Source: Mobula birostris
Taxonomy: Eukaryota
Assembly: GCF_030028105.1 (NCBI RefSeq)
Contig: NC_092379.1
Coordinates: forward strand, 52,623,821-52,687,820
Direction of reading: 5' to 3'
DNA length: 64,000 nt
A program made the translations under genes and the position numbers. A model generated the notes under the pieces. That model was not told where the DNA came from. It saw nothing but the letters and a program-made list of their open reading frames with translations, and ran no database searches. Positions 1 to 64,000 of this stretch are shown here, piece by piece (the first letter of the stretch is position 1; each line of letters opens with the position of its first letter).

Positions 1-868
1 TATACCCATGACTGTGTCGCCACCCACAGCTCCAATCTGCTGATTAAATTTGCCAACGACATTACAGTGATTTGTCTAATCTCAAATAATAATGAGGCAG
101 CCTACCGAGAAGAAGTCATCACCTGACACAGTGGCGTCAAGAAAACAACCTCACTGTCACAAAAACAAAGGAGCTGGTTGTGGACTACAGGAGAAATGGA
201 GACAGTCTCACCCCTATTGACATCAATGGATCTGGGGTTGAGAGGGTAAACAGCTTTAAGTTCCTCGGCATCCACAGCATTGAGGATCTCACGTGGTCTG
301 TGCATACTGGCCGTGTGGTGAAAAAGGCACAACAGCGCCTCTTTCACCTCAGACAGTTGAGGAAGTTTGGTATGGGCCCCCAAATCCTAAAAACTTTCTA
401 CAGGGGCACAACTGAGAGCATCCTGACTGGCTGCATCACTGCCTGGTATGGGAACTGTACCTCCCTCAATCACAAGACTCTGCAGAGAGTGGTGTGGACA
501 GCCCAGCGCATCTGGAGATGTGAACTTCCCATGATTCAGGACATTTACAAAGACAGGTGTGTAAAAAGGGCCCGAAGGATCATTGGGGACCTGAGTCACC
601 CCAACCACAAACTGTTCCAGCTACTACCCTCTGAGAAACTGTACCGCAGCATAAAAGCCAGGACCAACAGGCTCCGGGACAGCTTCTTCCACCAGGCCAT
701 CAGACTAATTCACACTGATACAATTGTATTTCCATGTTATATTGACTATCCTGTTGTACATACTATTTATTTTAAATTACTATAAAATGCACATTGCTCC
801 CGAAGACAGACGTAAAGATTTTTACTCATGTATATGAAGGATGTAAGTAATAAAGTCAATTCAATTTA
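1..868 (+). mobile_element. Rex1/Babar-type non-LTR retrotransposon, 3' part (RT C-terminus and tail)
   Basis: The frame at position 1 reads YTHDCVATHSSNLLIKFAND (KFADD-like). ORF 180..785 has VERVNSFKFLG, KKAQQRLFHLRQLRKF, ESILTGCITAWYG and RLRDSFFHQAIRL. It ends in aataaagtcaattcaatt. Confidence 0.9.
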
Positions 869-974
869 GAATTTATTTTATTCCTACATCCATTCCACAA
901 TGTGAGGGAGTAAAAAAACTCTAATGGCTTGTAGAAAGAAGCTGTCCTGTAGCTTGTTGGTTCTGCTATTTGTG

Positions 975-2990
975 AGGATATCTCCAGGCTGGTTCACCAC
1001 TGCACTGAACACGTGTCCCAGATCTCCTTGCTACAATTTGTGTACTAACTATTTACATCAAGGGTTCCCAACCTGTTTTGCCATGGACTCCTACCATTAA
1101 CTGAGGGGTCCATGAACCTCAGGGTGGGAACCCCTGATTTGATGCTGTCTAGTATCTCCAAAGACTGAAGAAATTCAAATGCTGCTGAACTAACGTTCAC
1201 AACAGAACTGCTGTGTTCTCGTGTCTGATATTGCCTTACTCAAATCAGTTGTCTTTTCTACCCCGACTAAAATGTCGATGGGTGAAGGACAGCACTTCAG
1301 ATGAGAGTTTTAGCCTCTGGTGGGCCCTGACATCACACTGTTACAGTGAGTCTCCACACAAAATATCAAATTCTCATCTTCTCTCTCGTCATAGTTTAGG
1401 CATCTGGGCTCAGCATCAAAATCCCTGCCTCCCTACCGGTCTGTAACATAGTGGGTCAAGCAGTTGTCATTTGGCTCAGCGTATCTCTGTTCATTTCTAG
1501 AGCTAAACAGTTCTGGGCTTTCTCACTGCCCTACCAGGAGCACATAGTATTTATGTGGCTGCTCTTGGAGCCTTTCTGATCACTATGACCCCGAGGTGAT
1601 TGACAATGGTGAACTCAGTCATGGTAACGCCAAGCGAAGGTGATCAGACTTTCTCATTGGAGATTATTAAGCTGAGCAACTCTGTGGTCTGAATGCTACA
1701 GGTCACTTGTTACCCAAGACAGATGTATCCGTTATTATTGTACACTCAGACAGAATAGAGGGAACAATGGCCCCGCTTGGTAGTTGAGTCCAGAACCAGA
1801 TAACGTTCAACAAAGATGATCTGCTAAAGAACTAAAAGTGACAAAATAAATGTATTTTTCCCATACAGCTCTAATTGACATTTTAATTCGCTGCAGGTCA
1901 GACCCGGTTCTTTCTTTTAGTCCCCAGTCTCAACTATTCCCGTTATCTACTGAGATATGGACATCAGCAGGGTCTGGATATCAGACCTGATCTCAGTGTT
2001 CCACTTTGATTGGTAGAAACTTGCTTATCTACTTGTCTGAAAGTTACACAATAAATTCATCATGTGAGATAAACTTGGATCTTGATATCTGGTCCGAGAC
2101 CAAAATCCTTAGATTTTGATAGCAAGGTATCAGCTGGAGACCCACTGCAGCCATTCCTTCCGCTTGCCATTCCACTCATGCCCTGCAGACTGGCGTGCAA
2201 AGCTGTGGTCAAGTCTGCTCCTGTACCCACATTCCAACACGAACCAAGAACTAGGCTGTTCATGACAGTCCCAGCGATACACATGCGCCCCAAAAACTGC
2301 GCGGGCACTGTTACTCAGCAGCAGAAAATTCCCCAGGGCTTTCTGCAAATTGTGGGGCAGCACAATTTGGTAAATGGGTGTTCGGAGCTTGGAGTAATTC
2401 TCCCTCATTCCAGATGACCCACCCCTACCTGCTGCCAATCGTCCGGAGATCTTTGCCCACTGAATGCATTGGCACCTTTCGGTACAACTTTGGACTCCTG
2501 GCACCTGCAAATTCCATTCACTGTGACAGCCAATTCTGATGCTCGGGGGTTTCTGGGTAAGAACAGTCCCATTGAAAGTGTTTACATGCACACCACCTCC
2601 TACCAAATGCCAGTCAATATTTTTATAAGAACCCAGCGTGCAGTTTAACACAGCAAGCGCCCACATGCAACATACTCAATATCAACAGTCAATGAAACTT
2701 TTTTCCTCTCAATCAGCCTCCAAATGTCGAAACTCTGTCATTCGTTGCCACAACCAGCCCCACCCCCTCCCCACTCTGATTCCCTGTTCCTCATCTTATG
2801 CTCTTACCCCTACCACTGTGCACTGCCCCAAACCCTGCCCTGTGCTGACCTGGCTGCATTAAACATCCAGCTAATGGTTCCCCATTGTGCGTCAGACTTC
2901 AGAGGACTGTGGCAAATCGTAACAACCAGCTGTGGGAGACGCCGGCCTGTGGAAGCAGTGAAAATGACCCGTATTGTTTAAAAAAGCCGG
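975..2990 (-). pseudogene. ZNF cassette U0 remnant: exon-2 leader, intron 1 and decayed promoter; finger array not in the window
   Basis: 975-1380 aligns by eye to the leader/acceptor region of U6 (55790-56130). The fossil LINE block is at 1585-1730, the donor GCAG|GTAGG is at 2428/2429, and the NRF1 site has decayed to atgcattggc (2464-2473). Confidence 0.75.
1059..1136. mobile_element. Short hAT/Charlie-like MITE
   Basis: Imperfect TIRs caagggttcccaacc ... gggtgggaacccctg; the 8-bp flanks match only partly (atttacat/atttgatg). Confidence 0.6.
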
Positions 2991-3143
2991 GAATATGGGG
3001 GTTAATAACCAATGTCGTTCTCCCTCAGCCCAGATATTTGAGGGACGAAGAACATGTCAGACGTAACTGCAGAGAGCTCATCTTCATCAGTCTGCAGAAA
3101 ACTCAAGGGACACCTCTTCACTCACAAACTGGTGACTATCTCA

Positions 3144-3396
3144 TAGTCATAGTCATAGCAGGGGAAATTGGTTTTGATTACAGTTGCACCATAAATAATT
3201 AAATAGTAATAAAACCATAACTAATTAAATAGAAATATGTAAATTATGCCAGGAAATAAGCCCAGGACCAGCCTGTTGGCTCAGGGTGTCTGACTCTCCA
3301 AGGGAGGAGTTGTAAAGTTTGATGGCCACAGGCAGGAATGACTTCCTATGACGCTCTGTGTTGCATCTCGGTGGAACGAGTCTCTGGCTGAATGTG
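3144..3396 (-). mobile_element. 5'-truncated Rex1-type 3' end
   Basis: 19-bp TSD caaactggtgactatctca (3125-3143, 3397-3415), a (tagtca)n tail, and a body similar to 60895-61140. Confidence 0.85.
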
Positions 3397-3567
3397 CAAA
3401 CTGGTGACTATCTCACCAGAGGGAAAGGGACAGGAGAACATCAGGAATGGATTAGAAGGACAGTCGTGGAACAGAAACAAGGGCAGAGCCCAGATGCGTG
3501 AGTTCACTCTCTACTGTGTACCGGGTGTGGTGGAGATTCGCTGAGACAGAGTTTCAAATAGAACTGA

Positions 3568-3573
3568 TTTATT
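3568..3573 (-). terminator. Poly(A) signal of U1 within the conserved 3' module
   Basis: AATAAA on the minus strand about 100 nt past the stop. The same context recurs at 16081, 18222, 21711, 54392 (ATTAAA) and 59303. Confidence 0.7.
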
Positions 3574-3676
3574 TGTCAAAATCACAATGTTAAACTCCAG
3601 TAACAGTGAACAATAGCTGAAGAAACTCCTCTCTTGCCCAGCGACCAGATCTGGGTGGGATGGGAAGCAGCAATCA

Positions 3677-5137
3677 TTACAGTCTGACACAGTCACTTTT
3701 GATCGCCTCTGAATTCAGCAGCCATGATGGTTCATTATCCAGCATCCTGCTCACCGAAACACTTTCTCCAGGTTGAACTCGCCAGTGCTTCACAAGGTGG
3801 GAGAGCTGAGTGCATTCCTTCCCACATTCAGTGCAGATGAATGGGCTCTCCCCAGTGTGAACTTGCTGGTGTGTCTGCAGCTGAGATGAGTGAGTAAATC
3901 CCTTCCCACAGTCTGAGCAGGTGAACGGCATTGCCCAGGTGTGAACTAACTGGTGTGCCATTAGGTCAGTTGACCGAGTGAATCCCTTCCCACAGACTGA
4001 GCAGGTGAACGGCCTCTCCCCAGTGTGAACTGACTGGTGTGCCTGTAGGTGGGACGACCGAGTGAATCCCTTCCCACATTCAGAGCAAATGAATGGCCTT
4101 TCCCCAGTGTGAACTGACTGGTGTGTCTGTAGGTGAGACGACCGAGTGAATTGTTTCCCACACTCTGAGCAGGTGAACGGCCTCTCCCCAGTGTGAACTC
4201 TCTGATGTACCTTCAGTTGAGATGACTGAGTAAATCCCTTCCCACAGTCTGAGCAGGTGAATGGCCTCTCCCCAGTGTGAACTGACTGGTGTGTCTGCAG
4301 GTGGGATGACTGAGTGAAACCCTTCCCACATTCAGTGCAGATGTACGGCCTCTCCCCAGTGTGAACTCGCTGGTGTGTCAACAGATCTGATGACCGAGTA
4401 AATCTCTTCCCACAAACGGAACAGATAAATGGTCTCTCCCCAGTGTGAACTCGCTGGTGTCTCTGCAGGTGAGATGGGTGGGTAAATGCCTTCCCACACT
4501 CTAAGCAGGTGAACGGCCTCTCCCCAGTGTGAACTCGCTGATGTATCTTCAGTTGAGATGACTGAGTGAATCCCTTCCCACAGTCTGAGCAGGTGAATGG
4601 TCTCTCCCCAGTGTGAACTCGCTGGTGTGTCAGCAGATCAGATGACCGAGTGAATCCCTTCCCACAATCAGAGCAGACGTATGGCCTCTCACCAGTGTGA
4701 AATCGCACGTGTGTCAGCAGATCAGATGACCGAGTGAAGCTCTTCCCACAGACAGAACAGATAAATGGCCTCTCCCCAGTGTGAACTCGCAGGTGTGCCT
4801 GTAGGTGAGATGGGTGGGTAAATGCCTTCCCACAGTCTGAGCAGGAGAACGGTCTCTCTCCAGTGTGAACTCGCTGATGTCTCTGTAGGTGAGCTGCCTG
4901 AGTGAATCCCTTCCCACACTCAGAGCAGGTGAATGGTCTCTCCCCAGTGTGAACTAACTTGTGTGTCTGAAGGTAAGATGACCGGGTGAATCCCTTCCCA
5001 CATTCAGAGCAAATGTACGGTCTCTCCCCAGTGTGAACTCGCTGGTGTCTCTGCAGTTCAGAAAAACGAATATATGCTCTCCCACAGTCTGAGCAGGTGA
5101 ATGGCCTCTCCTCAGAGTGAACTCGCTGGTGTCTCAT
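3677..5137 (-). CDS. Tandem C2H2 zinc-finger protein U1 (486 aa; 15 intact fingers and 1 degenerate; no N-terminal effector domain)
   Basis: Uninterrupted CxxC-x12-HxxxH repeats with TGERP linkers. The acceptor (5601), donor (7724) and CpG promoter are intact. Confidence 0.93.
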
Positions 5138-5600
5138 TGCCCAGGATGAATTCGTAAATCCCTCCCACTCTCAGAGCAGGTGAATTGCCTCTCCACAATC
5201 TAAACTCACTGGTGTGTTGGTGAGTGGGCTGAGTGAGTGAATCCTTTCCCTCAGAGAGCTGACGAATGATATCTGCCTGCTGTCAGTTCTCTGGGGTGTT
5301 CACCAAGTCAGATGACAGACGTAGTGAATTCCTCGCATGATCAATGCAGATGAAGAACTGATCTCTGGTGAGCAAATGCCGGGTGATCTCAGCACCCCGG
5401 TTCCAGTGGCTTTCACTGAATTAAAATGGAAAACTTCACATTAAGATAAATCACTTTTTCATCTCCGAGGATCGACAATGAAAGTTTTGGTGTTGCAAAG
5501 AAAATGTCTGCTCACTCCTTAAATGTCTGGTCAAGCACAGCAGAACTGACGTGTTGTTGTGTTTGAGATTCCGGCACACAAATCCTTTGCTGTTTCCAAC

Positions 5601-5632
5601 CTGTAAAAAGATTTACAAAAGACATCAGTGGG
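5601..5632 (-). promoter_or_regulatory. 3' splice acceptor and branch point of U1 intron 1
   Basis: The minus strand reads cactgatgtcttttgtaaatctttttacAG|gttgg. Homologous acceptors lie at 19803, 40372 and 55999. Confidence 0.8.
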
Positions 5633-5689
5633 TGAAGGACAGCTTTTGAGATGAGGTAATTTCACTGTCCCTCTTAGCCTTTGAGGAAT

Positions 5690-5897
5690 TGCTTTGACCA
5701 CTTAATTGCTTTTTAGGAGCCATTTTTACACAGAAACAAAGGGTGCACACAACACAAGGAGCGAACGAGCGAGACGCGAGGTGAACAACGAGTGCTGGGG
5801 AGAGACTTCTAGCATTTTTTTTTTCAAATGCAGCATTTTCGATCTGCGGTTGGTCAAATCTGTGGATTCGGAATCTGCGGATACGGAGGGCCGACTG
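5690..5897. mobile_element. Tigger-like (Tc1/mariner) DNA transposon end
   Basis: Terminal gatacggagggccgactg followed by TA, resembling Tigger TIRs. The left boundary is approximate. Confidence 0.55.
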
Positions 5898-6109
5898 TAC
5901 TCTGATCTCTCACCATTCTGGTGACTGACGGTGAAGAACTCATCGGTGTCAAAGCCAATGAATGTGAAGGGGAGGGTATTGGTCTTTCTCACTGGAGATG
6001 GTAAACACTTTTGTGATGTGAAAGCTGCAGGTCACTGGTTACCCAGGATAAAGGTGTTTGATGTCACTATGCAGCCAGAGAGGGGAATGGTGAAAAGGAA
6101 GTTTTCATG

Positions 6110-7190
6110 GGGACTGGCATGGACGGAAGACTGGCTGATTGGCAGGAGGTAAAGATTGGGAATAAAGAGAGCCATTTCTGGTTGGCTGTCAGTGACTGGT
6201 GGTGATCTGCTGGGGTCAGTCTTAATGCTGCTTCTTTTCACGTTATATGTCAATGATTTGGATGAAGGAATTGATGGCTTTTTCTGCCATGTTTGCAGCC
6301 AACACAAAGGTAGGTGGAGGGGGTCGGTAGGGTTCAGATAGCAAGGAGTCTGCAGAAAGACTTTGGCAGATGGGCAAGGAAGTGGCAGATGGAATATATT
6401 GTCGGGAAATGTAATGTTCGGCACCTTGTAGAAGGAATAAAGGGGTGGACCATTTTCTAAAACTGGGAGAACATTTAAAAAAAATCAGAGTTACAAGAGG
6501 ACTTGAGAATCCTCGTGCAGGATTCCCAAAAGGTTAATTTGCAGGTTGAACCAGTGGAGAGGAAGACAAATGTAAAAACTAGCACCCATTTTTGGAGTAC
6601 TGGAATATAAATCAAAAATATAAAGTTTAGTGCCTTTATAAAGCATTGGTCAGAGCACCCGGAGTATTGTGAGTAGCTTTGGGTCCCTTGTCCAGGAAAA
6701 GATGTGCTGGCCTTGGAGAGTGCCAGAGGAGGTTCACGAGAATCATTCCAGGAATGAAAGAGTTAATATATGAGGATCATTTCATCACTCTGGGCCTGTA
6801 CACGCTGGCGTTCAGAAGAATGAGGGGGATCTCACTGAAACCTATCGACTATTAAACAATATTAAATATCTAGATAGCGTGGATGTGGAGAGTATGTTAT
6901 CTATATGGAGGTAGTCTGGCACCAGAGGGTACAGACTCAAAATAGAGGGGCGTCCGTTTAGAACAGAGCTGAGTTTCTTTAGCCAGCGAGTAGTGAATGT
7001 GTGGAATCCATTGCCACAGATGGCTGTGGAGGCCAAATCACTGGGTACATTTAAAACAGAGGCTGATATGTTCTTGGTTAGTCAGGGCATCAAAGTTTAC
7101 AGGGAGAAGGCAGGGGAATGGGATTGAGGGCGATAATCAATTAGCCATGATGGAATTTCCGAGCCGAGTGGCCTATGTCTAATGGTGTTG
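6110..7190 (+). mobile_element. CR1 LINE 3' fragment, decayed
   Basis: RT motifs GSVL..LLF.LYVNDLDEGI and the CR1 3' region (ggttcacgagaat..ccaggaatgaaag; tgtggaggccaa). Confidence 0.85.
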
Positions 7191-7399
7191 TGTTCTTAAG
7201 GGTAAAAAGACCCAGAACAACAGGCGGAAGAACAAAGGTGATTTTCTAAAGAACTAAAACTGGCGTAACGATTCTCTCTTTTTGCTCTGTCACAGTAACT
7301 CACATTTTCAGTGACTAAAACGGACTTCAGCTGCGATTAACCCGGAACTCTATTTTTGTTCCGAGTTGGATTTATCTCGCCAGAGCTCGGCAGAGTCCG

Positions 7400-7900
7400 T
7401 TCCCATCCCCTCCGCCAGCGCTTCCTGAGACTGGCGGGGAAAGCGCTGGAAGTGTCACGCGTGTCCGCGACACGTCAACAACGAGATGCCGGTCTGTCAC
7501 GGTCCCAGCAGCGCGCATGCGTCGCTGAAATGGCGCCAGCACCTTCGCTCATCAGGCCAAAATTCCCCGGGGCCCGGGTGCGGCGCATGGGGGTGAGGAA
7601 GGGGAAACAACCGGGACTACCCGAGGTGCGGAGCCGCGGTATGTCCACAGCTCGCAGCAATTGTCCCTCAATCGGGGTTGCGGGCCCCCTGATATAAGAC
7701 ACCCACCCAGAGACCAGCTCCTACCTGCCACCGATCAGTCAGACCCTTGTGTCCACGCGACGCATGCGCGATTTCCCGGAAAACCGGAAATCTTCACGCC
7801 TGCGCATTTGATCGGTGGGTTACCATAGGCGAATTCTGACGCGCGGAGATCTCTGGGTAGACAAGGCACCATTCAAAGACGAGGAAAGCGCCGATTTCCC
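7400..7900 (-). promoter_or_regulatory. CpG-island promoter and exon 1 of U1
   Basis: CpG-rich. NRF1-type sites at 7760-7769 and 7797-7806, paired ETS-like ccggaa at about 7777-7790, donor GCAG|GTAGG at 7724/7725, and a second NRF1+YY1 (aaatggcg) pair at 7511-7536. Confidence 0.8.
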
Positions 7901-8044
7901 CCTGCTTCATGCTTCAAAACTAGTCATTGTCTTTATGTGGAATACTCAGCAGCTACTTTAATGCAGCATGCTCACACAAACAATATACTCAATATCAACA
8001 AACATTCCGTGTGTCAAAAGTCAAAGTCCAACCCACTTACAAAT

Positions 8045-8275
8045 GCAGATATAAAACACAAAGACAGTCTGTAGTCGCTGGAAATATAGAACATCATACA
8101 CAAATTGCTGGAGGAACTCAGCAGGTCAGGCTGCATGTACGCGGAGGAATAAACAGTTGGGGCTTCATGCCAAAGCCCTTCATCAGTCACCAGCATGGTG
8201 AAGAGTCTCAACCTGAAGTGTCAACTGCCCATTCTTTCCATAGGTACTGCCTGACTTGCTAAATTCATCCAGCGA
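8045..8275. mobile_element. Two Penelope-type tails in inverted arrangement
   Basis: The left half, tgctggaggaactcagcaggtcaggc...cccttcatcag, is the reverse complement of the tail type in the right half, gaagagtctcaacctgaa...tgcctgacttgct. Confidence 0.6.
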
Positions 8276-8569
8276 TTAGTTTTTAGTCAATCAGGTTCCA
8301 AATGTTGCTGATCTGCCATTTGTAGCTACGTCCTCCTGGTCTGATTCTCTCCATAGACATCCCACCACCAATTTCTGGATTCTCTAAGTCCTTCTCAGTA
8401 CTGGCTCCTCTTTAGATTCTGACCCTGTTCCATCGAACTCTTATACTTTATTATATACTCTCAGACTTCACTGCAACAACCCAGCTGCGTGAGGCACAAC
8501 CATTTGACATTGGTGAAAACGACCCATAATGTTGAAAGAACAGGGAAGAATTTAACACCCATGGCATGA

Positions 8570-9785
8570 TTTCCTAACGGATAAGTTGCAGCTTGAGTCT
8601 GTGGTAAAGAAGAAAATTGAAATGTTAGCTTTCATTTCAAGAGGGCTAGAATACAAAGTCAGGGATATAATGCTGAGTCTTTATAAGACATTGGTTAGAT
8701 CACACTTGGAATATTGTCAGCAGTTTTGGGCCTCTTATCTAAGAAACGATGTTTTATTATTAGATTATGAAGACACGCAGTCCTCTTCTATTGTCATTTA
8801 GTAATGCATACATTAAGAAATGATACAATATTTCCTCCACTGTGACATCACAAAACACAGGACAGACCAAGACTGAAAAAAAACTAACAAAACCACATAA
8901 TTATAACATATAGTTACAACAGCGCAACAATACCATAACTTGATGAAGAAATCCATGAGCACAGTAAAAAGTTCAAAGTCTCTCAAATGTCCCACATCTC
9001 ACGCAGACGGGGGAAGGAAGAAAACTCTCCCTGCCATGCCTGACCACAGTCCAACTCTGAGTCATCCGAAAACCTCGAACTCTGATCAGCTTTCCGACAC
9101 CGAGTACTGAGCGCCATCTCTATCCAAACGATTCGACCTCCATCTCGGTTGCCAATAGCAGGCAAAGCCAGGGATTTTGAGGCCTTCCCTCCGAAAGATT
9201 CCCGATCACTCAGTAACAACAGCAGTGAACTGGCGTTTCAGAAATCTTTCCAGATGTTCCTCTGTGCTTTCACATCCATCTCCATCAAATCAGAATTGTC
9301 CACGGCCCTATTCAACAGATGCAATATCATTTTTCACTAGAGGGCTGCGCACTCGCGGCGCGCTGCTCTCTCTTCCCCCACCATTGTGGGATGTGTTAGC
9401 ATTAGTGAAGGTCCAGAGGAGGATTGCAGGGATGATTCCAGGAATGAAAGCGTTATGGAACAAGGAATGTTCGATGGCTCTGCAAATATCTTTGCTGGAG
9501 TTTAGAGAATGAGGGCAGATCTCATTGAACCCATCGAACATTGAAGGCCTGGATAGAGTGGATGTGCAAAAAGATGTTTCCTGTGTTTTGGGAGTCTAGG
9601 CCAGAGGACACAGCCTCAGAACAGAGGGACATCCATTAAGAACAAAACCGAGAAGGAATTTCTTTACCCAGAAAGCGGTGAACCTGTGGAATTTGTTGCT
9701 ACAGACGGTTGTGGAGGCCAAGTCACCGGATATATTTCAAGCGGAGTTTGACAGGTTCTTGATTAGTCAGGGCATCTAAGCTTAC
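8570..9785 (+). mobile_element. CR1 LINE 3' fragment interrupted by an insertion at 8753-9389
   Basis: LYKTLVRSHLEYCQQFWASYLR continues after the insert as LVKVQRRIAGMIPGMK. Confidence 0.85.
8753..9389 (-). mobile_element. Non-autonomous retroposon with Rex1-like 3' tail (copy 1)
   Basis: TSD gatgt and a (taatc)n tail. A second copy is at 25216-25823. Confidence 0.75.
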
Positions 9786-9959
9786 TGCCAGGCCTGATCC
9801 TGCTGACACCTCCCAGCCTGCATAAGCAAGCACCTCCCAGTCTACACCCAGTAAGATTCATCCACAGCTCGTTCCAGACTCATCTCCTGCAGCCTATTTC
9901 ACCCCAGTCTCATCCACAATCCCTGATCACGCATCAAACCGGCCACCTCAGCCGAATGG

Positions 9960-11695
9960 GAGAGTGGGAGGAGAGTGGAAGGGTGCATGAAGAGGGAGAG
10001 TGAGAGGGGTAGAGCACGACGGGGATTGGGGTAGAATGAGAGAGCGAGTGTGGGGTAGAGGGGAAGAGCGAGAAGGGGTGAGAGTGAGAGATGGTGAGAG
10101 GGAGAGTGGGAGGAGGATCAAGTAGGTGAGAGGGAGATTCAGAGTAAGAGGGGAGGTGGGTTGAGAGGAGGAGGGAAGGGGCAGTTTAGGGAGAGTGGGG
10201 GAGATCGAGTAGGTGAGGATTTATTCAGGGCAAGAGCGAGAAGGGGTGAGAGTGAGAGATGGTGAGAGGGAGAGTGGGAGGAGGTCGAGTGGGTGAGAGG
10301 GAGATTCAGAGTAAGAGGGGAGGTGGGTTGAGAGCAGGAGGAGGAGGAGAAGAGCAGTTTAGGGAGAGTGGGGGAGATCAAGTAGGTGAGGATTTATTCA
10401 GGGCGAGAGCGGGAGGGAGAGTAACAGGATTGTGGGAAGTGGGGGAGGGGGAGTGAGAGGTGGTGGGGCAGATCAAGAGGGGGAGTGGGGGAAAAGAGGG
10501 GGGAGAGCGTAGGGAATGAATTGAAGAGAAGAGGTTGAGCGAGAAGAGGTGTTGGGCCAGTGATAGTGACAGCAAGAGTGGGAGTAGGGGAAATTGTGCA
10601 AAGGGAAGGGAATGGTGATGGAGGGGAGATGGGAGGGTGGAGTATGAGAGGAGTGGAGATGCTGGGGGTTGTAGGAGAAGGTGTGGGGAGGGAAAAGTGA
10701 TGCAGGGAAGACAGTGAGGGTGGAGGGGGAAGGGAGAGTGTCCTTGATGGGGGGGAAAGAGGTGACGGGGTGGGGTGGGGAGAAAGTAGAGGGAGGGGTT
10801 GGGTGTGTTAGGGTATGAGAAGGTTGGAGCGGGGAGTGAGCGTGGGGAGGAGGAGGGATGGGGAGGCTAGGCGAGATGATGAAATGAAAAAGGACAGGGA
10901 AACAGGAGAGGGGAGGGTTGGGGAAAGTGGAGGGGGAGAAGTATGGATAGGGAAGGAAGAAGTGGGAATATTGGGTCAGGAAGGGAGGTTGAAGGTTAGC
11001 TAGATGGTAGAGGGAGGGGTGAGAGAGTGGCAGGAGATAAGAGGGGGAGGGAGAAGGTGTGAGGATGGGGAAATGGAAGGAAGAGGAGAGGATATGGTAG
11101 AATCTGGGGATAGATAGTTTACACGAGGGGAGAGGAGGTGGGAAGAGGTGAGTGAGTGGGAGGGGGAGGATGGGGAAAGTAAATATAGGAGAGGGGGAAG
11201 TGTGCAGACAGTGGATAGGTGGAGGGTGAAGGGGAGAGGTTAAAGGGAGGGCAGATGGCGGAGGAGAGAGAATGCAGGTTAGATAGATGGTGGGAGAGGA
11301 GGGGGAGATGATGGATCGTGGAGGGACAGTGGGAGAGAGATAGGTAGAGTCTGGGGAAACAGTAATAGGAGGGGAAGGGATGGTGGAGACATGAGACTGG
11401 AGGGGTGTGGAAAGGTGATGGGGTTTTTGAGGGTAGGGGAGATAATGGGAGTGACGGGAGTGGGTGAGGGGAAGATTAGAGACAGTAGAGGGGGGAGTGT
11501 GTGAGGGTAATGGAGATGGGAAGGGTTGGGGAGAAGTTAGGAGTGATGATGGAGGGGTTGTGTAGCAAAGTTGCAGAAGGAGAGAGTTGGGAAAGGTGGC
11601 TGGCAGGAGGTGGGTGAGATGGAGATTGTGAGTGGGGAGATGGACAAAGGGAGAGGTGGGTGAGATGAAGATTGTGGGTGGGCAGATGGACAAGT
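9960..11695 (+). repeat. Purine(G/A)-rich low-complexity tract with an internal tandem duplication of about 170 bp
   Basis: Almost no C on the plus strand; about 10064-10233 is repeated at about 10234-10410. Confidence 0.9.
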
Positions 11696-11894
11696 TAGCC
11701 TGACTTCAGTGGTTGGGAAGATTTTGGAGTCGTTATTAAGAATGAGGTTTCGGGGTACTTGGAGACATGTGATAAAATAGGCCAAAATCAGCATGGTTTC
11801 CTTGAGAGGAAATCTTGCCTGACAAATCTGTTGGAAGTCTCTGAGGAAATAACAAACAGGAGAGATGAAGGAGAGTCAGTGGATATTGTTTACT

Positions 11895-12535
11895 CGTGGT
11901 AGTGGGAAAGCTCAACGGTTATTGTAACACTATCACAGCAGTTAGTGTAACACCATTACAGCGGTTACTGTAACACTATTACAGTGGTTAGTGTAACACC
12001 ATTACAGCAGTTTTCGTGTAACATTATTACAGTGGTTAGTGTAACACTATTACAGCAGATTTTGTGTAACATTATTACACTGGTTAATGTAACACTATTA
12101 CAGTGGTTATTGTAACATTATGACAGCGGTTTTCGTGTAACATTATTACAGTGGTCAGTGTAACACTATTACAGTGGTTAGTGTAACACTATTACAGCGG
12201 TTTTCGTGTAACATTATTACAGTGGTTTTAGTGTAACACTATTACAGTGGTTTACAAGTAACATTATTACAGTGGTTACTGCAACACTATTACAGTGATT
12301 AGAGTAACACCATTACAGCCCATGACTGCGATCGGGTTCAATTCCACCGTTGTCTAAAAGGAGTCTGAACTTTCTCCCCGTGACTCGGTGGCTGTAAACC
12401 AGGTGCTCTGGTTTTCTCTCAAATCTCAAAGATGCACGGGTTAGCAGATTAATCGGTCACACGGGTGTGACTGGGTGGCGCTGGGTCGATGGGCCGGAAG
12501 GGTGTGTTACTGTGCTGTATCTCCAAATAAAATAA
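11895..12535 (+). mobile_element. tRNA-derived V-SINE with its head expanded into a 23-25 bp minisatellite
   Basis: About 17 copies of gttagtgtaacactattacagtg (11918-12320), B box ggttcaattcc (12335-12345), a V-domain-like ggag..ttctccccgtg..ggtgctctggttt segment, and a CR1-type tail ending aaataaaataa. Confidence 0.8.
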
Positions 12536-12834
12536 CAGATGCCTTCTGACGGCTTTTGCCCGGGTGCTGCCTGTGAGAAGAGAGTTGGTGGTGTTACGGG
12601 AAAGACGCCAGCATGGACAGATGGTTGATTGCTGACCAGCAGAAGACAATAAATGTTTTTTCTCTGGCTGGCTGCCAGTGACAAGCCGTTTTCCACAGTC
12701 CTGGGTGTTGGGACCGCTACTTTGCACGTTATATGCCAATGATGTGCATGACAAAATTTTTGGTTTTGTGGCCAAGTTCAGGGATGATACAAAAAATAGG
12801 TGGAGGGGCAGGTAGTGTTGAGGAGGCAGGGAGT

Positions 12835-13271
12835 GCCCGCATTCTGCACTGCACATCAGACCAGCGCTCCTTATATACGGGCACCCAGTACGGAAGAGGG
12901 TGGGTAGCGAGGAGAACCTACGGGTGGGCCTGGCCAAGATGGCCATTCATGGGTGCAGCTGGCAGAAAGTCGAGGATTCCGCCAGGGCCGACTGTCTGCC
13001 CCTTCCAAGGACACGTTCATGACCGGTTGTCCTTGGACAGGGAGCATAAGGTCACAATGGGTACACTGGGGGACTTCCAGGAGTGGTGTCCCCCCGCCGC
13101 CATCCCCAGGGGAATGACTGTTTTACAGACAGTAGTAATCATATTTTAATGTGAATTTATTCACCATCTTGTCAGCATTGAATTTTGAATATTTTTGAAT
13201 TACTGAATTTTTTTTGTATTTGTTGTTTAGGTAAACTTTTATAGTTTTGTAAAACAAAAGAGAGGAAAAGT
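12835..13271 (+). mobile_element. Tx1-like (L1 clade) LINE 3' fragment
   Basis: Reads GLAKMAIHG...ARADCLP...VSLDREH. It has an A-rich tail and TSD agggagt (12828-12834, 13272-13278). Confidence 0.7.
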
Positions 13272-13644
13272 AGGGAGTCTGCAAAAGGAGTTGGACGGAT
13301 TAGAAAATGGACGAAGAAGTGGCAGATGGAAAAATGAAAGAAAGTGTATGTTCGAGCACTTTGGTGGAAGGGGTACAAGTGTGGACCATTTTCTAAATGG
13401 GGGCAAAGTATGAAATCGGAGGTGCAAAGTAACTTGGGAGAGCTAGTTCAGCATTCGCTAAAGGTGGCTTGGAGGCTGAGTCAGCCGTAAGGAAGGCCAG
13501 TGTAATGTTAGCATTCCTTCCCTGGGACTAGAATGTAAAGCAAGGATGTAATGCTGAGGATTTTTAAGACATTGGCTAACTGCACTTGAAGTATTGAGGA
13601 CAGTTTTGGGCCCAATATCTAAAAAAAAGGATCTACTGGCATTG

Positions 13645-15660
13645 GGGAGGGGAGAAGAGAGGAGAGAGGGGAAGAGAGAAGGAGGGGGAAGAGAGAGGAG
13701 AGGGGGAGGAGGGGGGGAAGAGAGAGAGGCGGGGAGGATGGGGAGGAGAGTGTGTGGAGGGGGAGGAGAGAGGGGAGGGGAGAGGAGAGTGTGCGGGTGG
13801 TGGTAGGAGTGGAGGTGAGGGGAAAATGAGGGAAGAAGGAGGAGGAGGAAGGGGTTTGTATCTCAGGGACAGGGAAGGATGGGATGGGAGGGGGAGTGAC
13901 CCAGAGTCGGAGTTGAGATACGAAGGGGAAGAGGTGTAAGGGAACAACACCTCGGGCGAGGGAAGCTGCGACAAGAAGACGGGGGGGAGGGCGGGAGTGG
14001 GTGACCAGAGACGTGGGGGAGTTTACGGGGTGACAAAATGTCAAGGGAGTGGAAAGGGAAGCACCGAAGAGACGCTGGGAAGGGTATGAGGGCAAAACGG
14101 GACCCAGAGATGGGAGGGGAACGGAAAACGTGTGCGAGGGGATCAGCCAGTGATGTGAGGTTGGGTGTGGTTCTAATGGGAAGGAGAAGGGACTAAGCCA
14201 GATATAGGAGGAGAGGGAGAGAGAGAAACACTGAGGAGTGGAAGGGGGAAACCCTGAGGTAGGAACTGAGGAGCCAGCGGGGGAACAGGGAAAGGTGCAA
14301 CCCTGAGAAGTGGGGGGGGGGGACCCAAATATGAGGGAGGGTGGGAGGGCTGAAGAAGAAATGGGGGAGGGAACGGGGAAGAGAGAAGTGGAGAGCCAAA
14401 GCAGCGTGCTCGGGGTGAAACTGAGACGTGGGGAGGGGCAGAGCCGAGATGGGGTGGGGTAAAGTGGGCGACCCACAGAAGGGGCAGGGAAGTGGGACGA
14501 GGGCAACAAATGCAGGTATGAGGGTCGACCAACAGGCGGGTGGCGGGGGAGGGGACAATACAAGGACGGAGGGTAGGAGGGGGAAAGGGGTGACCCAGAG
14601 ACGGGGGAGGGGTGACGCGGTGACACGAGAGTTGTGATGTAGAGACGGGGAGGGGACGGGAAAGGGGACGTCGGAGAAATGTGATGAAGGATGGCCCGGA
14701 GATCTGAGGGGAAAATGAGTGTCGCAGAGACGGAGAGAGGGTGGGAGTTGTAACAGAGACAGGAGAATACGGAGAGCGGGGCCGAGCAGGTGGCAACTCA
14801 CGGACGGGGGTGGGGAGGTGGAAGTGCCATCATTGGACGTGGGGGGGGTGGTGCAGATGAGGGCAAGTGAACTGGGGAGGGTGGAAGGGACACCAAGAGG
14901 CGGTGGGCGAGGGATTCAGAGAAAGATGGAGAGGGAAAGGGGGTGACCTAAAGACGGAGGGAGAAGGTAGGAGAGCCAGAGGTGGGTGGGAGGGGTGAAT
15001 GGGTAACGGGACTGCTCAGAAATGGAGGGAAGGAGGGCAACTCAAAGATAGGGAGGTGAGGTGGGGAATGAGTGACCCGGAGATAGGGAGTTGGGAAGAG
15101 AGGGGCAATGAATGACCAGAACATAAGGGGGTGACCTATTGAATCTGGAGGGGTGAGGGGGTAACTTAGAGACCGGGGAGTGGCTGGGATAATAGGGAAA
15201 GGGATAACCCACAGACGGGGTAGAGGGGCAAAGCGGATGATGCGGAGACCCAGGGCTGTGGGGTGAGCGGGGCAACCTGGAGTAGGAGAGCAGTAAACCA
15301 GAGACCAGGGAGGGGAAAGGGGCCGGGTCAGAGAAGTGGGGATGGGGAGGGGGAGGGGGAAGTGGGTAGACCCTCGACAAGACAGAAGGGGGAGTAGGGA
15401 GAGGTGGTGTACAGATGGGAGGTCAGGGGGGTGGGGGGACAGGGAAGGAGCTGGAGGGAAAAGGGGAGAGACAACCCATAGACAAGGGTAGTGCAGAAAG
15501 TGGCGACCAAGAGAAGGAGGTGAGGGTGAGAAAGGGGCGTCCCAGAGATGGGATACAGAGGATGACACAAAGGAGGGGGCAATGTGGAGGCAGAGAAGGT
15601 GAAAGGAGAGATTCCAGATGGACGAGGGGTTTGTTACAAGGGCAGGCGAGAAGGAGACCC
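13645..15660 (+). repeat. G-rich low-complexity tract / degenerate minisatellite
   Basis: A gtgacccagagacgggggagggg-like unit recurs at about 13897, 14001, 14101, 14590, 14943, 15073 and 15206. Confidence 0.85.
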
Positions 15661-15839
15661 GCTGACGAGTGGCGAGGCAGGAAGGGCCGATCCACAGAAG
15701 GGGTGAGAATTCAGATTTTATCCATAGGCATGTTTTCCCGTTTCTGTAACACGGACTGGACTGTTGTCCTGGTGCACAAGTAAATAAAGTTTGAAGGAAG
15801 AGCGAGCGCAAGTTGTCAGAGACCAGGTGATCGGTGAGG

Positions 15840-17900
15840 TCACTTCACCCAGAGCGGTGACCGTTCGGAACCCGTCACTACAGGGACAGACTGAGGGGAG
15901 TGGCAGCGATGGATTGAAGGGGAAGCTGATTGAACAGAGAGAGAGAAAAGAACATCAGTACAGCGTGGTGGGACTGACACCAGCAGGGACCAGAGGGGCA
16001 GAATGGTCTCTCTAATTTAATAGTAAGTATGTTACAGAGTCAGTAAGGATCAGAAACACAATATTTAAAATAAAAATTGATTTATTTACGACAGATCCAC
16101 AATATTTAACTCCAGTCCGATTAAAGGCCAACATCATCAGAACAAACTTCTCCCGTGCCCTGTGATCTGGAGGCGGTGAAGCTCGGCGTTCTCGCTGGGT
16201 TGGGGGCCGGTCTCGCCCGTCTGCGCTGCCCCCTATTGTCCGAAATGTGGAATGACAGCCTGGATCGTGGGCGTGCATTTGTTCCTCTGCAGACAATTGA
16301 GAACAGCTTGCTCTTGCCGACAACATCCACGGATCATAAACTTATAGCACATGTCACTCGGGGACTTCAGCTAAGTATATATCTTTTGTGCGAATATATG
16401 TTTACTTGCTATCTTATATGCGCCTTGTGCTGTTTCTGTTGTTACTGTGTTTTGCACCTTGGCCCCAGAGTAACATTGTTTCATTTGGCTGTATTTGTTG
16501 ATGGTTGAATGATAATTGAACTTGTATAGCTGAACAGTTCTGGACATGTCCCACTGCCCTAGCGGGAGCACACAGTATTTACACGACTGCTCCTGGAGAT
16601 TATCTGCTCACGGTGACCCTGAGGTGATTGACAGTGGTGAACTCAGTATTGGCAATGCCGATGAATGTCGAGGGTAGATGATTAGACTTTCCCGTTGGAG
16701 ATTGTTAATGTGTGGAATTGTTGTGGTCTGAATACTACAGGTCACTTTCTCCCCAAGACAGAGCAGTTTGTTATCTCTGTGCACCCAGACAGAATAGAGG
16801 AAACAATGGCCTCGCTTGGCAGAAGGGTCCAGAACCGGATGGTGCTCAACAAAGGTGATCTGCTGAAGAACCAAGTGTCGCAACGGGTTTGTTTATCCCG
16901 TTCAACTCTAATTGACATTTAAATTCACTGGAAGCTGGATCTAGTCCTTTCTTTTAGTCCTCAGACTCAACCATTCCCATTATCTATCTCGATATGGACA
17001 TCAGCTGATTCGGGACATCGGACCTGATCTCAAAGTTCCCCTCCAGTTGGCAGAAAATCGCTCATCTACTTGTCTGAAAGGTGCAATGCATGAAACTTGC
17101 AGCTATATTTTTGGCCAAGTCCCAGATCGTTAGATTTAGATACCAACATCTGAGCTGAGCCTGCAAGATCCACTGCACCCATTCCCTTTGCCTGCCCTTC
17201 CAAACACACCCTGTGGTCTGTACCCTCAACCCCTCACCAGAGCAAATGGTCTCCCCATCACACACACCCCAGAGGTTGCCCCAGGGCCCCGAACAAATCG
17301 TGGGGCAGCAGGATGGCGACTGTGTCGGGCGCAGAGCCATGGTGTTTCTGGAGCATGTGGCAATTGCCCCTCAGTCAGGGTGCAGGCCCACCTGCTGATG
17401 AAACCCCACCCCTGCCTACTGTCGACCCTCCAGAGCCTCTCGTCCTCTGAGTGCACGCACACTTTTCAGCTCAACCTCGTACTCTCGACACCGGCACACT
17501 CGATCCAGGCGTCACCGAAGGTAAATTCTGAAACGCGGAGACGCCTGGGTAGGAACACCACTGAAAGCGTTTACAAGCACTGGTTCCCCTCTGGCACCCT
17601 AATGGCCCCAATCCAGTCCATATTTTATGGGAACTCAGCAATTAAACACAGCAAGCTTCCTCGACAAATATACTCAACATCAACAGGCGTGGTGTGTGTA
17701 ACTGGCAAAGATAATGTAATTTTTTTTCTCTGTCAGTCAGACTCCAAAGAGCCCGAAACCCTTCAGTGCTGACCCATCTCTGGTTTCTGACCCTCCACTG
17801 AACATCCAAATAATGGTCCCCCACTCTGCTGGCAAGTTTAGAGGACTGCAGAGTGTTCGAGTGACCCAGTTGTGTGAGATGCAGCCTTTAAGCAGTGAAA
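15840..17900 (-). pseudogene. ZNF cassette U2: empty shell with 3' module, intron block and decayed promoter but no finger exon
   Basis: Poly(A) module at 16081 and fossil LINE at 16610-16775. The donor is mutated (17412-17415) and NRF1 has decayed to gtgcacgcac (17451-17460). No C2H2 repeats lie in between. Confidence 0.8.
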
Positions 17901-18399
17901 ATGACCCATGGTGTTGGGAAGAGCAGGGAATGTTAGCAACCGATGTCATTCTTCCTCAGCACAGAGGCACAAAGAACATGACAGACGTAACCACAGTGAG
18001 CTCATCTTCAGTCTGCAGGGAATTTAAGGGAAGCCTCTTCACCCACGGAGTGGTGACCATTTAGAACCCATCACCACAGGGAGAGTGAGAGGTGAACAAC
18101 AGGGATGGATATAAAACAGAAACATTGGCAGGGACCAGTTGGGCTAATCTGACCCCCTACTCCACACTGGGTATGTTGTAGATTCACTAAACACCTGAGA
18201 CAAAGTTTAAAATAGAACTCATTTATTTGTAACAGACCTAGAATATTAAACTGCAGTCTCATAAAAGCTGAATGTCAGAGGAAGAGACTCCTCCCAGGCC
18301 CAGTGACCAGGGTGCAGACTGGCTGTGGTGAGCAGCAGCAATAATTGCAGTTCCACACCAACAGTCACTTCTCAAACTTGCCTCCAGCAGGCAGTTTAT

Positions 18400-19560
18400 T
18401 TACACTTTTTCCCCAGCGTGAACTCGCCGGTGTTTCACAAGGTGGGACGCTTGAGGGAAACCCTTCCCACATTCAGAGCAGGTGAACAGCCTCTCCCCGG
18501 TGTGAATTCGCTGGTGGATCAGCAGATCAGATGACCGGAGGAATTCCTTCCCACACACGGAGCAGATAAACAGTCTCTCCCCACTGTGAACTCGCTGGTG
18601 TGTCTTCAGGTGAGACGACTGGGTAAAAGCCTTCCCACTGTCTGAGCAGGTGAACAGCTTCTCCCTGGAGTGAACTCGCTGGTGTCTCGTCACGTGGGAT
18701 GAGTGAGTGAATCCCTTCCCACACACAGAGCACGTGAACGGTCTCTCTCCCGTGTGAACTCGCTGGTGTACCTGCAGGTGAGATGATTCAGGAAATGCCT
18801 TCCCACAGACTGAGCACCTGAACAGACTCTCCCCAGAATGAAGTCGCTGGTGTTTGATCAGGTAGGACGACCGAGCGAATCGCTGGCCACATTCAGGGCA
18901 AATGAATGGCCTCTCCCCAGTGTGAACTTGCTGGTGTGTCTGCAAGTTGGATGACTGAGTAAACATCTTCCCACACTTTGAGCAGGTGAACGGCCTCTCC
19001 CCAGTGTGAACTCGCTGATGCATCACAAGACGGCATGAGTGAGTGAATCCCTTCCCGCACATGGAACAGGTGAAAGGTTTCTCTCCCTTGTGAACTCACT
19101 GGTGTAACTTCAGCTGAGAGGAAAGAGTGAATCCATTCCCACAGTCTGAGCAGGAGAACGGCTTCTCACCAGAGTGAACTCGCTGGTGTGCCAGTAGGTT
19201 TGATGACCGAGTGAATCCCTTCCCACAGTCCGAGCAGGTGAACGGTCTCTCCCCGGTGTGAACTGACTGGTGTGTCTTTAGGTGGGATGACTGAGTGAAT
19301 CCCTTCCCACAGTGTGAGCAGGTGAATGGTTTCTCCCCAGTGTGAACTCGCCTGTGTGTCAGCAAGTCAAATGACCGAATGAATCTCTTCCCACACATGG
19401 AGCACATAAACGGCCTCTCGCCAGTGTGAACTCGCTCGTGTGTCAGCAGATCAGCTGACCGAATGAATCTCTTCCCACACACGGAGCAGATAAACGGTCT
19501 CTCCCCAGCGTGAACTTGCTGGTGTGTCATCATGTGGGATGAATTAGTGAATCGCTTCAC
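18400..19560 (-). pseudogene. C2H2 ZNF U3 (13 fingers) split by one in-frame TGA at 19096-19098
   Basis: ORFs 19096..19560 and 18400..19062 are in frame, separated by [14 protein letters not shown]. The acceptor (19803), donor (21285) and promoter are intact. Confidence 0.85.
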
Positions 19561-20409
19561 AACAGTTCAATGGTCTCTCACTCTTGTGAACTCACTGCGT
19601 GTCTGCGAGTGGGCTGACTGTGTAAATCTCGTCCCACGCAGTCGATGATGAGATACATCTTCATCTCGAAGGATCTACAAATGATATATTGGCGTCACGA
19701 AGGAAATATCCGGTTACTCCTTAAATGTCCGGTCAGACACAGCAGAACTGATGAGCTGTTGTGTTTGAGATTCCTGTACACAAATCCTTTGCTGTTTCCA
19801 ACCTGTAAAAAGATTTACAAAAGACTTCATTGGGTGAAGGAGAGCATTTTAGATGAGATAATTTTAGTGTCTGTGGTGAGATCTGACATCACACTGTCAG
19901 CGTGAGGTTCAACACCAGTTGGACGAAAATCTCATCTTCTAACTGGGTTTGGATCAGGTGGCCAGACTGATCATTGAATTCTTAGACGGTTTTTCTGTCT
20001 ATATCAGGACTGGCCATCTCTGACCGTCTGATATCAGCTCTCTCTCCTTCAGTACTAATACAAGGTCTACTCATGTCGCACAGCATGACCAAGGTCACAT
20101 GATATTACATTCCTGGTCGTGGAGACGTCCTAATTACTCCGACCCCTCCCCACCAGGTGATTGACGGTGGAGAAACTCATCAATAGTAACACCAATTAAT
20201 ATGGGGGGGGGGGTAAACTTTCTTATTGGAGACTGCTGATGTGTAGCATTTTGTGATGGGAAAGTTACAGGTCATTTGTTACCCGGCACAAAGGTATTTG
20301 ATGTCACGATGCACCCAGAGAGAATGGGGCAAAACATGTTCGCAGGGATAGGTAGGTCCAGAACAAGAGGAGGCTGGGCAAATGTTATTTTCTAAAAAAG
20401 CCAGAGCAG

Positions 20410-20920
20410 ACACGACGATTTTTGTTTTTTAATGCAGCATTAAATGACATTTTAACTGACTGGACGGTAGATCCAGGAGCCTTTTTTAGACCTCAGTCTC
20501 ACTGAAACACGTTAACTAACAAGGTTTTGGATATCAAGTGATTCTGGACATCAGACCTAACAACAATGTTTCAATTCATGCATAAAATTGCTAATAAATT
20601 CTCTGATGCGAAGATTTTGTTTTTTAATGCAGCATTTAACGACATTTTAAGTGACTGGACGGTAGACCCAGGAACCTTTTATTAGACCTCAGTCTCATAA
20701 AAACATGCTAACTAACAAGACCTGGACATCAAGTGTTTCAATTCATGCATACAATTGCTAATTACATTCTCTGATGCAAAGATTTTGATCTTTAATGCAG
20801 CATTAAATGACATTTTAAGTGACTGGAAGGCAGACCCAATACCTTGATACCAGCTGATTCTGGACATTGGACCTGATTTAATGTTCGTGTTCTGATTCAA
20901 TTCATGCATAAAATCTCTAA
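20410..20920. repeat. Tandem triplication (about 170-195 bp) of an intron-1 block
   Basis: aatgcagcatt.aa.gacattttaa.tgactgga occurs at about 20431, 20626 and 20794, and each is followed by ttcaattcatgcata. Confidence 0.85.
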
Positions 20921-21049
20921 TCCACTTTGTCTGAGAACCGCCTTCGAAGTTCTTCACCCGTGATCAACTCCGAACTTATTTTTGCCCCGAGTTCCAGCTC
21001 CTTGGATTTAGATAGCTAGTGTCTGGGAGATCCAGAAACCCGTTCTTCT

Positions 21050-21445
21050 GCCACGGTCTGAGCAATACGCATGCACCGCAGAAATGATTTCTACACTTTC
21101 TCTCATCTCCCCCGGACTCGGGTTTGGATCGAGGGTCAGAGGGACAGGAGGACCACCGGCACTGTCCGAGGGTTCAGGGCCACAGTGTGTCGGCAGCTCA
21201 CTGCAACTGACCCTCGGTCGGGGTGCGGACGCCGGTGACAATGAAACCCCCGCCCGGAGCCCGGAACCCGGAACCCCGCTCCTACCTGCCATCCGTCCTC
21301 CGGAGCCTTTTGTCCACTGAGCGCATGCGCGATGTTCGGGCAGGCCAGACACTTCTGTGCGCCTGCGTACTTGAGTCACTGTCGACTGAGATTGCTGAAC
21401 CGCGGCGATTTCAGTGACAACGCCGACTTCCCTCCGCCGCATCCC
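21050..21445 (-). promoter_or_regulatory. CpG promoter and exon 1 of U3
   Basis: Perfect GCGCATGCGC at 21321-21330, a second site at about 21359-21369, and a donor at 21285/21286. Confidence 0.8.
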
Positions 21446-21899
21446 TTAAATGCAGTCAATGAAACCCTAGTGAATCTGTCTGCAGAACGCCATGCAGGAA
21501 GTTCAAGGTCTCTTCGCCCACAGGGTGGTGACTATTTGAAACCCCTCATCACAGTGAGAGCGTGAAGTGAACAGCATGGATGGATTTAATAGGACCGATG
21601 TGGAACAGAAACATTGCCAGGGACCAGATGGGCTGAGTGGCCTCTCTACTGTACATTGGGTGTGTGACAGAGACATTAAGAACCCGAGACACAGGATTTA
21701 AAATATAACCTTTATTTGTCACGATCCAGAAAATGGAATACCAGTCTAACTTAAGGCTAACAGCAGCAGAACAAACCCCTCCAATGCTCAGAGATCAGGG
21801 TACAGCTCTGGGTGTGGCGAGCAGACACACTATCTGCAGAATCTGACATTAACTGTCCCTCATGAGCTTGCAACTTGATTAACATACAGCTTGCCTGAA

Positions 21900-22760
21900 C
21901 CTTCTCTGATCTGAAGTTGCTGGCGTGTCAGCAGGAGAATGGTTGTGTTAATCTCTTTGCTCCCTACAGACAGAAGTGTGGCTTAATGTGAACTCGCTGG
22001 TGCCTCGCAAGTTGGGTAGACTTAATGAATCCCTTCCCACATTCAGAGTGAACTGCCTCTCCCCAGTGTGAATTCACTGGAGAGTCTGTGGGCGAGATGA
22101 CTGAGTAAGTCCCTACTCATTGTCTGAGCAGGTGAAAGGTGTCTCTCCCATCCAAACTACCTGGAGTGTCTGTTGCTGGAATCACCGAGTGAATCCCTTC
22201 CCACACATGGAACAGGTGAATGACCTCTCCTCGGTGTTCCATAGGTGGGATGACCAAGTGAATTTCTTCCCATATTCAGAACAGGAGAATGGTTTCACCC
22301 AGTCTGGACTCACAGGAGTGCCTGCAGATAAGATGACCAATTCAATTCCTTCCTACAGTCGGAGCACATGAATGGTGTCTCCCGAGTGAAGTTGCTGGAG
22401 TCTCATCACGTAAGATGACTGAGTAAATCCTGTCCCACACACGGAATAGTTGAACAATCTCGCTCCCCTGTGAACTCGCTAGTGTGTCAGTACATGGGAT
22501 GTCCAAACGAATCTTCTCACACACAGAGCAGATGAACAGACCCTCACTGGTGTGAATTTGCTGATGGATCTTCAGGCTGGATGACTGCATTAATCCTCTC
22601 ACGTACACGAAGCAGGTGAACAGCCTCCCCTCAGTGTAGACACACGTATGTGACTGCAGGTCCGCTGAGTAGAGAATCCCTTCTCACACTGAGAGCAGGT
22701 GAATGATATCTCCCTGCTGTCAAATCTTTGGCAATTCATCAAGTCACATGTCAGCTATAG
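21900..22760 (-). pseudogene. Heavily decayed C2H2 ZNF array U4 (closest to U5)
   Basis: Finger remnants with many stops and frameshifts; QSSSLKIHQ matches U5 finger 3. The acceptor at about 23220 is degenerate and the promoter is cut by a Rex1 insertion at about 24205. Confidence 0.85.
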
Positions 22761-24204
22761 TAATTCCTGCAGAAGGGCAATGTAGTCGAAGAACTAATCT
22801 CCACTGAAATAAATGCTGATATGTTCTCAGGACATCGGCTCCAGTCTGACCCGGCTTCACTGAGTTAAAATGGAATACTGCATTTCAGACACAAAACAGA
22901 TGTGTTTCCAGCTGGACTGAGATACATCTTCTGCAAGGATTGACAACTGATATACTGATCTTCAAAAGAAAATATCTGCTCATTCCTTCAATAACTTGAA
23001 GACGATTTACAAGGTGTGTCTCTAGGTGGGTTCACCCAAATCTCGGCCCTACACTGAAGTGTTCGGATTCTCCTCGCGGTGACCGCTGTGCTGTCTTCTC
23101 AATCATCTCCCCCTCCACATCATTGGTTGATGAAATCTGAGTGTGGTGAACCAACTGTTACAGCAGAACTCATATGTTGTGGTTGAGATTCCCATCCGCA
23201 ATTCCTTTGCATTTTCTACTCGGCAAAAAGCATCAATGTCTGAAGAACACATTTGCGTTGAGACACTTTCGTGGTGAGCTCTGACAGCACACTATTCAAC
23301 CCAAGTTGGAGCACTGATTCATCTTCTAACGTGGGCACGGATTAGGCACCTGCACTTACCACGAGATTCCCTGACTGTCCTTCTGTACGCATCAGAGTAG
23401 ATCACTTCTGCCTGTCATCAATCTGTGATGTCCAGTTTGTCAGAGAAACTCACTTTGTCTCTCTTCACGTGTACAATTTCACGTTGTGACCATGCCCCGC
23501 AGCACTACGAGGGGCACATAGCTGAGTGACGTCCCCTTCACCTCCTAGGTGATTGACATTGTTGCCAATGAATACCAAGGGAAGTGGTTAGACTTTCTCA
23601 TCGGAGATTGTCAATCTGAGGCCCTTTTATGATGTAACTGTACGGGCCACTTATTTCCTCAGGCCAAGGTGTTTCATGTCAACCCAGAGAGAATCGGACA
23701 AATCATCTTCTCATGCATAGAAAGATGCAGAAGCAGAGGAGGCTGAACAAAGGTGATTTCCTAAAGAGCCAAAGCTGATGCAAGGATCTTGTGTTTTTTT
23801 AAATGCAGCATTAAATGACATTTTAAGTGACTGGAAGGCAGACCCAGTACCAACCGATTCTGGACATTGGACCTGATTTTAATGTTCGTGTTCTGATTCA
23901 ATTCATGCATAAAATCTCCAATCCACTTTGTCTGAAAGCCACCTATGAAGTTCTTCACCCGTGATCAACTCAGAATCATATTTTTGTCCCGAGTTCCAGC
24001 TACCTGGATTTAGATAGCTAGTGTCTGGGAAATCCAGAAACCCGTTCATCCGCCACGGTCCGAGCAAAATGCTTGTGCCTTGGAAATGGCGCCATTACTT
24101 TCACTGGTTAGCACAAATCTCCCCCGGGTGGACAGAGGGAGAGACAATGACCAGGACTGTCTGAGGGTGTGTTCCAAAGCTCCCAGCAATTGACCTTCAG
24201 ACCT

Positions 24205-27200
24205 TCACATTTTGTATCAGCAGCAGACATGAGAAGGACTCTGCAGAGAGTCAACCCACACCTGTAAGGCAGCCGAGCCAGATAACATCCCGGGCCACGT
24301 ACTCGGAGACGATATCGACATATTCACGGACATCTTCAACACTTTATTCATCCAGGCTGCTGTCACCACATGCTTCAAGTCAACCACCATCATCCCTGTA
24401 CCGAAGAACTCTTACACTTCCAGAATTAAATGACGACCATCCAGTGGCACTGACATCAATCACCATGAAGTGCTTTAATGGGCTGGTGACGACATGTATC
24501 AAAGATTCCATTCCTGCCACATTGGATTCTCACCAATATACTGACTGACAGAACTGCTGAACGACAGGTGCCAAAGCACCCGGCCCTGATACACCTAGAA
24601 AAGAAGTACACTCAAGTGAGAATGCTGTTCCTGGATTTCAATTCATCATTCAACACTATTGTCCCACAGATATTAGTGAACGAACTCCTACTCCTCGGTC
24701 TAAACGCATCACTGTGCAACTGGGTGTTGGTCTATCAAACCAATAGACCTCAGATAGTTGGGATGCTTAACAGCTCCTCCCCCTTCATCATCATCAACAC
24801 GGTTGCCCCCAGGGCTGTGTGCTGAGCCCATTGCTGTATTCTCTCTGCTCATACCTAACTGCACAGCCAAACACCCAAGTAATCACAAGGTCAAGTTCAC
24901 CGAAGACACGGCCGTGGTGGGGCTCGTCACCAAGGGTGATGGGACAGCCTACAGACAAGACGTGGAAGAGTTCGATGCTCAGTGTCAGGAAAATAACTTC
25001 TTCCTCAATGTTCGCAGGACGAAGATTAGATTAGATTCAACTTTATTGTCATTGTGCCGAGTACAGATACAAAGCCAATGAAATGCAGTTAGCATCTGAC
25101 CAGAAAAGCAAAGAATAGTGTTATTTACAAAAATAACTGCGAATAAGAAGTAAGTGCTACAGCACACAAATATGAAAGTACTGAGACAGTACAATATGGG
25201 TGCAATACTGCTTAGATTAGATTAGATTATGAGGACACGCAGTCCTCTTTTATTGTCATTTAGTAATGCATGCATTAAGAAATGATACAATGTTTTTCCA
25301 GAATGATATCACAGAAACATATGACAAACCAAGACTGAAAAACTGAGAAAAACCACATAATTATAACATATAGTTACAACAGTGCAAAGCAATACCGTAA
25401 TTTGATAAAAACAGACCATGGGCACGGTAAAAGTCTCAAAGTCTCTGGAAAGTCCCATCATCTCACGCAGACGGTGAACCTCCAGCGCCGCCAACTTGCC
25501 GATGCAGCATCCCGGAAGCATCGGATCACAGTCTGACTCCGAGTCCGTCCGAAAACTCCGAGCCTCCGACCAGCTCTCCGACACCGAACACCGAGCACCA
25601 TCTCTGCCGAGCGCTTCGACCCCGGCCCCGGCAACAGGCAATAGGCAAAGCCAAGGATTTGGGGCCTCCCCTTCCGGAGATTCTCGATCGCACAATAGCA
25701 ACAGCAGCGAAGCAGGCATTTCAGAAGTTTCTCCAAATGTTCCTCCGTGCTTCTTCACGTCTGTCTCTATCAAATCAGGATTGTGCACGACATCCTACTT
25801 CACAGATATGATATCATGATACATGCTTAGCGCTGTGATGTGAGGTTCAGCAGGGTCACAGCCTCAGGGAAGAAGCTCTCCCTGTGCCTGCTGGTGCGGG
25901 AGATGGTTATCAGCTTCAGGAAAACTTGCACCACTCACAGCCCTCTACATCAGTGACACAGCAGTGGAAACTACGATCAGTTTCAAACTCCTGGGAGTGC
26001 ACATCTCACACAACCTCTCATGGTCCCAAAACACAAGGAAAGCTCACCAGCGCCTCTACTTTCTGAGGAGGCTGAAGAGAGCTGGGCTATGCACATCTTT
26101 ATTCATGTCATTCTACAGATGCGCAGTGCAGAGCATCTGAAAAGCTGCATTACTGCATGGTACGAGACCGCACTGCACCATACAACGGGTGGTCAAAACT
26201 GCTCAAGGCATTACTGCCCCAAGCCTACCCTCCATCAGGGTCATATATACAGAAAAGTCCCAGTCCCAGTCACATCATCCCCCCCACCCTGCTCATGGAC
26301 TGTTTCTCCCACTCCCATAAGAGAGGCTACTTGGCATCTACCCCAGGACCAGCAGACTCAAAAGGTTACGTTCCCCAAGCAGTAAAGCTGATCAACACCT
26401 CCACCCATTAACCCTCCCCTCTACACCCCCAACCACTACTACTTTATCATTTCCTATCAGTCACCAGTCCCTAGCATGACAGCGACTATTCTTCATTAGG
26501 AGTTTGAAGAGATTTGGCATGTCAACAAATACACTCAAAAACTTCTATAGTTGTACGGTGGACAGCATTCTGACAGGTTACAGCACTGTCTGGTATGGAG
26601 GGGCTACTGCACAGGACAGAAAGATGCTGCAGAGGGTTATAAATCTAGTCAGCTCCATCTTGAGCGTTAGCCTACAAAGTACCCAGGTCATCTTCAAGGA
26701 GCGGTGTCTCAGAAAGGCAGCGTCCATTATTAAGGACCTCCAGCACCCAGGGCATGCCCTTTTCTCACTGTTACCATCAGGAAGGAGATACAGAAGCCTG
26801 ACAGCACACACTCAGCGATTCAGGAACAGCTTCTTCTCCTCTACCATCCGATTCCTAAATGGGCATTGAACCCATGAACACTACCTCACTTTTTAATATG
26901 TATTATTTCTGTATTTTTCATGATTTTCAATTTATTCAATATAGGTATACTGTAATTGATTTACTCATTTATTTACTATTATTATTTTCTTCTTCTTCTA
27001 TATTATGTATTGCATTGAACTGCTGCTGCTAAATTAACAATTTTCTCAACACATGCCGGTGATAATAAACCTGTTTCTGATTCTGATTATGGACATACAA
27101 CCAATTTATGTATATAAATGATCTACATATCTATATTTATTGGTTTTTTACTATTATTACTATGCTCTTTATCTTACTGTTTTAATGCTGCATCTGATCC

Positions 27201-27225
27201 CGATTAACAACTAATTTGTTGTCCT
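24205..27225 (+). mobile_element. Rex1-type LINE with nested Rex1-type tails and a retroposon
   Basis: RT motifs VRMLFLDFNSSFNTIVP, PPGLCAEP and VKFTEDTAVVGL. Nested pieces lie at about 25025-25905 (minus) and about 26482-27087 (plus, ORF 26504..26869). Confidence 0.85.
25216..25823 (-). mobile_element. Non-autonomous retroposon with Rex1-like tail (copy 2)
   Basis: TSD tgcttag (25209-25215, 25824-25830); colinear with 8753-9330. Confidence 0.8.
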
Positions 27226-27324
27226 TTATGCATTTATCGAAAGGACAGATAAAGGGGGTGATGTGGCTTTGTTGGTAAGAAATGAAATCAAATCCTTAGA
27301 AAGAGGAGATATGGGATTGGAAGA

Positions 27325-28017
27325 TGTTATCCTGTGGGGGCATGCCGTATTCTGATTGTCGAAAGTCACTCCGTTGTGATTGGTTAGTTTAGAAGCTGCA
27401 GTTGCTTTTCCCATCAGATAGCTGCCTGGTGTCTAGTTTCAAATACAGTATAAAAGCATCGGATAGTCTTACGAGACCATGGATCTGCGCTTGGAAAGTC
27501 TTCACTCTCCAGGGTGCAGGCCTGGGCAAGGTTGTATGGAAGACCACCAGTTGCCCATGCTGCAAGTCTCCCTTCTCCACACCACCGATGTTGTCCATGG
27601 GAAGGGCATTAGGACCCATACAGCTTGGCACCAGTGTCGTCGCAGAGCAATGTGTGATTAAGTGCCTTGCTCAAGGACACAACACGTTCCCTTGGCTGGG
27701 GCTCGAACTCACAACCTTCAGGTCGCCAGTCCAATGCCTTAACCACTTGGCCATGTGCTCACACAGTTTCAAATATACTGGGTATATAAAATTGAGGAGA
27801 AAGGGACATTCCCGCTTCTTCCTTTATTTAAGGCAATGATGCACAAGACTTGAACTCTGAACTGAGTGTGTTTGTTGAATAGTCAGCTTTGTATTGTCTG
27901 TAACTTGGGAAACATGAATGTTTGGTTGAATTGTAAATAAATCATTAATAAACCTTTTCAAAGTCAGTGCATTTCCTGTCTCACTTGCCAGACCCGTGAA
28001 CCTGATTCAACATTACA
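27325..28017 (+). mobile_element. Probable solo LTR
   Basis: TGTTAT...ATTACA termini interrupt the CR1 at gaagatgtagaatcc. It contains attgg, gggtatataaaa and aataaa in LTR order. TSD length is ambiguous. Confidence 0.6.
27446..27764 (-). mobile_element. tRNA-derived CORE-SINE
   Basis: A box tggccaagtgg, B box gttcgagcc, CORE-like tgtgtccttgagcaaggcacttaa, and TSD agtttcaaata (27435-27445, 27765-27775). Confidence 0.85.
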
Positions 28018-28272
28018 GATGTAGAATCCCTGAGGGTAGATTTAAGAGACTGCAAGGATGAAAATACCCTGATGGGAGTTACATACAGGTCTCTGAACAG
28101 TAGCCCAGATGTGGGCTACAAATTACAATGGGAGATAGAAAAGGCACATCAAAAGGCTAATGTTACAATAATCATGGGGGATTTCAATATGCAGATATAT
28201 GTGGAAAAACAGGCTTGTCCTGGATCTCAAGAGAGATAATTTGAATAATGCCTAAAAGATGTCTTTTAGGAG

Positions 28273-29071
28273 TGTTACGAAATTGTAACGTTTTAGAAAT
28301 GAACCAGCAGCAAGAGATTTCACACTGAGTCAGGTTTTAATGGTAAAACGACTATCTTCATTAGTATCTGCTCATAATATAGTAACTTAACGAGATAAAT
28401 AAAAGTTAACAGTGTTATGTGTATATATGTGTAACTATCAAGCTTAGGGATAGTCACTTAAGTCTTAAAATGGCAAATTAGTAAGGTTCAGTAATCCACA
28501 GAACAAAATGATGAAGAGAGATTTTTGTAATCCACGCTGTAATGTAGCGAAAAGGTAAGTACAAAGTATTTCACAGGTTCCACGTCAGGTAAACAAAGTA
28601 ATAGTCGCCGAAGATCTTGCCTGTAGAATCCGTCCACATACAAATTATCACCAAAAGTAACCTGTCACAGGAATATTGTCTTCGAGTGGTTACCACACAA
28701 CATACCCAGACAAGGGTTAACACCATTGGTCCCACAGGATACCCCCAAAATCCACTCCTATGGATTATACGAAGTGACAGCCTCACATTCGTTGTGCCCA
28801 GCATTGTCGATTAACCCAATCTTTTGGGTAATGGGAAAGCTTTAGACTTCACCCATTCTGGAGCAAACTCGCCCCGGCAGTTCGTAGTTCCAATTCTTGC
28901 GAAGACTGCGAGATTAACTGTTTTCTCTCTCGTTTTTTTTTCTTTCTCTCTCTCTCTGCCTGTGTTTTTAATCTGCACAGACCGCGACAGCCTGTGACTG
29001 ACGTCATAGTCCCGCCTCCCTTAGGTGCTCTCAAAGAAACGATTTCAGTAAACGATCGCAGACTCGTAACA
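28273..29071. mobile_element. Solo LTR (Gypsy/ERV-type), 799 bp
   Basis: TGTTACGA...TCGTAACA inverted termini, 4-bp TSD ggag, and CRE tgacgtca at 28999-29006. Confidence 0.85.
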
Positions 29072-31314
29072 GGAGCAGCTTGTAGTTGAGCCCACTGGGG
29101 GATCAGCTATTCTCGATTCACTGCTGAGTAATGAACTGGATATGATTACGGAGCTTGAGGTAAAGGAACCCTGAGAAGTCGGAGATCATATGATAGAATT
29201 CACCCTGCAGTTTCAAATGGAGAAGTTAAAGTCAGATCTATCAGTATTGCAGTGAAGTAAAGGGAATTATAGAGGAATGAGAGAGGAGCTGGTCAAATTT
29301 GAATGGAAGGGGATGCCAGCAGGGATGAAGATGGACCAACAATGGCTGGAGTCTCTGGGAGTAATTCAGAAGGCACAGGGGAGACACACCCCAAAAAAGA
29401 AGTATTCTGAAGGCAGAATGATACAACCATAGCTAACAAGGGAAGTCAAAGCTAACAGAAAAACTAAAGAGAGGTCATATAATAGATCAAAAATTAGTGG
29501 GAAGTTGGAGGACTGGAAAACTTTAAAAAACAATAGAAAGCAACTAAAAAAGCCAAATGGAAGGAAAAGATGTCAAGGATACCAAATGTTTTTAAAGATA
29601 CATAAAGAGTAAAAGAGGTGAAAGTGGATATTGGACTGTGGAAAATAATGCTGGAGGGGTACTAATGGCGATAGAGGATGAAATGAATAAGTATTTTGCA
29701 TTACTCTTCATTGTCGAAGACATCAGCAATATGCCAAAGTCTGAAGAGTGCTGTGGGGGGCAGAAACCGAAAGTGCTGAAGGTAGATTAGTCACTTGGAC
29801 CAGATGGAGAGCCATCCTGTATGTTGTAGGGGTTCGAAAGAGGTAGCTGAAGAGATTGTTGAGGCATTAGTAATTATCTTTCAAGAATCACGAGATTCTG
29901 CAATCCTAGAATATTGCAAGTGTCACTCCACTCTTCTAGAAGGAAGGGAGGCAGAAGAAAGGAAATAATAGGCCAGTTAGCCTGAGTTCAGTGGCTGGGA
30001 AGAAAGTTGAAGTCAATTGTTAAGGTAGTGTTTTAGGGGTAACTGGAGGGACATGATAAAATAGGCCAAAGTAAGCATGGTTTCTTTAAGGAAAGATCTT
30101 GCCTGACAAATCTGTTGAAATTCTTTAAAGCAATACCAAGCAGGATAGACAAAGGAGAATCAGTGGATGTTGTTTGCTTGGATTGTCCAAAGGTCTTTGA
30201 CAAGGCACTGCACTGGAGGCTGCTTAACAAGTTAAGGGCCCATGGTATTTCGGGAAAGATACTAGCATAGATAGAATATTGGCTGGTTCATAGGAGGCAA
30301 AGAATAAAGGGAGTCTTTTCTGATGGGCTGTTGGTAATTAGTTTTATTCTGCAGTGGTCAGTGTTGGGACCGTTTCTGTTTAGGTTGAATGTCAATAATT
30401 TGGATGATGGAATTGATAGCTTTGCAGCCAATATGAAGATAGGTGGGAGAACAGGTAGTGCCGAAGAAGCAGGGAGTCTGCAGGAGGATTTAGACAGATT
30501 GAGAGAATGGGCAAAGAAGTGGCAGAAGGAATAAAATCACAGACTGTCTTTAAATGGGGGAAAAAGTCCCAGATGCAAAGTCCTCATGCAGGGTTCCCTA
30601 AAGAATAATTTGCAGGTTGAGTTGGTGGTGAGGAAGGCAAATGCAACGTTCATAATCATTTCAAGAGAACTGGAATATAAAAGCAAGCATGTAATTTTGA
30701 GTCTTTATAAGGCACTAGGGAGGAGTCATGGAGTATTGTGAGCAGGTGTAGGGCCCCCTTATTTAAGAAAGGATGTGCTAAGATTGGATAGGCTTCAGAG
30801 AAGGTCCACAAGAATGGTTCCAGGAATGAAAAGCTTAGCATATGAGGAGTAATTGATGACCCTGCATCTTTACTATCTGGAATTCAGAAGAACGGGATGC
30901 GGGGAATCGAATGTTGGAAGGCCTCCACAGAGTGGACTTGGAGAGGTTGTTTTCTATGATGGGAGAGTCTAGGACCAGAGGACACAGCCTCCGAACAGAC
31001 AGACATATATTTAGAATGGAGATGATAAGTGATTTCTTTCACCAGAGGGTGGTGAACCTGTGGAATTCATTGCCGTAGATGACTGCGGAGGCTTGGTCAT
31101 TGGGTGTATTTAAGGCGGAAGGTTCTTGATTAGTCAGGGTATGAAAAGATACGGGGAAAAGGCAGGACACTGGGTCTGAGAGCGAAATGGATCAGCCATG
31201 ATGAAATGGTGGAGCAGACTCGATGGGCCAAATGGCCTAATTCTGCTCCTATGTCTTATGGTCTTACAAGAAATTATATTCAAGTATCTAATATATCTTA
31301 GATATGTTAGTTTA

Positions 31315-31420
31315 GTTCATCCAGCCGGGATGACCGTTCACCTGTTTTGACTGGGGGAAGGGATTCACTCACTTACCCCAGTTGCAATCACATCAGTGAG
31401 TTCACACTGGCGAGCGGCCC
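31315..31420 (+). pseudogene. Isolated degenerate C2H2 finger on the plus strand
   Basis: Reads [28 protein letters not shown]. Confidence 0.75.
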
Positions 31421-31714
31421 TCCTGCATTTCACAGTGGTCAGTGGACTTGGGGTGTAGAGGATGAGAGGAGATGGGTGAAAGTGAATGAGGAGAGTGACT
31501 GGGAAATGGTCGGGGCGGAGGTGGTGAGGGGAGACAATATGGGATGTGGAGGTTGATGCTGGGGTAGTGGTGAAGGGTGTTGGGTTGAGAGCAGGGGAAA
31601 GATAAGGATAGAAGTTGAGAACAAAGGGTTGAAGGGAGAGAGTGGGGGTGGACGGTAATGGGAGGGTTGACAGAAGTGTGAGGGAGGGGAGATGGTTGTA
31701 GATCAGGAAGGGAG

Positions 31715-32503
31715 TCTCCTTTGCTTGGATCTTTGGAAACAGTTCTATTCCTTTCTTTAATATCTCTTTTTTTCCCTTTTCAGGGTTCTTTTGAAGACCC
31801 TGACCTGGAGTTACACGCTGACTTCAGTTCTTCGTGGGAATGGGTCCCGCTCTCAGGGCCTCACGACCGGCGATTTTTTGATATGTCAGGGACGCGGACT
31901 AGAAGACCAGCGCACCTTCAGGGTGTCACATTTTTGTAGCTCTGGAGGTGGGCAGACTCGAGGTCAGTGCCGCATGCCAAAAACTGGTGTGTTGTGGGGG
32001 ACAGAAGATCGAAAGCAGCAAGCTGGCTGCTGGCTGTTTGCCCAGAGACCCGAGATCTTTGGGCACAGAGCTCAGAAAAAAACAACACAACAGACTTTTA
32101 ACACCATAAATCAGCGAGTTGTTTGTTTTGTCTCCCCTCTAGCTGTGAAAGGGAGACACGTCTTTTTCCCTTATTAGGGACAGAGAGAGAGTAAGCCTGT
32201 GGTACGTCAAATTACCGGGTGAACGAGTAATCTATGGGGTACTGCAAGTCTGTGTCTTTATTGATGCTTTGATGCACGCTTGAGTGCTCGGTGAGGGGAG
32301 CCGATGCTTTTTTGCTGGTGGGGGAGAGGGGGATGTCGCTTTGCTCAGAGCTGGGGGGGGGGCTTTGGGGTTCTTACATTTAACTATCATTCATTCTTTA
32401 GGGCACTCCTTTGTTTTCGTGGATGTTTGTGAAGAAAAAGAATTTCAGGATATATATTGTATACATTTCTCTGACGTTATATGTACCTATTGAAACCTAT
32501 TGA
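31715..32503 (+). mobile_element. Probable non-autonomous retroposon within a GA-rich tract
   Basis: A complex segment interrupts purine-rich DNA and ends in a short repeated tail cctattgaaacctattga. It has no coding motifs. Confidence 0.5.
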
Positions 32504-32504
32504 G

Positions 32505-33410
32505 TCAGTGATGGAGAGGAAAGGGTTGACAGGGTGGAGAGGGGAGACAGCTGAGGGAGGGGGGAGTTGGAAGGGTTGTTATGGGAAGGCGGAGGAGAGG
32601 ATGAGAGGGGAGGAATGGGGGAGGTGTAGTGGAGATGACTGAAGAACAAGGGAGTGGGTGAGGGGTGGGGAAGGTTGGAGGTTCAGTACGGGGAGGGTAT
32701 GGAGAGCTGGTGTGGGCTATGTCGGTGGCAGCTGGGGAAGGGGATAGGTGGATGACTGGAGAGCTGGTCAGTGATGGAAGTGGATGTAGAGGGGAATAGG
32801 GAGAGGGTAAGAATACGGGAAACGGTGGAGGATAGGAGGGTATTGATGGGAGCACAGAGTGGGTAGTTGTTGAGGGGAGGGACAGTGGAGGAGTGGGATT
32901 AATGAAACAGTAGTAGGGGAGATGGCAAGGGTTGGGGAGAGTGGAAAGAAAATGATGGGGGGAAGGGAAATGTTGGGAGGGAAGTTAGTGAGGATTGAGG
33001 AGGGGGAGAAAGTAGAGGGGTGATAGAGGGTAAGTGCCTTGAAAGGGTGGTGGAGGGGACAGAGAGAGGCTTGGAGCGATGATGAAGGTAAAAGGAATAG
33101 CAGACTAGGAGGAGGAGTTGGGGGAAGTGGATAGTAGGGGGGGTGGGATGGAGAATGTGGGAGGGAAATGGACAGAGGGTGGGGGTGCAGCTCCGTGCCA
33201 CTGTTACTGAGCTGGACTCAACCAGCAGCTGACCCCTCAGTCTGGACCTGTACAGATGTAGAAAAGGTTCAGATGCTATTGTGGGAGGTGGTGTTGGGGA
33301 GACACCAGGCTGTGTGAGAGGGACGCACACAGTGAGTGATTGATATTGGGATGAAGAGAGGGGAATGCAGTGAGAGAGAAAGAGTGTGAGAGGGAGAGGG
33401 AGGAGAGGTT
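32505..33410 (+). repeat. Purine-rich low-complexity tract (continues 31440-31715)
   Basis: G/A-dominated plus strand. Confidence 0.85.
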
Positions 33411-33984
33411 CAGAAACTCAGGTTAGACTCTGTGTGTGTGAGGTCTACATGCTCTGCCGGTGACCCCATGGATATCCTTGGGTGTTCCAGTTCCCTCCCA
33501 CCTTCCTGACACGTGTGGGTCGGTGGGTTAATCATCCACTCTGAATTGAAGGGTACCGGGCTTCTTAATGTTGGTGTGAGACCCCGTCCTCTACAGCAGC
33601 CAGTTTTGGAGTGATGGGGGAAGGACTCAGGTGGAACTGACTGGAACACTTTCCACCACACCCCCGATCAATATTCTGGGTGGGAGGGGGCGGGACCTGT
33701 AAGACTGTAGAACCAGGCCATTCGGCTCCTCCCACGCTGGTTGCTGGTGCTCAGACGGACCTCTCCTGTCCCACTCAACTCCAACGTTCATCCCGAACCC
33801 CATGAACCCTCCCCCAGGCACCGACCTGGGGCTGGACTTTGGGAAGCGGGTAGTTGAGAGGATGACAGTCGAGTGAAAGAAGACCAAAATACATCAGTCA
33901 GGCAGTATCTGTGGAGAGAGGGGTACGGGTGAGGGAGTAGACACGAGGTTTGAAGACAGAGCCCCGTCCATTCCCAGAGACACG

Positions 33985-34245
33985 CTTAACGGCGCAATTG
34001 TTACCCTTTAAACTCCACGCTTCAGAATTTGCTCACTATGCGAAGTGCGCAGGCGTCGAGAACTGGTGCTCCTGGAAAGCGCGCATGCGCTCACAGACAA
34101 AAGATCCCGGAGGAGCCGGGGCTTCATCAGCTCCGGAGTCCGCGCCCCGACCCAGGGGCAACTACTGCGAGCTCTGTGGCCCCGTACACTCAACCGGTCC
34201 CGGTCCCACAGCAACCGCACCCGGGCTGCGGGGAATTTTCTGCTC
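33985..34245 (+). promoter_or_regulatory. Inverted copy of the ZNF promoter module lacking the splice donor
   Basis: Colinear with the reverse complement of 44360-44620: ttaccc..ctcc.cgct.cagaa, tgcgcaggcg (34046-34055), GCGCATGCGC (34081-34090), ttcatcagc. The GCAG|GTAGG segment is missing. Confidence 0.78.
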
Positions 34246-34344
34246 AGAACGAAAGTGCCGCTGCTAATGTGCACGTTGCATCGGCTCCCCTCTGCCAAAT
34301 GGCACCAAATCCAATGAGTTTTCCTGTGGGGGATTCAGCAGCCA

Positions 34345-34825
34345 ATCTGACCAACACAGCCAGCAGACACTGTCAGGACAGATATCGGAAGCGCTACCCC
34401 TCCGGCATTGTGAAAGACCCCTCCCATCCTTCCCACAACCTCTTCCGCCTTCTGCCGACAGGGAGACAACGCCGCAGCACAAGAACCACAATTGTCAGGC
34501 TGGGGAACGGCACTGTCAGACTTCTCAACACCTTGCTGGCACGTAACCCTATCTGAAAGCCCTGCCGTCTCACCCACTCATGGTGCTATTGCTGTTGTTT
34601 CACACATTTATACGACTGCTTGTTTTACGATCATAGTGTCAGTAACATCACACTGTCTTACATGAACATGGGCTTCGCACTTGATATCAACCTGTCACTC
34701 AGGGACACGTGATCTGTGCTGGGTGGTAACTACATGTGTGCGACTTTACATACTGGCCGTACTGTGTTTAGCTGCATCTGTGTACGGCTGAATGACGATC
34801 AACTTGAACCTCAAGTCAAATTCAA
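34345..34825 (+). mobile_element. Rex1-type 3' fragment
   Basis: IVKDPSHPSHNLFRLLPTGR...VRLLN followed by a typical 3' UTR. Confidence 0.75.
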
Positions 34826-34844
34826 CACCCAGATGTAGAAATAA

Positions 34845-35720
34845 AACAGAAATACGAGAAAATCTGCAGATGCTGAAAATCCAAAGCAACACACACAAAA
34901 TGCCCGAGGAACTTAGCAGGCCAGGCAGCATCTATGGAAAAGAGTAAACGGTCCATGTTTCGGGCTGAGACCCTTCTGGGGGGGGGGGGGGAGGAAAAGC
35001 CTGGCTGATAGATGATGGGTGAAGCCAAGTGTATGGGAAAGGTCAAGGGCTGGAGAAGATAGAATGAGGCAGCAGAGAAGCTTGAACCATAGGAGGAAAA
35101 GGAGGAGGAAGTAATACGCAGGTTTGATGAAGTGAAAGGTCTGAATGGGGAATGGGGGGGGGGGGTATATTCACCGGAAGGAGAAATCAATATTCATACC
35201 ATCAGGTTGCAGGGCACCCAGACAGAATATAAGCTGTTGCTCCTCCACCCTGAGGGTGGCCTCATTTTGGCACAAGAGGAGGCCATGGCGTGATATGCTG
35301 GAATGGGAATTAAAATGTTTGGCCATGGGGAAGTCCTGCCTGTGGCAGGTGGTGTGGAGGTGCTCAACAAAGCAGTCCCCCAATTTACAACGGGTCTCAC
35401 CAGTGAGGAGGCCACTTCAGGAGCACCGGACACAACAGACGACCCCAGCAGATTCACAGGTGAAGCGTTGCCTCACCTGGAAGGCCTGTCTGTGGCCCTA
35501 ACTGCAGGTGAGGGAGGATGGACAGTTGTCGCAGTTAGGCCACTTGCAGGGTTAAGTGCCTGGACAAGATTCATGGTGAGGGACAAATGGTCGAGGGAAT
35601 CAGAGAGAGAGTGATCCCTGTGGAAAGTGAAGTTGGTAGGGGGAAGTAAAGATATGTTTAGTGGTAGGATCCCTTTGGAGATGGTGGAAGTTGCAGAAGT
35701 TAATGTGTTGGATGCAGAGG
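34845..35720 (-). mobile_element. Penelope-like element 3' fragment (GIY-YIG C-terminus and tail)
   Basis: GDCFVEHL...AKHFNS...EEQQLIFCLGALQPDGMNIDFS, with tail gatgctgcctggcctgctaagttcct. Confidence 0.85.
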
Positions 35721-35724
35721 GTTA

Positions 35725-37490
35725 TTTCTCAACCCCATTCTTCTGCCTTCTTCCCATAACCTTTTACATGCTGAATTATCCAAGAACCTTTCAACCTCCA
35801 TTTTGAATTCACGCAATGACCTGGCCTTCACAACCACCTATGGAAAAGAATTCTACGGATTCACCACCCTCTTGCTAAAGAAATTCCTCCTCATCTCCAT
35901 TCTAAATGGGCTTCTCTGTATTCTGAGGCTGTGCCCTGTGGTCCTAGACACCCCCACCATAGGAAACATCCTCTCCAAATCCATCCTATCTAGACCTTGC
36001 AACATTTGACAGCTTTCAGTGAGAGCCCCCCCTTCCCTCCATTCTTCTAAATTCCAGTCAGTGAGGCCCAGAGCCATCAATCATTCCTCCTACAGTAAGC
36101 CCTTTATTCTCAGAATCATTCTCATGAACTTCCTCTGAACCCTCTCCAATTTCAGCACATCCTTTCTAAGGGCTAAAAATGCTCACAGTACTCCAAGTGA
36201 GGCCTCACCAGTGCCTTATAAAATCTCAACATTACATCCTTGCTTTTATATTCTATTCCTCTCAAAATTAATGCCAACATTGCACTTGCATCCCTCACCA
36301 CAGACTCAACGTGAAAGTAACCTTTAGCAAATCCTACGAGGTCTCACTTTGCACCTCGGATTTTTGAACTTGCTCCCCGTTTAGAAAATAGTCTGCTCTT
36401 CTACTCCTTCTACCACAGTGCATGACCACACACTTCCCAACTCTGTATTCCATCTGCCACTTCTTTGCACCTTCTCCAAGTTCTTCTGAGACTCCCTGCT
36501 TTCTCAACAGGCTCCCTTTATTCCCACTCTTTGCCTCCTGCCAATCAGCCACTGTTCAGGGGTTTCCTATAGCACCATTTGCTCTCATCTTGTCAAGTAC
36601 CGTCATGAGCAGCACCTTGTCAAATGCCTTCTGAAAAGCCAAGTACACAACATCACCAATTATTCATTGTCTGTCCTGCTTGTTACTTCCTTATAGAACT
36701 TCAACAGGTTTGTCAGGCAAAGCTGCTCCTTACAGAAAGCATGCTGACTTTGGCCTGTTTTATCACGTGCTTCCAAGTACTCTGAAAACACATCCTTAAA
36801 AATCCACTCCAACATCTTCCCAACCAATAAGGTCAGATTACTGGCCTATAGTTTCCTTTCTTCTGCCTCCCTCCCTCCTTGAAGAGTGGAGTGACATTTG
36901 CAATTTTTCAGTCCTCTAGAACGTTCCCAGAATCTAGTGATTCCTGAAAGATCATTACTGATGTCTCCACAGTCTCTTCAGCCACCTCTTTCAGAACCCT
37001 GCGATACAGTCCCTCTGGTCCAGGTGACTGACTTACCTTCAGATATTTCAGTTTCCCAAGCACCCAGTAATAGCAACTGCACTCTCTTCTGCCCCCTGAC
37101 CTCTGATATACTGCTGGTGTCTTAAACAGTGAAGAGTGATGCAAAATACTATCCAGTTCATCCACTATTCCCTTGTCCCTCGTTACTACCTCCAGCATCA
37201 TTTCCAAGCTGTCCAATATCTACTCTCACCTCTCTTTTACTCTCTCTCTACATTGATACACACACACACACACGTGTCCGCTACCCTCTTGATATTGTTG
37301 GCTCAGTTACCTTCATATTTCATTATTTCCCCCCTTATGGCTTTTTACTTGCTGTCGCGTTTGGTTTCCAAATCCTCTAACTTCCCACTGATTTTTACTC
37401 TATTATATGCCCTCTCCTTTGTTTTGAATATTGTATTTGACTTCCCTTGTTAGCCACAGTTGCATCATTCTGCTTTTAAAATGCTACTTC
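35725..37490 (-). mobile_element. Decayed CR1 LINE
   Basis: SPGPEGLYRRVLKEVAEE, KKWQMEY and RRNFFSKRVVN segments. Confidence 0.85.
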
Positions 37491-37872
37491 TCCTCTGGAC
37501 TTGATGAGGTGAGATAGTGGTGAGAAGACAGCTTGGCTCGGCGGGGTGGGGGGGGGGGGTTGGGGGCCAGGTCCTTGATGATGGATGCTGCCCCTTTTAG
37601 TGGCATGTAAATGTGCCCAGTGGTGGGGAGGGCATTGCCTGCAAGGGACTGGGCCATGTCCACCACTCTCTGTGGAGTTCTGTTCCTTCTAAAGGATGCT
37701 CTCACATCAGACTTGGATATTGAAATCTCAGAGCCTTTGGGAGTAGGGTGACGTGGAACAAACACTGTCAGAGATGAGCTGGGGTGCGTCGACTCCCAAT
37801 GGAAATTTAGTGTGCTGTAAATTCACTAAGTGCCCAAGACAGTTTAAAATAGCGCTGACGATTTTGTCACAG

Positions 37873-38378
37873 ATAAGACCACAAGATATAGGAGCAGAAT
37901 TAGGACATCTGGCCCATTGGGTCTGCTCCAACATTCGATCATGGATGATCCTCTTTTTTTCTCCTCCTCAATGCGTTCCTGGCCTTCTCCCCGTAACCTT
38001 TGATGCCATGTCCAATCAAGAACCTATCAATCTCTGCCTTAAATATGCCCAATGACCTGGCCTCCACAGCTGCCCGTGGCAACAAATTCCACAAATTCAC
38101 CACCCTCTGGCTAAAGAAACCTCTCCGCATCCCTGCTTTGTAAGAACACCCCGTATCCTGAGGCTGTGCCCTCTTGTCCTAGACTCTCCCACCATGGGAA
38201 ACATCCTTTCCACACCTTGTCTGTCTAGTCCTTTCAACATTCGAAAGGATTCAATGAGATTCCCCCCTCATCCTTCTGAATTCCAGCGAGTACAGACCCA
38301 GAGCCATCAAACATTCCTCGTATGATAATCTTTTTATTCCTGGAATCATCATTGTGAACCTCCTCTGGACCCTCTCCA
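37873..38378 (-). mobile_element. CR1 3' fragment inserted in the U5 3' UTR
   Basis: LERVQRRFTMMIPG...FFSQRVVNLWN and the CR1 tail. It splits the conserved ttgtcacag|..aatattaaact module. Confidence 0.85.
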
Positions 38379-38561
38379 GAATATTAAACTTCAGTCTCAT
38401 TAAAGACTCGCAATAGCAGAACAACCCCCTCCCGGGGTGATCGGGGCTCAGTCCTTGGTGAAACTGTGGAATCGGACAACAAGAGGAATACACGGACTTG
38501 TAACCAGATCCAGCAACTGCGATGGTTATAAATACAGCACAGAGAAACTTTTTCAACTTTT

Positions 38562-40040
38562 TCACCATTCTGAGCTCGCTGGTGTTTCAGCAGGTGGAAT
38601 GACTGAGTAAATCTCTTTGCTCACACTGGTGTGAACCCTCTCCTTGTTGTGCACTTGCTGATGCCTCAGAAGCTGGGTTGACTGAGTGAAAGCCTTCCCA
38701 CACTGAGAGCAGATGAATGGTCTCAGCCCGGTGTGAACTTGCTGGTGTTTCTGCAGGTTGGATTGATGAATATATGCCTTCCCACATTCAGAACAGATGA
38801 ACGGCCTCTCCCCGGTGTGAACACGCTGGTGTTTTTGCAGGTTGGACGAATGGATGAATCCCTTCCCACACTCAGAGCAGGTGAATGGCTTTTCCCCAGT
38901 GTGAACACACTGGTGTGCCAGTAGCTCGGATGATTTAATGTATCCCTTCCCACACACGGTGCAAGTGAACAGCCTCTCCCCAGTGTGAACTCGCTGGTGT
39001 ATCATCAGGTGAGATGACTGATTGAATCCCTTCCCACACACAGAGCAAATGAATGGCCTCTCCCCAGTGTGAACTCGCTGGTGTCTGATCAGGTGGGATG
39101 AATGAGTGAATCCCTTCCCACATTCAGAGCAGGTGAACGGCCTCTCCCCGGTGTGAACACGCTGGTGTGCCAGTAGTTCTGATGACTGAATGTATCCCTT
39201 CCCACACACGGTGCAAGTGAATGGCCTCTCCCCAGAGTGAACTCGCTGGTGTATCATCAGGTGGGATGACTGATTGAATCCCTTCCCACACACAGAGCAA
39301 ATGAATGGTCTCTCGCCGGTGTGAATTCGTTGGTGTCTCATGACGTGGGATGAATGAGTGAATCCCTTCCCACACACAGAGCAGGTGAACGGCCTTTCCC
39401 CGGTGTGAACACGCTGATGTGACTGCAAGTTGGATGACTCAGTAAATCCCTTCCCACACTCAGAGCAGGTGAATGGCCTCTCTACAGTGTGAACTCGCCT
39501 GTGTTTCCGTAGTTGGGATGAACGAATGAATCCCTTCCCACACACGGAACATGTGAAAGGCCTGTCCCCAGAGTGAATTTTCTGATGTGTCCTCAGGTTG
39601 GACAACTGAATGAATTCCTTCCCACAGTCGGAGCAGGTGAACGGTCTATCTGCGGCGTGAACTCGCTGATGTATCTTCAGGCTGGATGACTGAGTATATC
39701 CCCTCCCACACACAGAGCAAATGAATTGCCTCTCCCCAGTGTGAACTCGCTGGTGTGTCTGCAGGTGGGACGAGTGAGTGAATCCCTTCCCACACATGGA
39801 GCAGGTAAACGGCCTCTCACCACAGTGAACCCGCTGGTGTGTCCGTAGGTGGGATGACCGAGTGAATCCTTTTCCACACTCGGAGCAGGTGAATGATTTC
39901 TCTCTGCTTTGAGCTCTCTGGCAATTCATCAGGTCAGACGACATAGTGAATCCCTCCCACACTTCAAGCTGTTGAGTGCCTGGTCTCTGGTGAAGATACT
40001 CTGGAGAGTTCTCAAGAGCCCTGGATCCAACGTGTTTCAA
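38562..40040 (-). CDS. Tandem C2H2 zinc-finger protein U5 (15 fingers; likely ATG at 39944, [10 protein letters not shown])
   Basis: Intact finger array with an acceptor at 40372, a donor at 44484 and an intact CpG promoter. Confidence 0.93.
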
Positions 40041-40914
40041 TGAGAAGTTAAAACAGACAACTTCATTTTAGACACAAAGCAGACGCACGTTTCCAACTGG
40101 GATGAGATATGCCTTCTTTTCCGAGGATCAACAATGAATATGTTGTTAATTTACAAGGATTGACTCCAGATTGGTTCATCCAGATCTCACCGTAGGCCAA
40201 ACAAGTGTTCAGATTCCCCTTGCTGTGACTGGTGTGCTGTCTTCTCAAACATCTCCTCCTTCGCATTCAAAAACTGATTTCATTCAAGTGCTGGTGATCC
40301 AACTTGCACAGCAGAACTGGCATATTGTTGTGTCTGGGATAACCGCACACAAATCCTTTCTCTTTGGTTTCCTGTAAAAAGAAGTTTACAAAAGACATCA
40401 ATGGGTGTAGGTTAGCATTTGAAATGAGATAATGGTACTCTCTATAGTCAGCTGATTGTTAGAGTGAGGCTCAACACAAGGTGCACAGAAAATTCATCAT
40501 CTTCTAACTGGGCACGTGTCAAACATCCAATTCTCTGACTATCTTTGGGGTTTTCTAAATATGTGGCAATTTTTTGATGCAAATACTTCCGGTCACTTTT
40601 TCCACAGGACAGATGTGTTCAAAGTCCTTAAGTATTCAGACAGAATAGAAAAGTGGCAGAATATCCAAAAGCAGTGATAAAAGTGTTTTTTTTTCTCCCT
40701 CTCTGCACAGCACTAACCAACTTTTTATTTCAAATCAGACCTAGTACCTTCTTTTAGACAACACTCTCAACTATTTACTAAATCTCTGGACATCAGCCGG
40801 TTGAAGACATGGGCCCTGATGTCAATGTTCCATTGTGTTCCATTTGTCAGGATATCGCTTACTACACTGGTTTGAAAGGTTCATTCGAGGCTCTTAATGT
40901 GAGATTAACGTAGA

Positions 40915-41222
40915 CATCTACAAGGAAAGGTGGCACCTGTTATTAAGGACCCCCATCACCCAGGATATGCCCTCTCCTCATTGTTGCCATCAGGAAGGAG
41001 GTACAAATGTCTGAAGACACACACTCAGCGATTCAGGAACAGCTTCTTCCCTTTTGCCATTCGATTTTGAAATGGACATTGAGCCCATGAACACTACCCC
41101 ACTGTTTTATTATTGGTTTTTGCACTACGCTTTTTAAAAGTTAACTATTTACTATACACATATATACTTACTGTAATTTACTTTTTCAAAGTTTTCTATA
41201 TTATCATATATTTCATTGCACT
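40915..41222 (+). mobile_element. Rex1-type 3' fragment; its tail resumes at about 43990-44046 after the CR1 insertion
   Basis: IKDPHHPGYALSSLLPSGRRY...RFRNSFFP; tail aacaaatttcacgac..gccggtgatattaaac. Confidence 0.8.
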
Positions 41223-41223
41223 A

Positions 41224-43989
41224 TAACCAGATAACAATTACAGCACGGAAACAGGCCATCTCGGCCCTTCTAGTCCGTGCCGAACTCTTACTCTCACCTA
41301 GTCCCACCGACCCGCCTCAGCCCAAAACCCTCCATTCCTTTCCTGTCCATATACCTATCCAATTTAACTTTAAATGACAACATCGAACCTGCCTCAACCA
41401 CTTCTGCTGGAAGCTCGTTCCACACAGCTACCACTCTCTGAGTAAAGAAGTTCCCCCTCATGTTACCCCTAAACTTTAGCCCTTTAACTCTCAACTCATG
41501 TCCTCTTGTTTGAATCTCCCCCACTCTCAATGGAAAAAGCCTATCCATGTCAACTCTATCAATCCCCCTCATAATTTTAAATACCTCTATCAAGTCCCCC
41601 CTCAATTTTCTAAGCTCCAAAGAATAAAGACCCAACTTGTTCAACCTTTCTCTGTAACTTAGGAGATGAAACCCAGGTAACATTCTAGTAAATCTTCTCT
41701 GTACTCTCTCTATTTTGTTGACATCTTTCCTATAATTTGGTGACCAGAACAGTACACAATACTCCAAATTTGGCCTTACCAATGCCTTGTACAATTTCAA
41801 CATTACATCCCAACTCCTATACTCAATGCTCTGATTTATAAAGGCCAGCACACCAAAAGCTTTCTTCACCACCCTATCCACATGAGATTCCATCTTCAGG
41901 GAACTATGCACCATTATTCCTAGATCCCTCTGTTCTACAGCATTCTTCAATGCCCTACCATTTACCATGTATGCACCTCACATTTATCAGCATTAAACTC
42001 CATCTGCCATCTTTCAGCCCACTCTTCTAACTGGCCCAAATCTCTCTGCAAGCTTTGAAGACCTACTTCATTATCCACAACTCCACCTATCTTAGTATCA
42101 TCTGCAAACTTACTAATCCAATTTACCAATCCATCATCCAGATCATTAATATATATGACAAACAATATTGGACCCAGTACAGATCCCTGAGGCACACTAC
42201 TAGTCACCGGCCTCCAATGTGACAAACAGTTATCCACCACTACTCTCTGGCATATCCCATCCAGCCACTGCTGAATCCATTTTATTACTTCAATATTAAT
42301 ACTTAACGATTGAACCTTCCTAACTAACCTTCCATGTGGAATCTTGTCAAAGGTCTTCCTAAAGTCCATATAGACAATATCCACTGCTTTACCCTCGTCA
42401 ACTTTCCTAGTAACCTCTTCAAAAAATTCATTAAGATTTGTCAAACATGAACTTCCACGCACAAATCCATGTTGACTGTTCCTAATCAGACCCTGTCTAT
42501 CCAGATAATTATATATACCATCTCTAAGAATACTTTCCATCAATTTACCCACCACTGACGTCAAACTCACAGGCCGATAATTGCTAGGTTCACTCTTAGA
42601 ACCCTTTTTTAAATAATGGAACAACATGAGCGATACGTCAATCCTCCGGCACCATCCCCGTTTCTAAAGACATTTGAAATATTTCTGTCAGAGCCCCTGC
42701 TATTTCTACACTAACTTCCCTCAAGGTCCTATGGAATATCCTGTCAGGACCCAGAGACTTATCTACTTTTATATTCCTTAAAAGCCCCTGTACTTCCTCT
42801 TCTTTAATCGTCATACTTTCCATAACTACCCTACTTGTTTCCCTTACCTTACACAATTCAATATCCTTCTCCTCAGTGAATACCGAAGAAAAGAAATTGT
42901 TCAAAATCTCCCCCATCTCTTTTGGCTCCGCACATAGCCGTCCACTCTGAATCTCTAAGGGACCAATTTTATCCCTCACTATCCTTTTGCTATTAATATA
43001 ACTGTAGAAACCCTTGGGATTTATTTTCACTTTACTTGCAAAGTAACCTCATATCTTCTTTTAGCTTTTCTAATTTCTTTCTTAAGATTCTTTTTACATT
43101 CTTTATATTCCTCGAGCACCTCACTTACTCCAAGCTGCCCATATTTATTGTAGATCTCTCTCTTTTTCTGAACCAAGTTTCCAATATCCCTTGAAAACCA
43201 TGGCTCTCTCAAACTTTTAACCTTTCCTTTCAACCTAACAGGAACATAAAGATTCTGTACCCTCAAAATTTCACCTTTAAATGACCTCCATTTCTCTATT
43301 ACATTCTTCCCATAAAACAAATTGTCCCAATCCACTCCTTCTAAATCCTTTCACATCTCCTCAAAGTTAGCCTTTCTCCAATCAAAAACCTCAACCCTGG
43401 GTCCAGTCCTATCCTTCTTCATAATTATATTGAAACTAATGGCATTAAACACATAACTCTGTCACCTGACCTATCTCATTCCCTAACAGGAGATCCAACA
43501 CTGCCCCTTCTCTAGTTGGTACCTCTATGTATTGCTGCAAAAAACTATCTTGCACATATTTTATGAACTCCAAACCATCCAGCCCCTTTACAGAATGGGT
43601 TTCCCAGTCTATGTGTGGAAAATTAAAATCTCCCACAATCACAACCTTGTGCTTACTACAAATATCTGCTATCTCCTTACAAATTTGCTCCTCCAATTCT
43701 TGTTCCCCATTAGGTGGTCTATAATACACCCCTATGCGTTACTACACCTTTCCCATTCCTCAATTCCACCCAAACAGCCTCCCTAGACGAGCCTTCTAAT
43801 CTATCCTGCCAAAGCACTGCTGTAATATTTTCTCTGACAAGCAATGCAACACCTCCCCCTCTTGCCCCTCCGATTCTATCACACCTGAAGGAACGAAATC
43901 CAGGAATACTTAGTTGCCAATCACACCCCTCCTGCAACCATGTTTCACTAATAGTTACATCATCATATTTCCAGGTATCAATCCATGCT
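41224..43989 (-). mobile_element. Relatively young CR1 LINE, nearly full ORF2, broken by several stops and frameshifts
   Basis: Consecutive ORFs carry ISETWL, YYRPPN, VGDFNFP, NYRPVSLTS, PQGSVLGP, KFADDTK and FFTQRVV. Confidence 0.95.
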
Positions 43990-44119
43990 GCCGCTAAGTT
44001 AACAAATTTCACGACCTGTGCCGGTGATATTAAACGCGATTCTGATGAACTCGGATGTATATGATTGAGCCCCAAATGCGTGGATTTAGATAGCTGAAGC
44101 TCAGCAATATGTAAAATGT

Positions 44120-44640
44120 CCTCCCGCTCCCATTCCGCCCACCTGCGCACCCAAACATGACCTGCGATCGGGGCAGAGTCTTGCATGGCGGCTCCTTTAC
44201 CCAGGACAGCCCAGAGCCCAGAAACCGCTCCGCCCGTCACCGTCCCGGCGATACGCATGCGTTAAAGAGATGGCGCCAGCACCTTCGCCCATCAGCAGAA
44301 ACCACCCCCACCCCCCTCCGCCTCTCCCGGTGCCCCATTTCGTACTGTGAGGGGAAAATAACCGGGACTGTCCCAGTGTGAGGAGCCGCGGTGGGTCCGG
44401 AGTTCACAGCGATTGTCCCGGGGTGGGGCTGAGGGTTACGCGGGCCCCGCTGCTGATGAAAACCCGCTCGGAGCCCATTCCTACCTGCTGCCAATCCTTG
44501 GAAGCCTATTGTCCACTGGGCGCATGCGCGCTTCTGAGACTCCGACCTGTGGCTCTTTGCACCTGCGCACTAGAATCACAGCCGGCGCTTTCTGCAGCGC
44601 GGAGATTTCTGGGTAAGGCTGGTGCCATTGGAAACATCTA
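44120..44640 (-). promoter_or_regulatory. CpG promoter and exon 1 of U5
   Basis: GCGCATGCGC at 44520-44529, donor at 44484/44485, and an intronic NRF1+YY1 pair acgcatgcgt..agatggcgcc at about 44253-44277. Confidence 0.8.
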
Positions 44641-47203
44641 TCATCGACTCCCGCGGCCGCCCGCAAAAGACTTGCGCTGCTAACATGCGGGACTATTTGG
44701 AAGCACTGTAGGTTCGGGTAACCAGGAGGATCTGGAAAAGGAACCAGAAACGGAGATTGGGGGAGAGTACGGATTGACGGAAGGAGGTTGGAATGAAGTC
44801 CGTAAAACAGAAAAAGACACATAATATTGGGTGATTTCTACTGATGGAGAGGAAGAGGGGAATTTTCGAAATAAGGGAAGACTCTAAGGTATTGTTTAAA
44901 TTGGACCCGGGTCAAGCCTCTTCCATCAATCTGATTAAGTTAACGAGAGAGTTGAAATCTGCTATAGGGGATTTAGATTATGCTCGTACTTCGGTAAATC
45001 GGAAAGTGTTAAGCGTTTGTAAGATTTAAAAAATGTGAGAAGGCATTACGTTTGAAGACCTTGCTTGTTAAAAAAAAATTATGAAAATAGCGGTACTGGG
45101 TTCCGGTGTAGATTTCAATAGAGCAGGTTCAATCTCATTTATTGAGAAGTAAGGTTAAGGAGGTAAAGAGATTGAAAGTATTTAGAAATGGGAAAAGGTG
45201 GATAGTGTATTGATTTATTTTGTTGAGGTGAAACTCCCTGATAATGTTACCTTGAGGTAATTATAGTGTACAAGCTTATATTCAATCTCCACTTAGTTAT
45301 TCTAAATGCAAAGATGTGGGCATGTTCCTGCAGTATGTCATGGGAAACGAAGGTGTAGTAAGTGTGTGTGTGTGTGTGTGTGTGGGGGGGGTGGCATCAG
45401 TATGAAGTGTCAAGTTAAACTGATGTAATTGTGGAGGAGAAGAAAGTGCAGCTTACAGCGGATGTGAAGTGTTTAAGAAGGCAACTGCAGTTGAACAGGT
45501 TAAAGTACAGTTGGGTGTGTCTTATGCAGAGCCTTGCAAAAGTATTGTTGATAAAGTATTACCGTTTTGAGACCAGATTGTGAAGTCAGTGGATGTATGT
45601 CAACATCAGAGTTCATTTAATTTACTTGTGGATAACATGAGGTTTGTGATGCTTGTAACAGATGTGGTGAATTGTACTGCTCAGGAATGTCATACTGAGA
45701 AAACTTAAATTATGAAAGTTGCAGAAAAGTTTTTTGGTTTAACTGGTGTTACGTGGGAAGCTTTGAATGAGCCTCTGATGGGTAGGGTATCTGTATTTCA
45801 GTCTTCTTGTGAAGGTAAGTAATGGGATTTAGAATACTGCAGTGGAAGTCTGATTTCCAATGGACAAGATTAACTTCTGGAGCTGTAAGTGGAGAGGAGG
45901 TGACAGGAACTGAAAGTGAGGCAAGAAGTGAGTGGGAGATGGAGAATGGTGACAGAAGCAGGGAGGAGGATAACGCCTGGCAGGTAGTCAAAGGACATAG
46001 GAGAAAGCAGGAACATAGAGAAGGGAGCAAACTTGGTGATGGCAAGGAATGGTGTGATATTGGAAAGAAGAGGCAACAGAAATTTAAGATATTGATGAAG
46101 CTTGACTCTGCTCCCAGTAGTTCTCTTAATCCAATTCAGTTAATTTCTGATCTTAAAAAAAAGCACTGGGGATAGAGTTGGTGCTTATTTGGTTCGAGGT
46201 GGGAAGATGCTGGTGATATGTAGTGATGTTACACGAAGGGACAGAGCCTTGGCTTTGAAATCCGTTGGTGGTAGGAGTGTAGTTATGTCACTGTTCATGG
46301 AAAGACAGTGGAGTGATATCGGAAGTTGCTCTTGTCTAGATTTTCAATGGACCAGATAAGAGAATTTGAAAGTTGAAAATGTGATGGAAGCAAAAAGGTT
46401 TAAAAAAAAGTTTCAGGATGGAGTAGGTAGCGATAATCTCTCAATTATAGTTAAATTTGATGGTATTTCATTGCCAATTAGAGTGTTCGTTAGGTTTTAT
46501 GAATTATGGAGTCCAGGTGTATGTACTGCCTGAGATGTTTTAACTGTAGAAAGTTGGACCTGTAGCTGCTGTGTGCCGTGGGAAGAAACGGTGCAGCAGG
46601 TGTGGTGGTGAACATGACTATGGAAGCTGTGGTGAGCTGAAATGTTGTCATTGTGGATGGGAAGCTGGTGCTGTATATGGAGGCCGCGTAGTGGTTAAAG
46701 TTCAGCGGGTGAGCCTGCAGTCTGCTATGTCGTATGCTGAAGCCTTGCAGAGAGTCAAGGAAATTGATAAGGGTGAGAGGCTTGTACCCTGAACCCCTGT
46801 CCAACAAGAAATTGTTTGTCTGGCTCACCCATTTATTACTCATAAATCTTTGAAGGGAGATAAGATAAGATTTGTGGTTTTTATGGCTGCAGATAAATTT
46901 CTTGGCATTGCAGGATTGTTGTTCGAGATAGTAAGTGAGGTGTTACAGGGTGGAGCTCTCAGTTAACTGTCTCTTGCCCAATGGTGCTCACTATTTTACA
47001 GTGGAATGCCAAGAGTCTGACTGTGAGTAAAAAAATTAGTGAGGTTGTGTCCATGGGTTAATTGTCCATTCAGAAATTGAATGGCAGAGGGGAAAAAGCT
47101 GTTCCTAAATCACTGAGTGTGTGCCTTCAGGCTTCTGTACCTCCTTTCTGATGGTACTGATGGTAACAGTAAGAACTGGGTAGTTGGGGTCCTTAAGGAG
47201 GTT

Positions 47204-49088
47204 TGTAAACGTAACTTTGCTGGATCAAATAACGACAGCACAAGAAGATCGTTACTTATCTTTTCACCTGTTTATTCCTTCGAGCTCAGCCAGCGAGTGA
47301 ACTTAGACCCGACATCAGGGAGAGAAATGTTCTCATCTCCCCAGCGGTGCAGCAAATTCACTGCCTGATGTCAGAATTGTCAGAAGTTATAAGGCCACCG
47401 ATACAAATGAACAATCAGTTTGATAATTATTCCAGCCAAGTCAATGGACTATTGATACAAAGAACAATCAGCTTGATAACCATTCCGGCCAAGTCAATGG
47501 ACTATTGATACAATGAACAATCAGTTTGATAATTATTCCGGCCAAGTCAATGGACTACTGATACAATGAACAATCAGTTTGATAATTATTCCGGCCAAGT
47601 CAATGGACTACTGATACCAATGAACAATCAGTTTGATAATTATTCCAGCCAAGTCAATGGACTATTGATACAAAGAACAATCAGCTTGATAACCATTCCG
47701 GCCAAGTCAATGGACTATTGATACAATGAACAATCAGTTTGATAATTATTCCGGCCATGTCAATGGACTACTGATACAATGAACAATCAGTTTGATAATT
47801 ATTCCGGCCAAGTCAATGGACTATTGATACAAAGAACAATCAGCTTGATAACCATTCCGGCCAAGTCAATGGACTATTGATACAATGAACAATCAGTTTG
47901 ATAATTATTCCGGCCATGTCAATGGACTACTGATACAATGAACAATCAGTTTGATAATTATTCCGGCCAAGTCAATGGACTATTGATACCAATGAACAAT
48001 CAGTTTGATAATTATTCCGGCCAAGTCAATGGACTATTGATACAATGAACAATCAGTTTGATAATTACTCCGGCCAAGTCAATGGACTATTGATACCAAT
48101 GAACAATCAGTTTGATAATTATTCCGGCCAAGTCAATGGACTATTGATACCAATGAACAATCAGTTTGATAATTATTCCGGCCAAGTCAATGGACTATTG
48201 ATACCAATGAACAATCAGTTTGATAATTATTCCGGCCAAGTCAATGGACTACTGATACAATGAACAATCAGTTTGATAATTATTCCGGCCAAGTCAATGG
48301 ACTACTGACACAATGAACAATCAGTTTGATAATTATTCCGGCCAAGTCAATAGACTATTAATACCAATGAACAATCAGTTTGATAATTATTCCGGCCAAG
48401 TCAATGGACTACTGATACAATGAACAATCAGTTTGATAATTATTCCGGCCAAGTCAATGGACTATTGATACCAATGAACAATCAGTTTGATAATTATTCC
48501 GGCCAAGTCAATGGACTATTGATACCAATGAACAATCAGTTTGATAATTATTCCGGCCAAGTCAATGGACTACTGATACAATGAACAATCAGTTTGATAA
48601 TTATTCCGGCCAAGTCAATGGACTACTGATACAATGAACAATCAGTTTGATAATTATTCCGGCCAAGTCAATGGACTATTGATACAATGAACAATCAGTT
48701 TGATAATTATTCCGGCCAAGTCAATGGACTACTGATACAATGAACAATCAGTTTGATCGACACCCCAGCCACCTGAATTAAAGTAAGGAATGTCCTACCT
48801 GGTTTGCTGGAGCCACAACATAATTACAAAGATAAGTCAAATTTGTGTTTTAATTAAGAAAGCAATGTTCTGTCTAATTTCCATCAGGTACTGCTTTTTG
48901 TCAAAATCAAAAGGTGTGAAAAGCCCAGAGACATCTTATGTGGATCTGGACGAACCTTAACCCTTATCTTGCTCCAAAGAAAGCAGCTGTGAGACATTAT
49001 TCAAACACACTGCAGTCACAGACATAGTCAGTACCGAGTCCATTGTTTACAGGGATCTGAGAATCCCCCATTCCCTTAAACTTTATCA
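47204..49088 (-). mobile_element. Probable solo LTR with an expanded U3 tandem array, inserted in a Rex1-type fragment (47030-49380)
   Basis: The minus-strand order is TG start (49088), unique segment, tandem array, TTATAA (47387-47392), AATAAA (47271-47276), CA end. The TSD is not resolved. Confidence 0.6.
47399..48757. repeat. Minisatellite, about 28 copies of 47-48 bp
   Basis: Unit caatgaacaatcagtttgataattattccggccaagtcaatggacta(t/c)tgata(c); copies are near-identical and have no spacers. Confidence 0.97.
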
Positions 49089-49819
49089 GATAGACGGCAC
49101 TTTTCTGAGGCACCGCTCCTTAAAGATATCCTGGATACTACAGAGGCTAGTGCTCATGATGGAGCTGACTAATTCAATAACTCTCTGCAACTTACTTTGA
49201 TCCTGTGCAGTAGCCCCACACCACCCCATACCAGACACTGATACAGCCTGTCTGAATGCTCTCCACAGAATATCTGCAGAAATTTTCAAGTGTTTTAGGT
49301 GACAAATGAAATTTCCTGAAACTCCAAATGAACTATAGTTGCTGTCCTGCCTTTTATAATAGCTGCATCAATATATTAGGATGAGACTCGGTTAAAGACT
49401 CATTTGGATTTTGCTTTACAGGGAGATGATGTATTATGAGGGAACGGGATTCAGGTGCTGAGGGTTGTGTGACTACTTGTATCAAACATGGGACAGGGTG
49501 TAGGGCAGGCAGTGGGCAAACCTTATGAGTTTGTGGTGGTAGAAATATGGGAGAAATGTGGGAAAATAGAGGTAATTATTTTATAATCCCTGTGATAAAT
49601 TCATCTCTGTAGTGTTGGAAACTGTTGAAGTCATAGGACTCAGAGGCTGGTTTGGTGTGCTGATTTTACTGAACCCAGTACATTGTGGAGTAGCAGTACA
49701 ACCAATGCTAGTGTTGGAGCATTTTTTGAATAGTAACTCCTTGGTGTAATTTCACAAAGATCAATATCTGTTATTGATCTGATACTATTACTGGTATTGC
49801 AGAGTGGGATATTTATGAC

Positions 49820-49955
49820 GTCCTGACGAAGGGTCTCGGCCTGAAACGTCGACTGTACCTCTTCCTACAGATGCTGCCTGGCCTACTGCGTTCACCAGCA
49901 ACTTTGATGTGTGTTGCTTGAATTTGCAGCATCTGCAGAATTCGTGTTGTTTGTG
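49820..49955 (+). mobile_element. Penelope-type tail fragment beginning with a minimal hammerhead ribozyme motif
   Basis: gtc-CTGACGA-agggtctcggcct-GAAAC-GTC-gac; TSD-like tttatga (49812-49818, 49956-49962). Confidence 0.75.
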
Positions 49956-52900
49956 TTTATGAAAAGGGTTTGTTAGGGAGTGATCGTTACTGATAGGAGT
50001 GGAACTGTACAGAACAGTGAGCTCTTCTTTCCCTTTCGGAAGCTCAGGTGTGCAGAACTGCATACATGTGAGAAATTATGCGAGGAGAAGTTGCAGTATA
50101 GTCATTTAGAGGGGATATTGGTAATTATTTTGAGTGTTTTAGTAATGTCCTGTGGAAAAAAAAGTAGCTGCAGACACAATCCCTAAAGTAGCCGGTTATG
50201 GCAGGGGAAAGGTTGTGCCTTGGTAGACATCCTGTGCTCAGGCAGTGAAGAATTGAAAAAGGCCTTTGAGAAACTTTGGAAGTTTTATTCTATGGAATAT
50301 TTGGTTCTGTATAAAGGGGCACAAGCAGTGGTTAGGAAAACTGAAGTGTGCAAAATGAGAGTTGTGGAGGAAATACTGTAGCAGTATTGTTAGAGAGATC
50401 CCAATAGGTGAAGTGGGGGGTCTGATTCGGAAGATGGGAGGCGTGTGACAGAGCAGAGTCCTTCCAGTTTTATGTTCTGAAGCTTTTGTGAAAGTGCACA
50501 GTTCTGAGAAACCTAGTGAAGAGGCTAATCCAAATAGCAGGGCTTTTCTTGACAATAATCCTGGGATTACTGAGGATAGGCAACGTATTGATTCAGTGTT
50601 TGATGTGGAGCTTTCATTATCTGAACTCAAACAATTACTTTCTAGGATTAAACATGTGTCTCCAGGAAAAGATGGGCTTTGTTATTGAATGTTTTCCCAT
50701 ATGTCAGAGAGAAAGTTTCAAATGGTTGTAGATTTGTTCAATCAAAGTTGGACTGCTGGATGCCCTCCACCAGTTAGCAGTATTAATTCCAGACCTGAAA
50801 CCAGGCGAAGAACGGTCAGAGCCTGTTAGTTACAGGACAATTTCATTGACTTGTGTAAACTTATGGAGATGATGATGTCTAGAATATGATATTAGAAAAG
50901 CACGGGTTAAGGGTGAGGTTGTAGTGGTATCTTCCTTGATATTGAGAAGGCTTATGATGTGCTTTAGGAGGAGGGACTGTTGATAAATCTGTAAAACCCG
51001 AATGGGTGGAGAAATGTGTAATTGAGTTAAAGATTTGTTGTTTCAGAGGATCATACAGGTCAGTGTGTGCAAAGAGTATTGTAAGGTTTATTTATAGATA
51101 ATAGTCCTCCACGATGGAGTGTTTGTTGTCCTGTTTAATATGATGATAAATGATAATTTTTTATAAAGTTGATCCTAACATTTCCAAGTCCCTGTATGCT
51201 GATCACAGGGCTGTATGGAAAAGGGGCAGGAATATAAACATTATAATGAATAAGTTCAGGCTGCTGTACAGGAATTGGAGAAATGGGGTGAGCAGTGGGG
51301 GTTTAAGTTCACAGCGGCAAGAATTCAGGTTATTTGTTTTAGTAAACAGATCAATAGGCCCATTGTTGATCTTGGACTGCGTGGACAGACATTGGAACAA
51401 GTGTCAGTGATTAGTATGTGAATAAATGTGAAACTTACATGGAAGCACCTCGTCAATAAAATACCTGGGAGATAGAAACAGAGAAAATCTACAGCACAAT
51501 ACAGGCCCTTTGGCCCACAAAACAAAACATGTCCTTACCTTAGAAATTACCTAGGGTTACCCACAGCCCTCTATTTTTCTAAGCTCCATGTACCTGTCCA
51601 GGAGTCTCTTAAAAGACCCTATGGTATCCACCGATGTGAATTGATGTGAAATTTATATGGAAGCACCATGTCAATAAAATACTTGGGAGATGTAAGGCTG
51701 TCCTTAACATGCCTCGGTGTTTGGTGGGATATGATTGAAGAGGGGCTAAATGTGTATCTACGATTACTTTCTACTATTAATTGATTAGAACAGTTTCAGA
51801 TTATGGGTTTGGCACCCCCTCACTTTTGAAATCACTGGATGTTCTTCAAGCCCAGGCTCTATGTCTGTCTTGTCGTATCCCTCGGTCACCCGTCTCTGCT
51901 CCGCAGGTGGAAGTGGGTCAGATGCCATTGCATTTACAAAGATTACAGATAGCTGTGAATTATTGGGTACACCTCAGTGATCACAAGGATGCTCATCCAG
52001 CTGAGAATATATTGAAGGATTGTTGTGAACATCAGGATTGCAGGATTTGCAGTTTTGGGTGGGAAGGAAATGATCAGGCAGAGAACATGCTCTGTCCAAT
52101 ATGACCTGTGCTCCATTATTCCTCCCTGGTGATTTCCTCTACCTAGGGTAGATTTGATTCTTCAGGAGAGGCTGTCAGAACATTTACCTGGGGTAGATTT
52201 GACTCTTCAGGAGAGACTGTCAGAACGTGCCTGGAATGTATCTGAAGAGGGAGTGATGACTCTATATATACATCATCAATATTATGGAGTGGTTCTAGTG
52301 TTCACAGATGGCTTTGATGACCCGGTGTCTCATAACACCAGTGCAACAGTCTATGTCCCAAAATTTCAGATGTCAATTAGAAAAACGTTACCTAATAAAC
52401 TTTCAGCTTATGCTATTGAAATGGTGGCAATCCTTCTTGCATTGCCGTGGATAAGAGTACATACAGCCTAAATGGGTTATTATCTGTTCTGATTCCGTCT
52501 CTGTGTTGTGTAGTCTAAAGCTGGGTCTGTCCAATAGTTGTCCAGATGTTTTGTCGGAAGTTAGACAAACATTATTACATCTGCAGTATTTCGGAGTGTA
52601 TCTGCTTTCAGTGGATCCCAGCTCACGTGGGGGTGGAAGGAAGTGAGTAGTCAGCAGGCTGGCTAAACAGTCTGTGACAGTCTGTGTTGTTGACGTTGAT
52701 ATTCCTCTAACTAACGGCAGGCAAAGTTTTAATTAAGGACTATGTTCTCTCGATATGGCAGGGCCTGTGGGATACACAATTGTAGGGGAGATACTTGTAT
52801 GGAATTCAGAAAAAAGGTTCACAGTATTTCACTTTGGAGGTGAGGAGAGGAGGGCCAGTAGGGAGGAAGTTATAATTACTCAGCTTAGGCTTGGCCATAC

Positions 52901-53244
52901 TGGTTTAAATGCCACTTGGTAAACATAGTTCAGGTGATTGTAGACAGTGTCATCTTCCAGACACAGTACAGTCTCACGAATTATTGGAATGTCGGCCATA
53001 TGAGTGGGAGAGAAGTAGACTCGGGGAAGTAATATTGTTACTTTGGATAACTTGGTAGGGTGTGGCCAAGAAGAATGAGAGAAGCATAACCAAGTATTGA
53101 AATTCTTGACTCTTGCTGGGTTGTTTAATACAGTTTATAGCAACCGATTTGGGTGTTTATATATTCCTTTATTTAGTTAGTACACTCGACAACAAAGATT
53201 TTGCTTCTGAATACTTGTGGGTGTATCATGGATTTTCATGATCG

Positions 53245-53985
53245 TTACCCACCCCAACTCTCTGCTTTCCACAGGGATCGTTAACTCCGAGATTCCCTTG
53301 TCCATTCGTCCCTCCCCGCTAATCTCCCTCCTGACACAAATGCCTGCAAGCGACAGAAACGCTACACCTTCCCACTCACCTCCATTCAAGGCCCCAAACA
53401 GACCTTTCAGGAGAGGCAGGACTTCACCTGCAAATCTGTTGGGGTCATCTATTGTATCCAGAGGTCCCGATGCAGCCTCCTCTACATTGGTGAGACCTGG
53501 TGTAATCGGGAGGACCACTTTGAAAGCGGAATTTCCTAGTAGCTAACCATTTTAATTCCTATTCCCATTTCCACATGTCGCTCCACTTTTGCCATGATGT
53601 GGCCACTCTCAGAGTGGAGGAGCAACACCTCATATTCCTTCCAGGTAGCCTCCAACCTGATGAAATGAACATCCATTTCTCCTTCCGGTAATTTTGTTTC
53701 CCTTCTCCCTTCTATTCCCCACTCTGACCTTTCACCTTCTACAGCCCTTTACCTTTCTCAGCTACCTGGCTTCACCTTTCACCTTCTGGCTAGTCCTCCA
53801 TCCCCTCCCCCTATCTTTTTATTCTGGCACCTTCCCCCTTCTGTTCCAGTCCTGAAGAAAGATCTGGGTCTGAAACTTCGACTGTTCATTCATTTCCTTA
53901 GAAGCTGCCTGACCTGCTGAGTTCCTCCAGCAATTTGTGTGTGTTACTCTGGATTTCAAGCATCTGCAGAATCTCTTGTGTTTGT
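53245..53985 (+). mobile_element. Penelope-like element 3' fragment (GIY-YIG remnant and tail with hammerhead-like motif)
   Basis: FTCKSVGVIYCI..LLYIGET..EEQHLIF..LQPDEMNI; cagtc-CTGAAGA...GAAAC-ttc-gactg at 53847-53884. Confidence 0.85.
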
Positions 53986-54878
53986 AACAACTCAGTAGTG
54001 TGAGACACAGGGAAGCAGTGAAAATTACCCATAACGTTGGAAAGAGCAGGGAATACAGAGATTAACAGCCAGTGACACTCTTCCTCGGCTCAGAGGTTTG
54101 AGGGACAAGGAATAGCTGTGACATAACTCCAGTGAGCTCATTGTCTGTTTCAGTCTGCAGAAAGTCATGCAGCAAATTCAAGGGAAAACTCTTCACCCAC
54201 AGTGGTGACCAGCTGGAGCCTGTCACCACAGGGAGGAGCATGAGTTGAACCTGAGGGATGGGTTTACTAGGATTGGTGTGGAATAGAAACACTGGCAGGG
54301 ACCAGCTGGGCTGACTGGCCTCAGCACTATACATTGTGTTGCATAGACAGTGAGAACCTGTGACACAGGATTTTAAATACTGTAAAAATGTTTTAATGGT
54401 CAGAGATCAGCAACATTAAAGTCCAGTCTAGACAAAGACTAACGACAGTGGAAGGAACCCCAACAATGCCCAGAGACTAGGGTTCAGTCCTGAGTGTGAT
54501 AAGCAGCTACAATAACTGCAGAATCTGGCACAACAATCGGTCATGAACTTACAGCTGGACTCAGCAGCTGTGATGATGAAACATACAGCATGCAGCTTAT
54601 TTTTTTCTGCAGTGTGAATTCATTGATTAAATTTCTTTGCACACACAGGACAGGAGTATACAGTCTGCTTAGTGTGAACACCCTGGTGTCTCATCAGTTG
54701 GGATGAGATCGTGAATCCTCTCCCAAACACAGAGCAGGTAAATGGACTCTCCCAAGTGTGAATTTGCTGATATGTGAATTCTCTGGTGCATCAGCAGGTC
54801 GGTTGACTGAATGAATCCCTTCCCACACAGCAGGTGAATGGTCTTTAGACACTGTGAGCTCGCTGGTGCCTCAGAAGC

Positions 54879-55631
54879 TCACAGGACTGAAAGAATCCCT
54901 TCTCCCTCACATGGATCAGGTGAAAGGTTCTTCTTCATGTGAACTCCCTGGTGCCTCATCAGATGGGATGGATGAGTGAATCCCTTCCCACACTCGGAGC
55001 AGATGAACAGCCTCTCTCCAGTGTGAACTTGCTGGTGCCTCATCAGCTGGAAAGACTGAGTAAATTCCTTCCCACACTCGGAACAAGTGTATGTCCTCTC
55101 CAGGGTGTGAGCTTGCTGGTGTACTTGCAGGTCGGATGACTCAGTGAATCCCTTCCCACGCTGAAAGCAGGTGAAAGGCGTCTCCCTGGTGTGCACCCGC
55201 TGGTGTGCCTGCAAGTGGGACGACTGAATGAATCGCTTCCGACACACAGAGCAGGTAAAAGGTCTCTCCCCTGTGTGAACCCGCTGGTGTCTCAGTAGCA
55301 GAGAAGATGTAATGAATCCCTTCCCACATGTGGAGCAGGTGAATGGCCTCTCCCCGGTGTGAACCCGGTGGTGTATTCGAAGGTCAGAAGAATCAATGAA
55401 TCCCTTCCCGCACTGGGAGCAGGTGAATGGCCTCTCCGTGGTGTGAACTAGCTGGTGCCTTATGAGTTTCGATGACTGAGTGAATCCCTTTCCACACTCC
55501 GAGCAGGTGAATGATTTCTCCCTGCTTTGAAGCCTCTGGCATCTCATCAGATCAGATGACATAGTAGATCCCTCCCAAGCTTCAAGCAGTTGAGCGTCTG
55601 ATGTATGGTGAGGACGTGCTGGAGTGTTCAC
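54879..55631 (-). CDS. C2H2 zinc-finger protein U6 (6 intact fingers and 1 degenerate, then a frameshift; likely ATG at 55562)
   Basis: Finger array with further decayed fingers at 54600-54900. Acceptor at 55999, donor at 58142, NRF1 site retained. Confidence 0.75.
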   Translation of the reverse strand: MNTPARPHHTSDAQLLEAWEGSTMSSDLMRCQRLQSREKSFTCSECGKGFTQSSKLIRHQLVHTTERPFTCSQCGKGFIDSSDLRIHHRVHTGERPFTCSTCGKGFITSSLLLRHQRVHTGERPFTCSVCRKRFIQSSHLQAHQRVHTRETPFTCFQRGKGFTESSDLQVHQQAHTLERTYTCSECGKEFTQSFQLMRHQQVHTGERLFICSECGKGFTHPSHLMRHQGVHMKKNLSPDPCEGEGILSVL

Positions 55632-56269
55632 AAGGCCAATGGTTTCAATGAGATGTTGAAACAGAAAACTTCATTTTAGACAGAAAACAGATGCACATTT
55701 CCAGCTGGGAAGAGATGCATCTTTTCCAAGGACCGACAACTGATGGATTGATATCTGCTCACTCCTTCAATAAATTGAAGACAATTTACAAGATTTATCT
55801 CCAGAATGTTCATCCAAATCTCACCCCTATACTAAACATGCATTCCGGTTCTTGCTGTGACTGCTGTGTTCTCTTCTCAAGCACCTCATCCTCCTCCACA
55901 TTCAGAGATCAGAGGCATTCAAGTGCTGAGGAATTCATAGACACAGAACTGTGATGTGTTTGAGATTGCCGTACACAAATCCTTTTGCCTTTTCTACCCT
56001 GTAATAAGTTTATAAAAGACAGCAATGTGTGAAGGACAGCATGTCAGATGAAATCATTTCAGTCTTTAGAGTGAGCTCTGATCACACTATTACAGAGAAG
56101 TTCAACCCAAGTAAGAAGAACGTCATCTCATCTTTAACTGTGCATGGCTCAGGAATCCAGACTCGGCATTAACTCCTCTGTTTTTGTGTCGGTATCAGAA
56201 TGGGTGATTTCTGCCCAGTATTCTGACTGTGGCTTGGCTCAGTTTGCCTCTCTCCATTAGGAGGGAAGA

Positions 56270-56785
56270 TAGAACAGTATAGTACAGTATGGGCCCTTTG
56301 GCCCACAATGTTGTGCCGACTGCTAAACCTTCTCCAAGATTAATCTAACCCTTCCATTCCCCATAGCCCTCTATTTTCCTTTCACTTGTATGCCGAGCTA
56401 AGTTTATTAAATGTCTGTAATGTATCTGCTTCTACCCCCTCCCTGCCACCGCATTTATGTACTCATCACTCTGAGTAAATAAAACCTACTTCTGAAGCCC
56501 TCCCCCATACTTTATTCCAATCACCTTAAAATTATACCCTCTCGTATTAGCCATTGCCACCCGAGGGGAAAATGATTGTCCACTCTATCTAAGCTGCTTC
56601 TCATTTTACAGACCTCTGTCAAGCCATGCCTCATCCTCCTTTGCGCCAAGGAGAAAAGTTCCAACTCACTCAAACTTTTCTCATAAGACACAGTGTCTAA
56701 TCTAAACAGCATCCCGGTGAATTTTCTCTACACTTTCTCTGAAGCTTCCACGTTCATTACAGAATGAAGCGACCAAAACTGAATG
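56270..56785 (-). mobile_element. CR1 3' fragment
   Basis: SYEKSLSELELFSLAQRRMRHGLTEVCK followed by the tail gggccaaagggcccatactgtact. Confidence 0.8.
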
Positions 56786-56989
56786 TGCAGTAGATTTGTG
56801 GTGTGCTTGGTGTCACTTGTTATCCAGGACAGAGGTGTTTGATATCATTATTTATTCAGGAAGAATAGCAGAAAAAATGGCCTCAGTGCCAGAGGATCCA
56901 GAACCAGACGACACTGAACGAAGGCTATTTACTGAAGAACCAAATGTGAGTCAACGATTTTGTTCGGCGAGGGGGAAAGGACCCTGAAG

Positions 56990-58065
56990 GGTGTTATACA
57001 CAGGCCTCTGACCAGTAGCCAGGATGTGGGGTACAAATTACAATCAGAGATAGCAAAGGCATGTAAAAAGGGACAAGGTTAGGGGGATCTTGATGTCTGG
57101 GCAGCCCAGGATCTCCATATTTATCGCCCAGGTCTGCGCCACGGACGGGCGCATCCACTGTCTACCTGGACAGATGGAGCCATGATGATGATGGTCATGG
57201 GGGATTTCAATATGCAGATAGATTGGGAAAATCAGGTTGGTGCTGGATCCCCAGAAAAAGAATTTGTTGAATGTCCATGAGATGGCCTTTTGGAGCTGCT
57301 TGTGGTTGAGCCCACGAGGGTAAACAGAATTCTGGTTTGTATTTTGTGTAATGCAGGGGTCCCCAACCTTTACGCACCATGGACCGGTTTACTATTGACA
57401 ATATCCTTGTGGACCGGCCAACCGGGGGGCGGGGTGTTCAAGTTTAACAGTGTGTGACAGGGAATGAGGAAAGGTGCAGCTGACTCGTACTGTTTCATAT
57501 CGCCAAATCATATTGTTTCCTCTCGGCCCAGTAGCACATCTTTGCAGCCCGGTGGTTCGGGACCACTTGTGTAATGAACCAGATTTGATTACGGAGCTTA
57601 AGGTAAAGGAATCTTCAGGAGGCAGTGATCATAATATGATAGAATTCACCCTGCAGTTTCGGGGGAGAAGCTAAAGTCAGATGTATCCATATTACAGTGG
57701 AGTAAAGGGAAATACAAAGGCATCAGAGAGAAGTTGGCCAAAACTGATTGGAAGGAGACATTAGCAGCAATGACGGCAGAGCAGCAATGACTGAAGTTTC
57801 TGGGAACAATTTGGAAGCTGCAGGAAAGATGAAGGGAGGATGAAGCAAGCATGGCTGACAAGGGAAGTCAAAGCAAACATAAAAGCAAAGAGAGAGCATA
57901 TAATAGACCAAAACTTAGTGGGAATTTAAAGGAATGAGAAGCTTCTTAAAAACCAACAGAAGACAAATAAAATGGTAATAAGGAGAAAAAAGTTGAAACA
58001 TGAAGGCAAGCTAGCTAATTAATATTAAAGAGGATACCAAGAATTATTTCAGATATACAGAGAGC
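56990..58065 (+). mobile_element. CR1 APE-region fragment with nested inserts
   Basis: VMGDFN and GSDHNMIEF motifs. It hosts an (atg)n-tailed insert at about 57080-57192 and a hAT MITE. Confidence 0.8.
57354..57568. mobile_element. hAT/Charlie-like MITE, 215 bp
   Basis: Perfect 8-bp TSD gtgtaatg (57346-57353, 57569-57576); TIRs caggggtccccaacc / ggttcgggaccactt. Confidence 0.9.
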
Positions 58066-58069
58066 AATT

Positions 58070-58400
58070 TGCAGCAATTGTCCCTCAAATGAGGCGAGCA
58101 CCCCGACCATAATTGAACCCTCGCCCGGAACCCCGCTCCTACCTGCCGCTGACCTTCCCACAGCGTTTCATCCACTCAGCGCATGCGTGTTCTCCTGCGC
58201 AACCTACGGCTCTCGGCGCCTGCGCATTTGGATCGCGTAGCAAAGTTCAAAGTTTATTATCAAAGTACATATAATGTCACCATATACAGCCCTGAGATTC
58301 GTTTCGTATCACAGATGGCGGAAGCGCTGAAATGTTTGGGTGACCATAGTGCCATTGAAAGCGTCTGCAAGGACTGGCAGCGCTCTGCCAAAAGGTTCCA
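58070..58400 (-). promoter_or_regulatory. Promoter and exon 1 of U6, with a short retroposon tail inserted at about 58242-58305
   Basis: Donor at 58142/58143; gcgcatgcgt at 58179-58188; gcgcctgcgca at 58216-58226. Confidence 0.75.
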
Positions 58401-59039
58401 ATCCAGTCATTCGTTGCCACATCCTTCTTGTCCCGATTCCCTCCACCTCAGTGTTTCTGACCCTGCTCCATTGCACTTCAATCTGAGGGCTCCCCGCTCT
58501 CGTCTCCGACTTTAAAGACAGTGTTGTATAGTAATGACCCAGCTGTGTGAGAGGCAGCCCTTTGGAAGCAGTAAAAATGACCCAAGAAGTTGAATAAGGA
58601 ATTAAGCAACCCAAGATGTTCTTTCAAGTCGTTTATTGTGATTTAACTATACCATGTCTACAATGTATATAATCATATAATGTATATAGAAATGAGACAA
58701 CGTTTCTCCAAATCAGGCTGTAAAGCACAGCAGTACGTATAACACATGCAACATACAATAATTTATGAAGTTAAGGATAAAATCTACAGAAGAATTATGC
58801 ATGAATAATGAACTAAAGTGCATAAATTAAATACTGTAAGCTACGGAACAGATTAACCAGTGACACTTCAAATATGATGCGGCAGGGAGTCCAGAAGACT
58901 AATGGCATGAGGGAAGAAACTGTCTCCCATCCTGACCGTTCTCAATTTTATGCATCATCAGTGTCTCCTGCCTGATAGTAGAAAGTCAAAGAGGGTGCTG
59001 GATGGATGGGTGGGATCTTAGGGCCAAAGGTTTCTACGT

Positions 59040-59605
59040 CCTAAGGTTCGAGGGACGGGAAACATCTGTGACATAATTCAAGTGACCTCATCACCTCCTT
59101 CAGCAAGTCAGGGTAAACTTCAAATTGAGGTGCCCATTTGGAACCTATCACCATAGGGAGGAAAATGGGGTGAACAACAAGGATGGATTTAATAGAAACC
59201 GATGTTGTATTGTGTGACCAGCTGGGCTGAATGGCTTCTGTACTGTAGAATGTGTTGCATAGACAGTAAAAACCCATGACACAGAATTTAAAATAGAAAT
59301 GTTTTATTTGTCACAGATCTACAGTATTATAGTGCACTCTGGTTATAGACTAACAACAGTGGAACGAACCTCAACAATGTCCAGGGACCAGGACTCAGTT
59401 CTGAATGTGATGAGCAGCAGCAATAACAACAGAGTCTGATGCCAACAGTGCCTCATGAACTTGCAACTCAACTTGTGACGCTTAAATATCCAGCATGCAG
59501 CATTTGAACTGTGAACTCTGGTGTTTCACTAGATTGGGTGACGAAGTAAATCTCTGCACTCACGGGGCAGGTATGTGGTGTCTCCTTAGTGTTCACACTG
59601 GTGTT
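59040..59605 (-). pseudogene. 3' end of cassette U7 (poly(A) module and last decayed fingers), cut by LINEs
   Basis: Closely colinear with 54080-54690; AATAAA at 59303-59308; finger remnants at 59510-59605. Confidence 0.75.
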
Positions 59606-59809
59606 TAAAAAGTGATGTCTCAGGAAGGCACCAGCCATCATTGAGGACTCTCACCATCCAGGACAATTCCTTTTTTCATTATTATCATCAGAAAAGAGGT
59701 GGAGAAGACACCCAATGCTTTAGGAACAGCTTCTCCCCTCCACCATAACATTTCTGAATACTCCCCCACTACTTTCCTTTCTTTTTGCACAACTTATTGA
59801 TCTGCAGAA

Positions 59810-61905
59810 CCCATGAATCTGATGAGGGCCAGATTCGAGGCATTCAAGTCTGGTGACCAAGAAAGTTACAAGAGGTCCAGGTACGATGTCTAGGAAGCCA
59901 TCTCATGAGCAGTGGCAATTCAGGATTAAATTTGAATCAACAAAGGATGCTTGATAGTTCAGGCAGGGTTTGAATACCATCGCCTCTTATAAAGTTAAAT
60001 CGAGCAACAAAGCTGACAAAAGGGCTTCACTTCTAGATGAGCTCATTGTCTTCTGTGCTTGTTTTGACCATCAAAACATTGAGGAGCCATCATGAACTCC
60101 TACAGCTCCCGATGATCCTGTGACTTCAGCCTCTGAGGTCAACATGAAAGCAGCCTTTATGAGGGACAACCCAGAAAAGCATCCGGCCTGGACAAGGTAC
60201 CTGGCCAAGTACTAAAGTCCTGTGCTGATTAACTGGCTAGAATGTTCACTGAGACCTTTAACTCCTCGTTTTGGCAGTCTGCTGTATCCACCTGTTTCAG
60301 GCAGTCTTGAATTGTACTGGTGCATATGAAGAACGTGGTAACCTGCCTCAACGACTATCCTCCAGCAGCACTTACATCCACAGTAAAGTATTTTGAGAAG
60401 TTGGTGATGAAACATATCAATTTATCAACTCGCTGAGAATTTGCCTACTGGAGCAACAGGCCCACAGCAGATGCCATCTCATTGGCTCTTCACCCAACCC
60501 TGGAACATCCGGACTGCAAAGGTGCATACATCGGGATGCCCTTTATAACTATAGTTCAGCATTCAATCCCATCATCCACTCTAAGCTAATCAATCAGCTT
60601 CAAGACCTTGGCCTTAATACCTCCTTGTGCAATTGGATCCTGGATTTCTTCACTTGCAGACCAGTCAGTTCAGATTGGCAACAACATTTCCTCCACAATC
60701 TGAATCAGCACAAGTGCCCCACAGGGCTGTGTGCCTAGACCCTGCTCTACTCGCTTTACACTTAAGACTGTGAAGCTAAGCACAGCTCCAATGCCATATT
60801 CAAGTTTGCTGATGACCCCTCTGTCGTTGGCTGAATCAAAGGTTGTGATGAATCAACATAGCTAGATAGATAGATAGATATACTTTATTAATCCCGAGGG
60901 AAATTTGGTTTTGTTACAATACAGCCGCACCAACTAAGAATAGAGCGTAAATATAGCAGTACAAAAACCACAACAATCAAACACCAAAATGCAAACTATG
61001 CCAGATGGAAAATAAGTCCAGGACCAGTCTATTGGCTCAGGGCATCTGACCCTCCACGGGAGGAGCTGCACGTTCGATGGCCACAGGCAGGAACGACCTC
61101 CGTGCCGCCAAGTGTTGTATCACAGTGGAATGTGGCTGAAGTCCAACAGTAAAAAGTTCAGTATCCAGTCTGCAAACACGTTCCTTGATCGTAATATACC
61201 CCGGATTGCACCATCTGTTGTTAACCAGATCAGTAAGCATGAAACTCCTTTACGCTTACCGCTCTCAGTGTACTGCCGGTCAGCCGGAACGGTATTACCC
61301 ACCGAACTCCTATTCTCCAAAAGTCTCTGTTGTCTCGACCCGGTCCTCTTTCCTCAGCTTTGTGATCCCCCTCTGTGTGTTTTCCTCTGGATTTCAGCAG
61401 GGGTGTCCACCACTCTGTTCGCTAAGCCGGCTGGTCTTTGCTGGTCCATGAAATACACAATGCGACCTTGCTTCTGTCCCGTGTGTTGGGATATAACCAT
61501 TTCCAGCGCTAAAGAAAACCCAAATAAAACTCTCTCTACCAGCATGTTAGAGAGGATGCAGCTTCGACGTGTTACCGTGAGAAAAAAAATACGAAAAAAA
61601 ATGTAAATTAAAAAGTAAGAAGAAGAAAGTAAGAATAGATCGGAACCGCTGTACCAGGCTGCATGCACGACCGGCGCATACGCACTAAAAGTTCGGAAGG
61701 AGATTGAAAATCTGGTTGAGTGATGCCAAAACAACAATCTCTTACTCAATGTCAGCAAGACCAAGGAGATGATTATTGACTTCAGGAAACCAGAGATCCA
61801 TGAGCCAGTTCTCATTGGAGGATCAGAGGTGGGGAGAGTCAGCAACTTTAAATTCCTCTCTTATCATTTCAGAGGTCTTGGCCTGGGCCCAGCATGCAAG
61901 TGCAA
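59810..61905 (+). mobile_element. Decayed Rex1-type LINE with a nested minus-strand element
   Basis: CLNDY.P.ALTS, SSAFN, APQGC and FKFADD-like motifs. It resumes at about 61695 with LNVSKTKEMIIDFRK. Confidence 0.85.
60862..61690 (-). mobile_element. Internally deleted Rex1-type derivative retaining both ends
   Basis: 5' leader, RIVY.. N-terminus and an APE piece (ADR..ESGKRKG, LVNNRWCNPG) fused directly to C-terminal RSFLPVAI and a (tatc)n tail. Confidence 0.75.
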
Positions 61906-64000
61906 TTAGAATAGAAAAAAAACCCACAGAAAATCTACCTTTTGGCCCTTCTTGGCTGTGCCGAACCACTTTCTGCCTAGTCCCACTGACCTGCACACGG
62001 ACCATATCCGTCCATACACCTCCCATCCATGTATCTGTTCAAATTATTAAGTGTTCAAAAAGAACCTGCATTTACCACCTCGTCTGGCAGCTCATTCCAC
62101 ACTCCCACCACTCTCTGTGTGAAGAAGCCCCCCCTAATGTTCCCTTTAAACTTTTCCCCCTTCACCCTTAACCCATGTCCTCTGGTTTCTTTCTCCCCTT
62201 GCCTCAGTGGAAAAAGCCTGCTTGCATTCTCTCTATCTATACCCATCATAATTTTATATACCTCTGTCAAATCTCCCCTCGTTCTTCTACGCTCCAGGGA
62301 ACAAAGTCCTAACCTATTCAACCTTTCTCTGTAACTGAGTTTTTCAAGTCCCGGCAACATCCTTGTAAACCTTCTCTGCACTCTTTCAACCTTATTAATA
62401 TCCTTCCTGTAATTTAGTGACCAAAACTGAATACAATACTCCAGATTTGGCCTCACCAATGCCTTATACAACCTCATCATAACATTCCAGCTCCTATACT
62501 CAATACTTTGATTAATAAAGGCCAATGTACCAAAAGCTCTCTTTACGACCCTATCTACCTGTGACGCCACTCTTAGGGAATTTTGTATCTGTATTCCCAG
62601 ATCCCTCTGTTCTACTGCACTCCTGAGTACCTTACCATTTACCCTGTATGTTCTACCTTGGTTTGTCCTTCTAAAGTGCAATACCTCACACTTGTCTGTA
62701 TTAAACTCCATCTGCCATTTTTCAGCCCATTTTTCCAGCTGGTCCAAATCCCTCTGCAAGCTTTGAAAACCTTCCTCACTGTCCACTATACCTCCAATCT
62801 TTGTATCATCAGCAAATCTGCTGATCCAATTTACCACATTATCATCCAGATCATTGATATAGATGACAAATAACAATGGGCCCAGCACTGATCCCTGTGG
62901 CACACCACTAGTCACAGGCGTCCACTCTGAGAAGCAATCCTCTACTACCACTCTTCGGCTTCTTCCATTGAGCCAATGTCTAATCCAATTTACCACCTCT
63001 CCATGTATACCTAGCGACTGAATTTTCCTAACTAACCTCCCATGCGGGACCTTGTCAAAGGCCTTACTGAAGTCCATGTAGACAGCATCCACTGCCTTCC
63101 CTGCATCCACTTTCCTGGTAACCTCCTCGAAAAACTCCAAAAGATTGGTCAAACATGACCTACCATGCACAAAGCCATGTTGACTCTCCCTAATAAGTCC
63201 CTGTCTATCCAAATGTTTGTAGATTCTGTCTCTTAGTACTCCCTCCAATAACTTACCCACTACTGACATCAAACATAGCGGCCTATAATTTCCCAGATTA
63301 CTTTTCGATCCTTTTTTAGGCAACGGAACAACATGAGCCATTCTCCAATCCTCCGGCACCTCACCTGTAGACACCGACATTTTAGATATTTCTGCCAGGG
63401 CCCCCGCAATTTCAACACTAGTCTCCTTCAAGGTCCAAGGGAATACCCTGTCAGGTCCAGGGGATTTATCCACTTTAATTTGCCTCAAGATAGCAAGCAC
63501 CTCCTCCTTTTCAATCTATACAGTTTCCATGATCTCACTACTTATTTCCCTTAATTCCATTGACTTCATGCCAGTTTCCTTAGTAAATACTGATGCAAAA
63601 AACCCATTTAAGATCTCTCCCATTTCTTTTGGTTCCGCACATAGCCGACCACCCTGATCATCAAGAGGACCAATTTTATCCCTTACATTCCTTTTACTCT
63701 TAATATACCTGTAAAAACTCTTTGGATTATCCTTCACTTTGACTGCCAAGGCAATCTCATGTCTTCTTTTAGCCCTCCTGATTTCCTTTTTAAGTATTTT
63801 TTTGCACTTTTTATACTCCTCAAGCACCTTATTTACTTCCTGTTTCCTATACATGTCACACAACTCCCTCTTCTTCTTTATCAGAGTTGCAATATCCCTT
63901 GAGAACCAAGGTTCCTTATTCCTATTCACTTTGCCTTTAATCCCGACAGGAACATACAAGCTCTGCACTCTCAAGATTTCTCCTTTGAAGGCTACCAATC
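61905..64000 (-). mobile_element. Young CR1 LINE ORF2 (RT), extends beyond the window
   Basis: ORFs 63516..63998 and 62055..63500 are in frame across one TAG, with YMDFSKAFD, PQGSVLGP and FADDTK. Confidence 0.97.

Follow-up and report, generated by a model that had tools for sequence, protein, structure and literature searches.

Organization of the cluster

The window, by which we mean the whole stretch of 64,000 nucleotides analyzed, carries a genuine cluster of eight minus-strand units with homologous non-coding modules, running from 1159 to about 59620. Labeled from left to right these are U0, U1, Ua, U2, U3, U5, U6 and U7, and the modules common to them are the promoter, intron, acceptor and 3' (poly(A)) modules. 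Intact arrays, of 15 fingers each, are found in U1 and U5 only, the other six of the eight units being truncated or remnants. The features are as follows:

1159..2560, minus strand: U0 remnant, with promoter, intron blocks and decayed acceptor
2845..3140, minus strand: conserved inter-unit spacer, with homologs at 8473-8567, 17787-18040, 53984-54190, 58457-58600 and 59039-59118
3410..3700, minus strand: U1 3' module, with AATAAA at ~3573
3677..5137, minus strand: U1 intact ORF, 486 aa, 15 C2H2 fingers
5138..5600, minus strand: non-coding beginning of U1 exon 2, with acceptor AG at 5602-5601, composed in part of decayed fingers
5601..7724, minus strand: U1 intron, containing the shared blocks and, at 6113-7157, inserted repeats
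7725..7850, minus strand: U1 promoter and short exon 1, CpG-rich, with two palindromes and the proximal donor at 7725/7724
15840..17540, minus strand: Ua remnant, with a promoter whose donor is broken and intron blocks directly against the 3' module
18040..21420, minus strand: U2, full module set, 13 finger units at 18400-19533
21520..24100, minus strand: U3 pseudogene, with decayed array at 21940-22745, degenerate acceptor and no promoter module
31312..31435, plus strand: lone degenerate finger, on the strand opposite to the units
34010..34114, plus strand: promoter remnant, on the opposite strand (HMM E 9e-14)
37749..38461, minus strand: U5 3' module, into which a repeat (37868-38379) intrudes immediately ahead of the expected AATAAA
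38562..39944, minus strand: U5 intact ORF, 460 aa, 15 fingers
39945..44610, minus strand: U5 5' part, with exon 2 from 40371, a 4113-nt intron, donor at 44485/44484 and promoter
54190..58240, minus strand: U6, full module set, with exon 2 from 55998 and donor at 58143/58142
59039..59620, minus strand: U7 remnant, 3' module alone

U1 and U5 are Krüppel-type genes, with at least five C2H2 fingers, TGE(K/R)P linkers and the array in one exon; each has 15 PF00096 stretches. The arrays are organized as higher-order repeats of four fingers (336-bp) in U1 and three fingers (252-bp) in U5. The two palindromes of the U1 promoter are presumably NRF1-like, and the U5 intron houses a reverse transcriptase-bearing LINE (RVT_1 at 41965-42663). 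U2 (exon 2 from 19802, proximal donor 21286/21285, distal donor 20843/20842) is broken by an in-frame TGA at 19096-19098 after finger 5 and has one C-to-S finger; L046 is its intact paralog. The U6 ORF (54879-55562, 227 aa) has six intact fingers and one degenerate finger, followed by frameshifted finger remnants. The decayed array and poly(A) module of U0 lie just left of the window, past a LINE-like repeat at 1-866.

The shared modules were recovered in leave-one-out HMM tests, in which 48 of 49 module copies scored at E-values of 3e-8 to 8e-54 and the remaining copy at 0.0026. Run on control DNA totaling 380 kb, the HMMs for promoter, acceptor and poly(A) module matched nothing, and one intron-block HMM matched once. 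The first-pass annotation had described at least eight same-strand copies with common modules, and the eight units bear this out, except that some copies lack some of the modules: U3 is without the promoter, Ua without acceptor and array, and U7 is a 3' end alone. As to the arrays, beside the intact U1 and U5, U2 and U6 are broken, U0 and U3 decayed, and Ua and U7 have no recognizable array. Likewise the single strand holds for the units, but the window also has the plus-strand promoter remnant and lone finger, and its flanks contain units in both orientations. The cassette is found genome-wide and is not specific to this cluster; on contig C17 there are many near-identical copies in both orientations. 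The sequence records units that were copied, inverted, interrupted by repeats and lost.

Splicing and the probable finger-only architecture

Sequencing runs X1, X2, X3, X5 and X19 are presumed to be RNA, which is a guess, and the data are contigs rather than reads. In these contigs non-coding first exons are joined to the acceptor via both proximal and distal donors. The single two-exon cassette with a shared donor, as first proposed, stands for the proximal donor but has to accommodate a second, distal donor that is used too. For U2, run X5 has a GT..AG joint from the distal donor 20843/20842, seen in a single contig whose shorter side spans 25 letters, and contigs of X2 and X3 have loose ends that map just before the GT donors of two paralogs. 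Contigs of X1 and X2 are identical (0 differences) to U1 5368-5572. U1 has a candidate distal donor at 7304/7303, the equivalent of which is used in the paralog L032; its predicted exon 1 is uncovered in X1, X2 and X19 and barely covered in X5, contigs of this kind demonstrating presence, not absence.

A finger-only, effector-less gene architecture is well supported by frame closure, the placement of the initiator Met, the non-coding exon 1, the Pfam scans and the splice-joining contigs. The frame between acceptor and array is closed in 74/77 acceptor-bearing arrays, with the caveat that paralogs are not independent and 20/74 distant regions were picked by acceptor similarity. In the other three, all on C17, the reading frame stays open as far as the acceptor, and a Met is present in finger 1 nevertheless. 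In 75/77 arrays a Met falls in the interval that opens 28 aa ahead of finger 1 and closes where finger 2 begins, against ~17% expected. It is concentrated at two sites: helix position +5 (35/69 vs 45/1091 internal fingers) and the linker (20/77 vs 33/1091 internal fingers). The U1 Met occupies helix +5 in a finger that has decayed, and an HMM built on the 5' UTR matches finger arrays.

Neither exon 1 nor the initial 66 nt of exon 2 shows codon periodicity across 22-24 first exons, and the finger control differs. Exon 1 lacking this signature and the frame being closed support the earlier reading, in which no conserved coding exon was seen in intron 1; nor, judged by periodicity and ORFs, do these 22-24 first exons include a FiNZ-type conserved coding N-terminal exon (~28 aa). 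Some copies have no uORF; elsewhere the uORFs are 2-65 aa long, unconserved and with frameshifting gaps. A conserved uORF micropeptide was rejected on these grounds, together with the lack of codon periodicity.

The earlier observation of no KRAB, SCAN, BTB or ZAD N-terminus, for which an HMM search for effector domains had been proposed, was confirmed: none of the 131 open frames (>=26 aa) from the 5' regions of U1, U2, U5 and U6, the CR1 insert in the U5 intron excluded, matched any Pfam family above the cut-off. Specifically, these frames contain no KRAB-A exon upstream of the array and no SCAN, BTB or ZAD match, and the PR/SET domain is absent from the scanned 5' frames and ORFs. Elsewhere in the genome, KRAB matches (9/58 candidates) are all at C9:132.4-132.8 Mb, where the one neighborhood examined has PR/SET exons and is PRDM9-like. 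The 150 SCAN candidates scored of 3590 are dispersed, and none of these 150 is in C12:52.2-53.4 Mb. A full-length homolog search recovered mainly tetrapod ZNFs and is uninformative for ray N-termini; an exact look-up of five predicted proteins gave no match. The sawfish model P0051 has a long N-terminus resembling promoter read-through, so that annotation may hide the finger-only architecture.

Finger variability and selection

That recognition-helix residues differ from finger to finger was borne out: the four finger columns that vary most include helix positions -1, +3 and +6 (2.4-3.0 bits), with +5 at 2.5 bits, while the ligand and most linker columns are at 0-0.6 bits. Most fingers have Ser at +2, and the range of helices is narrow. 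Across 637 collinear finger pairs the zinc ligands together with F and L show 0 non-synonymous vs 25 synonymous changes: purifying selection on the zinc ligands is strict.

For diversifying selection on the helix, which the first-pass annotation proposed to test, the picture is mixed, with signs of it on old branches only. On internal branches dN/dS is 1.59 (-1), 1.56 (+3) and 1.52 (+6), exceeding 6/6 neutral simulations, whereas contact-site dN/dS is 0.97-1.11 on terminal branches and 1.1-1.25 overall. Helix dS equals global dS (34.7 vs 35.4). In young collinear duplicates pN/pS is 0.51-0.57 at contact sites, 0.62-0.71 (bootstrap 0.42-1.00) at -1/+3/+6, and 0.43-0.47 within the U1 family, the pair filter biasing the estimate downward. 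Among the 24 contact changes involving a single base, ten are CpG transitions. Two further comparisons were set aside, as their fingers are often non-orthologous: one of framework-matched finger pairs, giving 1.2-1.9 at -1/+3/+6, the other of gene pairs matched by their flanks, giving 1.4-2.1, where 1/16 pairs is moreover a self-pair. Divergence is faster in the arrays than in the sequence flanking them (pS ~0.15 vs 0.067), and the arrays contain three- and four-finger block repeats. Fingers within an array differ at a median of 17-20 of 84 nt, which argues against a homogenized minisatellite.

Functional interpretation

We favor, with a probability of about 0.5, a genome-wide, tandemly duplicating two-exon family whose intact copies likely encode finger-only, predicted DNA-binding proteins, which would probably mark lineage-specific repeats, for example transposons. 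In the mechanism we propose, a CpG promoter and a putative non-coding first exon, both visible in the sequence, precede one acceptor, to which proximal and distal first exons appear to be spliced in the contigs of the probable RNA runs. Translation would start at a Met that emerged within the array, at helix +5 or at the linker Arg; fingers lying upstream of it would subsequently have decayed into 5' UTR. New specificities would come mainly from whole-finger duplication, deletion and swapping, with substitutions at -1, +3 and +6 adding further change; repeats might then be marked by occupancy or via a partner gripped by the fingers.

A role in policing transposons is a plausible predicted function. 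The cluster had been described as TE-embedded, which is literally true, but no more so than of the rest of the chromosome: the repeat-shared fraction is 0.32 vs 0.32 (P=0.73), measured with a 180 kb repeat library that suits comparison and does not measure repeat content. As the repeat content is that of the chromosomal background, we rejected embedding as evidence for a transposon link.

The flat repeat content is also what would be expected if the family were finger-only with no transposon role, drifting by duplication and unequal crossing-over with contact residues near neutral; the intact copies would then be ordinary regulators, satellite or RNA binders, or competitors of other factors. 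This is a possibility to be taken seriously, though we rate it as somewhat less likely. Contact dN/dS of 1.1-1.25 overall agrees with it, as do ratios close to 1 for terminal branches and under 1 among young duplicates; CpG mutability accounts for many of the R/Q changes at -1, and six of the eight window units are broken. Against it stand the internal-branch excess over all six neutral simulations, helix and global dS being equal, and the cross-species correlation of TEs and ZNFs, which Wells et al. (PMC10547256) report to be independent of accessory domains.

The finger-only architecture itself could be misleading if an effector were supplied by an uncatalogued upstream coding exon, by a second intron skipping the closed part of exon 2, or by a trans-acting uORF peptide. 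FiNZ in zebrafish is a precedent for an overlooked effector. We consider this improbable. An ATG occurs in the last 50 nt of 19/24 donor-bearing first exons, but it belongs to the promoter palindrome and is missing in a paralog with a contig-observed junction, and the uORFs have neither conservation nor codon periodicity and contain frameshifting gaps. The three C17 arrays open back to the acceptor retain their Met in finger 1. Two Hypanus models have the acceptor-to-array stretch in frame, but their N-termini are unrelated and they are the only two candidates found. An AG near 5415 might serve as a second acceptor in U1; contigs, however, span this region in U1 and its paralog, and the U1 frame is closed downstream of it. 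Still less probable is that segmental duplication has spread the cassette as largely selfish or passenger DNA with dispensable proteins: the near-identical C17 copies in both orientations and the numerous remnants fit this, but the zinc ligands are strictly conserved, the open frames long, and the intron and promoter kept, so that the units are not retrocopies. Nor did a transposase or terminal repeats come to notice in the units.

If finger-only proteins do mark repeats, cartilaginous fishes might, as a tentative and rather doubtful extension, practice genome surveillance by hundreds to thousands of bare arrays that silence or insulate transposons without a dedicated repressor domain, through occupancy or a finger-bound cofactor. 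New sequence readers would come cheaply from such a cassette, because start codons may arise in any array and fingers be shed into the UTR or shuffled. The bare arrays would then represent a state preceding the recruitment of KRAB or FiNZ. To our knowledge, every well-studied vertebrate ZNF expansion linked to transposon control has a repressor module. A large, spliced, purifying-selected and apparently effector-less family in the third jawed-vertebrate lineage would separate DNA recognition from repression, and makes it testable whether ZNF expansions came before effector domains and how fingers act alone. The common short first exon and acceptor permit family-wide knock-down and re-annotation; should no repeat binding be found, the family still tests the near-neutrality of such expansions.

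Relationship to known zinc finger expansions

No description of a finger-only ZNF family in chondrichthyans turned up in the literature searched, subscription papers aside, and the word 'zinc' is missing from the main text of the elasmobranch genome preprints checked. Supplement file 2 of Wells et al. 2023 (PMC10547256) gives ORF counts of 1223 for Amblyraja, 3586 for Scyliorhinus canicula and 315 for Pristis. In the accessible part of that paper the chondrichthyan data are such counts, and gene structure, finger-only start and selection are not described.

The ray units resemble several known systems. Like the cyprinid FiNZ-ZNFs, they are two-exon genes that carry the array in the second exon, form tandem clusters and show partial signs of positive selection (PMC10547256). 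In FiNZ genes the first exon codes for an acidic, conserved domain of 28 aa, whereas exon 1 here is without a coding signature; and FiNZ repression of TEs is reported as demonstrated by knock-down, whereas for the ray family it would be a predicted role. With the sarcopterygian KRAB-ZNFs they share birth-and-death clusters, single-exon arrays and TGERP-type linkers, but have no KRAB exon; the TRIM28 route of the KRAB-ZNFs is reported as sarcopterygian (PMC11603059). Turnover by whole-finger shuffling recalls the PRDM9 array, which is also a precedent for fingers mediating protein contacts (PMC5705219); unlike PRDM9 the ray units are without KRAB, SSXRD and PR/SET. They also differ from a homogenized minisatellite in the divergence of fingers within arrays. 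With hundreds of multi-finger ORFs, variable contacts and clustering, they also resemble the lineage-specific tandem C2H2 expansions of metazoans, and the ray family is a variant within these known lineage-specific ZNF expansions.

Gene units and their shared modules

Eight minus-strand ZNF units (U0, U1, Ua, U2, U3, U5, U6 and U7) lie in the window, positions 52,623,821-52,687,820 of contig C12 in this 4.0-Gb genome. The genome is treated here as that of a batoid, since the named proteins most similar to those encoded here belong to rays (Hypanus and Pristis). Self-comparison with the fingers masked recovers a recurring module order: promoter, second GC block, two intron blocks, acceptor, UTR block, poly(A) module and spacer. 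Leave-one-out HMMs found each of the 49 tested module copies again (E <= 3e-8 in 48); when run on 380 kb of control DNA, those for promoter, acceptor and poly(A) matched nowhere and one for an intron block matched once. The first-pass annotation's at least eight same-strand copies with common modules are thus borne out. Its description of a cluster of ZNF gene copies holds for the presence of the units but not for their integrity. U1 (486 aa) and U5 (460 aa) are the sole intact units; comparison with an intact 13-finger paralog, L046, reveals two lesions in U2, the array of U6 is cut short, and what is left of U0, Ua, U3 and U7 amounts to remnants. A repeat interrupts the poly(A) module of U5.

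Finger arrays in the window
3857-5095, minus: C2H2 array of 15 fingers (U1), six-frame scan
18418-19488, minus: C2H2 array of 12 matches, one containing a stop (U2), six-frame scan
21940-22745, minus: decayed finger array (U3), tblastn
31334, plus: lone finger, tblastn
38649-39887, minus: C2H2 array of 15 fingers (U5), six-frame scan
54939-55505, minus: C2H2 array of 6 fingers (U6), six-frame scan

The second conserved GC block lies ~200 nt below the proximal of two alternative first-exon donors (2246-2322, 7470-7560, 21020-21100, 24030-24100 and 44220-44310); it has motifs that we take to be YY1-like and NRF1-like, and is possibly a second or antisense promoter. A 53-bp minisatellite (25.5 copies, 95% matches) occupies 47400-48757.

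Transcript structure

The transcript data are contigs from sequencing runs guessed to be RNA; we infer that they are indeed RNA because their joints skip introns. Contigs of runs X1 and X2 equal U1 at 5368-5572 with 0 differences. Another shows 10 differences from U1, the same number as the paralog L033, and 8 of the 8 differences listed are those of L033. Contigs of X5 and X19 stop at the U1 acceptor. At U2, two contig pieces (466 and 523 nt, 2-4 differences) span ~20,770-21,298, and one X5 contig connects the distal donor at 20843 with exon 2 across a 1,040-nt gap bounded by GT..AG, a joint that is weak alone because its short side is 25 letters. In X2 and X3, loose contig ends at the acceptor map to the bases that immediately precede GT donors of two paralogs: one is the proximal donor of a gene on contig C6 (a single genomic match, 4.3 kb above that gene's acceptor), the other a distal donor in L032 that corresponds by homology to U1 7304. 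The joints fit the two-exon cassette originally proposed, with alternative non-coding first exons.

Extent in the genome

Both flanks hold further units in either orientation to 100 kb. The left flank, ~-62,000 to -49,000 relative to the window start, is a recent inverted duplication whose acceptor modules, near -60,700 (plus) and -50,700 (minus), are identical. A five-finger query has at least 244 genome matches (best 150 of 15,377 candidates scored). All 40 scored candidates match for the acceptor module (82-100% identity, 14 contigs; best 40 of 1,670), as do all 40 for the promoter module (best 40 of 110). Across the 264-kb cluster and another 74 regions there are 79 ORFs with at least 5 fingers, and the acceptor module lies at most 1.6 kb upstream in 77, a figure partly due to construction because 20 regions were picked by acceptor similarity. 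Contig C17 carries dozens of near-identical ZNF copies at about 0.4-89 Mb, comprising several young families in both orientations; an ORF at 10.13 Mb of the window's own contig (L066) has 44 fingers in one open frame; and in a paralog on C24 (L039:6484-7670) the poly(A) module is expanded to a ~47 bp tandem repeat.

Start codons and the search for an effector domain

In 74 of 77 arrays, 82-1,063 nt separate the acceptor from the point where the finger frame becomes open. With two ORFs set aside as the downstream parts of stop-interrupted arrays, a Met lies no further than 28 aa ahead of finger 1 and no later than the start of finger 2 in 75 of 77 arrays, where internal fingers would predict ~17%. 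Two hot spots account for many of these: helix +5 of a decayed finger (35/69, versus 45/1,091 internal fingers) and the linker Arg (20/77, versus 33/1,091). P values for this placement overstate the case because paralogs are not independent, but its occurrence at two different positions implies that the array-start Met has more than one origin. The UTR-block HMM matches finger arrays, so the 5' UTR is in part dead fingers. In three related C17 copies (L096, L099 and L105) the frame is open from acceptor into fingers; they retain the Met in finger 1, and this subfamily could gain a coding N-terminus were a coding exon spliced in.

In 131 frames from 5' regions no Pfam family passed its cut-off, two unrelated matches staying below threshold, and among the matches listed for the U1 and U5 ORFs (U1: 25 of 30) Pfam gave finger-type families only. 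Pfam would miss a KRAB-like domain that has diverged, or one that is not catalogued, but the frame and periodicity tests are independent of it. Neither the 22 unique sequences of exon 1 nor the 68 sequences covering the initial 66 nt of exon 2 have a third-position excess, against 0.13/0.13/0.24 in the finger control, and their uORFs are 2-65 aa or absent. Both earlier statements, that the ORFs have no recognisable effector N-terminus and that no conserved coding exon is seen in intron 1, are therefore supported, and a finger-only architecture is likely (probability about 0.85).

SCAN-like candidates number in the thousands, dispersed over the genome, and are presumably retrotransposon capsids. 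Genome-wide, 9 of 58 KRAB candidates are matches, every one of them within C9:132.4-132.8 Mb; the single neighbourhood inspected contains PR/SET exons together with fingers and is hence PRDM9-like. At least 9 tandem KRAB exons at ~43 kb spacing occupy C9:132,414,000-132,826,000, and in the unit examined there a stop follows the first finger of a short finger exon; the whole looks like a PRDM9-like gene array in turnover. This agrees with the KRAB-bearing PRDM9 of cartilaginous fish described in two papers (PMC5519329; PMC11603059); a whale shark paper has KRAB-box families missing from cartilaginous fishes (PMC8455134).

Selection and array turnover

Among 637 young-duplicate finger pairs (60 collinear young arrays, 9 families), the ligands plus F and L show 0 non-synonymous versus 25 synonymous changes. 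There pN/pS is 0.51-0.57 at contact sites and 0.62-0.71 at -1/+3/+6 (bootstrap 0.42-1.00), values biased downward because pairs >12% different were dropped. CpG transitions make up 10 of 24 single-base contact changes, 8 of the 10 being Arg/Gln at -1. Parsimony counting at -1/+3/+6, on a tree built from 1,195 unique fingers, yields 1.59/1.56/1.52 for internal and 1.11/0.97/0.98 for terminal branches; six neutral simulations through the same pipeline give 0.58-0.89, 0.72-1.23 and 0.90-1.26 for internal branches, and the synonymous rate in the helix equals the global rate. This suggests older, episodic diversification of contact residues, as read by a counting method that uses six replicates and includes no recombination model. 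The dN/dS check proposed for helix positions gives a mixed picture: ~1.5 on internal branches, above the simulations, but ~1 on terminal branches and <1 in young pairs. Turnover also involves entire fingers: where the flanks of paralogs differ by 7%, pS in their arrays is near 0.15 and the fingers are often out of collinear order, and block periods are 4 fingers in U1 and 3 in U5.

Proposed link to transposons

RT-bearing LINE fragments lie inside and around the units. Sequence shared with a random 180-kb library makes up 0.32 of the cluster (20 segments), 0.31 of the window (6) and 0.32 of same-contig controls (20), with no repeat enrichment of cluster over controls in this comparison (P=0.73). 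The proposed role against transposons draws on analogy with Wells et al., who report that the TE-ZNF correlation does not depend on accessory domains and that FiNZ-ZNFs repress (PMC10547256). Other papers give precedents for protein contacts made by fingers (PMC5705219) and cite ZNF512 proteins as initiating heterochromatin at repeats (PMC13458389). A finger-only architecture combined with a TE-directed function would be plausible, at roughly even odds.

Comparison with known ZNF classes

Our search of openly available literature listed no account of either a finger-only architecture or start codons inside the array. These genes are distinct from the KRAB-ZNF, FiNZ-ZNF, SCAN-ZNF, BTB-ZNF and ZAD-ZNF classes and from PRDM9. 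Their place is among tandem C2H2 expansions in general, which have already been counted in cartilaginous fish (PMC10547256).
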